Shown here: positions 1 through 64,000 of the stretch, one piece after another | How positions within the stretch are numbered: the first letter of the stretch is position 1 | Layout of the letters: each line of letters opens with the position of its first letter | Assembly (NCBI GenBank): GCA_035221665.1 | Contig: CM069135.1 | Location: 23,064,001-23,128,000 of the forward strand | Reading direction: 5' to 3' | Source: Okamejei kenojei | Lineage: Eukaryota | Length of the DNA stretch: 64,000 nucleotides | The notes under the pieces: model-generated | The model's input: only the letters and a program-made list of their open reading frames with translations | What the model was told of the DNA's origin: nothing | Databases searched by the model: none | Position numbers and translations under genes: made by a program

Positions 1-269
1 TCTCATGGAGCAATGGGTGAAATAATCATTGATATTTATTCACAGGAAGGACAACTGAAGTGGAATGTGTAACAGGGCTGAGAAAAGCTTGAAAGTTGTT
101 CTGGGAACAGGGGGGACTGGGGAGGGATTGGGTGTGGCTTTGCGACTGGCTGCTTACCCCATTGCCACCAAGATCCTGACGCTTGATTACAAAGAGAGAG
201 GAATGAGCTATGAGGCGTTTCAGACATTGGACTATCACTGACAAAGTTTTCATCTTCCCACCAAAACAG

Positions 270-427
270 AGGAACAAGAGGAGTCGGCCTGCAACTTGTT
301 CATCTCCGAGCTGCGGAACATTCGCCTGCGGGTGGAGAACTGTGAGAAGCGGCTGATCCGTCAGATCCGGACCCCGCTCGAGCGAGACGATCTGCAGGAA
401 AGCGTGCAGAGAATCTCCGAGCAAGAG
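270..427 (+). CDS. DST: Plakin-domain exon ([53 protein letters not shown])
   Basis: acag|AG acceptor, GAG|gtcagt donor; overlaps ORF 296..493. Confidence 0.9.
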
Positions 428-1062
428 GTCAGTGTGAGGAGATCTCGCATAATCCGACGTTTGGTAACCCACAGCTGGATAGCGCTAGATTAATACCTTA
501 AAAAAAAACTTTATGGAGTTGCTGTTTGATAATTTTACTCTTAAAGTTTCACACAATGTTAAAGTGACTTTATCCTTAGTCACTCTAGATACTGGCCTCA
601 CACTTCAAGGCAGCATTTGTTGTCCATTCCAAAGTAATTTGACAGGAGAGCTTATTAAGGAGAATTTAAGAGGTTCTGATTCGCTAGGGGAAGGAAGGCA
701 GATTTTCTATCCCAAAGATATATTTGTAAATCAACTGGGCTTTTACAATGATCCACCATTGAAAGGGTCTCAACCCGAAACATCACCTACTCCTTCTCTC
801 CAGAGATGCTGCCTGACCCACTGAGTTACTCCAGCGTTTTGTGTCTATCTTCGCTATTAGCACTTCTTGCAGATTCCAGCAAATAGTAATAATAATAATT
901 TCCATGTTTTAATTACAAAGTTCTAACTCCAATCCATGCCCAATGGGATTTGTGGTTGCGATTTGTAGGTAAGTAACCCAGCACTGTAAATACTCAGTCA
1001 CTGCACAGGACTGGATAGAGTTTAGAGTCAGTGCATCTGTAATAGTCAGCCTGAGGATAGAA

Positions 1063-1420
1063 TGAAAGGCCTGGATAGAGTGAATGTGGAGAGGATGTTT
1101 CCACTAGTGGGAGTGTCTAGGACCAGAGGCCATAGCCTTAGAGTAAAAGGACGTACCTTTAGAAAGGAGATGAGGAGGAATTTCTTTAGTCAGAAGATGG
1201 TGAATCTGTGGAATTAATTGCCACAGACACCAGTGGAGGCCAGGTCAATGGATATTTATAAGATGGGGATTGACAGATTCTTGATTAGTACAGGTGTCGG
1301 GCGTTATGGGGCGCAGGAGAATGCGGTTGAGCAGGAAAGATAGATCAGCCACGATTGAGAGATGGAGTAGGCTTGATGGGCCAAATGGCCTAGTTCTGCT
1401 CCTCGAACATATGAACGTAT
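1063..1420 (+). mobile_element. CR1/HER1 LINE 3' fragment
   Basis: Encodes a decayed RT C-terminus (GLDRVNVERMFPLVG.SRTRGH.L); ends in gggccaaatggcct tail. Confidence 0.8.
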
Positions 1421-1452
1421 GACTGATTGCATTTGCATCTTTCTCTCACCAG

Positions 1453-1628
1453 AAGCTGAAGAGTGAACTGGAGGAGCTTATTGCGGACCTGGAGAAAGTA
1501 ACGGAGAAATGCGATAAATTCTTTGGTCAGGCCTCTTCATCTTCAGCTCCGACCCTGCGGACAGAGCTGAGTGTCGTGCTGCAGAATCTCAATCAAGTCC
1601 ACTCGCTCTCCTCTATTTATTTGGATAA
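1453..1628 (+). CDS. DST: Plakin-domain exon (KLKSELEELIADLEKVTEKCDKFFGQASSSSAPTLRTELSVVLQNLNQVHSLSSIYLDK)
   Basis: tcaccag|AAG acceptor, AA|gtaagg donor (phase 2); conserved PTLRxEL motif. Confidence 0.9.
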
Positions 1629-2650
1629 GTAAGGCTTCAAACCTCACAAATGTCATCGTCCTAGACAAGCTGACGGTGCAATAATTTGTACTGCTTTTCA
1701 TTTGGAAATTAATGAGACTTGCAAGCTACCGTCACATTGGTGGACTGGCATTAACTGTACTTTAATTTTGCATCTTTGCAAAAGTCATTGCACAAATAAA
1801 TTAGGTACAAAAAGGGAATTTCCACCCAGTATCCATAATGGCATGGAACCCTATGGAACCCTGGGTCTGAGCCATGAAGCTTTCCATCACAGAGGCAGAG
1901 TGGTTTCTCTCTCTCTGTGCATGCTGGGTGAAGAAGGGTCCATCCATCACAGACAGTCAGTTTGTTCAGGAATGCCCACTGTTGTCCAATGTGCCTTGAG
2001 TTGTAAAGGGCTTAGTATATTAAAAGCTAAGCCTGGTTTATAATGCGTGTGTGATTGTGTTTCCAGAAAATCTTGTACATATTTTCTTGTTGCCCACATT
2101 ATTTTAGCCACTGAATAACTATCCATTTCAGGGGCGTGAAAGTATCTGAGCTATATCTGTCATTATAAATGACATTACGGATTTTGCTGTCGGTTTGCTT
2201 TACTTTGTTTTTGTCTGGAACCGAGCGCGGTGGCTTTAGATTCAGGAGTTGCCTCTGATCAAATTCACAAACAATTGTTGTTGTTGTTTTTGTTTCGTGC
2301 CCCTCTGTTTTTGAGGGGGGGGAGGGCTGGGGGTTGGGAGATAGACTCAACACTGAGGCGAAATAAAAACACAGTTGCTCGATAAACACTCAGCAGATCA
2401 GTCAGCATCTGCGGGAAGAAATACAGAGTTAATGTTTCAAGTCTGAGGCCCTTCTCCACATGTGTGCGGCCACTGTGAATCTACAATAGTCAGCATGAGG
2501 AAGGAAGTGAATGGCTCTCCTTGCACCCTGCGTTCCAGGGAGAACAAAAATGGTGCTGTGCCCTGAGAGGGATGGCCGCATTCTCCCTGCACTAAGTCTC
2601 TGGTCAGGTAACTGTGGGTTCGACATGCACCAAAACATTATCTTTTCACA

Positions 2651-2935
2651 AGGGCGGCACGGTGGCGCAGCGGTAGAGTTGCTGCCTCACAGCACCAGAG
2701 GCCCGGGTTCAATTATGACCACAGGTGCCGTCTGTACGGAGTTTGGACATTCTCCCCGTGACCTGTGTGGGTTTCTTCTGATGCTCCAGTTTCCACCCAC
2801 ACTCCAAAGACGTCATTGGCCTTGTTACAGTTGTAAGTTGTCCCTAGTGTGTGTCGGGTAGTGTTAGCGTGAGGGGAGCGTTGGTCGGCGCGGACTGGGT
2901 GGGCCGAAGGGCCTGTTTCTGCGCTGTATCTCTCA
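2651..2935 (+). mobile_element. HE1-type tRNA-derived V-SINE
   Basis: ggcggcacggtggcgcagcggtag head, conserved ttctccccgtgacc core, gggccgaagggcctgtttc tail shared with CR1/HER1. Confidence 0.8.
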
Positions 2936-3077
2936 TCTAATGGCATTCTGGTTCTGTTGATCAGTGCGACCATAAATGGAGTTTCCCACGACAACGGCAG
3001 GGATACATCTGAACATTACGGAGTGTTGACAACTGTTTTCAGCAGAAGCCTAAAGCGAGCTTTGTTTCCAACCGCAG

Positions 3078-3216
3078 GTTGAAGACTGTCAATTTGATTG
3101 TCAAAAACACTCAAGGAGCAGAGGCTCTTGTTAAGCAATATGAGACCAAACTGGGAGAGGAGGATGCCGTGCCCCCTGACCCAGAGGCCATTCGGTCTCT
3201 GCAGAATACACTGAAG
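3078..3216 (+). CDS. DST: Plakin-domain exon ([46 protein letters not shown])
   Basis: ccgcag|G acceptor completes the phase-2 codon; AAG|gtaatg donor. Confidence 0.9.
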
Positions 3217-3749
3217 GTAATGAAAAGTTCTCTTCCCACATCTTGAAACTTGGAAAAGTTACATAACATTTTATAACATTGTCATTGTTCATTGTTACAA
3301 CCTCCCCCTATCTCCCCCTATCCCAGCTTCTCTATCTGACCCATTCTGTAACACATCTTTTCCACTCTTTGGGTAAATTGATTTTTTTCCTGAATACCTT
3401 ATCGGAGAGTCTGCAAGATTTTAGTTTTGTCCCAACGATAAATGGCACCTTCGCTCAGTCTACCATTTAGAATGCATTCCTAATATTAAGCCACCCACCA
3501 TCCTGTCCTGGAATTATTTTACTGTTCCTTTTGGAACGCTCTCCCACACCTCAAGTTCTGCCGTGGTTCAACAAGGGCAATTATGGACCTTCTCAAGGGC
3601 AATTATGGACGGGAAGAATAAATGCTGGCTCAGCCTGTGATGCCCAGATCCCTTTAATCCATGAATAAAAATGCCACCCCTTTAGAGCTCCACAGTGAAT
3701 CCAGTGTTTACATGTATCCTCATGACTGCTGCGTTTAACTCCTCACCAG

Positions 3750-3943
3750 CAATGGCGCACAGAGGTGGACGAGAAGCGGGAAGTCTTCCATTTGCTGGAA
3801 GACGAGCTGCAGAAAGGCAAGGCTGTCAGCGAAAGGATGCTGAGGACCCACAACGAGCGTGACATGGACATGGATTGGCACAAGGAGAAGGCTGTTCAGT
3901 TGGCTGAGAGATGGGAGAGCATTCGCTCCCAAATTGACAACAG
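3750..3943 (+). CDS. DST: Plakin-domain exon ([65 protein letters not shown])
   Basis: caccag|CAA acceptor, AG|gtcagt donor; ORF 3765..4025. Confidence 0.9.
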
Positions 3944-4061
3944 GTCAGTCCTGGCTATAACTGGTACAGTTGGCTGTGTCTCGTTAAAAAGCTCCCACTC
4001 GTTCAGTGAAATGATGACTGGCTAGTGATTGAAAATCGTAGTGTTCTACAGGATACGACAA

Positions 4062-4350
4062 GGGGACATGGTGGCGCAACGGTAGATTTGCTGCCTTACA
4101 GTGCCACAGACGCTGGTTTGTTCACCATGAGTGCTGCCTGCATGGAATTTGTACGTTCTCCCTGTAGGTTTTCTCCAGCTGCTCCGGTTTCCTCCCACAC
4201 TCCAAAGACATATAGGTTTGTAGGTTAATTGGCTTCTGTATGTTGTAAATTGTCCCTTGTATATCGGATAGTTCTAGTGTAGTGTAGTATGCTAGTGCAA
4301 GTGACCGTTGGTCGGTGTGGACACAAGGGCCTGTTCCCATGCTGTATCTC
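4062..4350 (+). mobile_element. HE1-type SINE
   Basis: Same head, core and tail as the 2651 copy. Confidence 0.75.
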
Positions 4351-4967
4351 CAAAGAGCCAAGGACCAGGCAAACATTGCACAGCCTCATACAACCCTAAG
4401 GATGACGAGCAGTTGCGTATACACAGCACCTTTTGACACTTCAATGCATCCCACAGCAATGCAGGCATGTTTTATTTGCCCGAGGCCTAAATATCCCAAA
4501 TAGCGTAGAGTAGCAAAGTGAGCCAAATAAAACCATGATTAGGACAGAGCTAGTGTACAGTTTTGGTCGGCAGCTCACAAGAAAAATGAGATGTCACGAG
4601 GGTACATAGGAGATGTAGAAACGTACCATTAGAGCTGGAAGGTTTTTTGAGATGAAGGAAAGTAATCTGGGGTTATTTCATCCGGAAATTGGCTTGGGTC
4701 GTGCCAATGTATTGGGGCCAAATTGGGATGCCCTGATGGAGTGGGCAGCGAGGATATAATTTCCATAATCAGAGGTTAATGATAATTGGAAGGCAGGAAG
4801 GTGGATTTCAAGGAATTCAGTCGATTATTTTTTAAAATATGTAGTGTACGGTATTGCACATTGGAATCGAGGTCATTTGCCACTCGGCTGGAACTATAAT
4901 GATGGGATCTGGGAGGGTTGTTGCTGCAGAAACAAAGCCAGCGGTCGGTTGTACTCTCTGCTTTCAG

Positions 4968-5130
4968 ACTGCATGAGCTCGATGGAATCAGCACGTCCCT
5001 GAGCTGCTACAGAGACTGTAACAAAGACCTCTATCGGTGGATCCAAGAAATGGAAGCCAACCAACAGAAGATGCAAGAACATCAGCCCGAAGATATCCGA
5101 GCCCTCGCAGATGAACTCCATCAACAAAAG
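4968..5130 (+). CDS. DST: Plakin-domain exon (LHELDGISTSLSCYRDCNKDLYRWIQEMEANQQKMQEHQPEDIRALADELHQQK)
   Basis: ctttcag|A acceptor, AAG|gtaacc donor; ORF 4918..5163. Confidence 0.88.
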
Positions 5131-5145
5131 GTAACCGGCTTATCG

Positions 5146-5360
5146 TATAGGAAGGAACTATAGATGCTGGTTTATACCGATGATAGGCGCAAAGTGCTGA
5201 AGCAACTCAGCGGATCAGGCAGCATCTCTGGAGACCAGGAATAGGTGACATTTCAGGTCTAAAGAAGGGTTCCAACCTGAAACATCGCCTATTACTTTTC
5301 ACCAGAGATGCTGCCTGACCCGTTGATTTACTCCAGCATTTTGTGTCTGTAACCAGCTTA
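5146..5360. mobile_element. Penelope-like element remnant: inverted pLTR pair
   Basis: ctcagcggatcaggcagcatctctgg is inverted relative to ccagagatgctgcctgacccgttga; degenerate hammerhead core between them. Confidence 0.6.
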
Positions 5361-6110
5361 TTAACAATTCTCGCTGGCGGTCAGCTTGGATACAAGTTGT
5401 AACCCTTGCTGACTGTGGCCAACCCAAGTAAGATCAGAGCCCAAACATCCACTGTCTGACCCAGACCAGAACCACCCAATCTGTCTATCGCCATGACCAT
5501 AACAACCTCAAACATGCTGCTGACCTGTATGAAGGTGAAACGTCAAATAAATTCACTTTCTCAAAGTTACTTTCTTACAACGTAGACTATTCTGACCTGG
5601 ATAAATCGCAAGCCCAAGCTGACCCAACCTGGTCCCAAATATTTAATCAGAGAACACCCCTGACTCGATTATAACATGATGTGAGGTTGTATCCTAAGGG
5701 ACAATAGACGCAGGGGTAGGCCATTCGGCCCCTCGGAGCAGCGCTGACATTCAATGTGATCATGACTGAGGCAGGCTGACAGCATGTTCACTTGGGTTAC
5801 TTTCAGTGTACTGCAGCACATTCACTGCTTACATCTCCAAGTCCACTGTAAGGTAGAAACCAGCCAGCTTGGGTGACCAGTGTACAAAGCACCCCTGAGT
5901 GTGTGTCGGGGTCTGAATGAGAACTGCCTAGATTCGGAAGCATTGCTAATTACACTGAATTGTTGAACAAACCAATTAAATAAATTAGTTAAATGGTCGA
6001 TCAGTACCAAATGTATGGAAACATTTCAGAAGCAACCATTCAACCAAATAAGAAAGAAATACAGGAATTAGCAACTTGCCACGATTGAATATATGCCCTT
6101 GTGTTTGCAG

Positions 6111-6194
6111 ATGTTGGCTTCTGAGGTTGAAATGAAACAGGGGAAAATGGACGAATGTCAGAAGTATTCAGAGGGATACTCCTCTGCTGTAAAG
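6111..6194 (+). CDS. DST: Plakin-domain exon ([28 protein letters not shown])
   Basis: tttgcag|ATG acceptor, AAG|gtaaag donor; 84 nt, in frame. Confidence 0.9.
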
Positions 6195-6670
6195 GTAAAG
6201 TTGGAAATTCTGTTGGGAGTCAAATGGATTACTGAAAGGTTAATATAAGGTAAAGCTATAACTCTTTTGTGGGAACACGTAAAAATCAATGTTTCCTAAA
6301 CTGGTGTTAACGGATTTAAGGTATTTGTGAGGGAGGAGATGTTGCCTATCCATGTTTCCCCTGAGATGCTGCCTGACCCTCTGAGCTACACCAGCATTCA
6401 GTGTATTTGTCGTGAATTATGTGCTCGGCTTTCTGTTGATGTCGTACCAACGTGAGAGACCCGACCAAGAGGCATGACCGTGACCCTCATTGAATGATGA
6501 AGAATGAATTGCACTCTGAGCTCTGTTGTCTCCAGTAGTTGTTAGAGCTAAGCTTTGTTCGAAACATGAAGCGCCATCAGCGGGATTGTTGGTGTTCCGC
6601 AGCTGGGTTCTGGTGGTAATGCTGTAGTGCAGTTTAAAGTGAACTGTTGCCTCTTTTTTCTCATTTGCAG

Positions 6671-6778
6671 GAATATGAGCTTCAGCTGATGACTTACAAA
6701 GCCATGGTGGACTCCCAGCAGAAATCGCCAGTCAAGCGGCGCCGGATGCAGAGCTCATCAGACATCATTGTACAAGAG
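6671..6778 (+). CDS. DST: Plakin-domain exon containing the basic PVKRRR NLS-like motif ([36 protein letters not shown])
   Basis: tttgcag|GAA acceptor, GAG|gtggcc donor; ORF 6647..6865. Confidence 0.92.
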
Positions 6779-8244
6779 GTGGCCAATGTTAACTTCATTC
6801 ATCTCATTCCATTGACACCCTTAGGTCGTTCTCCATGGAACAGAGAAAGTCAAGGGGAGATATAATGAAACAATTCAAAACCTTCAAAGATCCAGATGAG
6901 CACCTTTCATCCTAAAGGGTAGTTCTTATCCCGAAGTCATGGGTTTAAGATGAGTGCACAAGAACCATAGTGGAGGAGAGGATTTATTTTGCGCAGTGAG
7001 TTATTTCAAACCAAAAGGACAGTGGAAACGCTCAAAAGGGATTTGGGTAAAGTTCCTTGGGTGGCACGGTGGTGCAGTGGTTAGTGAGGCGGCTTCACAT
7101 CTGCAAGGACCCAGGTTCGATTCTGACCTCGGGTGCTGTTTGGGGGGAGTTTGCACGTTCTACCTGGGTGCGCCCACTTCACGGAGATGTGCTGGTAAGT
7201 TAATAGTCTGCTGGAAATGACCTCTTATTACAGGTAAGTGGCAAAAGAATCACAGAGTTGATTTTGTGAGTGAAATGAACTTGCAAGACCCCAGGAAAAT
7301 AGGAGAGGGGGAATAGGATTGATGGAATTCCTTTGCTGTGGTCAGTATGGACCTATGGGGAGAATTCATTACATAGCTAAAATAGAAAACCATTTTAGTG
7401 ATATAGAGCAGAAACCAAGGACCAGGCAAACATAGAAACATATAAAGATAGAAAGTAGGTGCAGGAGTAGGCCATTCGGCCCCTTGGCTGATCATCCAGA
7501 ATCAGTACCCAGTGAATTGGCCTTCTGTGGCAGGGAATTCCACAGATTCACAACTCTCTGGTTGAAAAAGTTTTTCTTCATCTCAGTCCTATTCTTAAAC
7601 AGTGACCAAAGTGGATGCTACCTTTAAATTCAATGTAAGCACAATAGCAGCCTTCTGTCCCTGCGAAGGCCAGATGCATCGTAAAGTGAAAGACCTTGGA
7701 TGGAAAGTAATGTTTTCTAAGCAAGTCCTTATTGGAGCAATGATTTATATTTATGAACTTTAAATTGCAGGACAGCACTGGCCAGCTGAGCGCTGTAAAC
7801 GTGGTGAATGCTCCAAGTGTAATAAACTGCAGGCAGTCAATTAGATAGCTGAGGAGATCGTATCTTTCATTAGAGACAGGTTTCTTATACTTTGAGCCTG
7901 AGTAATTCCAATGCCAACCATTCCGACCAACATTTGGAACCCATGTAATGATCATTGCTAATCATGTACTTAGTTACTGCACTACAATGTGCCAAAGAAT
8001 TCTCTGCCAACTGGATTGAGCTGCGGGGGGGAATGATTGGGAAATTTGAGATACCTGTTCTGCCTTCATTCGCTTTATATCGCCCTAAGCTAAATAAGAA
8101 TTTCCACTTTTCCACCGCACCTTATAAAATTAGCTGGACTTTAGTTCAAACAAGACGATTTCCCATACACCTTTTCTATCTTGACCTGTGCTGTCAGTAC
8201 ACCAATAAACGATTTATCGAAATTCAGGGATCAGTTTAATGTGA

Positions 8245-8683
8245 TATAGAAACATAGAAAATAGGTGCAGGAGGAGGCCATTCGACCCTTCGAGCCAGCA
8301 CCGCCATTCATTGTGATCATGGCTCATCGTCCCCTATCAATAACCCGTGCCTGCCTTCTCTCCGTACCCCTTGACTCCACTAGCCCCCAGAGCTCTATCT
8401 AACTCTCTCTTAAATCCATCCAGTGACTTGGCCTCCACTGCCCTCTGTGGCAGGGAATTCCATAAATTCACAACTCTCTGGGTGAAAAAGTTTTTCTCAC
8501 CTCAGTCTTAAATGACCTCCCCTTTATTCTAAGACTGTGACCCCTGGTTCTGGACTCGCCCCACATTGGGAACATTTTTCCTGCATCTAGCTGGTCCAGT
8601 CCTTTTATAATTTTATATGTTTCTATAAGATATCCCCTCATCCTTCCAAACTCCAGTGAATACAAGCCTAGTCTTGTCAATCT
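8245..8683 (-). mobile_element. CR1/HER1 LINE 3' fragment
   Basis: ORF 8468..8680 RLGLYSLEFGRMRGYLIETYKIIKG...SRTRGHSL; (atagaaac)n tail. Confidence 0.85.
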
Positions 8684-8749
8684 TTGTCCATGAGAGGTAG
8701 AAACGTTGGATGTTCTGCCTTGATATTGAGATATTCCACACCTTAGACT

Positions 8750-9073
8750 AGTTTAGTTTAGAGACACAGCGTGGAAGCAGACCCTTTAGCCTTCCGAGTC
8801 CACACCGACCACCGATCACCCATTCACACTGGTTCCATGTTATCCTACTCTCTCAACAACTCCCTACACACTCGGGGCAATTTACAGAAGCCAATTAACC
8901 TACAAAGGAGCACATCTTTGGAATGACCGGGTAAACCGGAGCACTCAGAGAAAACCCATGCGGTCGCAGGGAGAACGTACAAACTCCACACGGACAGCAC
9001 CCATAGTCAGGATCGAACCCGGGTCTCTGTCGCTGTCAGGCAGCAGCCCTATCGCTGCACCACCGTGCTGTCC
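8750..9073 (-). mobile_element. HE1-type SINE
   Basis: Reverse complement of the family, with (gttta)n tail. Confidence 0.78.
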
Positions 9074-9350
9074 TGCTTCAGTGAGAGAAGTGGCTGGAAA
9101 TTTCATGACCGAGGCCTGTCTTTACAGCGAAGGAACACTGTTTAAGAGGCACTGGCTAGGACCTCTTTGACTTTTCCAATGTTCTAAGGTAAGATACCTC
9201 AGAAGAGGATAGTTGGAAGTTGGGAATGAACCCTTTCCTGACAGATTGTCCCAAGCACTCATCCACCTGAAGCTCGAGCTGCATTTAACGGTGGTTGACA
9301 CAGTGGACTGCATTAACTTTGGTGTCACATTGTATTGTGTCCCTCTGCAG

Positions 9351-9449
9351 TTCATGGACCTGCGCACACGCTACACTGCTCTGGTTACCCTGATGATGCA
9401 ATACGTGAAGTTTGCCAGCGATGCCTTAAAAAGATCAGAGGACGAAGAG
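9351..9449 (+). CDS. DST: Last plakin-domain exon ([33 protein letters not shown]); branch point between e and a/b isoforms
   Basis: ctctgcag|TTC acceptor, GAG|gtaaga donor; [14 protein letters not shown] is the DST/MACF1 signature. Confidence 0.93.
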
Positions 9450-9682
9450 GTAAGAACTTCCACAAACACGGAGGGAAGGTTAGCGCACTCTAAATGGAAT
9501 TTCAACCAATGAGGTGGTTTTTTTTAAAATCAGGAGATAAACTTCATTAAGAGGGTATTCAGAGTTTGTGTACGCTGGAGCGTCTGATGGGCGGGAGGTT
9601 GGGATATTGGCCGCACTGCTTTGTTACCAAGAGGGATTCCAAGCATTGTTCTTTGCATTTTGAGGTAGGGAATGTGGGGTAA

Positions 9683-10199
9683 TGGGCCTGTCCCACTTGG
9701 GCGACCTAATCCGCAAGTTCTGGCCAGTTTGCCCTCGACTCATACTCGCAGCATGGTCGACACGAGGTCGTAGGAGGTCTTCATAATTCTCCTTCATGCT
9801 GGAGAGTGGTCTCCATGTACTCGAGGCCTCAGCTAGGTCGCGGCGGTTTTTTCAATAGGTTAAAAAATGCCCGCGAGTAAGAAAAGGTCGCCATGGAAAA
9901 AATTGATATTTATTTACTCGTAGGTTTAGTCGTAGTAGGTCATAGTAGGTCGGCATGTTAGTCGTAGGTGATCGAGGATAGTCATAGATAATCATCATAG
10001 TCGAAGGAGATCGAAGGAAGTCGTCTTCACTCTCCACTATTCGGCGTCCAATTTTCCCGAAGTTAGTCATAGCTCGTCGAAGCTAGTCTGCAACATGGTC
10101 GATGGAGGTCTTCTACATAGTCGAAGGAGGTCTTCAACATGTCATTTTTTCAAACTCTTCTGAACTCGCCAATTAGGTCACCCAAGTGGGACAGCCCCT
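9683..10199. mobile_element. PIF/Harbinger MITE, related family
   Basis: TIRs gggcctgtcccacttgggcgacctaat / attaggtcacccaagtgggacagcccc; TAA and TTA flanks; internal gtcgtag-type repeats. Confidence 0.72.
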
Positions 10200-13100
10200 T
10201 TAAGTGGAGGGAGCATCTGTGTACTTTGCTACAGCAGCCTTGAGAAGCACCTTGGACTGAAGGCCACTGCCAGGAGTGGTTTGGCTGTTGCTCTCCTCCA
10301 CAGCTGTAAACCATGCAAGGTGTGGATTCATTTATTAACATGCAAAGGATAGAATTAGAAGGTGTCCAAAAACAGAGCGAGCTCTTCTGCAGCCCTCCTT
10401 CGGGGGAGCTTGGAGACGTTATATAGTAGGGTTGGAGAGGGGGTGGGGGCGGGGGTGGGGGGGGGGGGGGTGAACGGAATTGATGGTTTGGTCAGAGTGA
10501 AAAATTCAACATCATCTCTGAACCTTGTCGCAAGCTTGAAAGTCAGAACTGGAAAATATAAATCAGTGGTACAATTTGTACATGAGGGAAGGTGGGTTTA
10601 TTTCTGATATATAAATGGTCACTACAGTGATGGAGATTATATCCTTTCAGAGAAAATTGGGTTCAACAATGGTGTGATGTTGCATGGGGTGGGATAGGGG
10701 AGTAGGATGCTGGCGTTGAGTGAATGTCAGGTCTGTGTTCGGGAGTTTATATTACTGGTGTGATGCTGCCATCTGCTAGTTATTTGTGGTAATAGCAGCC
10801 TTTCTGATTTCTACCTGCGGACAATACTATGGTGGTGCTTCCTAAGCTGGGTGCCTGCTCACACTCATCCTTGCCTCAGTCGGTGACTGTGCGGCAATTA
10901 GTAGCAATACAGTCAGGTGTGACTTCAATTTAAGCTTCAGTGGGGACAACCTTTGGTTGTAATTACTGCTGAGTCTTTTTTTTAAATCAAAGATCTTGCC
11001 CGATTTTTATTTGTTTCAGTATTAGAACTGATATGCCATCCAGCATCATTGACCATAACACTTGGTAAACCTTACGCATTTGGCCAACATTTCAGATGTG
11101 TAAAATAATCCATGACATTGATATTCCATAATGGGCAACTTCATGTTTAAAAGTCAACCAATATTAAATAATTGCGTTTCCTCTTGACTGATATAGTTTC
11201 AGCCTCAAAAACAGAATTTACAATCATAATACTGCTTCATTTCATGCAGAGTGTTTGTATGCGTGTGTGTGGCGTGCATGTGCGCACTAACACTTTACAT
11301 GCATTTCTGCCTGCACTAATTTAAAAATAATCAAAGATTTGAATGAATCTAACAAATGAGAGTGGACCGACTCATTTCCATTCTGTTGAGATCTCTTTCT
11401 GCACTGTATCTCCACTCTGAACTAAACTGAAATCAGGTTGAAAGATTTGTCAAAAGTCAACATTAATGGTGGATGTTTCCACCTAGACAAAGAGGTGCAC
11501 CCAGGAGTTGCTGAAATCCACGCAGCCTATATAAGAGAATCCAAAATATTTGTTCAGGAGGATTGCAATTGCATAATGTAATGCATTTACACTTGAGTTC
11601 AACATTGCAGAACATGTGAATGGTTTCCTTCATTGCCTGAATAGAGCAAAGAGTGTAATTCACCATGGAGTGTGACCAGCTCGTTGGTCAGTGCACCAAG
11701 TGCAGCCTGTTTTGTGGTGTGCTGTGCAGCACTCGGACTGCTTCAGGCTCTGAGATGCCACTCTACTGCTGCATGGTACTGGGAAATGGCTAATCGCTGC
11801 AACGCCAGGTATCATACCCCTGGGAACTCTGCAGCTCTATGTACAGGACTCTGAGGCGTGGACCATAATGCCCTATGAGAACACTGCCCTCACCAGGGCG
11901 GGCCTGTTTACTTGAGGAACTCCATCCACTTCTGTAGAAGCCAGGGCCCTCCGCTTAGCCTTGTACTCAGGTGGAGTGGAGGCAGACTGTGGTCTGAGTT
12001 CTTCAGGATGACCTTTATGTGTTCAGTTTAGTTTATTGCCGTATGTCCCGAAGTACGGTGAAAAGCTTTTGTTGCGTGCTATCCAGTCAGCAACAAGACA
12101 ATACAGGATTACAATTGAGCCAAGTGGAGCAAGGTGAAGCCAGCAAAGGATAGTCCGAGGGTCACCAATGAGGTAGATAGTAGATCAGCCATCCAAATGT
12201 GTTTTACCACCCAAAGTGTTTGCAATACCAATTACAATATGGGTACGAAAGGAGTGGATTTAACAATGCATGTGCGTAAAGGTACTGTATTTGTCATTCT
12301 TATGATTAACATGTTTGTCACGATTATTTGGAACAGAGACTCGCAAAACTAGTGGAGAGAGTGATCTGCGTTCAACCCATGCACATTAATTGTAATGTCC
12401 ACTGACGTTGCACATTTTGGTTTTATTTTTCCTCTTCATGGGAAACTCTGACAGGCTCGGCTAGCAGCTGGTTGTAAATTTTCTTTAAGAAGTGTTCAAA
12501 GACATTTATAAAGCTTGTCCAATTCTCATGTGTGAAAGCCGTATCCTGACTCGGGACACGAGTGGCCATTCCTCCATCGTTGGTGGCACATCGTCGTGGG
12601 AGCGCTCTCACGGCTTGGAAGTTCAGGAACAAGGTTTGGCGCCACCTTCCCAACCAGGGAATGGCAGCAAATTACAACCGTGCCCCGAGAATGAAAAATA
12701 AGTCAAATGTTTGCGACTGTTGACAGTTGACGTGCAGAGTATACTTTACGTGACGCTTCATAGTTATCACATTTGAACGTGTTCTTGCTGTTTTTCTGTT
12801 TTTTCCCCAAACCACTGCTGGGTAGCTGAACCAGGTGGATGATGCCGCGTTTAACCATGGGGTAAATGATTCTTTCTAAAAGGTGATGGCGCAGAATATA
12901 ATGGACCCTTATGGCGTCTACTTGTTATAAAATGTTTCAATTTTTAACTTGAACAGTAAATTTGACTTGTGGAAAACCTCAAACATGTTTGAGTTTTTTC
13001 ACGAGGTGACATGTTACACGGGTACCTGCCGTTAGCGCCACGAGTCGCTAAGTTGCGCGCGCGAGTTCCGACGTTCCCGCTACGAGTGAAAACTCGGGAT

Positions 13101-13281
13101 CCCTCGTGGGTCAACTCGCACCGTGAGACAGGGCTTATACCATTTTACTTAGAATACTTATGTAAGCAAATAGATTTTTCCCATTTTTATGTTGTCAGTT
13201 CACAAAATTTGACGTTGTACCTTCCCTGTACTCCCCACCCCCGCTTGTGACTCACTAAGCACTTGGTTTTATTTGTGTTAG

Positions 13282-15609
13282 AAAAAAAATCCAGCGAATC
13301 CAGTCAACTTAGGGGAACCCAGTCAGCAGCAGTCTCTGATGACCTTGGGAGACTGGAGCTTGGTGAAGATACAAGGTCTGGTGGAGGAGGTGCGCCAGTT
13401 GAAAGAGAAGGAGCATCGTCTGCAGCAGCGGTTGGCGGGCTTGCTGGCGGACTCCGAGAGTGAGCGGACAAAGCATTGGCAAGCGGTGGAAGAAGTGAGG
13501 CTGGAGAAGAGCAAGTCCGACCTTGAGGCAAGTCAGTGGAGGGTGGAGCTGGAAAGGATATTGAGGGAGAAGGCCAACCTGGAGGAGAAGTTGGAGCAGA
13601 TGGAGCGATTGAACCTGGAGGGTCAGGCCGGAGGAAAGCTGCTTATACCGGGGAGAGAGCCTGACTGCATTACTTTGGTGAGGAGCACATGGGAAGGACA
13701 CCTGAAGCAGGAGAATTATCGTCCAGCACAGCAAGGACCCGAGTACTACGATCAGCTGGACCTTGCCGAGGTTGTTGGACTGGAGGGCTCCAGCTCGGAG
13801 ACTGTGCAGCAGGTGGTAAGAATAACACAAATGCTGGACCTGATGCAAGTTCACATCAGAGACCTGCTTCAAGGACCTGAGGATGAGACGGCAATGGTGG
13901 GAAGAGGAGTTCCAGGGAACGCGAGGGGTGGACTGAGAAAAATGGTCCATGAGCTGAGCCAGGTTAATGACCAAACTCGAAAGGACTTGAAGGACTTGCT
14001 GTTGGAAATGAGGGGTCTCATGCAGAAGGTGAACCAAGTCGAGCTTGGTGCTTCCGAGCAGCTGACGCAGTTGGGGGCTGTAGGCCTTCAGCTTGAGAAA
14101 GCCCAGGCGGAGAGGGAACTACTGCTCAAGAAAGAGGAGGATTATCGGCAGAAGGTGACCCTGTTAGAGGATGAGCTGAAGGACGGCCAACGGCAAAGGG
14201 AAGAATACAGGGCAAGTGTCGAGCAACTATCTCGGGACTGTGCCACTGCCCGATTGCGGGCTCAGAGTTTGGAAAAGGAGGTGGAGGCTCTTCGCTTTGA
14301 CCGGGATCTTGCTGTGCAGCGCACATTGACCTACAACACCACAGTCAGCAACTTGAAGGAGAAGCTGGAGACGGCTGAGGGAGAGAAGAGATGTGCAGAA
14401 AAAGAGTTGGCAGCGAAGGTCATGGAGTTGGAGGACAAGTTGGCCAAAAGCCAACGGGTGTCGAAGGAGATGGAGATCAAGTTGGATGAGGTCAACCAGG
14501 CTTGGAGTCGCGCTGAAGATGTTTCAACGATCTTAAGGACTGACGCCAGTCTTCTTCAGAACTCGAGGGCACTGGCAGAGGAGAGTATGCAGTTGCAGCA
14601 AAAGGAAATCTGCGGTTTAATAGAGAGATTGAAGGGCATGCAGGTGGTTGTAGAAGAGAGGGAGAAGAGGGAGTTTGATTCTCAGGTGATGGTCAGGAAC
14701 CTGGAAGATGACTTACTGCACGAGAAACGCATGGCAGCAGAACTGAAGCAGCAGGTTGACAAGTTGGTGTTGGCCAACCTGAGAGCGGACACGGTTGTGG
14801 TCAGCATGCAGAGTGAGCGGGACTCTTTGGAGCTGGCGAGAAAGGTTGCGGAGGAGAGGGGCGACGCCGAGAGAGCGCAGGCTGACTGCCTGCGAGAGCA
14901 GTTGGAGAAGGTGCAGGAGCAGTTATTCCGGGGAGTGAAGCAGGACCAAGAGCAAGAGGTCATGATTTGGAAACTGCAGGAGGAAGTGGAGCAAGGGCGG
15001 CAGGCGGTGGCTAGCCTGAAGCGCCAGCTGGCAGAGTCCGCCGAGGCGAAGCTGGCAGCAGCACATAGTGCGAGTGACCTCCAGAAGAAGCTGTCCACTC
15101 TTACACTGGAGAGAGAAGCCCTGACAAAGGTCATAAACAAGCAACAATATCTGATGCAAGAATTCGGCATCAAACTGACGCACGCCCAGCAGGAGCTGGA
15201 GAAAGACGCTGCCCAGTCTTGGGGTAACTCTGTTAAAGCCATATGGGCTGGATTCGGCCAAGATAATGGTATGGCGGAAGATTTAATGTTGCAAGCGAGC
15301 GATAGCAAACATCACCTGGGGCGATACAGAGCGTGGGACAGAAAAAGAGTGGTCGGGGAGCATCGCCCCTGGAGTCGGAGCACTTCCTCACTGACTGGTT
15401 ATGAGGGTCAGTACACGGAGTGTGAGCAGCAGAGCTGGAAACCAGTGCTGGCTGCTCAGCATGCGGCGGGGCAGACCGAGTCCACAATCGTGCAGCGGTC
15501 AACAGGGTTGGTGGAAGCACAGCATCTTCACGGTCTAAATGAATTGCAGAGACCGAGGCTGCCCTCAATAACCGAGGAGCCCAAACAAAACACGGATCAG
15601 GTGCCCAAG
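13282..15609 (+). CDS. DST: BPAG1e-type coiled-coil rod exon (alternative, about 776 codons)
   Basis: tgtgttag|AAA acceptor is phase 0 and in frame with ORF 13339..15714. The protein is E/K/Q/L heptad-rich, and EASQWRVELERILREK resembles BPAG1e EAKQYRRELETIVREK. Donor AAG|gtacat at 15609; an alternative in-phase CAG|gtgccc lies at 15600. Confidence 0.78.
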
Positions 15610-16876
15610 GTACATCTCCATCCGTGGGGAGATCTCAGCTTGCTTGGGAGTCTTTGGGTGAACTACTCGCTTGGCTTAATAGTGGACCAGATGATAAGAA
15701 GGGCAGGCCTTTAAACCAAGGCGTCAAGTCCATGATGAGTAGATGAGACTACCTGTTGAGTATAAGCAACCTGAAAAACAGAGCTCCACTCATAATTTGG
15801 TTTAATTCTCTGACTATATATTTTGATCCCAGCATAGATTTCAGTTTTGGAATTGTAGCGCAAACATTTTTGTTTATCAGTTACGAGTGGTCCAGCACAT
15901 CGAATTAATTTAGGTTCCTACACATTTTTGAGAAGTTCAGTCTCCCGAATCTCTTGACAATTTTCATCTCCTGTTCACCTTTCATTTGCATTTGCACTGT
16001 AACAGTGTCGCAGAAAGCTGGATCATTTGTCTTTATAAATGCATCTCCCCTGCCCCCATTGCATCCTCACCCTTGTAGAGTTGGAATTATTCTCAAGGCT
16101 CTCGTCCTGAACGTTGTGGTAATAGCTGGCTCCCTTTCACATCTGCGTCATTTCCTACATGTGAAGCAAGCAAAGATGGGCTCCCGTTCTCTGTTTTATG
16201 TTCCCGGTACGTTATCAGTGGCACATTAGAGCTGCAACCTCACAGCTTTGGACATCCAGGTTTGATGCTGATCTTGTTTGCTGTCGGTGTGCAGTTTGCA
16301 TGTTCTCACTGTGACCTGGAGGGTTTTCTCTGAAAGATAAAAGCATTGGGAGGTTAATTGGCTACCTTAAATTGCTCCTAAATATAAAATCTGTGGGGAG
16401 ATGATTGGGGGAATGGAAAAAAAAATGGGATTAACGTTGGATTTAGTGTAAATGTGCAGCTGGTTAACACTAACTTGGTGGGCTCCAGGGCCTTGTTGTA
16501 TCTCTCTATGACCATATACTTGCATCAATACGCTGGTGTTGCTGATATTGGTGTGATTATATCTTGTCCTCTGTGTATTTTTTCACCCGCTTTCCTCAAA
16601 TCAAGTCCCGCTCTCCAGCCTTTACAAGACCTCCACACCCCCTTCCACGATCTTCCCTTCCATGTTGTCCACAGCCATCGCTAATCCCCCTTCTCGCCTG
16701 GTAAGAACGCACAGGGTAGAAAGTCTTTTGGGTTCATGGGAAAATAAACTGTCGACTCTTTGACTTTGGAATCCAAGAAAAGAAAAATATTGGAAACACA
16801 GCAAGTTGGATTTGTTGGTGATTAGCAGGAGGCTGTTACCATGGTCTGGTGAAAGATATATATCTTGGGGCACACT

Positions 16877-17078
16877 ATAGACAACAGGTGCAGGAGTAGG
16901 CCATTTGGCCCTTCGAGCCAGCACCGCCATTCAATGTGATCATGGCTGATCATCCCCAATCAGTACCCCGTTCCTGCCTTCTCCCCATATCCCCTGACTC
17001 CGCTATTTTTAAGAGCCCTATCTAGCTCTCTCTTGAAAGCATCCAGAAAAACTGCCTCCACCGCCCTCTGAGGCAGAG
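16877..17078 (-). mobile_element. CR1 LINE 3' tail
   Basis: ggtgcaggagtaggccatttggcccttcgagcc family tail. Confidence 0.8.
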
Positions 17079-18618
17079 ATACTAAACTCGCTAAACTACT
17101 TGGGAGTTTAGGTAGCCTCAGATTGAGTTACCCCGTGTGGTAACAATTTACAGGGGGAAACGTTTGTGACATCTCGCAGCTTTTCAATTTTGTTATCTTT
17201 TGCTGTTCTTCTTCACCCTGAACTTTACTCTGCTTAGGATGGGCTGTCAATCCAGAAAGAGAATCCATCTTGTGCCACAGCTTCATGCCAACCTCGCCGA
17301 TTCACACACGAGACCCAAGAGAGAGTGAACACTCTGACTCACTCCCACCACTGTTTGCGAACGGCTGCGGGAACACTGTACCTGCCCCATCAGCTAAGTT
17401 GTGGGAACTGGAGCCTGTTTGTGCATCAGAATAGAAACTTGAGGCACAACGGAATGTTGCTTTCCAAATCTGAGTGGGTTTTCTTGAAAAACTCTTCAAT
17501 ATCATCTTGGGTTTTAATCAATGTATAGACACTCCCTCCAGATGCTTACTCAGCATTCAACCCCCCCCCCCCCCCCCAATCATCATGGCAAGCTTCATGC
17601 AAGAGCAAGATGTTTGATGATAGATTATCAGGAACAGGACCCCATGACATATCCTTTATCAATCCTTTGAAGGCATTCTATTCACAACAGCCATTGCCGT
17701 TTGTTTTGAAGCTGTTTCTCAACAAACCGTCTCTGAAGAATACATTTTTATCACCGCTTCCATGGTAAAAAAGTTTCTCCCAAATATGTTTCTCCCATAT
17801 TCTCTGTTGGTTTTGTCCATAATCAACTTAGTTTAACTTCCTAAGATACTTTAATCAATATCATGATAACAAAATTAATTTGCTCAATTTATGCATAATG
17901 CCTGACTGATCATGGGAAGTAGAAAAAAACCCTCAGCGACTGTTGGTGCATATCAGTGTCTTTTGAACATTTCAAAATCCAATGGCGACAAAAAAAATGA
18001 CACTTGAAAAAAACACCGCGCGTAATACGTCATCAGTCACGGCGTGATTTTTCGGTGACCTGATACATCAGTCAATTATGCAGTCGCCGAAAAAAATCGG
18101 CAAGTGGGACAGGCCCTAAACCCCTCCCACATCGTTGACCTGAAGCCAATTGCTCAACATGGGCAATTAACATTGAGCTATTCATTCAGCATGCATGGGA
18201 ATCGACACCAACTGTTTGCTCTGTCACCATGTTAAAACTAATAATTTAACAAATACAATTATTGAAATAGTTTAAACTTTCCCTGAAGAACAAATAAGGA
18301 TAGCTATAGAGAAGGACAAAGCAGAGATAGAGATGTATTCTGGTCCACTCAAAGGACAGTCTGTTTGCTATTTTTTGGGATTTGCCTTTGAGACCCTGCT
18401 TTCTGGTGCTGATCATTGTTGGGCTACATTTCATGGCAAAACTTGCTCTTCAAGAAAACTTTGTTGCACCAGTTTCTTCTGCTTATCTTTATGGACCTTG
18501 GGTTCTGTGAACTTGCCCTGTTCTCCCTCTGCTCTCTCACCTATTTGCTTTCTCTGGGCTCTGGGGCAACTTCAGATATCATTCGACTCCTTATCATGTC
18601 CAATGTTGATTTTCACAG

Positions 18619-20706
18619 ATGGCAAATCTGGAGCCAATCAAATCGCATGGCAAAACGGAAATAAAATCCAAGCGCATAGAGATGCTTTCGTATGGGAAAG
18701 AAAGGTTAAAGCATCACACCAAATGTTTAGCAGCAAAGGAGGCAGATGGTGAATTAAGTAAGAGAGTACAAGATGTGGTTGCATCTTGCACAGGTCGGAC
18801 TGAAGGCAACAGTTGCATTGGTGACATTGTGGGAGCCAGGTTAAGCACGATTAACATATCTCATGGTGCTAAGCTCTCGTCTCTGAACATGTCGTCTAGA
18901 CCACACGCCAAGATGAGCGAGAAGCTGCCAAAGACCCCAAACCTGAACAACAACACAATATTTCCAGCACCGACTGGTGACAGTAGACCCATCAAGATGA
19001 GCACATCTGAGGATGAAGTCTTTCTTTTGAACAATACTTTGGAGCTTCAAGGCTTGCGTCGCGGTGTCACGGTGAAGGAACTGATTGAGGCTGACCTCCT
19101 GAACAAAAATGTTGCAGAGCAGCTTGATAAAGGAATAAAGACAGTCTCACAGGTGCAGATGTCCCTGGGCAAGTATCTGAACCAAGCTAACTCAATTGCT
19201 GGCCTGTACTTGGAATCTAGCAAGCAAAAAATCTCTTTCAATGAAGCAGTGAAGGAAGGGATAATTGAATCATCTGTAGCCCTTGAATTTTTGGAAGCTC
19301 AGGCAGCAACAGGCTTTCTTGTTGACACCCTGTCCCATGGAAAGTACTCGGTTCAGGAGGCAGTTGATAAAGGACTAGTGGCCACAGAGTTCAAGGAGGC
19401 TCTGCTGCAAGCGGAGAAAGCAGTCACGGGTTATTCATATAATGGGAAGACCTTGTCGGTTTTCCAAGCCATGGAGAACAAGCTAGTCACAAGGCAAGTT
19501 GGAACATGGCTCCTCAAAGTTCAGATGGCAACGGGAGGAATCGTTGACCCCGAGCGCAGTGTCAGGTTGCCTCTGGAGACGGCATGCAAGCAAGGTCACC
19601 TGAGCCACGAGGTTGCACGGACCTTGAACAAGACGCTTGGCAAAGTGAGAGGCTTTGAAAATCCCAACACCAAGCAAGGTGTGCATTATGCAGAGTTGAT
19701 GAAGCTGTGTGTGGTGGATTTAGCAGGGAATCATCTGCTCCTCCCTTTTGGAACACGGAGGATTTCTACCCCATCCCCTGACAAGCCTAGCACCATTTCA
19801 GTGGTAGACACAAACACAAAATCAGAGATAACTCTTTATGATGCTTTTCTGAAATATTACATTGAGAAACAGATCTACCTTGAGCGTTCAGAGGTGCAGT
19901 CCCAGTGGAGAGAGACCACTGACAAATCTGAGGGTGGCACCCAGTACTTTCTAACTGACATGAACTCTGGAAGGATGTTCAGCATCGATGATGCTTTAAC
20001 CCAGGGTAAAATCAGCCAAGTAGACCTCAATAAATACCGAGATGGCCGGATCACCGTGACCGAGCTGGCTGACATGTTGACGAGCAGGAGCACCGTGGCC
20101 CCAAATCCCAACAGTCCAATTGCAGGCATTTGGGATCTGAATGAATGCCGGAAGATTTCCATCCTGAAAGCCATGCACCAGAATTTGTTGGATCGGCTGA
20201 CAGCCACCCGGCTGCTTGAAGCGCAGGCGTGTACTGGCGGGATAATTAATCCACCGACCGGGAAGCGGTACTCCATCTCGGATGCTTTCCAGTACGAATT
20301 AATGGACACGGAAATTGCTGCCAGCATTCAAAAATCGCAGCAAGCCTACAGCGGCTTCCAGCAGCCTGGCTCGCAGCTCGCTTTGTCAACCTACGAAGCT
20401 CTGCGGAGGAACCTGGTGGGACGTGACTTAGGCCACCGGTTCCTGGAACTGCAGCACCTGACCGGAGGGCTGGTGGATCCAAACTTGCAGACAAGGATGT
20501 CCTTGGAGGACGCTCGACGCAATGGTCTTGTTGATGACCAGACTGCACGGAGGCTGCAGGATGAAAAGATGCATGCCAGGAACTTGGTTTGTCCAAAAAC
20601 CAAAGAGAAGATCTCCTACAAAGAAGCTTTGGCCAGAGCTGTATTTGACTGCCACACGGGAATGAGATTCCTGGAGGCAGCAGTGCAGTCTGACACTCTG
20701 AAGTAG
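18619..20706 (+). CDS. DST: BPAG1e-type terminal exon: two plakin-repeat domains with linker (intermediate-filament-binding tail), ending in TAG
   Basis: tttcacag|ATG phase-0 acceptor; 695-aa ORF with QGLRRGVTVKEL, SIAGLYLESSKQKISF, FLEAQAATGF, LLEAQACTGGIINP, FDCHTGMRFLE; no GSR tail, as in BPAG1e. Confidence 0.88.
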   Translation: MANLEPIKSHGKTEIKSKRIEMLSYGKERLKHHTKCLAAKEADGELSKRVQDVVASCTGRTEGNSCIGDIVGARLSTINISHGAKLSSLNMSSRPHAKMSEKLPKTPNLNNNTIFPAPTGDSRPIKMSTSEDEVFLLNNTLELQGLRRGVTVKELIEADLLNKNVAEQLDKGIKTVSQVQMSLGKYLNQANSIAGLYLESSKQKISFNEAVKEGIIESSVALEFLEAQAATGFLVDTLSHGKYSVQEAVDKGLVATEFKEALLQAEKAVTGYSYNGKTLSVFQAMENKLVTRQVGTWLLKVQMATGGIVDPERSVRLPLETACKQGHLSHEVARTLNKTLGKVRGFENPNTKQGVHYAELMKLCVVDLAGNHLLLPFGTRRISTPSPDKPSTISVVDTNTKSEITLYDAFLKYYIEKQIYLERSEVQSQWRETTDKSEGGTQYFLTDMNSGRMFSIDDALTQGKISQVDLNKYRDGRITVTELADMLTSRSTVAPNPNSPIAGIWDLNECRKISILKAMHQNLLDRLTATRLLEAQACTGGIINPPTGKRYSISDAFQYELMDTEIAASIQKSQQAYSGFQQPGSQLALSTYEALRRNLVGRDLGHRFLELQHLTGGLVDPNLQTRMSLEDARRNGLVDDQTARRLQDEKMHARNLVCPKTKEKISYKEALARAVFDCHTGMRFLEAAVQSDTLK

Positions 20707-22732
20707 TGGTCCACCACTTTATAACCAGCCTCGCTCCCTCGCCCTGCCCTTGCCATATTGTTTCTTTGCTTCTACTTTTTTGGGGTAAGGGAATCTAAAA
20801 CTAGATCACATACATTTAAGGTGAGAGGGGAAAGCATCTTTGGTGCGTATATGGAATGCGCTGCCAGAGGATTTGGTACAGGCAGGTACAATGACTGCAT
20901 TTAAAAGATACTAATACTGGGAAATGAATAGGAAAGGTTTTGAAGTATATGGTTCCAGTGCAAGCAAGTGAGACTGCCTGGGTTAAGCAACTTGGTTATC
21001 ATTGGACAAATTAGGTTGAAGGATCCATTTCCATTCTCTCTGGCTCTTATGACTATTTGTACCATCTCACCGAAGCTTTGGCTGACTGCGGCTTAAATAT
21101 TTCAGACACAAATCTTTAATGGAATGTTCATTACAATTGTTGCCTTCACCTCCTCCCTCCTCTTCGTTAGGACATTTTCCTAGGTGTAACTTGGGTTTAA
21201 GTGCTTCATTGTTCCCTCGTCCTTGTCCATTCTTTGCCACTCTGACCAGGCAATAATTGCCAACAGATGCGATGACCTGATATGATTCCTATTGAAACAT
21301 GATATTGTTTTCACCATGATTTTTCCAGTTAGAAATCAGTGCTTGAAACTCAGCAGTGTGGACTCTGGCTGTCTGAACGTTTGTTCCGCACTGTTCCTAC
21401 CTGTGGTTTCTGATGCCTTTTCTCATTCTCCCATAAAACTGTTCCCTCGACACAAACTAAGTACAGGTGGAGGTCCACCCTGGAAGCTCCCTGCTGCATA
21501 AGAAACATCCAAGCAAGCAATCCATTTACTCATGGGAGCGGCACCTATTTTCACGTCTTCTTTCTGACATTTTCCAGCGGTGCCCGTGGCCCAGTTGCAG
21601 AAACTATTTTCCGTCTGTTGGGCAACGATACAATGAAGGAGAGCACAGGGAACACATAACAGCAAGTGCCCTGGTCGAGGAGTTGTGTTCGGATGCAGGA
21701 AACCTTCCTGTATCTCATTTATAGTGGCAGTGCCGCACGGCATAATTTTTTGTGTCCTCCATGGCAGGGGCATTTCATTGATTTAAGGGGTGGTTTAAGA
21801 TCCGGGATACACTGCCAGAAAGAGTTCCTATAAAGGGAATGACAAGGTGAACATTTTGCAGCCTTCTGAGGGAAGAGGAGGGGGGATGGTTTTTTGCCGT
21901 GTTCCTCGAGACTACAAATTTATCACAAAATATTACATTTTTAGACATAAAAGGCTGGGGTAACTCAGAGGTCCAGAGATGCTGCCTGACCCGCCATGTT
22001 ACCCCAGCCTTTTGTGTCTGTCCTCGGTTTAAACCATCATCTGCAGTTCCTCCCTACACCTATTACATTTTTAGCTTGCCCTTCAACGCAGGAGCTTGAT
22101 ACATTTTGATAAGCATCGTAATTTGATCTGGTAGGGCTCCCTATTGTGTGCAGTGGTGGTTGTGGTGTAATCTTTTGTGTTTCGTCTGACTGAGACCACA
22201 AGGAAATGAGCTACCCACGCCAAGAATCCCAGTTTACCTCGCAGACTCTACTGATTACCGGTAGGTTCAGGTGATCCTTCAGCTAAAGAGGGAATCCATT
22301 GCTCAGGCTTCCTGCCACAGAGATGCTCTCCACGTTCTCCCCTCCCACACCATGCAAGATCTCTTTGTCCCCGTGCAATGGGCAAGGTGATTATGCCCAG
22401 TGGTTCAGATACACTGCAGATGTGAACTGTTGAGACTCGTGGATGGTCACCTTTACCGTGTTGGAGGACAACTCCAGAGGGCAACCTGTTTTGATAGGAT
22501 TCATTGGGGGGGGAAGCATCCCCCTTGGCAAGGGCATGACGTGAGATATCAGATCAGCAAATACTTTCGTATCCATCTATTGAGCAGAAATGGGGATTGG
22601 GTCTGTGGGCAGAAATGAAAAGAAGAATGAATAGGTGGTAGAAAGGCAATAGAACCTTCAATTAAAGATATTGTTCTTACTGGAACATATAGCCAGAAAA
22701 CTGTTTCTTCCCTGTTCACTCCATCTTCTTTA

Positions 22733-22738
22733 AATAAA
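22733..22738 (+). promoter_or_regulatory. Candidate polyadenylation signal for the BPAG1e-type isoform
   Basis: First AATAAA I found after the stop at 20706. ATTAAA alternatives lie at about 22661 and 23088, the latter followed by a T-rich tract. Confidence 0.3.
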
Positions 22739-23677
22739 AAGGTGCATTTAACGTCTTAGTTTCTTGTAATAATTTGTAGTTGTATAAATCGGAAGCTCCA
22801 AATTGACAAAAAAAATGTTTGAAACATCTACCTGGTTCAGCTTTTCCAAATTTGGGTATTGCCAGTGTGCAATAGCTGCTGCCACATGAAGACTTCCAGA
22901 ATGGATCAGAGGATGTTCCCAGAGTTCCCTGCATCTAAATGGATGCTCCTCCATGGAATCTCGCCAAACTGTTTGGAAGAAATAGCTCCAGAAGATATAT
23001 CACAGATATTATAACATTCCATGCAGTTTTAAAGGATCATCACGGTGTCATTACAATACAACTATGTAAAATTTAGAGACATTCTGAATTAAAATATTTT
23101 TTCTCCAATTTGTTTCACTCTTCTGTTTGAAAGATGAATTGGTAATTGCACATTTTTTTTTGATTGTCTGCTTATAACTGTATACTCTGCATCGCCTGTT
23201 CACTGTGTCACCGAGGTTTTGTCATAAATTGGCACAATGTCAAAGTGTTGTCTCAAGTGGAAATGTAAGAAAGCAAGAAGGAAAAATGCCAAAATGTCCA
23301 TAGTGTCGCAAGGGCCAGCAAGCATTTGCAGGAGAAGCTTCATGCTTTAAGGAATAACTATCAGTTCCAAGTTCAAACTTAAAAGCCCAGCTGTCAGGAA
23401 ATGCAGAATGCAGTTTTATAAATGAGATTGTTGCTTATGTACCTTTATGGATTGTGGAATATCCATTCTGGAAAAGCTGCAGTGTGATCTAGTGCTTTTG
23501 GAAATATATATTTTTCCATTTGACCGTAACCTGCTGAATAATATAAATTTACAGAAGCGGGGGTGAAATTTGTTTGAAGTGTGGTCTTTCCCGTTGGATG
23601 ACCGATTGCATGGAAACCAATTGGGAGTTCCTGACATCAAATTGTATTGTTTTCAATCCGTCTTTTAACCCTGCTAG

Positions 23678-23830
23678 AAATCAGTGGAAGAGGCAAAGCA
23701 AGAGCATGTCGAGAAAGTTGGCGAATTGATGAGATGGGTATCTGAGAAGCACAAGAGTTTAGCTGTGAAACAACGTCAATCACCCGCACCTGAACCCAGT
23801 GCAACGGAGAAATCACTTTCCGAGCAGCAG
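23678..23830 (+). CDS. DST: First a/b-isoform exon after the plakin domain (KSVEEAKQEHVEKVGELMRWVS...EKSLSEQQ)
   Basis: ctgctag|AAA acceptor, CAG|gtatgg donor; phase 0, compatible with splicing from 9449. Confidence 0.88.
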
Positions 23831-24862
23831 GTATGGTTACCGGAACGGATCAAGGTGTATGTGTTATCTGGAACGTCCCACTGGACCTGATGGATGGCTT
23901 AGTCCCATGCCGTCCATACTGAGCAATGATATAACACGTTTGAAGAAATAAATGTTTCCGGTGTGAAAATAAAAGGTTTTCTCGGGGGAGAAGGTGGAGC
24001 CAAGTGTGGAATTGAGCTGACTGGTGCTGTCACGATAGGCACAATAAATAATGAGGCTCGCAATTATATCAAGTAAAACATTACAAGGCATTTCACAGGA
24101 GGTGATTTAATTACGATTTGTGGTCAGGCTACCCAAATCGCATTTGAACAAAAGCATGAACAAAGAAAAACATTTTCACGAGGGTAATAAAGGAGAGGTT
24201 TGAAGTGTAAGTTGTAAAGATTAACCGATGGAATCCTGAGCTTTGGCTGGAGTCAACTGGAGGCACAGATGCTGCGTGGGGTGATTGCAATGAACAATGA
24301 ACAAGGAGCCAGGTTTGGAGTAGCAGGATAGAGAGGCCATGTGGGAGAGTTAAACTGAAGGATGCACTTTATAAAACCGCGACAGCTTGAGACATAAGTC
24401 TCATAAGTCATAGGAGCAGAATTGGCCCATTTGACCCATCGAGTCTACTCCACCGTTGAATCACGGCTGATTTAACTTGCCCTCTCAACCCCATTCTCCT
24501 GCCTTGTCTCCATAACCATTGACATACCCTTGCTAATCAAGAATTTGTCAATCTCTGTCAATATCATTCTTTAGTACTGAGCAAAGTCTGAGACATTAGG
24601 GGATATTTTTCAAAATTGATCCATTGAGGGATTGGATTCAGTCCATGCTGCTTTAGATACCAATAACATGTTCCCAGTCCATTGATCAGTGCCCTTTTCT
24701 GGTGAAGTTGAGCCCCATTTGAGTGTCCTGAAGTGAAAATCTATTCCAAACTATTTTTGGCTTTTGTTTCAAAACCTCAGCTTGCAGCAGGTGGAGGGGG
24801 GAGGGGGGTTGAGAGTTGTCATAGTGGTTTCCAACGTGGATACTTTTGATTTGGTTAACTTT

Positions 24863-25150
24863 GAGCGGCACGGTGACGTAGCGGCATAGTTACTGCCCTA
24901 CAGTGCCAGAGACCCGGATTCGATCCCAACTACGGTTGCTGTCTGTACGGAGTTTGTACGTTCTCCCCGTGACTCCGTGGGTTTTCTCAGAGATCTTTGG
25001 TTTCCTCCCACACTCCAAAGACATTCAGGTTTGTAGGTTAATTGGCTTGGTATAAATGTAAAATTGCCCCGAGTGTATTTAGGGTGGTGTTAATGTGTGG
25101 GGATCGCTGGACTGAAGGGCCTGTTTCCATGCTGTATCTCTAAAACTAAA
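24863..25150 (+). mobile_element. HE1-type SINE
   Basis: Family head, core and tail, ending in aaactaaa. Confidence 0.8.
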
Positions 25151-26654
25151 TGCTCACTGAGTAATTCTCTCAACCTCATTTGGAACTAACCTATCAATTT
25201 TTTAAAATCCTCAATTTCAATCCTTCCATCACATCAGTACCTTTGTAATCTCTTCCAGCCGTATAAACATACAAAATATCTGCCATATTTTAATTCCAGC
25301 CTCTTACTACATATTTTCAGACACCGATACACTTCTGTGAAATGCTTTAGGAAGTTAAAAGCACTATAGCACTGCTAAGTATTGCAGGCACAAAGCAGAC
25401 ATCTCATTCTGTTTACTTCCAGTATCGGGTCAGTTCCTCATTGCATTTACATATTAACTGTAGCATCCATGAAAAGTGCTCCTGTTCCTGTACCAATAGC
25501 ACACGGTGTGGTTGCATGGCAAATAAACCATTGCATCAACAAGGAAACAAATTGGGGACATGTCTGAACTAAGTACCGCCAATCCCACTCCCTCAGCCAG
25601 TCTACTCAGTCTATGAAAAGTGCATTTTGAATGAGCTGCATGGTGATTATAGTTAAGAGCTTGGAGGTATTACAAACAAGATTCCTAATCATGTTTTGAT
25701 CTGCCCTTTGTAAATAACTTGAAAGAGATTTGTTTGAAGCCAAAAATCATAATAATCATAGAGAAAGTGCAGAGAGTGGAATCACGGAAAGCTCTTTCAA
25801 GGAATTGGCACAGACATTTCAAAGAAACCCGCAAGAGCCTCTTGCATTAAATGTCCTGCTACATTATCTCATTCACTAACTTTTGGACTAAACTGTGCTT
25901 TGAACATCCTCACGATGGCCTGCTCTACCAGCCTTCCGATATGTTATTCACATTGGCCTTTATGGATTAGAAACATAGGAGCAGGAGTCACCCTGTAGGT
26001 CGTTCAAGTTTGTTGAACTATTCAATACGATCATGGTTGAACCTCCATCTCAATCAAACCTAGCGGTGGTCTGATGTAGAGGAATTGGATGTTGGTTTGA
26101 TCTCTCCTCTTCTGAAGTTCAACACAAAACAGAGAAGACCCTTCCCAGTGGTGGGAAAAGCCAAGGTGATCTTCCATGTCTCGCTTTAGGCTCAGGAGAT
26201 CTGTAGTGGGCTGCCACTGGCCTCTGGTCTCTGCCCAAACTGAGGAGCCAGTGTCTGATTTTGTTCCTAATCCAAGAGTTCAGGCCAGCTCTCCTTAGTT
26301 CTGTATTCCACAGAGGAAAGGTAATTCCTTTAACCTTTGCTAAATGGAGGTGCTCCTACCACAACTGTCCCCCCACTCAGACCGTGCTGCTCTCTCATTG
26401 CCAAAATTATCCAATTAATCCCACACAATGTTTTCCCCATGGTTCTATATTCCAGAAGATATCTAGGTCACTTTTGGAGAAGAATTGCTCATCATTGGGA
26501 ATTCTCCGTACAAGAACATGCATCGTGTCAGTCAGGATTGATCTGACCGTAACCCAATTGATTTGCATGTTTCCATGACCTTTAATACCCCGGCCTGACA
26601 TCTATCAGTCTCAGTCCTTTGAACTGATTCCCAGACTCAGAAGAACTGTGCATA

Positions 26655-26995
26655 AGATTATGAGGGGAATAGATGGGATGAATGCACAAGATTCTTTTAC
26701 CGAGAGTAGGGAAATCCAGAACCAGAAGTCATAGGTTTAGGATGATAGGGGAAAGATTGAATAATAACCTCTGGGGAAACGTTTTCACACAGAGGATGGT
26801 GGGTATATGGAATGAGCTGCCCGAGGAGGTAGTTGAGGCAGGTATAATAACAATATTTAAAAGACATTTGAGCAGGTACATGGATAGGAAAGGTTTAGAG
26901 GTTCCAAAGGACTAGTGTAGAATGGGAATCTTGGTCAGTGTGGACAAGTTGAGCTGATGGGTCTGTTTGCAAGCTGTAGGATTCCAAGACTCTAT
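26655..26995 (+). mobile_element. CR1 LINE 3' fragment
   Basis: ORF 26682..26915 SRTRSHRF...FTQRMVGIWNELPEEVVEAG. Confidence 0.8.
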
Positions 26996-27372
26996 ACTGG
27001 GGGGAGAGCGTCTACACAACCAAATGTGCAAGAAGTACTTTGTGAAATCACCCTTGAACAGCCTGTGCTTTTGATGGATGCGTTGTAGAAAATGTGGTCT
27101 TTCTATGTGTGTGACCTTTTAAAATCATGACCAAAATAAAGACTTATCTAAATGTCATAAAAACAAAAAATGTTGTCAGCACTCGGCAAGTTGGGCAAAA
27201 TCTGAGGAGCAGATAATATTTCAGGTTGAATACTCCAACCTGAAACATGAACTCTGTTTTTCTCTCCACAGATGCTGCCTGACCTGCTGAGTAAAGCAAA
27301 TTCTGATTACATTTCAGATTTTTCACACGTTGATTTTCAAGTAAATTCATGGCTGTCTCCCTTTGCTTTCAG

Positions 27373-27461
27373 GCACTACATGTGGAACTATCAAGCAAGA
27401 AGGACCAAATTGCTGAAGCTATACACACGACACAGATGTTCTTGGCGAAACACAGTGACAA
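27373..27461 (+). CDS. DST: Exon (ALHVELSSKKDQIAEAIHTTQMFLAKHSDK)
   Basis: ctttcag|GCA acceptor, AA|gttagt donor; FLAKH motif. Confidence 0.88.
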
Positions 27462-28674
27462 GTTAGTTTATTATTCTTTTCTGATAATAAAAGACCTCAG
27501 CCTTGTGTGGACTAATACTTAGTGTGTACAATTTAAATCATGCGTTCTGTGTGTGTGTGTGTGTGATTAGTGTTCCTTCTAACTCAGATGCATGGCATTA
27601 TCAGCTAAAGGTTCTTCCCGCTCTATTGGAGAATAGGCTGGGAAAAGAAGAGTCACTAATAGGACCACAGCAATTTTAACGTTTCGTGATGCAGATGAGT
27701 AATAGTAATGTTATCAAGATGATTTGAGTTCCATTGAGATCCTTGGTTCAATGGTTCTTTACTATCAATAGACCAAGGTACGGAAACTTTTTTTTGCAGA
27801 TAGTTCATGAACATTTTTGCCAATCATGAGTACGATCCCAGATTAAGCCCACAGAGACGATATGCAAGAGTCACCAGGTTTTGGTGCCATTTTCAAAGCA
27901 ATTCACCATAAATTACGTCCTGTTGTATAAGTGTACCTTATGGAATAAGTTTCAGATCACTCGACTGACCCGCAGGACAGTTAAATAGGAAGAACGCTCA
28001 ACTTCAGTGCTAGCCTGACTCCAGCATTAAGGGATTTCTGTTTAACTTTCATTTAATGAGCCTTCCAAAAGCTTCTGGTTTGAATCATAATCAGAGCAAT
28101 CCTGCGATCCCTCATTAATTATCGAAAATCCCAACGAAGGATTCTTCACGCGGGTTTGACATTCTTAACAGGGACTTTGTAATCCTCAGCCCTTCAGGAC
28201 TGAGTCTGTGCTGCACAGTGTGGTGCCCCATCAACAAGTAAGATTCTGATCGGAATATCACATCATATATGAGGTTTTATATAAGTATTATTGAACCAGA
28301 TCTTTGAACTTTACCACACCACAGAGGCACACTGTCATTTCGCACCAATCATTGAAAAGAAGGTGTAGGAGCCTGAAAACCATGACCACAGGTTCACAAG
28401 TAAATTCTTCTCAACAGTGCTCTTGAACACCACACAACACTAACCTCAGCAACTATGAACTTCAAAGGACTGTCTTTAGTTGTATTAAAGACATTGTTCT
28501 TTTTTTTGCTCAACTATTGAATAACATGGTTATTCATTTATTGAATTAAAAAAATTATTATATATTTGTGCATATTGCATTTATGGGACTGGTCAAGCTG
28601 CTGCAAGTAAAACGATCATTGTTGTGTGATGATCCACACAAGGCATGTGACAATTAAACACTCTTGTCCCTTAA

Positions 28675-28895
28675 AGGGCCTGTCCCACTTTCACGACCTA
28701 ATTCACGACCGAGTTTGCCCTTGACTCACACTCGCAGCATGGTCGTCACGAGGTCATAGGTAGGTCGTAGCAGGCCGTGATGCTAGTCGTAGGTACTCGT
28801 GGCATCAAGTAGGTCGGGGCGTTTTTCTAGCATGATGAAAAATGTCAACGAGTAAAAAAGATCGTGAATTAGGTCGTGAAAGTGGGACAGGCCCT
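28675..28895. mobile_element. PIF/Harbinger (Tourist-like) MITE
   Basis: 34-bp perfect TIR agggcctgtcccactttcacgacctaattcacga; TAA on both flanks. Confidence 0.8.
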
Positions 28896-29519
28896 TAACT
28901 CTCATGAATTCTCAAAACATTAGATATTTCGGGGGTGGATTCATCAGCTTTGGAGAGCAACTGGCTGATTGCTCAGAAGAAGACAAACCTATTTACCTAT
29001 TACCAGCTTATCTTAAACCTTCAGTGAGCAGTGAATGTCTCCTTGAGCAAACACAGTGGATACTGAATGGATGATGCCTCGCTCTTCCTTCCCGATACCT
29101 CCAACATCACAGCAGAGGGCGGTGCAGGCAGGTTCTCTGGATGCTTTCAAGAGAGAGCTAGATAGGGCTCTTAAAAATAACGCAGTCAGGGGATATGGGG
29201 AGAAGGCAGGAACGGGGTACTGATTGGGGATGATCAGCCATGATCACATTGAATGGCGGTGCTGGCTCGAAGGGTCAAATGGCCTACTCCTGCACCTATT
29301 GTCTATTGACTTCCATCAATTTGATTGACCCCACACACATCAAGAAAGGGCTAGGAGTATAGAATGCAAAGCTGTGGGACCAGACAAAGCCCCAGCTGTG
29401 CTGTCATTCCGGTCCTGAATCTTACTCCGTTAATGTGGTTCAGTAAAACACTGACAACAAGCAGTGCATCAACACATTTATTTTCCAACACAAACACACT
29501 ACCTATACAATACCTGATC

Positions 29520-29878
29520 AAACTAGATGCAGATGCAAGAAGATTGTTCCCGAGGTTGGGGAAGTCCAGGACAAGGGGTCACAGTTTAAGGATAAGGGGG
29601 AAGTCTTTTAGGACCGAGATGAGAAAATCGTTTTTCACACAGAGAGTGGTGAATCTGTGGAATTCTCTGCCACAGAAGGTAGTTGAGGCCAGTTCGTTGG
29701 CCATATTTAAGAAGGAGCTGGATGTGGCCCTTGTGGCTAAAGGGATCAGGGGGTATGGAGAGAAGGCAGGTACAGGATATTGAGTTGGATGATCAGCCAT
29801 GATCATATTGAATGGCGGTGCAGGCTTGAAGGGCCGAATGGCCTGCTCCTGCACCTAATTTCTATGTTTCTATGTTTC
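29520..29878 (+). mobile_element. CR1 LINE 3' fragment (young)
   Basis: SRTRGHSLRIRG...FFTQRVVNLWNSLPQKVVEA; (tctatgtt)n tail. Confidence 0.85.
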
Positions 29879-30654
29879 TAAACACCGCGGGTCTGATCCT
29901 TGTCTCTACTCGTTCAAGCCCTTCAGCCTCCTGCGAATAGAACACTTGCAGAAGGTCAACACGCTCCCAAGTGCTACGCCAGAAGATCGGCACACTCTCA
30001 CGTGCTCTCCCCTCTTTTATGCCTTCAAGGACCCTTGACGTGAAATACATGGGGGGGGGGGGGGGCAACCCCTACAAGCCAATCATCAATAAGGGTTACA
30101 AAATACATTAATTGACAGTTCCCTAACCCAATCACAAAATACCACATACCATTGTTTCTACAGAAAGCACCTAATGGAAAACAGTTCTATTAAGCAAAGA
30201 AACATTCTACCAGGTAAAGTAAACCATTTGGGCAAGGCCCCTCGCCTTGACCAATCACGAGTAGCGGTGCGAAGACCATGCAACACACTTATCAACAGTG
30301 TTATAACTCCATCATCTCCCAACCAATCCTGAGCCTGCATTTGCAGCAGGAGCAAGCTCCCTCTGCAAAACCCAAATACCAATGATCAATTAAAGGACAT
30401 CTGGACATCAACCTGTATTCAACCTCTTCTCAGGCCCCAGACACTCTGGAGCCACCATCCTCATGGTCTTTGCAGCCTTTGCAAAGGATGTCAAGCAGGC
30501 TTTGCAAAGGCAGAAACCCTCCTAAAATGCCCAATATTATCAGTGCTACCGAAGACTTTGCCCCAAAGCTAGCCGAGGCATTCCAATGCAATTACAACTG
30601 ACATCTCCCTGGATAATTGCCGGAATTTGTCCTGTTCGGAAGAATCAGAACAAA

Positions 30655-30885
30655 TCCAAAGTAAAACAGAAAATGATGGAAACACTCAGCAGGTCGGGCA
30701 GCATCTGTGGAAAGAGAAACAATCAACGATGAGCCTGTAACCATGAGGAACACATGTAGTTTATACGAAGGATTGCAGACCCGAAACATTGACTGCTTCT
30801 CCTTCCACGTATGCTGTCTGAACTACTGAGTGTTTCTTGTATTTTCTGTTTTTGTTTCAGATTTCCAGCATCTGCAGTTGTATTT
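30655..30885. mobile_element. Older Penelope-like inverted repeat
   Basis: aaacagaaaat...ctcagcaggtcgggcagcatctgtgg is inverted relative to ccacgtatgctgtctga...attttctgttt; contains ccgaaacattgactg. Confidence 0.5.
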
Positions 30886-31354
30886 TTTGATTTTCAGGAC
30901 AAACCCAATCTGGCTATTTACTGTCCAGTTTCAAACATCATGAAAGCAGTGGTGCCATCAATAGTGTTGACAAGGAGGTATCTCTGGAATCACACGGGAC
31001 CAGACCTTGTCATAGCCGCAGTACAAACTAGAACAAAGATTCCAAAGATGAGATAAGGGCAATTGTCCTTGAGATCAACACAGCCTCTAAGTGTAGGATC
31101 ATGGAGCCTGATAAAACAGAAATCCGGAAACTCTCTCCCCCAAAAATATTGTGAGAGAACACAGAAAGGGGAGGCACGGTGGCGCAGCAGTACGTTGCTG
31201 CCTTGCAATGCTTACAAGTGCCGGAGACCCAAGTTCAATCCCGACTACAGGTGCTGTCTGTACGGAGTTTGTACGATCTCCCCGTGACCGCGTGGGTTTT
31301 CTCTGAGATCTTCGGTTTCCTCCCACACTCCAAAGGCGTACAGGTTTGTAGGTT

Positions 31355-31491
31355 TGTAGGTCTGAAGAAGGGTCTCGACCCAGAAACGTCGCCTATCTCC
31401 TTCGCTCCTTAGATGCTGCTGCACCCGCTGAGTTTCTCCAGCTTTTTGTGTACCCTCGATTCTCCAGCATCTGCAGTTCCTTCTTTAACAC
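31355..31491 (+). mobile_element. Penelope pLTR fragment inserted in an HE1 SINE, 15-bp target-site duplication
   Basis: ACAGGTTTGTAGGTT at 31340-31354 and 31492-31506. Confidence 0.7.
31356..31396 (+). ncRNA. Hammerhead-like motif, sense to the pre-mRNA, with one extra A before GAAA
   Basis: GUAGGU-CUGAAGA-A-GGGU(CUCG)ACCC-A-GAAAC-GUC-GCCUAU; 6-bp helix I including two G-U pairs. Confidence 0.45.
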
Positions 31492-31883
31492 ACAGGTTTG
31501 TAGGTTAATTGGCTTGGTGTAAATGTAAATAAAATTGTCCCTAGGTTGTGTAGGATAGTGTTAATGTGCAGGGAACACTGGTCAGTGCGGACTCGGTGGG
31601 CCAAAGAGCCTGTTTCCGCGCTGTATCTCTAAACAAAACTGAACTAAACAATGATTCAAGTACTCCACTCAACCCACCTTCTCAGGGGCACTTAGAGACT
31701 GACTGTAAGTGCTGGCTTTTCCAGACACACCCTTATCCTGAAAATTAAATTAAAAAAGTCAACTTCAGGAGCATGAATACGTGGTTTTGAATTGTCACTT
31801 TCTGATTTGAATTTCCTAATGTTGTCGTTACCAGTGATAGACACACAATTCTGGAGTAACTCAGCGGGTCAGGCAGCATCTCT

Positions 31884-32856
31884 AGACAATAGACAATAGG
31901 TGCAGGAGTAGGCCATTCGGCCCTTCGAGCCAGCACTGCCATTCAATTTGATCATGACTGATCATCCACAATCAGTACCCCGTTCCTGCCATCTCTCCAT
32001 ATCTCTTAACTCCGCTATCCCTAAGAGCTCTATCTAACTCTCTCTTGAAAGCATCCAGTGAACCAGCCTCCACCGCCCTCTGAGGCAGAGAATTCCACAC
32101 ACTCACAACTCTCTGTGTGAAAACGTTTTTCCTCATCTCCGTTCCTAATGGCTTACCCTTTATTCTTAAACTATGGGCCCTTGGCTCTCGACTCCCCCAA
32201 CATCGGGAACATGTTTCCTGCCTCTAGCGTGTCCAAACCCTTAATAATCTTATATGTTTCAATAAGATCCCCACTCATCCTTCTAAACTCCATACTATAC
32301 AAGCCCAGCCGCTCCAATCTATCAACATATGACAGTCCTGCCATCCTGAGAATTAAACTTGTAAACCTACGCTGCACTCCCTCAATAGCAAGAGCGTCCT
32401 TCCTCAAATTTGGAGACCAAAACTGCACACAATACTCCAGGTGTGGTCTCACTAGGGCCCTGTACAACTACAGGAGGACCTCTTTGCTCCAATACTCAAC
32501 TTCTCTTGTTATGAAGGCCAACATGCCATTCGCTTTCTTCACTGCCTGCTGTACCTACATGCTTACTTTCAGTGACTCCTGAACAAGGACCCCCAGATCC
32601 CATTGTACTTCCCATTTTCCCAACTTGACACCATTTAGACAATAATCTGCCTTCCTGTTTTTGCCACCAAAGTGGATAATCTCACATTTATCCACATTAA
32701 ACTGCATCTGCCATGCACCTGCCCACTCACCCAACCTGTCCAAGTCACCCTGCATCCTCCTCACAGTTCACACTGCCACGCAGCTTTCTGTCATCTGCAA
32801 ATTTGCTAATGTTACTTTAATCCCTTCGTCCAAATCATTAATATATATTGTAAATG
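31884..32856 (-). mobile_element. CR1 LINE fragment of about 1 kb inserted into a Penelope remnant (31838-31883 and 32860-33140)
   Basis: ORFs 32555..32764 and 32171..32467 (WQMQFNVDKC; LVRPHLEYCVQFWSP); the pLTR gcagcatctct|...|ggaaaaaaggaataggtga resumes across it. Confidence 0.85.
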
Positions 32857-33234
32857 ATATGGAAAAAAGGAATAGGTGATGTTTTGGGTCGGATCCCTTC
32901 TTCAGATTGAAATATAAAAGGGGAAGGGGGGGAGCAGGAAACTGGAGGTGAGAAGAGGCCAGAGCAAATCAGGACTGGCAACTGATGACCTCAGGAAGGG
33001 TGGGGTCCATAATGGCCCATTGTTGGCTGAGGAAGATGTGTTAAAGAGAGGGACTAGAGGATACGAACAGTGGAACTGGTAGGATGGCTAGGGTGGGGGA
33101 GGGGGATGGATAGAGGTGGGTGGGGGGGGTAGGGAGGGGAGAAGCTCTTGTCGTTACCTGTGTTGTGAGAGAACTTTGGGACTTATCTAACTGCTTGTTA
33201 AAAATGTTACAACAATTTTTAATTCTCTGTGTAG

Positions 33235-33370
33235 GATATCAGAAGAGGATAAACTACAAACAGAAAAGCAAGTGGATTCACTTCAGGAAGCTTATGATAA
33301 GTTGTGTGAACGGTCTTGTGAGGAGCTCCAGCACTCCCAGATCATGCTGGCAGAGGCATCAGGGGAGAAG
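33235..33370 (+). CDS. DST: Exon (ISEEDKLQTEKQVDSLQEAYDKLCERSCEELQHSQIMLAEASGEK)
   Basis: gtgtag|G completes the phase-2 codon; AAG|gtaaga donor. Confidence 0.85.
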
Positions 33371-34078
33371 GTAAGAACCAACCCGCGATCGGGAGAAGGT
33401 TTCAGCTGAATTTCTGGAGAGGAGCTGGATTTGAATGTGGATGTGTGGCCTCACTAATATTCTGAAAAACAGTGCCAAAACAGTGGTACAATAAGGAATT
33501 TGCTTGGCATTACTGATAAGCACAAAAATAAGCTTGTGTTGTCAGATTTAAAACAAATATGAGATTAACTTTCTGGTGCTTGGGTGAGAACGGCAGAACT
33601 GTGCGAAGAAGTAAGCCACTGTATGCTGCAAACATAGACGGCATGGTCACCGTAATGTTTTTACAGAATTCCTAATGTTCTCTGTAAACAGAGGCATGGT
33701 GCTTAAGCTTCACAAGATCACACTGAGCATTATTTAAGACTAAAATAACCTTATTTTTGCTTCTTCTGATCACTAACCCCTTAAGCACACGAATGATACT
33801 TTTGCGTTAAAGGAAATGCATGCGGGACTTAAATAAATAATTTCTTCTATCGACATCAATTCTGGGCCTCACTTTTACTGCTGCATCGCTAACTTCCATC
33901 TCTTGGGTAAGTGAACATTCTCCTATTGTCACATGACCGCAGGTGAAGTATATTTTGCACGAGCGGCTTCTGAGGAGATTTATTTGAGGTAACAAATTTG
34001 CGCGTTGTTATACTTTGGCACTGTAATTTTGTCTTCCGCAATATTTTTAATTGTTCTTCTTCCCTTATTGATTTTCAG

Positions 34079-37000
34079 ACCTACGAAGCCATCGCAGGGG
34101 TTGTTGACCTGTCAACAGGAATAGTGTTTTCAATCTTCCACGCAATACGCAATGGTCTTATTGATTATGACACGGGTGTGATATTGCTGGAAGCACAGGT
34201 CATCGTGTCAGACCTTATTTTTCCAGAAACGAGACAGTGCCTTGACTTAGAGGAAGCGTTGAGGTGCCAATTAATAGATCAACACATCTTCAACCAACTA
34301 AAACAACTGAGCGATGCCATTCATACTTCAAGTACCTTGAGTGGAACGAGCGAAATCCATCCTGCCGTTGCTGCCCATGTTCGGAATGTCCTCTCTGAGG
34401 TTCTTGTCATCAAGGTTCTTGAGGCCCAGCTTGCGACGGGAGGGCTGCAAGTACCGGTTACTGGCGAGAAGCTTAATCTGGAGGAAGCCTTCCAGCGAAA
34501 GTTCATCACTGCCCAGCTCTACTTCAAACTTACAGAGAGGCAGAAAATGTGCAAGGAGCTGATTGACCCGAGTACATCTGAGAAAGTATCACTGATGGAA
34601 CTAATGCGGAGAACCATTGTGGATGAAGATACAAATCTCAGGCTGGTCCCTGTCAGACCGCAGGAATCGAGCACGGTCACTTTGAAGTCAGGCAGAGAGA
34701 CCAATGTTTTCCGGGCAGTCCATGAAGGTCTTATAGATCGCGAAGTGATGATTAGGATTCTGGGAGCTCAGCTGTTTGCAGGAGGGCTTATTGACCCTCA
34801 AACTGAAAAGCGTCTCACAGTGGATGAAGCCTTGGATTGCGGCCTGATTGATCACGATACAGCCTCTGCCCTCCTCACTCATCAAGTTGAATCAGGAGGC
34901 ATCGTCAACCCAAAAAGCGGTTGCAGATTAACCATGGACGAAGCCATACAGTGCAATTTAATATCATCCAGCAGTGCTCTGTTAGTGTTGGAGTCACAAA
35001 AGGTGTTTATGGGCCTTATTTGGCCTGATTCTGGGGAAATATTTTCTATAGACACATCTTTGCAACAAGGAGTGGTAACAAATGAATTGGCCTGCAAAAT
35101 CTTGAGTAACAGGCAGAAAATAGCAGCTCTTTACATTCCAGAAAGCTCACTAGTGCTCGCACCTGAAGAGGCAACAGTGGAAGGCATAATAGACCAGAAA
35201 ACGGCTCATGTCCTGAGCACAATACAAATCCCTGACTTAATGCCCCGTACCAATGGCTTTCAGCCTTCCTGTGCAGACGTTTCAGACTGGACCCCAGGTT
35301 CTGAATTTGAATCTTGTCCCACCAGAGATACTGCGGAACCGGAAGAACCAGATGGAGATGAGAAATCTCCAGAGAACCAGAAGGACGTTCAGCAGAAGTT
35401 CATGATTGACTTAATGATGCACAGCTACATGGACGCAGGCACAGGCAGGAGGCTACTGCTGGTAGACGGTGACTTGAATGAAAAGGTTCAAAGGGTAATG
35501 GAAGCAAGCAGCGAGGGTGATCCCTTTGAAAATTGGCAGGAATTTATTTGTGATCATGAAGGTGCAGGAACTAAGAATCACTTGGAATCCAAAGAGACTT
35601 CCAGAGACAATGGCACTGATAAATGGCACAAAGGTTCTGAATCATGGCAGCCAGCCGTCATGGGAGGAAAGCAGCCCAGTGCTGCATCTCGTGAACAAGA
35701 TGGCAATATGAACTGTGAAGAGCTGTTTTGGGTGCCTGAGCTCCAGCTATTACCAGTCAGTGAAGACGGGGAAGGGGCACGTTCTGAGGCAGCGGACAGT
35801 CTCGGAAATACTGCAACTGGTGGTGACGGGGGAAGGACACTTCAGGCAACTGAAACTTTGGAGAAATGTGCAGAGCCTCTTGAAGGAACATCAAGCCAAA
35901 GAGCTTCAAGTCCACATCTAGACCTGGATGAAAGCATTACGGTGGCCAGTGGAATTATTCATTCTTTGGGAAGTGAGTTGGAGAACCAGTTGAAAGAGAA
36001 TTGGAAACCTGCAGAAGATGATGCAGTTCTTGAGGCTTCTCAAGAAATGAGCACACCTTTAGATTCTGGTGTACAAGAAAAGGTGGCCAGTACCCTTCCT
36101 GATGCAGTCCAGCAGATGAGTGAAATTGTGCAAAGGACTCTAACTGACCAATTGTTTCCATCATGCGAGTCTCAGAGATTCACTCCATTCCCCTTGGAAA
36201 TTGACTTCCAAAATGAGTTTGGCGAAGACTTGAAGAAAATGTTGGGTTTTGATGAAGATCAAATTGTCAGCAATACTCAAGATGTAAAAGACATGCTGGT
36301 GAACTCCACTAAGAGTGGTACAAAGGATTTGAATGTCGAAGCGTTTGCAGAGCCCTCAGGAGTGGAAGAACCAAATAATGCCAAAGAAAAACGAGATATT
36401 GCAGTCGAGCATCACGAAACCCTGGCAGATGAAGCCATGCAATGTCTTCCTTTGGAACAGCAGGTTCCAACGGCAGGAGTTGGGTTGATTCCACATCCCT
36501 TAGAATCTGAGGCAAGGAACTATGAAGGCCCTGCGCGTGGAACTAACAAAATCACATCGGTTCCCAGTCTAGAAGACATTGCGGATGCACATGAAATGGT
36601 GGATTTTGTTGGTATCCCGGGCTTAGAGGGCATAAGTGAAGACATGATGGACGTAGCATTGAAGATACAGGAAGACATAGAGTCTGATGTCGATGACATC
36701 AGTGCATTTGAAGCCAATGACGTTATGTTTGAGGATGCAGATGTTGAGAACCCGATTGTCCTTCAGAAGTTTATGGAGGAACGCACAGATTTCACAACTG
36801 ACCGAGGCAGCATGAAAGAAATGAGGGATGCAGGGGAGCAGAATCGCATTGTGACCAGTGAAACCTTGTCCAGTGCATTTGACGCTGATGACGTAATGTT
36901 TGATGTTGAGAACCAGATTGTCCTTCAAAAAATTATGGAGGAAAGCAATTATTCTACAACTGACCGAGGGAGTATGAAAGAAATGAGGGATGCAGGGGAG

Positions 37001-40000
37001 CAGAATCGCATTGTGACCAGTGAAACCTCACGGTCAAGTCCAATGGAAACTGGTGCTGAATGTCCACACAGCATGACTGGTACTGAGAGTCATGAAAGTG
37101 AGAAGCAGAGGGAAATAATGATTGTAGAAATGTTGGATGATATTGCAGATTTAGAAGTGAGAATGGTGGTGGAAGAACCAGTTGTGATCAGTGACGTATC
37201 ACAGGATGAGAAACCGTATCATTGCACTGAAAATTACAAGGATGGTGCATTGGGAAATGAACGGAATGGATCATTTCATACCGATGTGGGGGAACGTATA
37301 CATCAGCATATAGAGTCCACTTCAGCAGTTGACAATGGTGAGAGTTGGAGGAGCAAGGTAATTGTATGTGTGGAAGGACTGGATGATATTGCAGAGACCC
37401 AGGAAATGCCATGGTTTGACGGGGACTTCACAGGAGGGAAAGAAGTTCAAATACTTAATCCAGAAGTCGAAGATTTTGAAGGTTTGTTTGCACCTTGTGC
37501 AGAAATGTCGGAGGGTGAAATTATCTTTTTAAATGGAGAAGGTCTTAGTTCGGACCGTGATGAGCAGGTCCAGAGCAATGAAAGCTGCAGCCAAGATTTT
37601 GAAGCAGTTGAAGGTCAGGACAAAAGCCAAGGGCAAGTCAGCAGCGGGTCAGTGGAGGACAACCATCAAACATCTGAACTGGATGAATCAATGAGTGATT
37701 TAGCAAATGCAGGTACAACATTGATGGGCACTAGATTAACGATGAGCAGCAAACAGCAAGAAAAGGCAAATGACTGGACAATGCCACTGGCAAATGCTGA
37801 AGACAGTTGTGTCGGAAGAGATTTGTATGACTTGGAAGAGGAGGAGGAAGATGAGAAAGAGGACGGTGGGCAAGTAGCTTCTCTTGAGGCAGTGAAAAAT
37901 GCAGAGCGGGACAGATCCATCTTAATCAAACAACTCCAGTCCGACATTGAAGCAGGTGGAATATTTGACCCTGTCACTGGTCGGAGGTGCAACCTTGATG
38001 CTGCTTTGGAACGAGGATTTCTGGATGAGGATATGGTTGTAGATATTCTGGTTTCACAATTCCAGGATGGAGGAATCACTTCAGAAGAGACTGGTGAAAA
38101 CTTAACTCTTTGCGAGGCAGTAACAAAAGGTCTTCTGCAGAGTCATGTGGCCATCAAAGTGCTAGGCAAGCTGGGTCTGATTGGAGGACTCTACGACAGC
38201 TCCACAGGAGAAATAATGGAAGTGGCTGAAGTTGCAGAACATTTAGTAAACGATGAACTACTGGCCAAGATTCTGCTTTCTGAGAAAGCTGTCTGTGGGA
38301 TAATTCACCCGGAAACGAATAAACTGCACAGCATTAACGATTCAGTAAGACTTGGAATTCTGGACTCTTCCACCGCTCTGCATTTGCTGCAAGGTCAAGT
38401 TGTTTCTGGTGGCATTGTAGACCTTTATCAAGAAGGTAGACTATCAGTGGCCATGGCCTTGGAGCTTTGCCTGGTGGATGAGGGACATGTTGAACAACTG
38501 ATCAAAATTGAAAAGGCTAAAAATGGAGAGCAGGTCGATAAGGTGACCAGACTGAAGGCTCTAAGCTACCAGTTTGAAACACATGGGGTGCTGGATCCAC
38601 AGACTAGGCAACCTTTATCTGTGGTAGACTTGGTCAAGGGAGGGTTTGTGGAAAGGGATGCTGTGCTTAGTGTTCTTCGCAAGCAAGTTGAAGATGGCGG
38701 TATCATTCAGCATAAGTCAGGACTACGCCTCTCTGTAACAAATGCTTTGAGGCATGGTTTAATCAACGAAAACCTAGCCAATGACCTGTTTGAATTAGAA
38801 GTATCATGCCAAAATATTTGCAATTTGCGTTCTGAGAGCTATTTGCTTCCTCAGGAAAGGAATTTAAGCCCATCAGACTTTTCAGTGAAGGTTAAAAGGA
38901 ACATGAAATCAGACCAGTTTTTCACTGAATTTGATGAAGTAGGATCTGATGTTGGTAACTCATTTGATGAAGGCTTGAAAAAAGAAGAACGTTTGTTTGC
39001 AAGACGTGGCTATATTGATTTTAATCATTTGGACACTATTCCTTACTCTGATTTAGTGAAGATAAGTAACATAGATATAGAAACTGGGCAAAGGTACATG
39101 GCAGTTAAACCATTCCAAGAGTCATTGGATGCTGGTAAAGTTGAAGCCTTGTCAAAACTGAAGGCGGCAGATGTAGATCTGACCACTGCTCGCAGTAATC
39201 ATAGAAAGGATTTAAATGATGAAACTTTGATACCCACTAAAGAAGATGAGATCACTGTGCAAGACTTTGCAACAAAGTCTGATCAGAAGCATAGCAGAAA
39301 GCCTCTGGAATCTGATACATCAGTTTCAGGAGATACTTTCCTCAACAATGAGCTTTCAGAGGCTGGTATGGTATCTGCAGAAGATGTATCTATTAATCAG
39401 AGCAGCATTGCATCCAAATCTTCAGGTTCACTTCAAGATAACTTTTTCGTGTATATTCGGGAATGCATGTCAGATTTATTGCCAGAAGTAGAAATATCAG
39501 AATCTACTGATAAAGAAGATATTCCAAAGAGAGAAGAAAAACAGAACGACAGGTGTGGTACTCTAGATGCGGAGACAACTGTGGGAGAAAAATGTGTGGA
39601 AGAGTTGGAGTTGAACAGTACAGCAAGTTCCGCTGGGACTCAGGATCTAATTAGTAATAAAACGAGTGATAAACGGGTTGATGTTGAGAGACTATCGCCT
39701 GATGTGAAGTTAGGCTTATATGAACAACCATCGCTAAATGAGATGCTTACAGACCAATATTCAGGTGCACAAAGTGTTGGTTGTGAAGACGATTCAGAAG
39801 TTCCTGAACAGAGAGGAATCTTGATGATGACTGTGGAGAACGAGCTGAAATCTGCTTGTGTGGAAACACATGAAGCATTGAAGGATGGACCAAGTGGTGA
39901 TGTGCAGAACCCAGTCAACAAACCTAAGGCAAGTGGAAACAACCAAGAAAGAAAGACTGACGAGACATCGGTTAATATTGTGGATGTGAAAACTAAGGGA

Positions 40001-41956
40001 GAGCTTGTGTGCAGGATGGAAGAAACAGAGAACCAAGTGTCCACTGTTTCTGGAGCAAGGGGAGATGAGAGGGATGTGTCAGCCCCTGACTCGCAAATAT
40101 CATCTGCAGAATCTGAAATTCCCTTGTGCCAAGATAGGGTTGAAGGATTGCAAGTCATCGATGCTGGAGATCACAATCTTAGGAAGGCATTGCAAGAAAT
40201 AGAACAAATGTCTTTAGAAATGGAGGGAAAAGGCAGCTCAGTTGCACTGGAGAAAAATGGCATCCATTCAAAGGACACAATTAGTCAAGGTGAAGCTTTG
40301 GAACAGGTTGAAGCTCAAATGGTAGCTGGGGTGAATGATGAAACTGGTGCTAAAAAGGATGCAAATCTCTTCAGTTCAATGGAACAGAATACAGAAATAG
40401 AACATACCGATTTAAAGCCTGCCTCAAATGCAATGGCATTATCTGGTGATGCAAGGAGTGTTGTAAAAAAGATAGATCTCCTGCTTGGTTCTTTGAACCA
40501 AGTATTTAGTAGTCAAGAGGGTACACAAAAGGCTGGAGAAACTCAGCGGGTGCAGCAGCATCTAAGGAGCGAAGGAGATAGGAGTAGTCAAGAATTCACT
40601 GAATCAGATGGCTTGAAAGGTAACAAGTCCACAAGAGTAGCAGACTTACTTGCTGGTTTGAAGCCAGAGATGCTGAGTCCAGAAGTGCAGGATATGTTTT
40701 GTGTTTTATCTGAAGAACAAGATCCCTTAAAAACTCAGGAACTGATCACCAGGCTGAAAGATGAGCTTTCTCACCTTGTTCAACTCGAAGAGCCCGGTTT
40801 GATGGAAGACGAGTTCTTGGATAGGCAAATGAAAGAAGCACTTAATAAAAATATTCCAATGCTCTTCAGCACTGAGGTAGTTCTGCAAAATGTCTCGTGG
40901 CAAACAGTCGAAGAGGGAAAGGATAATGTGAATCAAAAAAATCAAATGAAAGCAAACCGAGGAAGTGCAACTGATGATTCAATAATGCCTTCTGCTTGCA
41001 GTGCTGGTGACTTGGAATCTAAAGAAGGAAGCGCAAAGGCTGGCATTTTTGACAATGCACTGAATGACAGTTGCTTTAATGAAACTATACTACTGAAACA
41101 AGCTGGACAAGGGGATGATTGTGCAATACTGTCTGGCAATATTTTAGATGAAATAGAGTTCTTGGAAGATGCACTGGATAAAGCTGCCTTGGAGGATACA
41201 GCAGACACAATGTGGATTAGTAGAAATAGGTTTGGCGGTGATTTGAAGGAAGGATACCAATTTATGCAGTCTGAACGAAATAGAAGTGGGGATGCAGATG
41301 AGATGAGACAATCTGACTCTTTTAATAAAATGAACCTGCAGGGCAGTAATCAGGAAAACATCTGCAAACTACCACCAGATGGGGTTTGTCTCAGGGACCC
41401 TGAGGATTGCAATGTAAAGGAATGTACGCCGGATGGGCGAAACATCGAAGAAGGCAAAGATGTAGGTTTTCTGATGCAACCTCCTTCATTTAACGGCAAA
41501 GCCAGACTGCACGATGAAGTACAAGAGGAAGACACGATTGACAATGCATCAAGCGATGCCTGCGATGCACACGCAGTGAATGAGAGGGAAGGAAAATCAA
41601 ACAGCCAAAACAATCACAAAGGTACCAGCAAATGTTCATTTGCATTGTTGCATGGTCACCCCAGTGTAGCAGAGCAGCCAGAAGCCACACGGGAGCACGC
41701 ACTCAAAGAGGAGTCTCCAAATTGTTTTTGGATTAATGCGAATAAAGATGAGAAGAAGGAAGTAGAGCAAGCCATTGCAAGCGGACAAAATACGGACAGA
41801 TCCGTGTATGAGGATTTGGTGGCGTGGTCTGATGGAGGACCCAGTGAAACAGAAGGACTGACAACCTGTGGGGAGAAGAGCAGCATTAAAGTTGGACCAC
41901 ATGAAGTCTGCCATGGGCCTGCTGAGAACCACCAGACTGCTGAAGGAGATGGACAG
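34079..41956 (+). CDS. DST: Giant b-isoform exon (7878 nt, 2626 codons): plectin-repeat cluster 1, acidic linker, plectin-repeat cluster 2, acidic low-complexity region
   Basis: ttttcag|ACC acceptor, CAG|gtcagt donor; ORF 33998..41986 is uninterrupted. Repeated LEAQ..GG(I/L)(I/V)DP motifs occur at about 34079-35250 and 37900-39120. Confidence 0.9.
36701..37028 (+). repeat. In-frame tandem duplication within the giant exon
   Basis: SAF..DVMF..VEN.IVLQK.MEE....TTDRGSMKEMRDAGEQNRIVTSET occurs twice. Confidence 0.95.
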
Positions 41957-42014
41957 GTCAGTAATTCTCTAGACTATTGCATCTAATTCTCCAGACTATT
42001 GCATCTATGCTTTA

Positions 42015-42310
42015 CTTTAGACTTTAGAGATACTGAGTGGAAACGGGCCCTTCAGCCCGCTGACCAGCGACTACCCCTTACACTAGCACTACCCTACACC
42101 CTTGGGACAATTTACAATTTACCAATTAAGCCAATGAAACTACAAACCTGCACGTCTTTGGAGTGTGGGAGGAAAGCGGAGCACCCAGAGAAAACCCACA
42201 TGGTCACAGGGAGAACGTACAAACTCCACACAGACAGCACCCATAGTCAGTATCGAACCCGTGTCTGGCGCTGTAAGGCAGCAACTCTACCGCTGCACCA
42301 CTTTGCCACA
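42015..42310 (-). mobile_element. HE1-type SINE just downstream of the giant-exon donor
   Basis: Reverse complement of the family consensus. Confidence 0.78.
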
Positions 42311-43185
42311 CTCAATTCAGTTAAGGAAGCTAAAAAACCAAGAACAAATTGTATCATAATATTTTCTACATTTTAATTAATATTCTCCCTTATCTAACAA
42401 TGGCTATGATGATTAGGCAATATAACAGAAAACTACACTTTAACCCCCCCCCCCCCCCCCCCCCATAGATTTTACCACTCATCTACACACCAGTAGATTG
42501 CAAGGGTCAATTAACTTGCCAACCCACATATCTTTGCAATGTGAGAAGCATTCGGAACATGTGGAGGAAACCCATGCAGTTGCAGGGAGAAATGACCAGG
42601 TCTGTCCAGACATCACGAGAGAGATCAGGATTGATTCTGGGTTGATGGAGCTGTGAGACAACAACTTTAATAGATACAGCACCCAAGTGCCTATGCCCCA
42701 ACTAAGGAAAGCATGTATTTATTCAATTATTTCATCCTCACCCTTGGAACACTATTGTAACAAGGAACTGCAGATGCTGGTTTGCAAAAGGAGACACAAA
42801 GGGCTGGAGTAACTCAGTGGCTCAGGCAGCATCTCCTTGCTGGTGGGGGGGGTGGACAGAGGTGACAAAAGAAGTCCGTATTATCTAGACATGCTGCCTG
42901 GCTCATTAATTAATCTAGCACTTTGTGGCCTTTTATGAATGGAAATTGTAATCTGGAATAATGGTAAAATATATTAAGTTGCAACCTTTCATGTATTATA
43001 TTAGCACTTTTCGATAAGATATTATTTGTTAACGTTTCCCGATATCTGGAACAAAAGACAACACAACACGAGAGTTCACTGTGCTAGAATTTCCCGGAGT
43101 CAGGTTTGTCACAGAAACACATGTTTCTGCCGCTGCAGATATCGAGGCTAAAATTACAATTGTGTTAATTGTGCTTACATTGCAG

Positions 43186-43335
43186 CCACGTGACATTGCA
43201 CGGCAGTGTTGGCAGCACAGAGAGAAACTTCAAGCTCATTTGACATTGCTCCAAGAAAGGAAAGTTCAACTGGAGAGTCAGCAGACTGTTGACAAGAACC
43301 TGGAAACCCTTCAAGAAGAACTGTGTTATCTGAAA
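43186..43335 (+). CDS. DST: b-isoform spectrin-like exon (PRDIARQCWQHREKLQAHLTLLQ...LCYLK)
   Basis: ttgcag|CCA acceptor, AAA|gtaagt donor; 150 nt. Confidence 0.85.
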
Positions 43336-43971
43336 GTAAGTCATCTATTTTCACATTCATCGTGAATCTTGAATTCAGAGCACGATCGCTGAAATTTTGA
43401 AGTGAAGAATTATGACTGCAAAGTATTGTGACCCTTCTAAGGATCCGCAGGCTTGTTTCTCTGCAGTAGAGATTTACCAATGTGGTACTGGTGACAGGAA
43501 AAGCCTTAGCAGCTCGTGAAGATGACTTTAAGCCCTGCTGTTAAATCTCATGGGTTAATAAAAATCTGATACAGTGGCAGAGGCCTGAGGGCCTGAAATT
43601 AGGATCGAGTAGAAATAGGGAAGATTCTTATTCAGCAAGTTAGAAACTGGACGGTATCATCTGGAAAGGAACTGAAAGGAGCAGGTGGAGAGAGGGACTC
43701 AATGCATAGACTTTCTTCAGAGCTGGTGCAGACACAATGGACTGAGTATGAGTCAAGGGCAAACTCGGCAGAGGTCGTGCATTAGGTCGTGAAAGTGGGA
43801 CAGACCTTTTAAGGGACAAGAGTGTTTAATTGTCACATGTACTGACCACACAACAATGCTCGTTTTACTTGCAGCAGCTTGACCGGTCCCATAAATGCAA
43901 ATATACACAGATAATATATAATCATTTTTTAAAATTCAATAATTGCAAATTGACGGCGAACCTTTCCCCAG

Positions 43972-44178
43972 TTACTAAAGAGCGAACTGGAGGAGCCAGT
44001 CACACGCAGCCTGAGAGCAGTGGAGGAACTTCTGGAGAAATGTCACGTGAATGCCGATGAAGCATTCCTGAGGAGCTTGGAAACCGACCGTAAAGATTTA
44101 CAGGCAACTCTGGGGGATATGATGGACGTTTGCTCGCGCAGGACTGAAGCCCTGGTGGGTGCCATTGAAGCAGAGCAG
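43972..44178 (+). CDS. DST: b-isoform exon (LLKSELEEPVTRSLRAVEELLEK...AIEAEQ)
   Basis: ttccccag|TTA acceptor, CAG|gtaggt donor; 207 nt. Confidence 0.82.
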
Positions 44179-44533
44179 GTAGGTTGCACATATTTTAGGA
44201 ATAAATAATGTTCAACCCATGAAATTAGACATTTGTATCGTTGGAGTACTTATTATGATGCAGAAGGCCAATCAGCCCATCACAGCAGGGGCAATCCTGT
44301 TGTTCTCTGTCCATTGTGGTCCAATCGCCTCATTTCTTCTCACATGTAAACAGCATCTCTTTGGGGGTTTTTTTGTTGGCCATTTAACAATGTACAGCAG
44401 TAATTTACAGCCAGCAATTAACCTACCAGCATATCTGAGGGATGTGGAAGGAAACCAGTGGAAAACCAAATGATCATGGAGACAGTGAGCAAACTACTAC
44501 ACAAGGTCAGGATCAAACCCCAGTCATTGGAGC

Positions 44534-44741
44534 AAAACGTAAGGTGCTGGAGTAACTCGGCAGGTCAGGCAGTAGCTGTGGAGGGAATGAATAGGCGGGC
44601 CGAGACCCTTCTTCACACTGATTGAAGTAGGGGAGGGGATATCTGCCTATCATTTTGCTCCACAGATGCTGCCTGACTCGCTGAGTTACTTCAGCACTTT
44701 GTGTTTTGCTCCAGATTCCACCATCTGCAGTTCCTTGTGTT
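44534..44741. mobile_element. Penelope inverted pLTR pair inserted in a minus-strand SINE, about 15-bp TSD
   Basis: cccagtca(t/a)tggagc at 44519-44533 and 44742-44756. Confidence 0.65.
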
Positions 44742-44877
44742 CCCAGTCAATGGAGCTGCGAGGCAGCGTCACTACCTGCTGCACCACCCCGCTGTCCTCC
44801 TGCAGTACGGCCTGATTTAAGACTGGCATTTGTGTTCATTATATTAAGCTGTGTGCAACATCTGGACAGCCGCATAA

Positions 44878-45082
44878 AGACATAAAATGCTGGAGTAACT
44901 CAGTGGATCAGGCAGCATGTCTGGTAAAAATGAATAGGTGACATTTTGGGTCGGAACCCATCTTCAGACTGAAAGTAGTGCACCTTTTATTTTTCTCCAG
45001 CAATGCTGTCTGACCCGCTGAGTTACTCCAGCATTTAGTGTCTATATTCAGCATAAACCAGCATCTACAGTTCCTTCCTACA
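44878..45082. mobile_element. Penelope-like inverted pLTR pair
   Basis: aaatgctggagtaactcag is inverted relative to ctgagttactccagcattt. Confidence 0.65.
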
Positions 45083-45634
45083 CATGTAAAGTAAAAAACT
45101 GTAATTCTATCTCTTCCAAAGCCTGCGACTCTCTTGTGCGCTGGAGAAGCTGATGGAGGTTTGTTTGTGTGGAGGGATGTGGAGGTGAAATAGGTGAATG
45201 AATTTCAGGTCCATTCAGCCATGATCCAAACTGAACTGAGGAGCTTCGTTGAGGGACTTCATAGACTACTGCTTCTGCCACCGTTCCTCTGCCTTGAAAA
45301 TAATGGCCTGCTTTGTATTCAGAATCCCTTGTTCAACTTTGCCAGTCGTAGAGAAGTAGTTGGTGAATTGTACTCATGAACAGCAGCTGTGTGTTAGTGA
45401 ATATATTCAATTCTCTCTCTTCCATCAAACTATTATTTGTTTCTATCCACGGTAAATAGAGCATGAAGGATGTAGCAGCTTGTTTTAAAATGCACTCACT
45501 TAATGTTTTTTTTTTTCATTTTAGCTGGTTATCTTTTTTTTTTTGCCCTTATCAATTGCAGGCTCTTTCTGCAGCTTCATTGTATAACTCTTGACAGAAA
45601 ATGATTCAGATTTCTGTACTTCCTTTCATCATAG

Positions 45635-45784
45635 CTGAAGGTCAGAGCATCATATCAGGAACTCCTGGCCACGCTGGAACGGCTGTCCCGTCAAATCGGA
45701 GAAAATGCGGTCACCCTGGAGGCCCTGCAGGCTGAGACTGCCCGTGACGTGCAAGCTCTCCAACAGCACATACAGCAACACAAG
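45635..45784 (+). CDS. DST: b-isoform exon (LKVRASYQELLATLERLSRQIGENAVTLEALQAETARDVQALQQHIQQHK) with GC donor
   Basis: tcatcatag|CTG acceptor, AAG|gcaagt donor; 150 nt, phase 0; helical spectrin-like sequence. Confidence 0.75.
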
Positions 45785-45839
45785 GCAAGTGCTGCTGCGG
45801 CTCCAGAAAATGCCTGCATCCGTGCAAACGATTCATCAG

Positions 45840-46385
45840 GTTAATGCTAATTGAAACTAAGCAGGTCGACAGTGAAACTAGTACGACGACTAGGATGGGG
45901 GAGGGACGGAGAGAGAGCAAATGCAAAGGTTACATAAAATTAAAGAAATCAAGATTTGTATTGCTAGGTTGTAAGCTGCCCAAGCAAAATATAAGGTGCT
46001 GTTCCTACAATTTGCGTGAGTTTAGTTCATTACATTTTTTTACATCATTAATTTTTACAATCTAACATCCTGCATAGTTTCTGTGTTTGTTCCCCTTCCT
46101 TATCGCCTCTTCCACAGCCAACAATGGACCATTGTGGGCTCCACCTTTCCTTGATCATCCATGGTGGCCTTGGTTTGTTCTTTTCAAATCTTTCATTCTT
46201 TTGTTCTTTGCACCTTTTCATACCTCTAGTTTCTCTCTCCCCTGACTCGCAGTCCCGAGAGGGGTCTCAACCCCTTAACCTCACCTACTCCTTTCCTCCA
46301 GAGATGCTGCCTGACCCGCTGAGTTACTCCAGCATTCTGTGTCTATCTTTAGTGTCAACCAGCGTCTGCAGTTCCTTCCTACACA
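45840..46385. mobile_element. Penelope-like element 3' fragments with a decayed GIY-YIG endonuclease C-terminus
   Basis: Minus strand 46016-45930 translates RKL*EQHLIFCLGSLQPSNTNLDFFNFM*, like the E..I..LG.L.P.G.N end of PLE endonucleases. A + strand pLTR follows to about 46385. Confidence 0.65.
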
Positions 46386-46789
46386 CTCTCTATATAGCTA
46401 ATGTGCTCTAACCCAGGCGGCATTCTGTTGAACCTCTTCTGCACCCTCTCGAAAAGCCACTGCATCATTCCTATAATGAGACCATCAGAACTGCTCACAA
46501 TCCACCAAATGAGGCCGAGCCAAAGTTTTATAAAGCTGCAATATGACTCAAGAATGGCCTGACCAATGAAGGCAAGTTTAGTTCAATGCCAAGTCATGCA
46601 GAGAGAAAGCAAAATAAAAACAGCATATCAAAAAAGTCAATGAGATACGTAGTTTTAAAATGATACTATTTTCATCAATGATTAAACTTTGAAAAAATAA
46701 AAACCCATCCCTTGAAATGAACATTTTTAGTACCTGAGAGATTGTTTAACCTAATTATTAGTGTTAACATTTCACTATCTGAATGAACA

Positions 46790-47232
46790 AGTTGCCAGGA
46801 GTAGAGGGTGTGAGCTGTAGGCAGAGGCTGAGTAGGCTGGCACTCTATTCCTTGGAGCACAGGAGGATGAGGGGTGATCTTATAGAGGTGTATAAGATCA
46901 TGAGAGAAATGGATCGGGTAGATGCACAGAATCTCTTTCCCAGAGTAGGGGAATCGAGGTCCAGAGGTTGAAGGTGAAGGGGAAAAGATTTAATGGGAAC
47001 CCGAGGGGTAACTTTTTCACACAAAGGGTATGGAAGAAACTGCCAGAGGAGTTTGAGTAGTTGAGGCATGGACTATCACAACATTTAAGAAACAGTTAGA
47101 CAGGTATATGGCTAGGACAGGTTTGGAGGGATATGGAACAAATGCTGGCAGGCGGGACTAGTGTAGCTCGGATGTGTTGGCCAGTGTGGGCAAGTTGGGC
47201 CGAAGGGCCTGTTTCCACACTGTATCACTCTT
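46790..47232 (+). mobile_element. CR1 LINE 3' fragment
   Basis: LYSLEHRRMRGDLIEVYKIM. Confidence 0.82.
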
Positions 47233-47457
47233 TGACACTATAAGTCTTAACATTTAATAGTTCATTGAGTAGGGCGTGATGTCCATTGGTGATGCACCTG
47301 CTAATGAGGCAGGATATTTCTACCTGCAAATTTCCAATTTTCCCATTAACTTGTCTGCAAGCAGACTGGACATAACAGTCAATTTTACCTTTTAATAAAG
47401 GTGACATTTCTTGTTTTTTCATCAGGTAGGTTTTGGCTGATGAATGTTATATCTTTA

Positions 47458-48474
47458 CTAGACGAAGTGGGGCCCATTGGGTCCCTGTCACACAGGAGGC
47501 TTGGTTCCCCAACGCAATATTCTACCACTCACCCATAGCCCCCAACTGCACAGGTGCAGCTCATTTCCCCTCACCCCTAGCACTCTCTCCCACTTCTCTG
47601 CACCCTCCCCACTTCTTCCCCCTCTCCTCCTCTCCTCTCCAATCCATCCCTCACCTCTATCTCCTTCTCCTTTCCCCTACTCTCAGTCGCACCCTCCCTC
47701 CACAACTCCTCTCCCCTCCCTTCCCCCCTCCTATCCCTCAATCCCCCACCTCCTCCACTCCTCGCCTCCCCCTATCCCCCTCACTATCCCTCCTCACCTC
47801 CACCACTGCTCTCCTCTCCCTCCATTCCCCACTCCCTACCTCCCCCGCTCCTCCCCCTTCTACTCCCCCTCCTCTCCCTCTATCCCCCCTCCTCCCCCAC
47901 TCTCCCTCCTCACCTCCTTCCTCTTCTTTTACCTCACCTCCTACCCTCCCCCAATCCCTCCCTCATCTCTCCTTTCCCCTACCCTCAGTCACTCCCGCCC
48001 TCCATAACTCCTCTCCCCTCCCTACTCCCCTCCTCTCCCTCCACCCCCTCTCCTCTCCCACCCTCCCTCCCTCCCTCCCCAGGATCTCAAGGTTGCCGCT
48101 CCTCTCCCTTCTCGCGTGCCGCGGAGGAGCATCAGCCGTCTGCGCCCTCAGAGGCAGATCCAAGCCAGCGTGTGGACAGGTTGGGGGTGTGTGGGGGGGT
48201 GGGAGTGGAGAGAGCTTGGAGAAAAGACGGGGGAAGAGCCATGGGGAGGGGGGGTATCACGGGGGAGGGGGGGCAGGAGCTGGTGAGGGGTTTAAACCTC
48301 ACTGACCTTTACAATATACCACTGATTGGAACAAAACTTGTTGCACTCGCAGCACAGGAAAACGGTGAGTGAGCTGGCGAAGGTTTGTAGCGCTATCGCA
48401 CACCGTTTTTTACGCAAATAGAAAAAATGTGCAAATCAGAAGAGCTCAAGATCAGAGTTTTAGTTATGTATAGA
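47458..48474 (-). mobile_element. Non-autonomous Helitron
   Basis: Minus strand starts A|TC and ends CTAG|T. A GC-rich hairpin (47469-47485) lies 7 nt from CTAG, there is no TSD, and the element has an internal C/T-rich tract. Confidence 0.7.
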
Positions 48475-48524
48475 TGCTTTCTGGACTTTCTGTGATCGTT
48501 GGTGCCTTTTCCTTCTTTCGGTAG

Positions 48525-48758
48525 GATTTAGAAGAAGCCTTCATTGATATAAAAACTCAGCTGGAAGGCACTGCATTTGACATCCAGTTCTTTATTTCGG
48601 AACACGCTTTGGATCTGGCTCCCGAGGAGAACAGGAGTCTGCTCAAGCTTTTGAATAAGACCCAGACATCATTTAGAAGTGCGATGGAAGTAATGTCAGC
48701 ACAGATGAGATCTTTGAATCTTAAATTACAAACCAGATTAGAGGAGGATGTCCAGAAG
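48525..48758 (+). CDS. DST: Last b-isoform exon (DLEEAFIDIKTQLEGTAFDIQFFISEHALDL...DVQK)
   Basis: tcggtag|GAT acceptor, AAG|gtttga donor; AFDIQFFISE motif. Confidence 0.9.
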
Positions 48759-50176
48759 GTTTGAGCAGTTTGATTATGGGACGTTGGCATGAATGCATCA
48801 GAAAATCTCTCTCGCATGCTTCTGTGAAGGTTTCCACACTATTCTTTTTCAAACAATACTTGAAGTCTCTCTACACTGAAGGTATGGGTGATCTGGAATC
48901 CATTGCCAGATACTTGTGAAGTGGTTGTTTTACTTCAAGCCACGTTGTTGCAAAAGCCCTAAGTGGCTTCTGCCATTAAACTCTGCACGTGGTAGCTTAA
49001 AATTGAATGTATCTCGTAGCAAAATAGCCCGTGGTATTTCAAAGGAAATTTACAAAAGTAATTTCAATAAAGTTATCAAATTTATGTTAAATACCCTCCT
49101 CCTGTGCTGTATCGCTGTTATAAGTAAAGGACAATATCCAGTTTCTCAGTTATAAACAGTATAACACACAGTGCAAATGTATGCAGATAACTGCTTAGTG
49201 AGTGAGAAGAAACCCGATTTAAGCATAGAATTCCTCCTCTCTCCTCTTCCCTACTCCCACATAACATACTATAAGACCAAAGCAAAGCAAATGGGAGTGC
49301 TTTGTATGTGCATTGAAAGAGCTGGCCTGCAGCTCAGAATGGGAACTCCAAGAACTGTTAACCATCACTTGCGTCCCTTTGTATTAAAAGATTTCTGAGC
49401 ATTGCAAATCAGTGGACCTCTGCCAGATTGACTCCATGCTTATGGGGCAATTCCCATGGGTTTCACTCTGAAATAAAAAATGTTGTAGTCTAAAGTCAAG
49501 CTCTGAAGATAGCAGCTCCCTATTCCTTGCATGGTAGTCAGACAGGGTGGTGGGAGGGGAGGGGAGGGTATGGGTGGATGGAGACGAGGCACTTCAGTGT
49601 AATCTTCTTGAACTTCAAGTTTTTGTAGCATGAATTATATTGCAAATGGAGTATTTCCTTAATCAAGTAAAGCAAGTAGTTATTTAAGCGGTGAAATATT
49701 ATTCAAGCATGCCACTGCATGGGGTTGTAATTATTTAACACACAATAAATGATTGAGCGATAGAACACTACTTGTGGTGGAAAGACCTTGCACAATGTGA
49801 CTAACACTGTTCTGCAGACCTTTTACAGATGGCTACTTGCCGCATTTATTCTCTCGCAAAATCTCTCAAGAGAAAGGAGCCTGGAGTCTAAGGGCATCTG
49901 AACAAATCAAATAAAAATGCAGCTGTAACCTTCCTCCTTGCATGAGTTCTGGGTATATACGGCATTGATTGAGCTAACACCTTTTGTGAGATTCATCTTT
50001 GTTTAATCTGGTTTACTGTTAACCATCTTGTTCACGTCGTTGCCACCTGTCGTCACGTTTGCAGCATACATTGGTGTGGGATACAAGTAGTGTGGGACCC
50101 GATCTTTCATGAAAATTCTGTGTCGCAAGGGAAGAAGAGTAAAATAAATAAAATATACGTTTTTGCTGGCAAACAG

Positions 50177-50329
50177 GCGTTGGAAGAGAAGCAAGAGGAA
50201 TGTAACAAGAGACTGCAGGAGATAAGTGATCGACTGATGGTGACGGAAAACAAAATAATCGGCTGTGACAGTGGGACAGTTTCCAGTGAAGGCTTGGCTA
50301 AGTTGCAACAGCAGCAGGCGGAACATCAG
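50177..50329 (+). CDS. DST: Spectrin-repeat exon where a and b isoforms rejoin (ALEEKQEECNKRLQEISDRLMVTENKIIG...AEHQ)
   Basis: aaacag|GCG acceptor, CAG|gttagt donor. Confidence 0.85.
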
Positions 50330-51585
50330 GTTAGTGGTGCGGTTTATTTTAATAAATTAGAGAGATGGATGACAAGGCCACTTGTTTCAGCGTTGTAACT
50401 TAAATCTCCCGTCCCTCCCTGTGTAACCATGGGCCAAGGTGGGCAGTGCAAGGGTGCACTGATTGATTGACCCCATTTGTAGTCAGGTGCCCAGGCATTA
50501 ATGGTCATGGTAATCCAGGTTCCATTCCTCATTGCTGAGATTAGGTTACACCTGGCGCTGCTGGGTACTGGGCCACAAAGATTTAATTCAGGCAGTCTGA
50601 AAGTGATTGAAGAGCTGACCCCTGATATTGAAAAGTTTGGAGAAGAGATTTGATATGCCAAGCCCCGTCAGTCTTAAATCTTAAAAACGTTTAGCATGTG
50701 TAAGTAATAAGCATCACCAGACATGAGTGGCCGTTCCTCAATGGATGGCCTTTGTAACAAACCTAAAATGCTTGTCACACTGATGGATAAAAATGTTCAG
50801 TCTCCATAGTAGACAAATCAATGAAGTCAGTGGCTTGGTCAGTAGATGGTTTGCTCAGATGGACAACTTTGATTCTACCATTCATCTACACATTAGGAAC
50901 CAATTGTACAATGGCCAATTGATCTACTCCTCTACTTATGTTGAGGAGGAAACGGGGGACCCAGAGGAAACCCACACAATGACGGGGAAAATGTGCAAAC
51001 ACCAGACAGACAGCACATATGAGGTTCTATCAGATGCACCACTGTGCACGATATTCAGTCATAAAAGGACTATTCTTTACAGCAACAAATGATCTGATGG
51101 AGGAACTCTGATTGTTTAGTACCCGTGGAGAGAGACGGACAGTCGGAACTGTTTTGGGTCGGCACTCTTCCTTGGAGTTTGAAGCGCTATTCTTTGGAGT
51201 TAGAGAAGTAACATGGAGGACATAGAAGTTCTTTCTTATCTCCTGCCAATAATTACCCTCAAACAATCATCCTTAGAAAACAAATCTAATCATTACTGCC
51301 TTCTAAGATCTCACTCCCTGGTGAACTAATTGCCATATTTTCATTAAATACTTCAAAGGCAGATTGTTAGTTGGAAACCCTTTAATATTCTCAACAGCTG
51401 TGAAAGCTTCCATTGGGAAAAAAAGTATTTTTGCACTGAATAGCAACGCCCAAACACAGAAAAGGGTATTGTGTGTTGAGATTTTATCAGTGTTTTATTT
51501 TTATTTTTTAGCCAAAATGTTTCTACCTAAATGAACTTAGCTGTTCCACATAGTCTGACCTGCATATTATGCCCATGTGTCTCAG

Positions 51586-51819
51586 GCCTTTCAAAAGGAA
51601 ATCCAGGCTAATGCAGTCACTTTAGCAAATGTGGTAAGTGCAATAGAAGAGCTTCTGGAGAAGAATGGGGACAAACTTCAACCAGAAGAGAAAGCAGCAA
51701 TGGAAAAAAAGCTGACAGAAGCCAAGCTGAAACTCAGTGCATTGAGTGAGAAGGTAGACACCGACATCAAGAACCTGGACAAAGCTATAACAACTGCTCT
51801 CAAACAGGAAACCGAGAAG
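51586..51819 (+). CDS. DST: Spectrin-repeat exon (AFQKEIQANAVTLANVV...TTALKQETEK)
   Basis: tctcag|GCC acceptor, AAG|gtgctg donor; ORF 51577..51894. Confidence 0.88.
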
Positions 51820-51900
51820 GTGCTGATTATATTTCTCTACAGCTTGGTTATGACTAAAATTGTTCCCTTTGCAATCTTAGATCATAGCATGTAGCATGTA

Positions 51901-52048
51901 GGCTGCAGCGAATCGTCAGATCATCAGAGAAGATTATTGGCTGCAACCTTCCCTCCATTGATGAACTGTACATTGCAAGGCCCGGGAAGCGAGTGGGCAA
52001 GATCATCTAGACCCCTCTCATCCTGGCCACAAACTCTTTGAATCACTT
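51901..52048 (+). mobile_element. Rex1/Babar-like LINE fragment
   Basis: Translates LQRIVRSSEKIIGCNLPSIDELY...KII / DPSHPGHKLF, typical of the Rex1 RT C-terminus. Confidence 0.65.
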
Positions 52049-52810
52049 CGGCAAAAACAAGGGGGCAGATTATTATCTCAATGGGGTTAGGTTAGGTAAG
52101 GTGGAGGTACAGCGAGACCTGGGCGTCCTTGTACACCGGTCACTGAAAGTTGGCTTACAGGTACAGCAGGCAGTGAAGAAAGCTAATGGAATGTTGGCCT
52201 TCAAAACAAGAGGTTTTCAGTACAGAAGTAAAGAGGTTCTTCTGCAGTTGTATAAGGCTCTGGTGAGACCACATCTGGAGTATTGTGTACAGTTTTGGTC
52301 TCCTAATTTGAGGAAGGACATCCTTGTAATTGAGGCAGTGCAGCGTAGGTTCACGAGATTGATCCCTCAATGGCGGAACTGTCATATGAGGAAAGATTGA
52401 AAAGACTAGGCTTGTATTCACTGGAGTTTAGAAGGATGAGGGGAGATCGTATAGAAACATATAAAATTATAAAAGGACTGGACAAGCTAGATGCAGGCAA
52501 AATGTTCCAAATGTTGGGCGAGTCCAGAACCAGGGGCACAGTCTTAGGGGAGGTCATTTAAGACTGAGGTGAGAAAAAAACGTTTTCACCCAGAAAGTTG
52601 TGAATTTATGGAATTTCCTGCCACAGAGGACAGTGGAGGCCAAATCACTGGATGGATTTAAGAGAGGGTTAGATAGAGCTCTAGGGCTAGTGGAATCAAG
52701 GGATATGGGGAGAAGGCAGGCACGTGTTATTGATAGGGGACGATCAGCCATGATCACAATGAATGGCTCAAAGGGCCAAGTGGCCTCCTCCTGCACCTAT
52801 TTTCTATGTT
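52042..52810 (+). mobile_element. CR1 LINE 3' fragment
   Basis: ORFs 52038..52400 and 52370..52561 (QRDLGVLV, LVRPHLEYCVQFWSP, RLGLYSLEFRRMRGD). Confidence 0.88.
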
Positions 52811-53054
52811 ACTTACTTACTTATAGACCATACGTGTCTTAAATAAAAGATAATTAAGACTGAAACAAGGAGAAATGTATTTACGGGGGATGTGGTTGGA
52901 ATCTGGAGTGCATGAGCAGCAGAAGAGGTGAGGCAGGTTCCATAGTGCCCTTCAAGTGCAATTGGAGAACTATATGCGAGGAAAAATTTGGCAAGACTAT
53001 GAGAAAGGACCTGCCATAGAATTAGTGAGTTCTGCCGCAAGATGGGATGAATAA

Positions 53055-54680
53055 CCATATATAACCATATAACCATATAACAATTACAGCACGGAAACAG
53101 GCCCTCTCGGCCCTTCCAGTCCGTGCCGACCATTTGTTTTCCCCTAGTCCCATCTACCTGCACTCAGACCATACCCCTCCATTCCCTTCACGTCCATATA
53201 CCTATCCACTTTACTTTTAAATGTTAAAATCGATCCTGCCTCCACCACTTCTGCTGGAAGCTCATTCCACACAGCCACCACCCTCTGAGTAAAGAAGTTC
53301 CCCCTCACGGGATATTCCCTTCTACGCTAAAACGATTCTATGATTCACGGATAGGACGGGCTGCAGGGATATGAGGCAAATGCACGCAGGTGGGAATAGC
53401 GTAGATGTAGTTGCCGGGTGTGGGCAAGTTGGATCGCGAGGCCCGTTTCCACGCTGTAAGACTCTAACCCTAACCCTAATGATTCTGTCATAAATATATC
53501 ATCAAATTTATCGTTTATGTGATCAGGGACAGATGAAATATTTAAGACTCTACCCCGTGGAACAGAAAAGGTTGGGTGGTGAAAACCAAAAAAACTGCAA
53601 ATGCTGCAAGGCAGAAATGAAAACAGAAAATGTGAAGACATTCAACAGGCCAGGCAACATCTGTGGGTCATAGAGTCATACATCACGGAAACAGGCCCAT
53701 CGGCCCAACTTGCCCATGCTGACCAAAATGCCCCATCTATGTTAATCCCACCTGCCAGTGTTTGGCCAATATCCCTCTAAACCTTTACTACCCATGTACC
53801 TGTCCAAATGTCTTTTATATGTTGTTATAGTACTTGCTTCAACTACATCCGCTGGCAGCTTGTTCCATATACCCACTACTGTGTGAAAAAAATCTCCTTA
53901 GCTTCCTATTAAATCTTTCCCTTCTCACTTTAAACTTATGACAGATGGAAAGAGAGTTAACATTAGAGATGTCTTGAATATAGAAGTAGGGAATTTATGC
54001 CCCAACTTCGTGAAAACGTGGTCAGCCCTCAACTGCGCATGGTTCTAACCAACAAGGTATAGGTAGGATGTGATGGTGCTGGAAAACGTGCAGACGAGAC
54101 TCACCAAAATACTGTCAGATATAATAATAGATTGGAGAGGCAGGATCTATTTCTCTCTGGAGCAGAGAAGATTAAGAAGGGACAGGCCTAATAAAATGAG
54201 GGTTATAGATAGGGTAGACCGCGGGAAACCTTTCCCTCCATGAGAGGGAGATAAAAGTAAAGACCATAGGTTTATGGCAAAGGGGAAGAAATTCAGAGGA
54301 AATCCAAGGATTACCTTCTTCATCCAGAGACTAGATTAGAGTGGTTGAAGCTGGGTCACTGCCAGCATGTGAGAAGTGTCAAGACGAGTCTTGGCTATAT
54401 TTAATAGGGAGTTAGATGTGACCCTTGTGGCTTAAGGGATCAGGGGGTATGGAGAGAAGGCAGGTACAGGATACTGAGTTGGATGATCAGCCATGATCAT
54501 ATTGAATGGCGGTGCAGGCTTGAAGGGCCGAACTGGCCTACTCCTGCACCTATTTTCTATGTTTCTATGTTTCTATGAGCCCTTGAATCGCTTAGGCAAA
54601 GAAGGTTGTAGACCAAACACTGGGAGGATGGATTAGCACAGAAGGGTGCCCACTCTGTGTGATTCTATGACCTTGTACAG
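53055..54680. mobile_element. Cluster of nested CR1 3' fragments in both orientations
   Basis: Several CR1 tails ((aaccatat)n, (tctatgtt)n, gggccgaa...ggcctactcctgcacct). Confidence 0.7.
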
Positions 54681-54768
54681 ATTCTGAAGCTGGTTTGGAC
54701 AGAATAGAAAGGGGAAGGATGTTTGCTCTAGTGAGTTGGTTAGAAACCAGAGGTGAAATATTTACAAT

Positions 54769-54820
54769 TGTGTGTGTGTGTGTGTCTGTGTCTGTGTCTG
54801 TGTCTGTGTCTGTGTCTGTG
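54769..54820. repeat. (TG)n/(TGTGTC)n microsatellite
   Basis: Direct reading; ends about 37 nt upstream of the acceptor at 54857. Confidence 0.95.
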
Positions 54821-54857
54821 CCCTGATGCTCTGTTATTCACTGAATCTTGTTCACAG

Positions 54858-55133
54858 GCTGCAGCAGTGAAGCAGTTGAAGGAAAATGACAGCAAAATCC
54901 AAGACCTCTTGGACTGGTTGTCCAATATGGAACAAGAGCCATCAACTGATCAGAAGGGAAAGGGAACGCTGCAGCAGAATGGCAACACGATTACAGTGGA
55001 TGGACTGCAGGTACTGGAGAATGAAGACACGGTCAATGGAAACCTGCCCCGCAACCTAAGTGAGACCACGGGAGAGGAAGAGAAGGAGCTAACAACCGAT
55101 GGAGATCTACATGGTCAATATGAAAAAGCCAAG
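54858..55133 (+). CDS. DST: Spectrin-repeat exon (AAAVKQLKENDSKIQDLLDWLSN...VNGNL...QYEKAK)
   Basis: ttcacag|GCT acceptor, AAG|gttgga donor. Confidence 0.88.
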
Positions 55134-55599
55134 GTTGGAAATGAATGTCAACGGTTAATTGCATGTAATATGATGGGTAATTGTGGGCATGGCCAGGTTC
55201 TGTGCCATATAACTCAGTATGAATTTAGAATTGGATGGAATGTAAATGTATAAAGATATAAATCTGGACTCTGGGAAAGTAAGAACATAAGAAATAGAAT
55301 GAGACGGAAGTATGCCCTCGATTGTTCTGCCATTCGGTAAGATCAAGGCTGTGCCTTGTTCATTTGCCAGCCCATCCCCATGGCCTGCACTTCCACTTTG
55401 AGGCAAAAGTGGATTGATTTCTACCTTGCGTTTACTCAATTACTCGCCATCCAGAGAGAACCATCTGCAACCCTTTAAATACATTTCTCCCAGGACTCAG
55501 CAGCTGAAGTTCCTGCTCAGATTGCACCAGGTAGTTCCAGACTGCTCGGACGGTGGAAATAGCCTCTCGACTCTGTTAGTTCATTTTATGTCTCATAGG

Positions 55600-55738
55600 G
55601 GGTGGGAGATTGCAACCTTCACGTGGTCCGCCCTGTTTCGACTAATGCAATCAACTCGACGTGCACAAACGGAAGATCAAATAGAACAAGTTGTCCAACA
55701 ACTTTAGGCTGTGCACGCCACACGGAAAAAGAAGAAGA
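55600..55738 (+). mobile_element. Short retroposon with (AAG)n tail and 12-bp TSD
   Basis: atgtctcatagg at 55588-55599 and 55739-55750; ends gccacacggaaaaagaagaaga. Confidence 0.7.
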
Positions 55739-56302
55739 ATGTCTCATAGGATCACTCTTCTCCCTCCCTCCCACCCTTCCAATCAATTCTCCTAAACTCC
55801 AATGTGTATTGTACAGTCTTTGGAGATCTCTCCATTTCATCGCAGGAAGCTATCCGGTGAATATGGTCTGGCACAAAAATCTTACATGGTATAGAAATGG
55901 TAACTATACCCGGCACTAATTGCACCCAGGCTTTTTCACTTCTGTCGCCAACCTTCTTGCAGTTAGGGGCGATGTAACATTTTCCTTCCTAATTTTTTCC
56001 AAGCACAAAGCAGGACAGAATTGTCAGGAGCAGAGTAAAAACAGTACCTTCTGGTTCCATTCCAAGTTGCATGCCGTCCCGACTTGTAAATATGTCATTA
56101 GTGCTTCGTCATCACAGGTTTAAACTTCACCAGAAGTACTTCAGTGGTTGGAGAAGGTAGCTCACCACCATCTTCTCAAGGGCGGTTGGTGTTGACAACT
56201 GGATATATAAGAAGGAACTGCAGATGCTGGTTTACACCGAAGATAGACCGCAAATTGGTGGAGTAACTCAGCGGGTCAGGTAGCATCTATGGAGAAAAGG
56301 AA

Positions 56303-56340
56303 TAGGTGACGTTTCGGGTCGAGACCCTTCATCAGACTCA
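56303..56340 (-). ncRNA. Minimal type I hammerhead-ribozyme motif in a Penelope-derived repeat
   Basis: Minus strand reads GU-CUGAUGA-A-GGGU(CUCG)ACCC-GAAAC-GUC-ACCUA: canonical core, helix II, palindromic ACGU helix III and GUC cleavage triplet. Helix I is only about 2 bp. Confidence 0.6.
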
Positions 56341-56666
56341 CTAATTGACAATTGAACGTTGGCTTTGCCAGTGACACATCCCAGAGAAATACATTTAAAA
56401 AAATGTACTCACTGCTACTACATGTTAGTTTTTGTATATCATAAATAAGATTTTTCTACAATTCGAAAACATGAGAAAATACAAATGCAGGAAATCCGAA
56501 ATGAAAACAGAAAATGCTGGAGGTGCTCAGAAGATCAGGCATTATCTGTGGAGGTAGAAACAGAGTTTACGTTTAAGGTCAATGACCTTTCATTAGAACT
56601 GGGGAAGTGCGAATACTGGTGTATTTTACGTTGCAGAGAGGTGTAGGTTTGCGGAGATAGAACTCA

Positions 56667-57124
56667 GAGAAAAGACGGGGGAAGAGCCATGGGGGAGAGG
56701 GGGTATCAAGGGGAAGGGGCTGGAGCTGCGGGGCGTTGTTATGTCGGTGCGATTGGGACTCACAGCGGGAGCTGGGCGCTCTCCTCCGCCGGGATCAGAC
56801 TCTTTCCATTTGGCGACATCTCCGACTCCGTGCCGCTCCGGACCCTCCGAAAATTGACCGCCCCGGGGAGTGACAGGAGAAGCGACAAATCCGCGCAGCG
56901 CTGAATGGCAGGAGTGGAGATCGATCCGCGCACTCGCGTTTTTTTTACGATTTTTAAACCTCGCTAACTTTTACAATATACCACCGATCGGAACGAAACT
57001 TGTTGCACTCGCAGCACAGGAGAACGGTGAGTGAGCTGACGAAAAATCGAAGCGCTATCACGTACCGTTAGAAAAACCGCGCAAACCGGAAGAGAACAGG
57101 ATCAGAGTTTTAGTTATGTATAGA
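56667..57124 (-). mobile_element. 3'-truncated copy of the same Helitron family
   Basis: Shares gagaaaagacgggggaagagccatgg, cttgttgcactcgcagcacagg and gatcagagttttagttatgtataga with 48219-48474. Confidence 0.7.
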
Positions 57125-57347
57125 TGATGCCATAAAATGCAAGCCTCTCTTCTTTCAATGAGCATTCAGCTTAGGTCTGAAGAAGCGTCTTAACCCAAAA
57201 TCTCCAGAGATGCTGCCTTCCCCACTGAGTTACTCCAGCATTTGGTATCTATGTTCAGTTTAGGTTTATGTGTAACTTGAAATTTTTGATGCAATGCCCA
57301 TGTGTTTGGATAATGGCTGATCCTTGTGCGGGTTTTGTCCCAAACAG

Positions 57348-57893
57348 CTCCGCCACCAGCAAGTTGTGTCACAGCAGCAGTTTTACATCATATCGACACA
57401 ATCAGTCCAGGACTTCCTGCAGAAACAAGGCTCGAGTATTCCAGCCGCAGAACGAGAGAAGTTGGAGAAGGACTTGACTGAGTTGAAGGTTCAGTACGAG
57501 ACCGCGCTGGGCCAGTCTGAAAGCCGACTGAAGCTGGTTCAAGCCGTTCAGGATGAGCTGAAGACCTTTTCCACGGATTACAATGAATTTGAAAACTGGT
57601 TGCACCAGTCTGAACAGCAGCTGGAGGATCTCCAGTCTGGTGCCAAGGACATGGACGCCTTTGGTGGCAAACTGAAAAGGCAGAAAAGCTTTTCTGAAGA
57701 CGTCATCTCTCACAAAGGGGACTTGAGGTACATTACTATCTCCGGACAAAGAGTCCTCGATGCTGCCAAATCCTGTGGGAAATTGGGTCTGAATAAAGAT
57801 GGCAAACCTCAGGTTGATATGTCTGCAACTTGTACTCGGGTGCAGAGCCAACTGAACATGGCCAGTGACTCTTATAAATCACTGCAATCCAAG
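57348..57893 (+). CDS. DST: Spectrin-repeat exon (LRHQQVVSQQQ...KRQKSFSEDVISHKGDLRYITISGQRVLDAAKSC...LQSK)
   Basis: caaacag|CTC acceptor, AAG|gtaggg donor; ORF 57324..58004. Confidence 0.92.
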
Positions 57894-58114
57894 GTAGGGC
57901 TATCTCTTTGTCTTCTTCTGAGTCAAGAATTTCTGCCATCCATTTTGGTCTTCATAGTCAATATACAGCCCAATCAGCCTTTAGTTGTGGGATATAACCA
58001 ATGAGTGGAAAGTCCTTTATTCCCCCTTGTCCAGCAATGATTTCATACACTGTGTCATCAGGGGAAACACGGGGGGACGGAAGTCCACTCGGAATCAAAA
58101 TGTTTGTTAAATCA

Positions 58115-58420
58115 CGGGTGGCGCAGTGGCGTAGCGATAGAGCTGCTGCCTTGCAGCGTCAGGGACCTGGGTTTGATCCTGACCACGGGTGCTGAGTGTG
58201 CGGAGTTTGGGTGTTCTCCCTGTGACCGCGTCTGTTTTCTTCAGGAGCTCCGCTTTCCTCCAACATTCCAAAGACATACAGGTTTATAGCTTAATTGGCT
58301 TTGGTAAAATTGTAAATTGTCCCGAGTGTGTGTAGGATAGTGTTAGTGTGCTGGGATTGTTAGTTAGTGCAGACTCAGTGGGCTGAAGGGCCTGTTTCCT
58401 CGCTGTATCTCTAATCTAAA
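58115..58420 (+). mobile_element. HE1-type SINE
   Basis: Family head, core and tail. Confidence 0.8.
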
Positions 58421-59027
58421 ACCACATGGCTTTTGTCCGGGTGCTTCGGTTTCTTCCTACTTCCCAGGTCTCTAATCTGTGTTAGGAGATTAATTAACCA
58501 CTGCATAATGCCTCCAGTGAATGGATGAGAGTTGGGAATCTAGGAATGTGGTGAGAATTAAATGGGATAAGAGGAAATGGGTACTTGATATTGAGATGAT
58601 CTTGCTTCATTGAAGGCCCTGTTTCCATGCTATATAACTCTAAGGAGGGGTTCCAGAGTGTGGTGCCTAGATTGCCAAAGATATATCACCCAGAGTTAGT
58701 TGTGAATGGAAGTGGGGCTGTAGAAGAATGGGTTGGGTGAAGTGGAGTGTCCACAGTGATGAATCTGAAGAAAAAAATATATTTGGCAAAAAAAGGATCT
58801 AAACATAAAGATAGGACTAAATTGAATATGATCAGTGAGTCTGGCTGAAGAGTAAGCAACGTCTTGGATAGAACATGGACAGCAGGATTTAAAACTAATG
58901 GTAACACAGGCACTTGGATGAGGTATTCCAGTGGCAGATGTGCTGAGGTGTTATCTGGAGAATGCTTTATGACACAGAGGTTTTCTTGAGTTGTAAGCTC
59001 AGTTGGAGTCAGCTGAATAGTAAATAG

Positions 59028-59385
59028 TGAAAGGCCTGGATAGAGTGAATGTGGAGAGGATGCTTCCACTAGTAGAGGAGTCTAGGACCAGAGGCCATAG
59101 CTTCAGAATAAAAGGACATACCTTTAGAAAGGGGATGAGGAGGAATGTCTTTAGTCAGAGGGCAGTGAACCTGTGGAAATCATTGCTACAGACGGCTGTG
59201 GAGGCCAAGTCAATGGATATTTTAAAGGCGGAGATTGACAGATTCTTCATTTGCAAGGCAGTCGGGGGTTATGGGGAGAAGGCAGGAGAGTGGGGTTGAG
59301 CGGGAAATAGATCAGCCATGATTGAATGGCAGTGTGGACTTCATAGGCCGAATGGCCTAATTCTGCTCCTAGAACTTATGAAATA
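59028..59385 (+). mobile_element. CR1 LINE 3' fragment
   Basis: ORF 59027..59299 KGLDRVNVERMLPLVEESRTRGHSF. Confidence 0.85.
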
Positions 59386-59959
59386 CTCAAGTTACGAACA
59401 TAGATGTTCAGCCTGTGACAGGATGCGCAGAAAGGGAGACATTTCTAACAGGAAGATGCTGATAACAGAGAGAAGGAAGGATTGTTTGGAGTGGTTTGAA
59501 GCTGGCGAGGTAAACTATTGATTGGGCTGCTCTCAATATAATCAACTTGGCAGGAATGCATTATAAGGCCAATCTATCAATTGGAAATAGAGGGGAGGGG
59601 TTGATAAAGATAGTGCCATCAATGGTGTTGAAGACCACAGGACCGAGGAAGGGATATTATACTGGAAAGGTAAATCTTACAGTATCCGGACTGTTTTGAG
59701 ATTGTATAAAATATTAAACAGTAATAAGAGAAGATATTGGTCGAAGTTTCAAAGAGGAATAGGCACAGAAATTGATTCAAGATTCAAGAGAGTTTATTGT
59801 CATGTGTCCCAGACAGGACAATGACATTCTTGCTTTGCTTCAGCACAACAGAACATAGTAGGCATTGACTACAGAACAGATCAGTGTGTCCATATGCCAT
59901 TATATAAATATATATAAATTGGTTTGTATATGGGCTACACAAGGCATTCATGTAAGTGG

Positions 59960-60255
59960 CTGGTGCAGTGGCACAGCACTAGAGTAGCTGCCTTATACCG
60001 CCAGAACCGGGTTTGATCCTGACTACGGGTGCTGTCTGTACGTTCTCCCTGTGACCGCGTGGGTTTTCTCCGGGTGCTCCAGTTTCCTCACACGCTCCAA
60101 AGACGTACAGGTTTGTAGGTTAATTAGGTTCGGTAAGATTGTAAACTTGTCCTTTGTGCGTAGGATAGTGTTTGTGTAGGAGGATTGCTGGTCGGAGTGG
60201 ACTTGGTGTGCCGAAGGGCCAGTTTCCTTTACTGTATCTCTAAAGTCTAGAGTAA
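59960..60255 (+). mobile_element. HE1-type SINE
   Basis: Family head, core and tail. Confidence 0.78.
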
Positions 60256-60998
60256 AATCCAAAGTGGTTCTGTCTGGTCCAATTTGTGGCTGTACATTTG
60301 AGATGGTGCAAGAGAGTCGGAGCAGAAAGTGCCGAAACATAGTTGTGAGGCTGTGCAATTAGTTTCCATGGACTGCTGTTTACGGAGAAAAAGCCAACGT
60401 TAAAGATTAGGCTGAGCAAGGTAGATGAAGGAAAAGCCATTGCAAGGGATGTAAAACACAGTTGGGTGAATATGATTTGAACAAATTGAGCTGAATGGCA
60501 TATTTGCATGCTGGATAGTTATGGAGGCTTGTTTGTTGAGACAAATCTTCATTTCATTCCACCTCTTAGAGCTACTGAATTACTTACATTCACACCCAAC
60601 CAGGTGCAATTTCCCAGTTGTTCTGTTCTCCTCCAACACTTGGCGTGTGTATTATGAGTCCTTTTCCATTGTTGAGCTACTTGTGTGATTTTCGGACAAA
60701 TGACCAATTTCTTATACTGATAATTACTGTTGACTTTTGTTGGACAATACAGGGAGATAAGTTGGAAAATTACATTTTTGACATCACATTAAAGGAAATG
60801 GGCCAAATGCAGGCAAATGGGATGAGCTTCCATGTGATACCTTGGTTGGAACAGACAAGGTGGCCCAAATGGCCCGTTTCCATGCAATTCTGAGCACGAA
60901 AGGAATAACGTTTGTTCAAATGTTTGATTTTTATTCACGATGCTAGTGAGGGCACGCTTGAAAAAAACTCCCATTTACCCATCAAAAACCCTCAAACG

Positions 60999-61273
60999 TG
61001 GGCGGCACAGTGGCGCAGCAGTAGAGTTGCTGCCTTACAATGCCACAGACCCGGGTTGGATCTTGACCACAGAGTTTGTACGTTCTCCCCGTGACCATGT
61101 GGGTTTTCTGCGTGTGGCTTCAATTTCCTCCCACGTTCCAAAGACGTACAGATTTGTAGGTTAATTGGCTTCAGTAAAATTGTTCCCAGTGTAGGATAGA
61201 ACTAGTGTCCGGGTTGATCACTGGTCGGTGCAAACTGCGCTCTGTTTCCGCACTGTATCTCGAAAGTCTAAAG
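60999..61273 (+). mobile_element. HE1-type SINE with the hAT MITE inserted in its tail
   Basis: gggcggcacagtggcgcagc head, family core. Confidence 0.78.
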
Positions 61274-61540
61274 CAAGGGTTCCCAACCTGGGGTAACTTT
61301 ACCCAGATTTGCAGGTTAATTGGCTTCAGTAAAATTGTTCCCAGTTTAGGCAACTTTACCCAGGGGGTAAATTTGTTGCCTCTACATTTGCACATATTTT
61401 TTCTCATCGACTGACTGTGTTTGGTTCTAGTATACCGGTATCTGTTCATCATTACTTGTTCATAAGTAAGTGAAATAACATTGTGATCTGCTATTAATGT
61501 TGCCAAGGGTAAACGGGACGAAAAAGGTTGGGAACCCCTG
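61274..61540. mobile_element. hAT (Charlie-like) MITE
   Basis: TIRs caagggttcccaacct / aggttgggaacccctg; 8-bp TSD gtctaaag / gcctaaag. Confidence 0.75.
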
Positions 61541-61613
61541 GCCTAAAGTAAATTAAAGTCTTGTGTGTTTAGTTCACCTGATTTACGTGATTAACGTTTT
61601 CTCCTTATGACAG

Positions 61614-61790
61614 TGCAATCTGTTGGGTAAAAATCTGAAAGACGTGGTGGAGAAGTATGACCATTACCAGGAGTTGTCAGCCGCGCTTCTACCCTGGCTT
61701 CAAACTGCCGAGGAAGCTGCAGGAACACAGCTGACGGACGCCATTGCAGCAGATCCGAAGAACCTTCAGAAGCAGTTGGAGCAAGCCAAG
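61614..61790 (+). CDS. DST: Spectrin-repeat exon (CNLLGKNLKDVVEKYDHYQ...DPKNLQKQLEQAK)
   Basis: tgacag|TGC acceptor, AAG|gttacc donor. Confidence 0.9.
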
Positions 61791-61882
61791 GTTACCATTC
61801 TATGCATCTTCCAATAAGTTGTTGCGATTTTCCTTTCTCTTGCACCTCACTGTATGAAGTGTCTTTATTCCCCCGTGTGTAG

Positions 61883-62006
61883 GCTCTCCAGGACCAGATA
61901 TCTGGGCATCAACGAGTGGTTGAGAAGCTAAGGAAAGCCGTGGATGTGCTTATGGGTACAGATGGTGATCTCTTGTTGAATCGAGAAGAAATCCAGGATA
62001 ACCTGG
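61883..62006 (+). CDS. DST: Spectrin-repeat exon (ALQDQISGHQRVVEKLRKAVDVL...IQDNL)
   Basis: gtgtag|GCT acceptor after a 92-nt intron; G|gtacgt donor (phase 1). Confidence 0.88.
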
Positions 62007-62417
62007 GTACGTTGGTCATATCAAATACATTGGTGATACAGTCTACAGCACAGAATTCAGCTTTTGGCCTCATGGTTCTCTGCCATTACTCATAGGCACA
62101 GAGGGGCAGGGTACGGAAACAGGCCCCTCAGCCCACCAGGTTTGTGTTGACCCTTGCACCCATTTACACTAATCCTACATTAATCCCCCTGCTCACGTTC
62201 TGTCAACTCCTCTCAGATTCTACCGCTTACCTGCACACTAGGGGCAATTTACAGCAGCCCATTAACCTATCAGCCCACACATCTTTGGGCTCTGGATGGA
62301 AACCAGGGCACCTGGAGGAAACCCATATGGGCGTCAGAGCTTATGGGGAGAAGGCAAGAGAAAGGGGTTAGGAGGGAGAGATAAATCAGCCATGATTGAA
62401 TGGTGGAGTAGACTTGA

Positions 62418-63230
62418 TTGTTTTGTATTCTTGTATTCAATTTATTGTCATTATCTCATTTTAGAGACAACAAAATTGATTGTCCTTACAGTCAGTAACA
62501 TAAAAGTACATAATAAATAAATAAACATATTTTTTTAAAAAAGCACAAACACAGATGTCCACACACAACATAACCCCACAGCGGCACCAGAGTTAAGGAA
62601 GGTACCATAGTCCAGCCAGCCTCCCTGCCGATCTTCCCAGATGTTCACCCGTGGTCGGGGCCTCCCGAGCACCCGCAGGCCCTCTCGCTGGGAACGCTGG
62701 AACCCCGACGGAGAACATCCTCAGCGGCCCGGACCTCCAGATCAGCCACCTCCCACCGGAGTCCGCGGCTCCCAAAGTCCACAGGCCGAGCCGGGCGGAG
62801 TCGCGGGACTCCGCGATGTTGGTCAGCGCCGCCCGCGTTGGTAGCTCCGCGATCCGCAGCTCCGCGATGTCGGTGCAGCAGGCCCAGCACTCCGGTGCTC
62901 CAAACAGCAATCCCCGGTGAGCCATCGCCTGCCCCTCGATGTTTCCAACGCTGCGCCGCTGCTGCTGGAGCTCTGGTCGGTCCCGGCAGGAAAAGCCGCG
63001 CCAATCCAGTAGGTAGGCCGCGGGGGGGGGGGGGGGGGGCGAGGACGCGAACTCGAATAATAGTCGCATCCTCTCCAGGAAGCGACTGGAGGATGGTATC
63101 CCCCTTACCGTACCCTCTTCCCCTCACATAAAGACATTAAAAAAAAACACAAAAAACGTCTTCAAACATAACAAAAAAACAAAAAGATACCGGACTAAAG
63201 GAGGAGGCAGCTGGCAACAGCGCCACCGGA
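62418..63230 (-). mobile_element. CpG-rich non-autonomous retroelement with an L2/Rex-type tail, inserted in a CR1 tail
   Basis: Minus strand starts ggtggcgctgttgcc and ends aatgacaataaattgaatacaagaataca; the CR1 tail gtagacttgat|...|gatgggccgaatggcctaattc resumes across it. Confidence 0.5.
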
Positions 63231-63597
63231 TGGTCATGCCGGATGTGATGGGCCGAATGGCCTAATTCTACTACTATCACTTATGATCTCATGATGACAA
63301 AGGGGGAACGAGCAGACTTCACACATTGTCTGAATTGAATCCAGGTTTCTGGTGCTGTGCTCTACCAGCCGCACCGCTGTGAAGCCCTCAACCTGATTTA
63401 TCCACCTGAAGGGATTCCACGCAACTTGTTCTGCACTCCAGCTCTTTTATCACCATGCGTATATATCATCCGGCTCCATTTTTTTTCTACTCAGCTTTCT
63501 TGCCTCTAAAAAATATCACTGTTCTTCCCTTGACCATGTCATGTGCTGGAAGTTTCAACTTGTAATGATGGATGCTGGGAGAGGAAGGATGCTGGGA

Positions 63598-63903
63598 GAG
63601 ACACGGTGGCACAGCGTTAGAGTTCCTGCCTGACAGAGACCCGGGTTCCATCCTGACTATGGGTGCTGTCTATGTGGAGTTAGCACCGCATGTGTTTTCC
63701 CTGTGACTGCATGTGTTTTCTTTGGGTCCTCCCACACTCCAAAGACGTGCAGATTTGTAGGCTAAACAGCTTCTGTGAATTTTAAATTGTCCCGAGTGTG
63801 TGGGATAGTGTTAGTGTCCGGGATGGTCGCTGGTCAGCGCAGACTCGGTGGGCCGGAGAGCCTGTTTCCACACTGTAAATCTAAAGTCTAAAGTAAAGTC
63901 TAG
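63598..63903 (+). mobile_element. HE1-type SINE
   Basis: Family head, core and tail, ending in (aaagtct)n. Confidence 0.78.
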
Positions 63904-64000
63904 AAATCAGGAGTGATAATAAGAGGCTCTGAGATAGCTTCTGGCAGCAAACATAGAAACATAGAAATTAGGTGCAGGAGCAGGCCATTCCGGCCCTTCG

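Follow-up and report, generated by a model that had tools for sequence, protein, structure and literature searches.

Within a single 64,000-nucleotide stretch of the Okamejei kenojei genome (the window) lie plakin exons, an e-type rod and tail cassette and a giant exon with two plectin-repeat clusters, which raises the question as to which spectraplakin gene this is and where the second cluster came from. A sequence-only reading had offered three answers, namely an elasmobranch DST with an old architecture, a MACF1 with an undescribed epithelial isoform or a third ohnolog, each implying reciprocal module loss in bony vertebrates. We consider it very probable that the window is the middle of the DST/BPAG1 gene, with cluster 2 of its giant b-type exon passed down from the gene ancestral to both DST and MACF1.

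All modules proposed from the sequence were recovered where they had been placed, on the + strand of a window free of N (Table 1). In the 24-exon model acceptors are AG and donors GT, apart from a single GC donor at 45784. Past the last plakin exon a transcript can run either through rod, tail and stop (e-type) or through the giant exon and the spectrin exons (b-type). The e-type form is open for 1844 aa and then meets one stop; the b-type form (3875 aa) and an a-type form (1002 aa, five exons skipped) are stop-free. Pfam places SR_plectin_7 in the first exon and Spectrin at 57321-58001; its Plectin model matches the tail ORF at E 2.8e-76 and the giant ORF at E 2.4e-89. That one gene carries plakin exons, cassette and two-cluster exon is borne out by the reading frame and by intron-skipping contigs of a close relative (runs presumed RNA, though none is recorded as RNA, with joins from one study), which cover cluster 2 and join the rod to the tail exon. 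The a-type exon-skipping join, though in frame, was not seen in these contigs. The four phase-0 exons at 43186..48758 are probably the remainder of the five b-specific exons; mouse and human dystonin have five such exons (PMC9365387). At the genomic level, N-terminal CH domains and the C-terminal GAR domain belong to the same gene as colinear exons beyond the window, with the CH exons and earlier plakin exons 5' of it and GAR ~184 kb past its end.

Table 1. Features of the DST gene within the window.
Feature	Position	Strand	Basis or remark
C-terminal half of plakin domain, eight exons	270..9449	+	Pfam, gene model, tree
Plakin exons	270-427, 1453-1628, 3078-3216, 3750-3943, 4968-5130, 6111-6194, 6671-6778, 9351-9449	+	
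e-type coiled-coil rod exon, 776 aa, phase 0	13282..15609	+	heptad signal, bird matches, spliced to tail exon
e-type terminal exon: two plectin-repeat domains and linker, then stop	18619..20706	+	Pfam, contigs, tree
Three exons common to a- and b-type forms	23678-23830, 27373-27461, 33235-33370	+	
Giant b-type exon, 7878 nt, 2626 codons, phase 0	34079..41956	+	gene model, contigs
Plectin-repeat cluster 1	~34079..35233	+	found in all DST-b and MACF1b rows
54-codon tandem repeat in spacer, second copy	36869..37030	+	absent in relative's contigs, present in Rhinoraja
Plectin-repeat cluster 2, eight predicted hairpin-helix-helix repeats	37916..38830	+	homologous to MACF1b cluster 2
In-frame 75-nt insertion, common genomic repeat with target-site-like duplication	40508..40582	+	absent from two relatives
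Four more phase-0 exons	43186-43335, 43972-44178, 45635-45784 (GC donor), 48525-48758	+	
Six spectrin-repeat exons	50177-50329, 51586-51819, 54858-55133, 57348-57893, 61614-61790, 61883-62006	+	

Neighbourhood, trees and locus counts all point to DST. PRIM2 and ZNF451 lie on the 5' side of the gene, matching the human 6p12 gene list. A second spectraplakin, on contig C27, lies near NDUFS5, as human MACF1 does, and groups with named shark MACF1; the window gene has neither this neighbour nor this tree position. In unrooted trees the plakin segment (UFBoot 100), cluster 1 and the spectrin segment (UFBoot 100 each) and the e-tail (FastTree support 1.0) fall with DST. In genome searches the spectrin exon and the EF-hand-region exon each gave two loci, DST and MACF1, with no extra full spectraplakin locus besides these, all locus counts being lower bounds; plectin forms a separate locus on contig C2. 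In synteny, in the order of plakin, rod-tail, giant exon and spectrin modules, in its five in-frame b-type exons and in the tree position of every segment, the gene agrees with mammalian DST-a, -b and -e. It differs in the second repeat cluster of the giant exon, of which no trace turned up in amniote rows. Synteny, trees and the two-locus count favour a DST with an old architecture and exclude the other two answers.

The rod and tail cassette follows the last plakin exon, as expected of a DST orthologue. The rod core shows a 3.5-residue periodicity reached by none of 200 shuffles; towards either end of the rod exon it does not stand out (16 of 200 shuffles reach it for the first part and 44 for the last). 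Against bird DST rods the e-rod scores 134-135 bits, with shuffled sequences at 57 bits or below. The skate e-rod region spans ~910 aa vs 960-1050 aa in the bird and fish rows and is only ~20% identical. Atlas searches with the rod gave generic coiled-coil matches only, and further atlas searches weak plectin leads only. Beyond the e-tail stop, contigs extend as far as 23108 and include AATAAA (22733) and ATTAAA (23088). In plectin of the same genome, the rod and tail exons likewise follow the plakin splice site that DST uses and agree with DST in phase. At the MACF1 locus of Okamejei kenojei, a search for a cassette remnant gave no rod match and a tail match to the giant exon only. Since the MACF1 of this cartilaginous genome is already without the e-cassette, with only an intron of ~830 nt at the expected site, the proposed reciprocal loss in bony vertebrates is half wrong, failing on the MACF1 side. 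An extra 880-aa block in dolphin dystonin models, considered as a new module, matched the e-rod exon and was rejected.

MACF1b, the giant isoform of ACF7, has a homologous two-cluster giant exon, so this exon is shared and hence not diagnostic; MACF1b differs in its locus and in being without the e-cassette. Over 384 columns, cluster 2 of skate DST and that of MACF1 agree at 39.6% of residues (E 3e-80), and weaker similarity extends past the cluster to 39133. The MACF1b cluster is without the leading repeat that the DST cluster 2 rows share, and carries an extra ~100-aa end domain of its own that is absent in DST. The repeats of skate cluster 2 are tandem 38-residue hairpin-helix-helix units according to Pfam and the predicted structure. 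In a structure search with the AlphaFold model (pLDDT 84.5), all six matches at E<=0.001 were plakin repeat domains; solved desmoplakin/envoplakin-type domains matched at E 1e-10 to 5e-6, but with low TM-scores (0.28-0.33 by query, <=0.42 by target).

While these data suggest common descent, cluster 2 of a genuine DST gene could also have been copied from MACF1 after the duplication, by gene conversion or exon transfer. In favour of this, a tree uniting cartilaginous DST and MACF1 cluster 2 survived an AU test (p = 0.056, with the leading repeat of DST cluster 2 left out), and the sampled sequences include no pre-duplication outgroup. However, cluster 2 has diverged from MACF1 as far as cluster 1 has (41.9% identity); the best, unrooted tree separates all MACF1 rows (UFBoot 95) from those of shark, skate and ray-finned DST; and ray-finned DST has the same cluster including the leading repeat missing in MACF1. 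We therefore regard such copying as unlikely.

Alternatively, cluster 2 might be ancestral but a passive relic with no specific part in the skate protein, in keeping with its loss from amniote DST, its erosion in teleosts, and the repeat insertion and tandem duplication tolerated elsewhere in the same exon. Its conservation argues otherwise: cluster 2 is 72% and 68% identical to two sharks, as conserved across sharks as cluster 1, vs 32-36% in the spacers. Together with the confident predicted fold and the spliced contigs covering the cluster, this makes the relic explanation highly improbable.

The distribution of cluster 2 fits inheritance from the common ancestor followed by loss within DST. 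We scored 61 non-epiplakin rows among 120 matches listed (516 further hits), after dropping the other 59 as epiplakin-like by name or, for two unnamed rows, for low identity; the rows are not independent, with six bear isoforms and birds over-represented. Among the matches listed, cluster 2 is present in 12/12 MACF1-type rows, full in 3/3 cartilaginous-fish DST other than Okamejei kenojei, partial in 8/8 ray-finned-like DST and absent from all 36 bird- or mammal-like DST, two further rows being too short for scoring. It was likewise found in none of five additional full-length DST-b rows and none of five additional tetrapod-like rows, including rattlesnake. A wider ray-finned-like DST set (17 scorable) gave eight clear cases, six traces (8-17 bits) and three without; some fish rows had trained the cluster 2 profile, and two held-out rows scored 252-255 bits. 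In the wider set, three of 14 MACF1-type rows were without the cluster (two short fragments and one 4358-aa protein). A search for full-length relatives (over 4674 aa, in a set ending at 5000 aa) matched axolotl plectin only, owing to that upper limit. A cluster 2 profile search at lengths of 808-2305 aa returned 35 giant-exon rows, all nearer MACF1, and three weak rows; its blank for shark DST was not used because that length window excluded shark DST. The sequence-only reading had allowed that the novelty might shrink to a mammalian loss. This is borne out in part: every segment sides with DST, and some of cluster 2 survives in ray-finned DST. But the loss is wider than mammals, since the sampled birds and snakes are also without it. 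With no amphibian, lungfish, coelacanth or gar row in the set, the final loss is dated to "by the amniotes".

Reading the gene instead as a MACF1 whose epithelial cassette is undescribed, or as a third ohnolog beside DST and MACF1, is extremely improbable, barring a second, more DST-like locus absent from the assembly: the MACF1b-like two-cluster exon and a few residues in common with MACF1 speak for it, against the DST neighbours, the separate MACF1 on C27 and plectin on C2, the two-locus counts and every tree. A chimeric DST/MACF1 misassembly, raised earlier as a refuting explanation, has nothing in its favour and a negligible chance of being correct, given zero N in the 464 kb around the window, colinear exons from CH to GAR, the same two-cluster exon in Rhinoraja, Scyliorhinus and Chiloscyllium proteins, and an 8428-nt contig of another organism that spans both clusters and the following exons.

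The best reading of these sequence comparisons is ancestral retention in cartilaginous fish with stepwise loss in bony-vertebrate DST; because the trees are unrooted and contain no lamprey, amphioxus or chimaera sequences, "ancestral" rests on parsimony. The pre-duplication gene would have had both the e-cassette and the two-cluster exon, and MACF1 would have lost the cassette before the shark/bony-fish split. In cartilaginous fish DST would have stayed complete; in ray-finned fish it would have given up the back half of cluster 2, with more gone in some teleost copies, and by the amniotes it would have shed the whole cluster. An all-in-one plan as such has precedents in C. elegans vab-10 and Drosophila shot: according to reviews, vab-10 is a single gene with two alternative 3' ends, one BPAG1e/plectin-like and one spectrin, and shot has an internal plectin-repeat exon. 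The repeats of invertebrate spectraplakins differ, being ungrouped and without 4.5-repeat domains (per review). Plectin, together with MACF1CTL, has been proposed to be a split copy of a spectraplakin (PMC8782857). In Okamejei kenojei, neither MACF1CTL nor a giant two-cluster exon was found in 120 kb behind plectin, and a genome-wide GAR search gave no match on C2.

By analogy with mammalian DST, the e-form would tie hemidesmosome-type junctions to keratin; cross-linking of actin and microtubules would fall to the a- and b-forms, b mainly in muscle. Cluster 2 carries a net charge of -18, similar to cluster 1 (-19), vs 0 and +3 for the e-tail domains. From this charge and by analogy, cluster 2 is predicted to be a folded acidic protein-docking module that may place the giant isoform on organelles or junctions, probably without gripping intermediate filaments, and might be partly redundant with the MACF1b module; Golgi targeting of MACF1b has been mapped to its first two domains, not cluster 2. 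Reviews count five domains and ~20 repeats in MACF1b; for dystonin they allow at most two domains, or 9-11 repeats in each region. On the ancestral-retention reading, the dystonin-b vs MACF1b difference in repeat number reflects amniote-side loss, not MACF1 gain. We would give an even chance to a broader proposal: that of all living genes cartilaginous-fish DST comes nearest to the founder spectraplakin of jawed vertebrates, alone among DST, MACF1 and plectin in having both e-cassette and two-cluster exon, and that cluster 2 is a distinct, still-selected binding module, trimmed from opposite ends by DST and MACF1 and shed stepwise by DST from ray-finned fish to amniotes, marking the hand-over of one muscle-isoform function to MACF1b.

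A literature search found no published description of the extra cluster in fish DST. We regard it as a modest, specialist evolutionary finding, neither a new gene family nor a new mechanism. It would show, in a concrete case that can be dated, how DST, MACF1 and plectin divided one ancestor's modules, and the natural series of full, half and no cluster 2 is usable for asking what internal repeat regions do, a function of which, according to a review, little is known.

The mixed DST-like and MACF1-like residues noted earlier are indeed present: of the ten motifs listed, nine turn up in the spliced model exactly or almost as given. RHQ..SQQQ has a spacer of three letters rather than two. Most of the "MACF1-like" residues represent old states. 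Words like DIQFFISEHA and EHVEK also occur in shark, bird and bear DST, and EK.L.EQQ and LE.D.K.LQ are common to skate or shark DST and MACF1 and changed in amniote DST. QIDNRL crosses a splice junction and was searched as QIDNR.

The gene in the window is, on sequence and gene order, DST. It falls on the DST side of unrooted trees of the plakin segment, of cluster 1 (the first plectin-repeat block of the giant exon), of the spectrin segment (UFBoot 100 in all three) and of the tail (FastTree 1.0). PRIM2 (C5:22.46-22.63 Mb) and ZNF451 (C5 22.75 Mb) lie 5' of it on contig C5, of which the window is 23064001-23128000. Human DST has them as neighbours too, the order there being given as COL21A1, DST, BEND6, KIAA1586, ZNF451, BAG2, RAB23, PRIM2 (PMC10685534). 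The sequence-only reading had also offered a third ohnolog or a MACF1 with an e-type isoform. At least three loci match the plakin exon (the window, one on contig C27 and a plectin-like one on contig C2), and the spectrin exon, an exon near the EF-hands and the best GAR matches each point to C5 and C27 only, these counts being lower bounds; with gene order and trees, this makes both alternatives very unlikely. MACF1 is a separate locus on C27, with NDUFS5, a neighbour of MACF1 in human too (PMC5053025), on its 5' side; it clusters with proteins that bear the name MACF1 in whale shark and basking shark. The residues once listed as MACF1-like either occur in other DSTs too or are states that MACF1 has in common with cartilaginous DST and that differ in amniote DST, where they have changed. 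The module architecture claimed for this one gene, namely a plakin domain, an e-cassette (rod exon plus plectin-repeat tail exon) and a two-cluster giant exon, was borne out by ORFs, Pfam and an open 24-exon model.

Long open reading frames of the window
Feature	Position	Strand	Basis
Long ORF 1	13282-15711	+	ORF scan of window
Long ORF 2	18610-20703	+	ORF scan; plectin repeats by Pfam
Long ORF 3	33974-41983	+	ORF scan; plectin repeats by Pfam

Many short exons accompany these ORFs, and Pfam calls a plakin spectrin repeat in the window and a spectrin repeat near 57.3 kb. To place the exons, named dystonins of shark and bear and a protein from Aldrovandia served as tblastn queries. In the 24-exon model, with splice sites fixed, the e-type form is open for 1844 aa and then stops, the b-type form reads open over 3875 aa, and the a-type form, open over 1002 aa, skips five exons, which we infer to be counterparts of the five DST-b-specific exons of mouse and human (PMC9365387). 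As in mammals (PMC3352950, PMC5979291), the choice between alternative 3' exons would yield proteins of e-, a- and b-type; one difference from mammalian DST is the extra cluster 2 in the giant exon. Introns are skipped at predicted boundaries in contigs from coded runs, whose RNA nature is a guess (two are flagged 'probably DNA'). One 8428-nt contig (runs X1, X2) spans 34077-41953, including both clusters, and then the next three exons; another of 5681 nt (X1) runs from the rod exon straight into the tail exon and the flank 3' of it. The joins come from a single study of a relative differing by ~1.6%, and those displayed are rod-tail and giant exon onward. One b-type exon has GC in place of GT as donor at window 45784, where the match in the relative's contigs ends. 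Among the matches listed (best 120 of 636), a skate, Rhinoraja longicauda, is the nearest named relative, at 93% across cluster 1.

Aligned with its counterpart in the giant exon on C27, cluster 2 is 39.6% identical (384 columns, E 3e-80), about equal to the value for cluster 1 and its own MACF1 counterpart (41.9%). Identity to two sharks is 72% and 68% in cluster 2 and 32-36% in the spacers. AlphaFold models eight hairpin-helix-helix repeats (pLDDT 84.5), and sequence and fold searches returned at E<=0.001 only desmoplakin, envoplakin and plectin domains; TM-scores of the fold matches to plakin domains are low, so that cluster 2 may or may not pack into standard globular domains. The cluster 2 tree puts every MACF1 row on a single side (UFBoot 95); forcing cartilaginous DST and MACF1 into one clade was 10.8 log units worse but not rejected (AU p = 0.056). 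The second cluster is homologous to that of MACF1b, the two differing in a leading repeat common to shark, skate and ray-finned DST and absent from MACF1, and in a further trailing domain confined to MACF1.

That cartilaginous fish kept cluster 2 and bony vertebrates lost it stepwise is well supported. After removal of 59 epiplakin-like rows from the best 120 of 636 matches, 61 remained, two of which end too early for scoring. Cluster 2 is present in 12/12 MACF1-type rows, in full in all three cartilaginous DST rows, in part (~140-300 profile positions) in 8/8 scorable ray-finned-like rows and in none of the 36 scorable bird- or mammal-like rows. Rescored with a DST-specific profile, filters off, those 36 and five further full-length DST-b proteins (three dolphin, one pangolin, one unnamed) reach at most 0.7 bits, much as their shuffles do (up to 3.2), and two held-out fish rows 252-255. 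Among 39 new rows, three DST rows were too short for scoring; cluster 2 occurs in 11/14 MACF1-type rows and 0/5 tetrapod-like DST rows (one a named rattlesnake dystonin), and is clear in eight, a trace in six and absent in three of 17 scorable ray-finned-like rows. Rows are not independent, unnamed ones were assigned by tree or nearest neighbour, and those identified include none from amphibian, lungfish, coelacanth, gar, chimaera or lamprey. P0238-P0241, P0243, P0247, P0251, P0255 and P0257 form a fast-evolving clade of teleost-like DST giant exons in which both clusters have decayed to differing degrees; the clade may be a second dst copy of teleosts.

In the e-cassette, heptad periodicity is evident in the rod core, whose match to bird DST rods stands well clear of shuffled sequence, plectin rods scoring near their own shuffles. 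Tail identity is 45-47% with DST tails and 40% with plectin. Plectin's rod and tail exons in this genome come after the plakin splice site that DST uses and share the phase of DST; MACF1 has only an intron of ~830 nt there. Since two of three paralogues carry the cassette, the simplest reading, by unrooted parsimony, is that MACF1 lost it before the shark / bony-fish split. Of the reciprocal module loss proposed for bony vertebrates, the stepwise loss of cluster 2 from DST is well supported, and MACF1's lack of the cassette dates from before the bony vertebrates.

Reviews and 10.1101/122010 describe five domains or ~20 repeats in MACF1b, at most two domains or 9-11 repeats in a region of dystonin, an internal repeat region spliced in by all spectraplakins, and e-like and a-like ends from the single gene vab-10. 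Plectin and MACF1CTL have been proposed as a split copy of MACF1 (PMC8782857), and the DST/MACF1 duplication dated before the vertebrate radiation (PMC9145010). We found no report of a second cluster in fish dystonin in literature that mostly excludes subscription journals; the supplements of PMC8782857, PMC9145010 and 10.1101/122010 could hold one. Shark two-cluster proteins are already public and named dystonin in UniRef, so cluster 2 already forms part of annotated sequence, remarked on or not.

Filament-binding plakin domains carry basic grooves, and A-type domains few basic residues (PMC4782060). Because clusters 1 and 2 are acidic (net charge -19 and -18), unlike the tail domains (0, +3), we favour a predicted docking role for cluster 2, which would be partly redundant with MACF1b. 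The part of MACF1b to which Golgi targeting has been mapped is its first two domains (PMC4914211).

Within the giant exon, a ~65-nt fragment of a repeat that is common in the genome, with 55 other matches within 464 kb, lies in frame at window 40508-40582, adding 25 residues, with AGTAGTCAA duplicated on both flanks; its absence from Rhinoraja and the relative's contigs marks the insertion as recent. In the spacer, at 36707-37030, a 54-codon unit is repeated in tandem, with two copies here and in Rhinoraja; the relative's contigs have one copy less. DST (G000:C5:23214829-23216202, G000 being this genome) and MACF1 (C27:18000038-17996511) each contain a large nested exon; the two exons share their start and are 50.6% identical over ~150 aa, and we take the MACF1 exon to be KIAA0754. 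The pair is probably the extra exon conserved between DST and MACF1 mentioned in a review. An alternative-first-exon-like ORF (G000:C5:22995873-22996790) has an MG start and nearby cysteines, presumably matching the human a3/b3 motif. It would fit the myristoylated start of dystonin-a3/b3 that a review names. In the region of G000:C27:18057443-18056688 (minus strand), the giant ORF of MACF1 ends after 1490 codons and a 208-codon ORF follows in another frame, which may reflect internal splicing, decay of the 3' part or a mistake in the assembly. The plectin tail ORF (G000:C2:364778-379921, 5048 codons) carries a long series of almost identical repeat domains with a spacing of ~984 nt. Their number greatly exceeds the six found in mammalian plectin, through either a real expansion or an assembly artefact.
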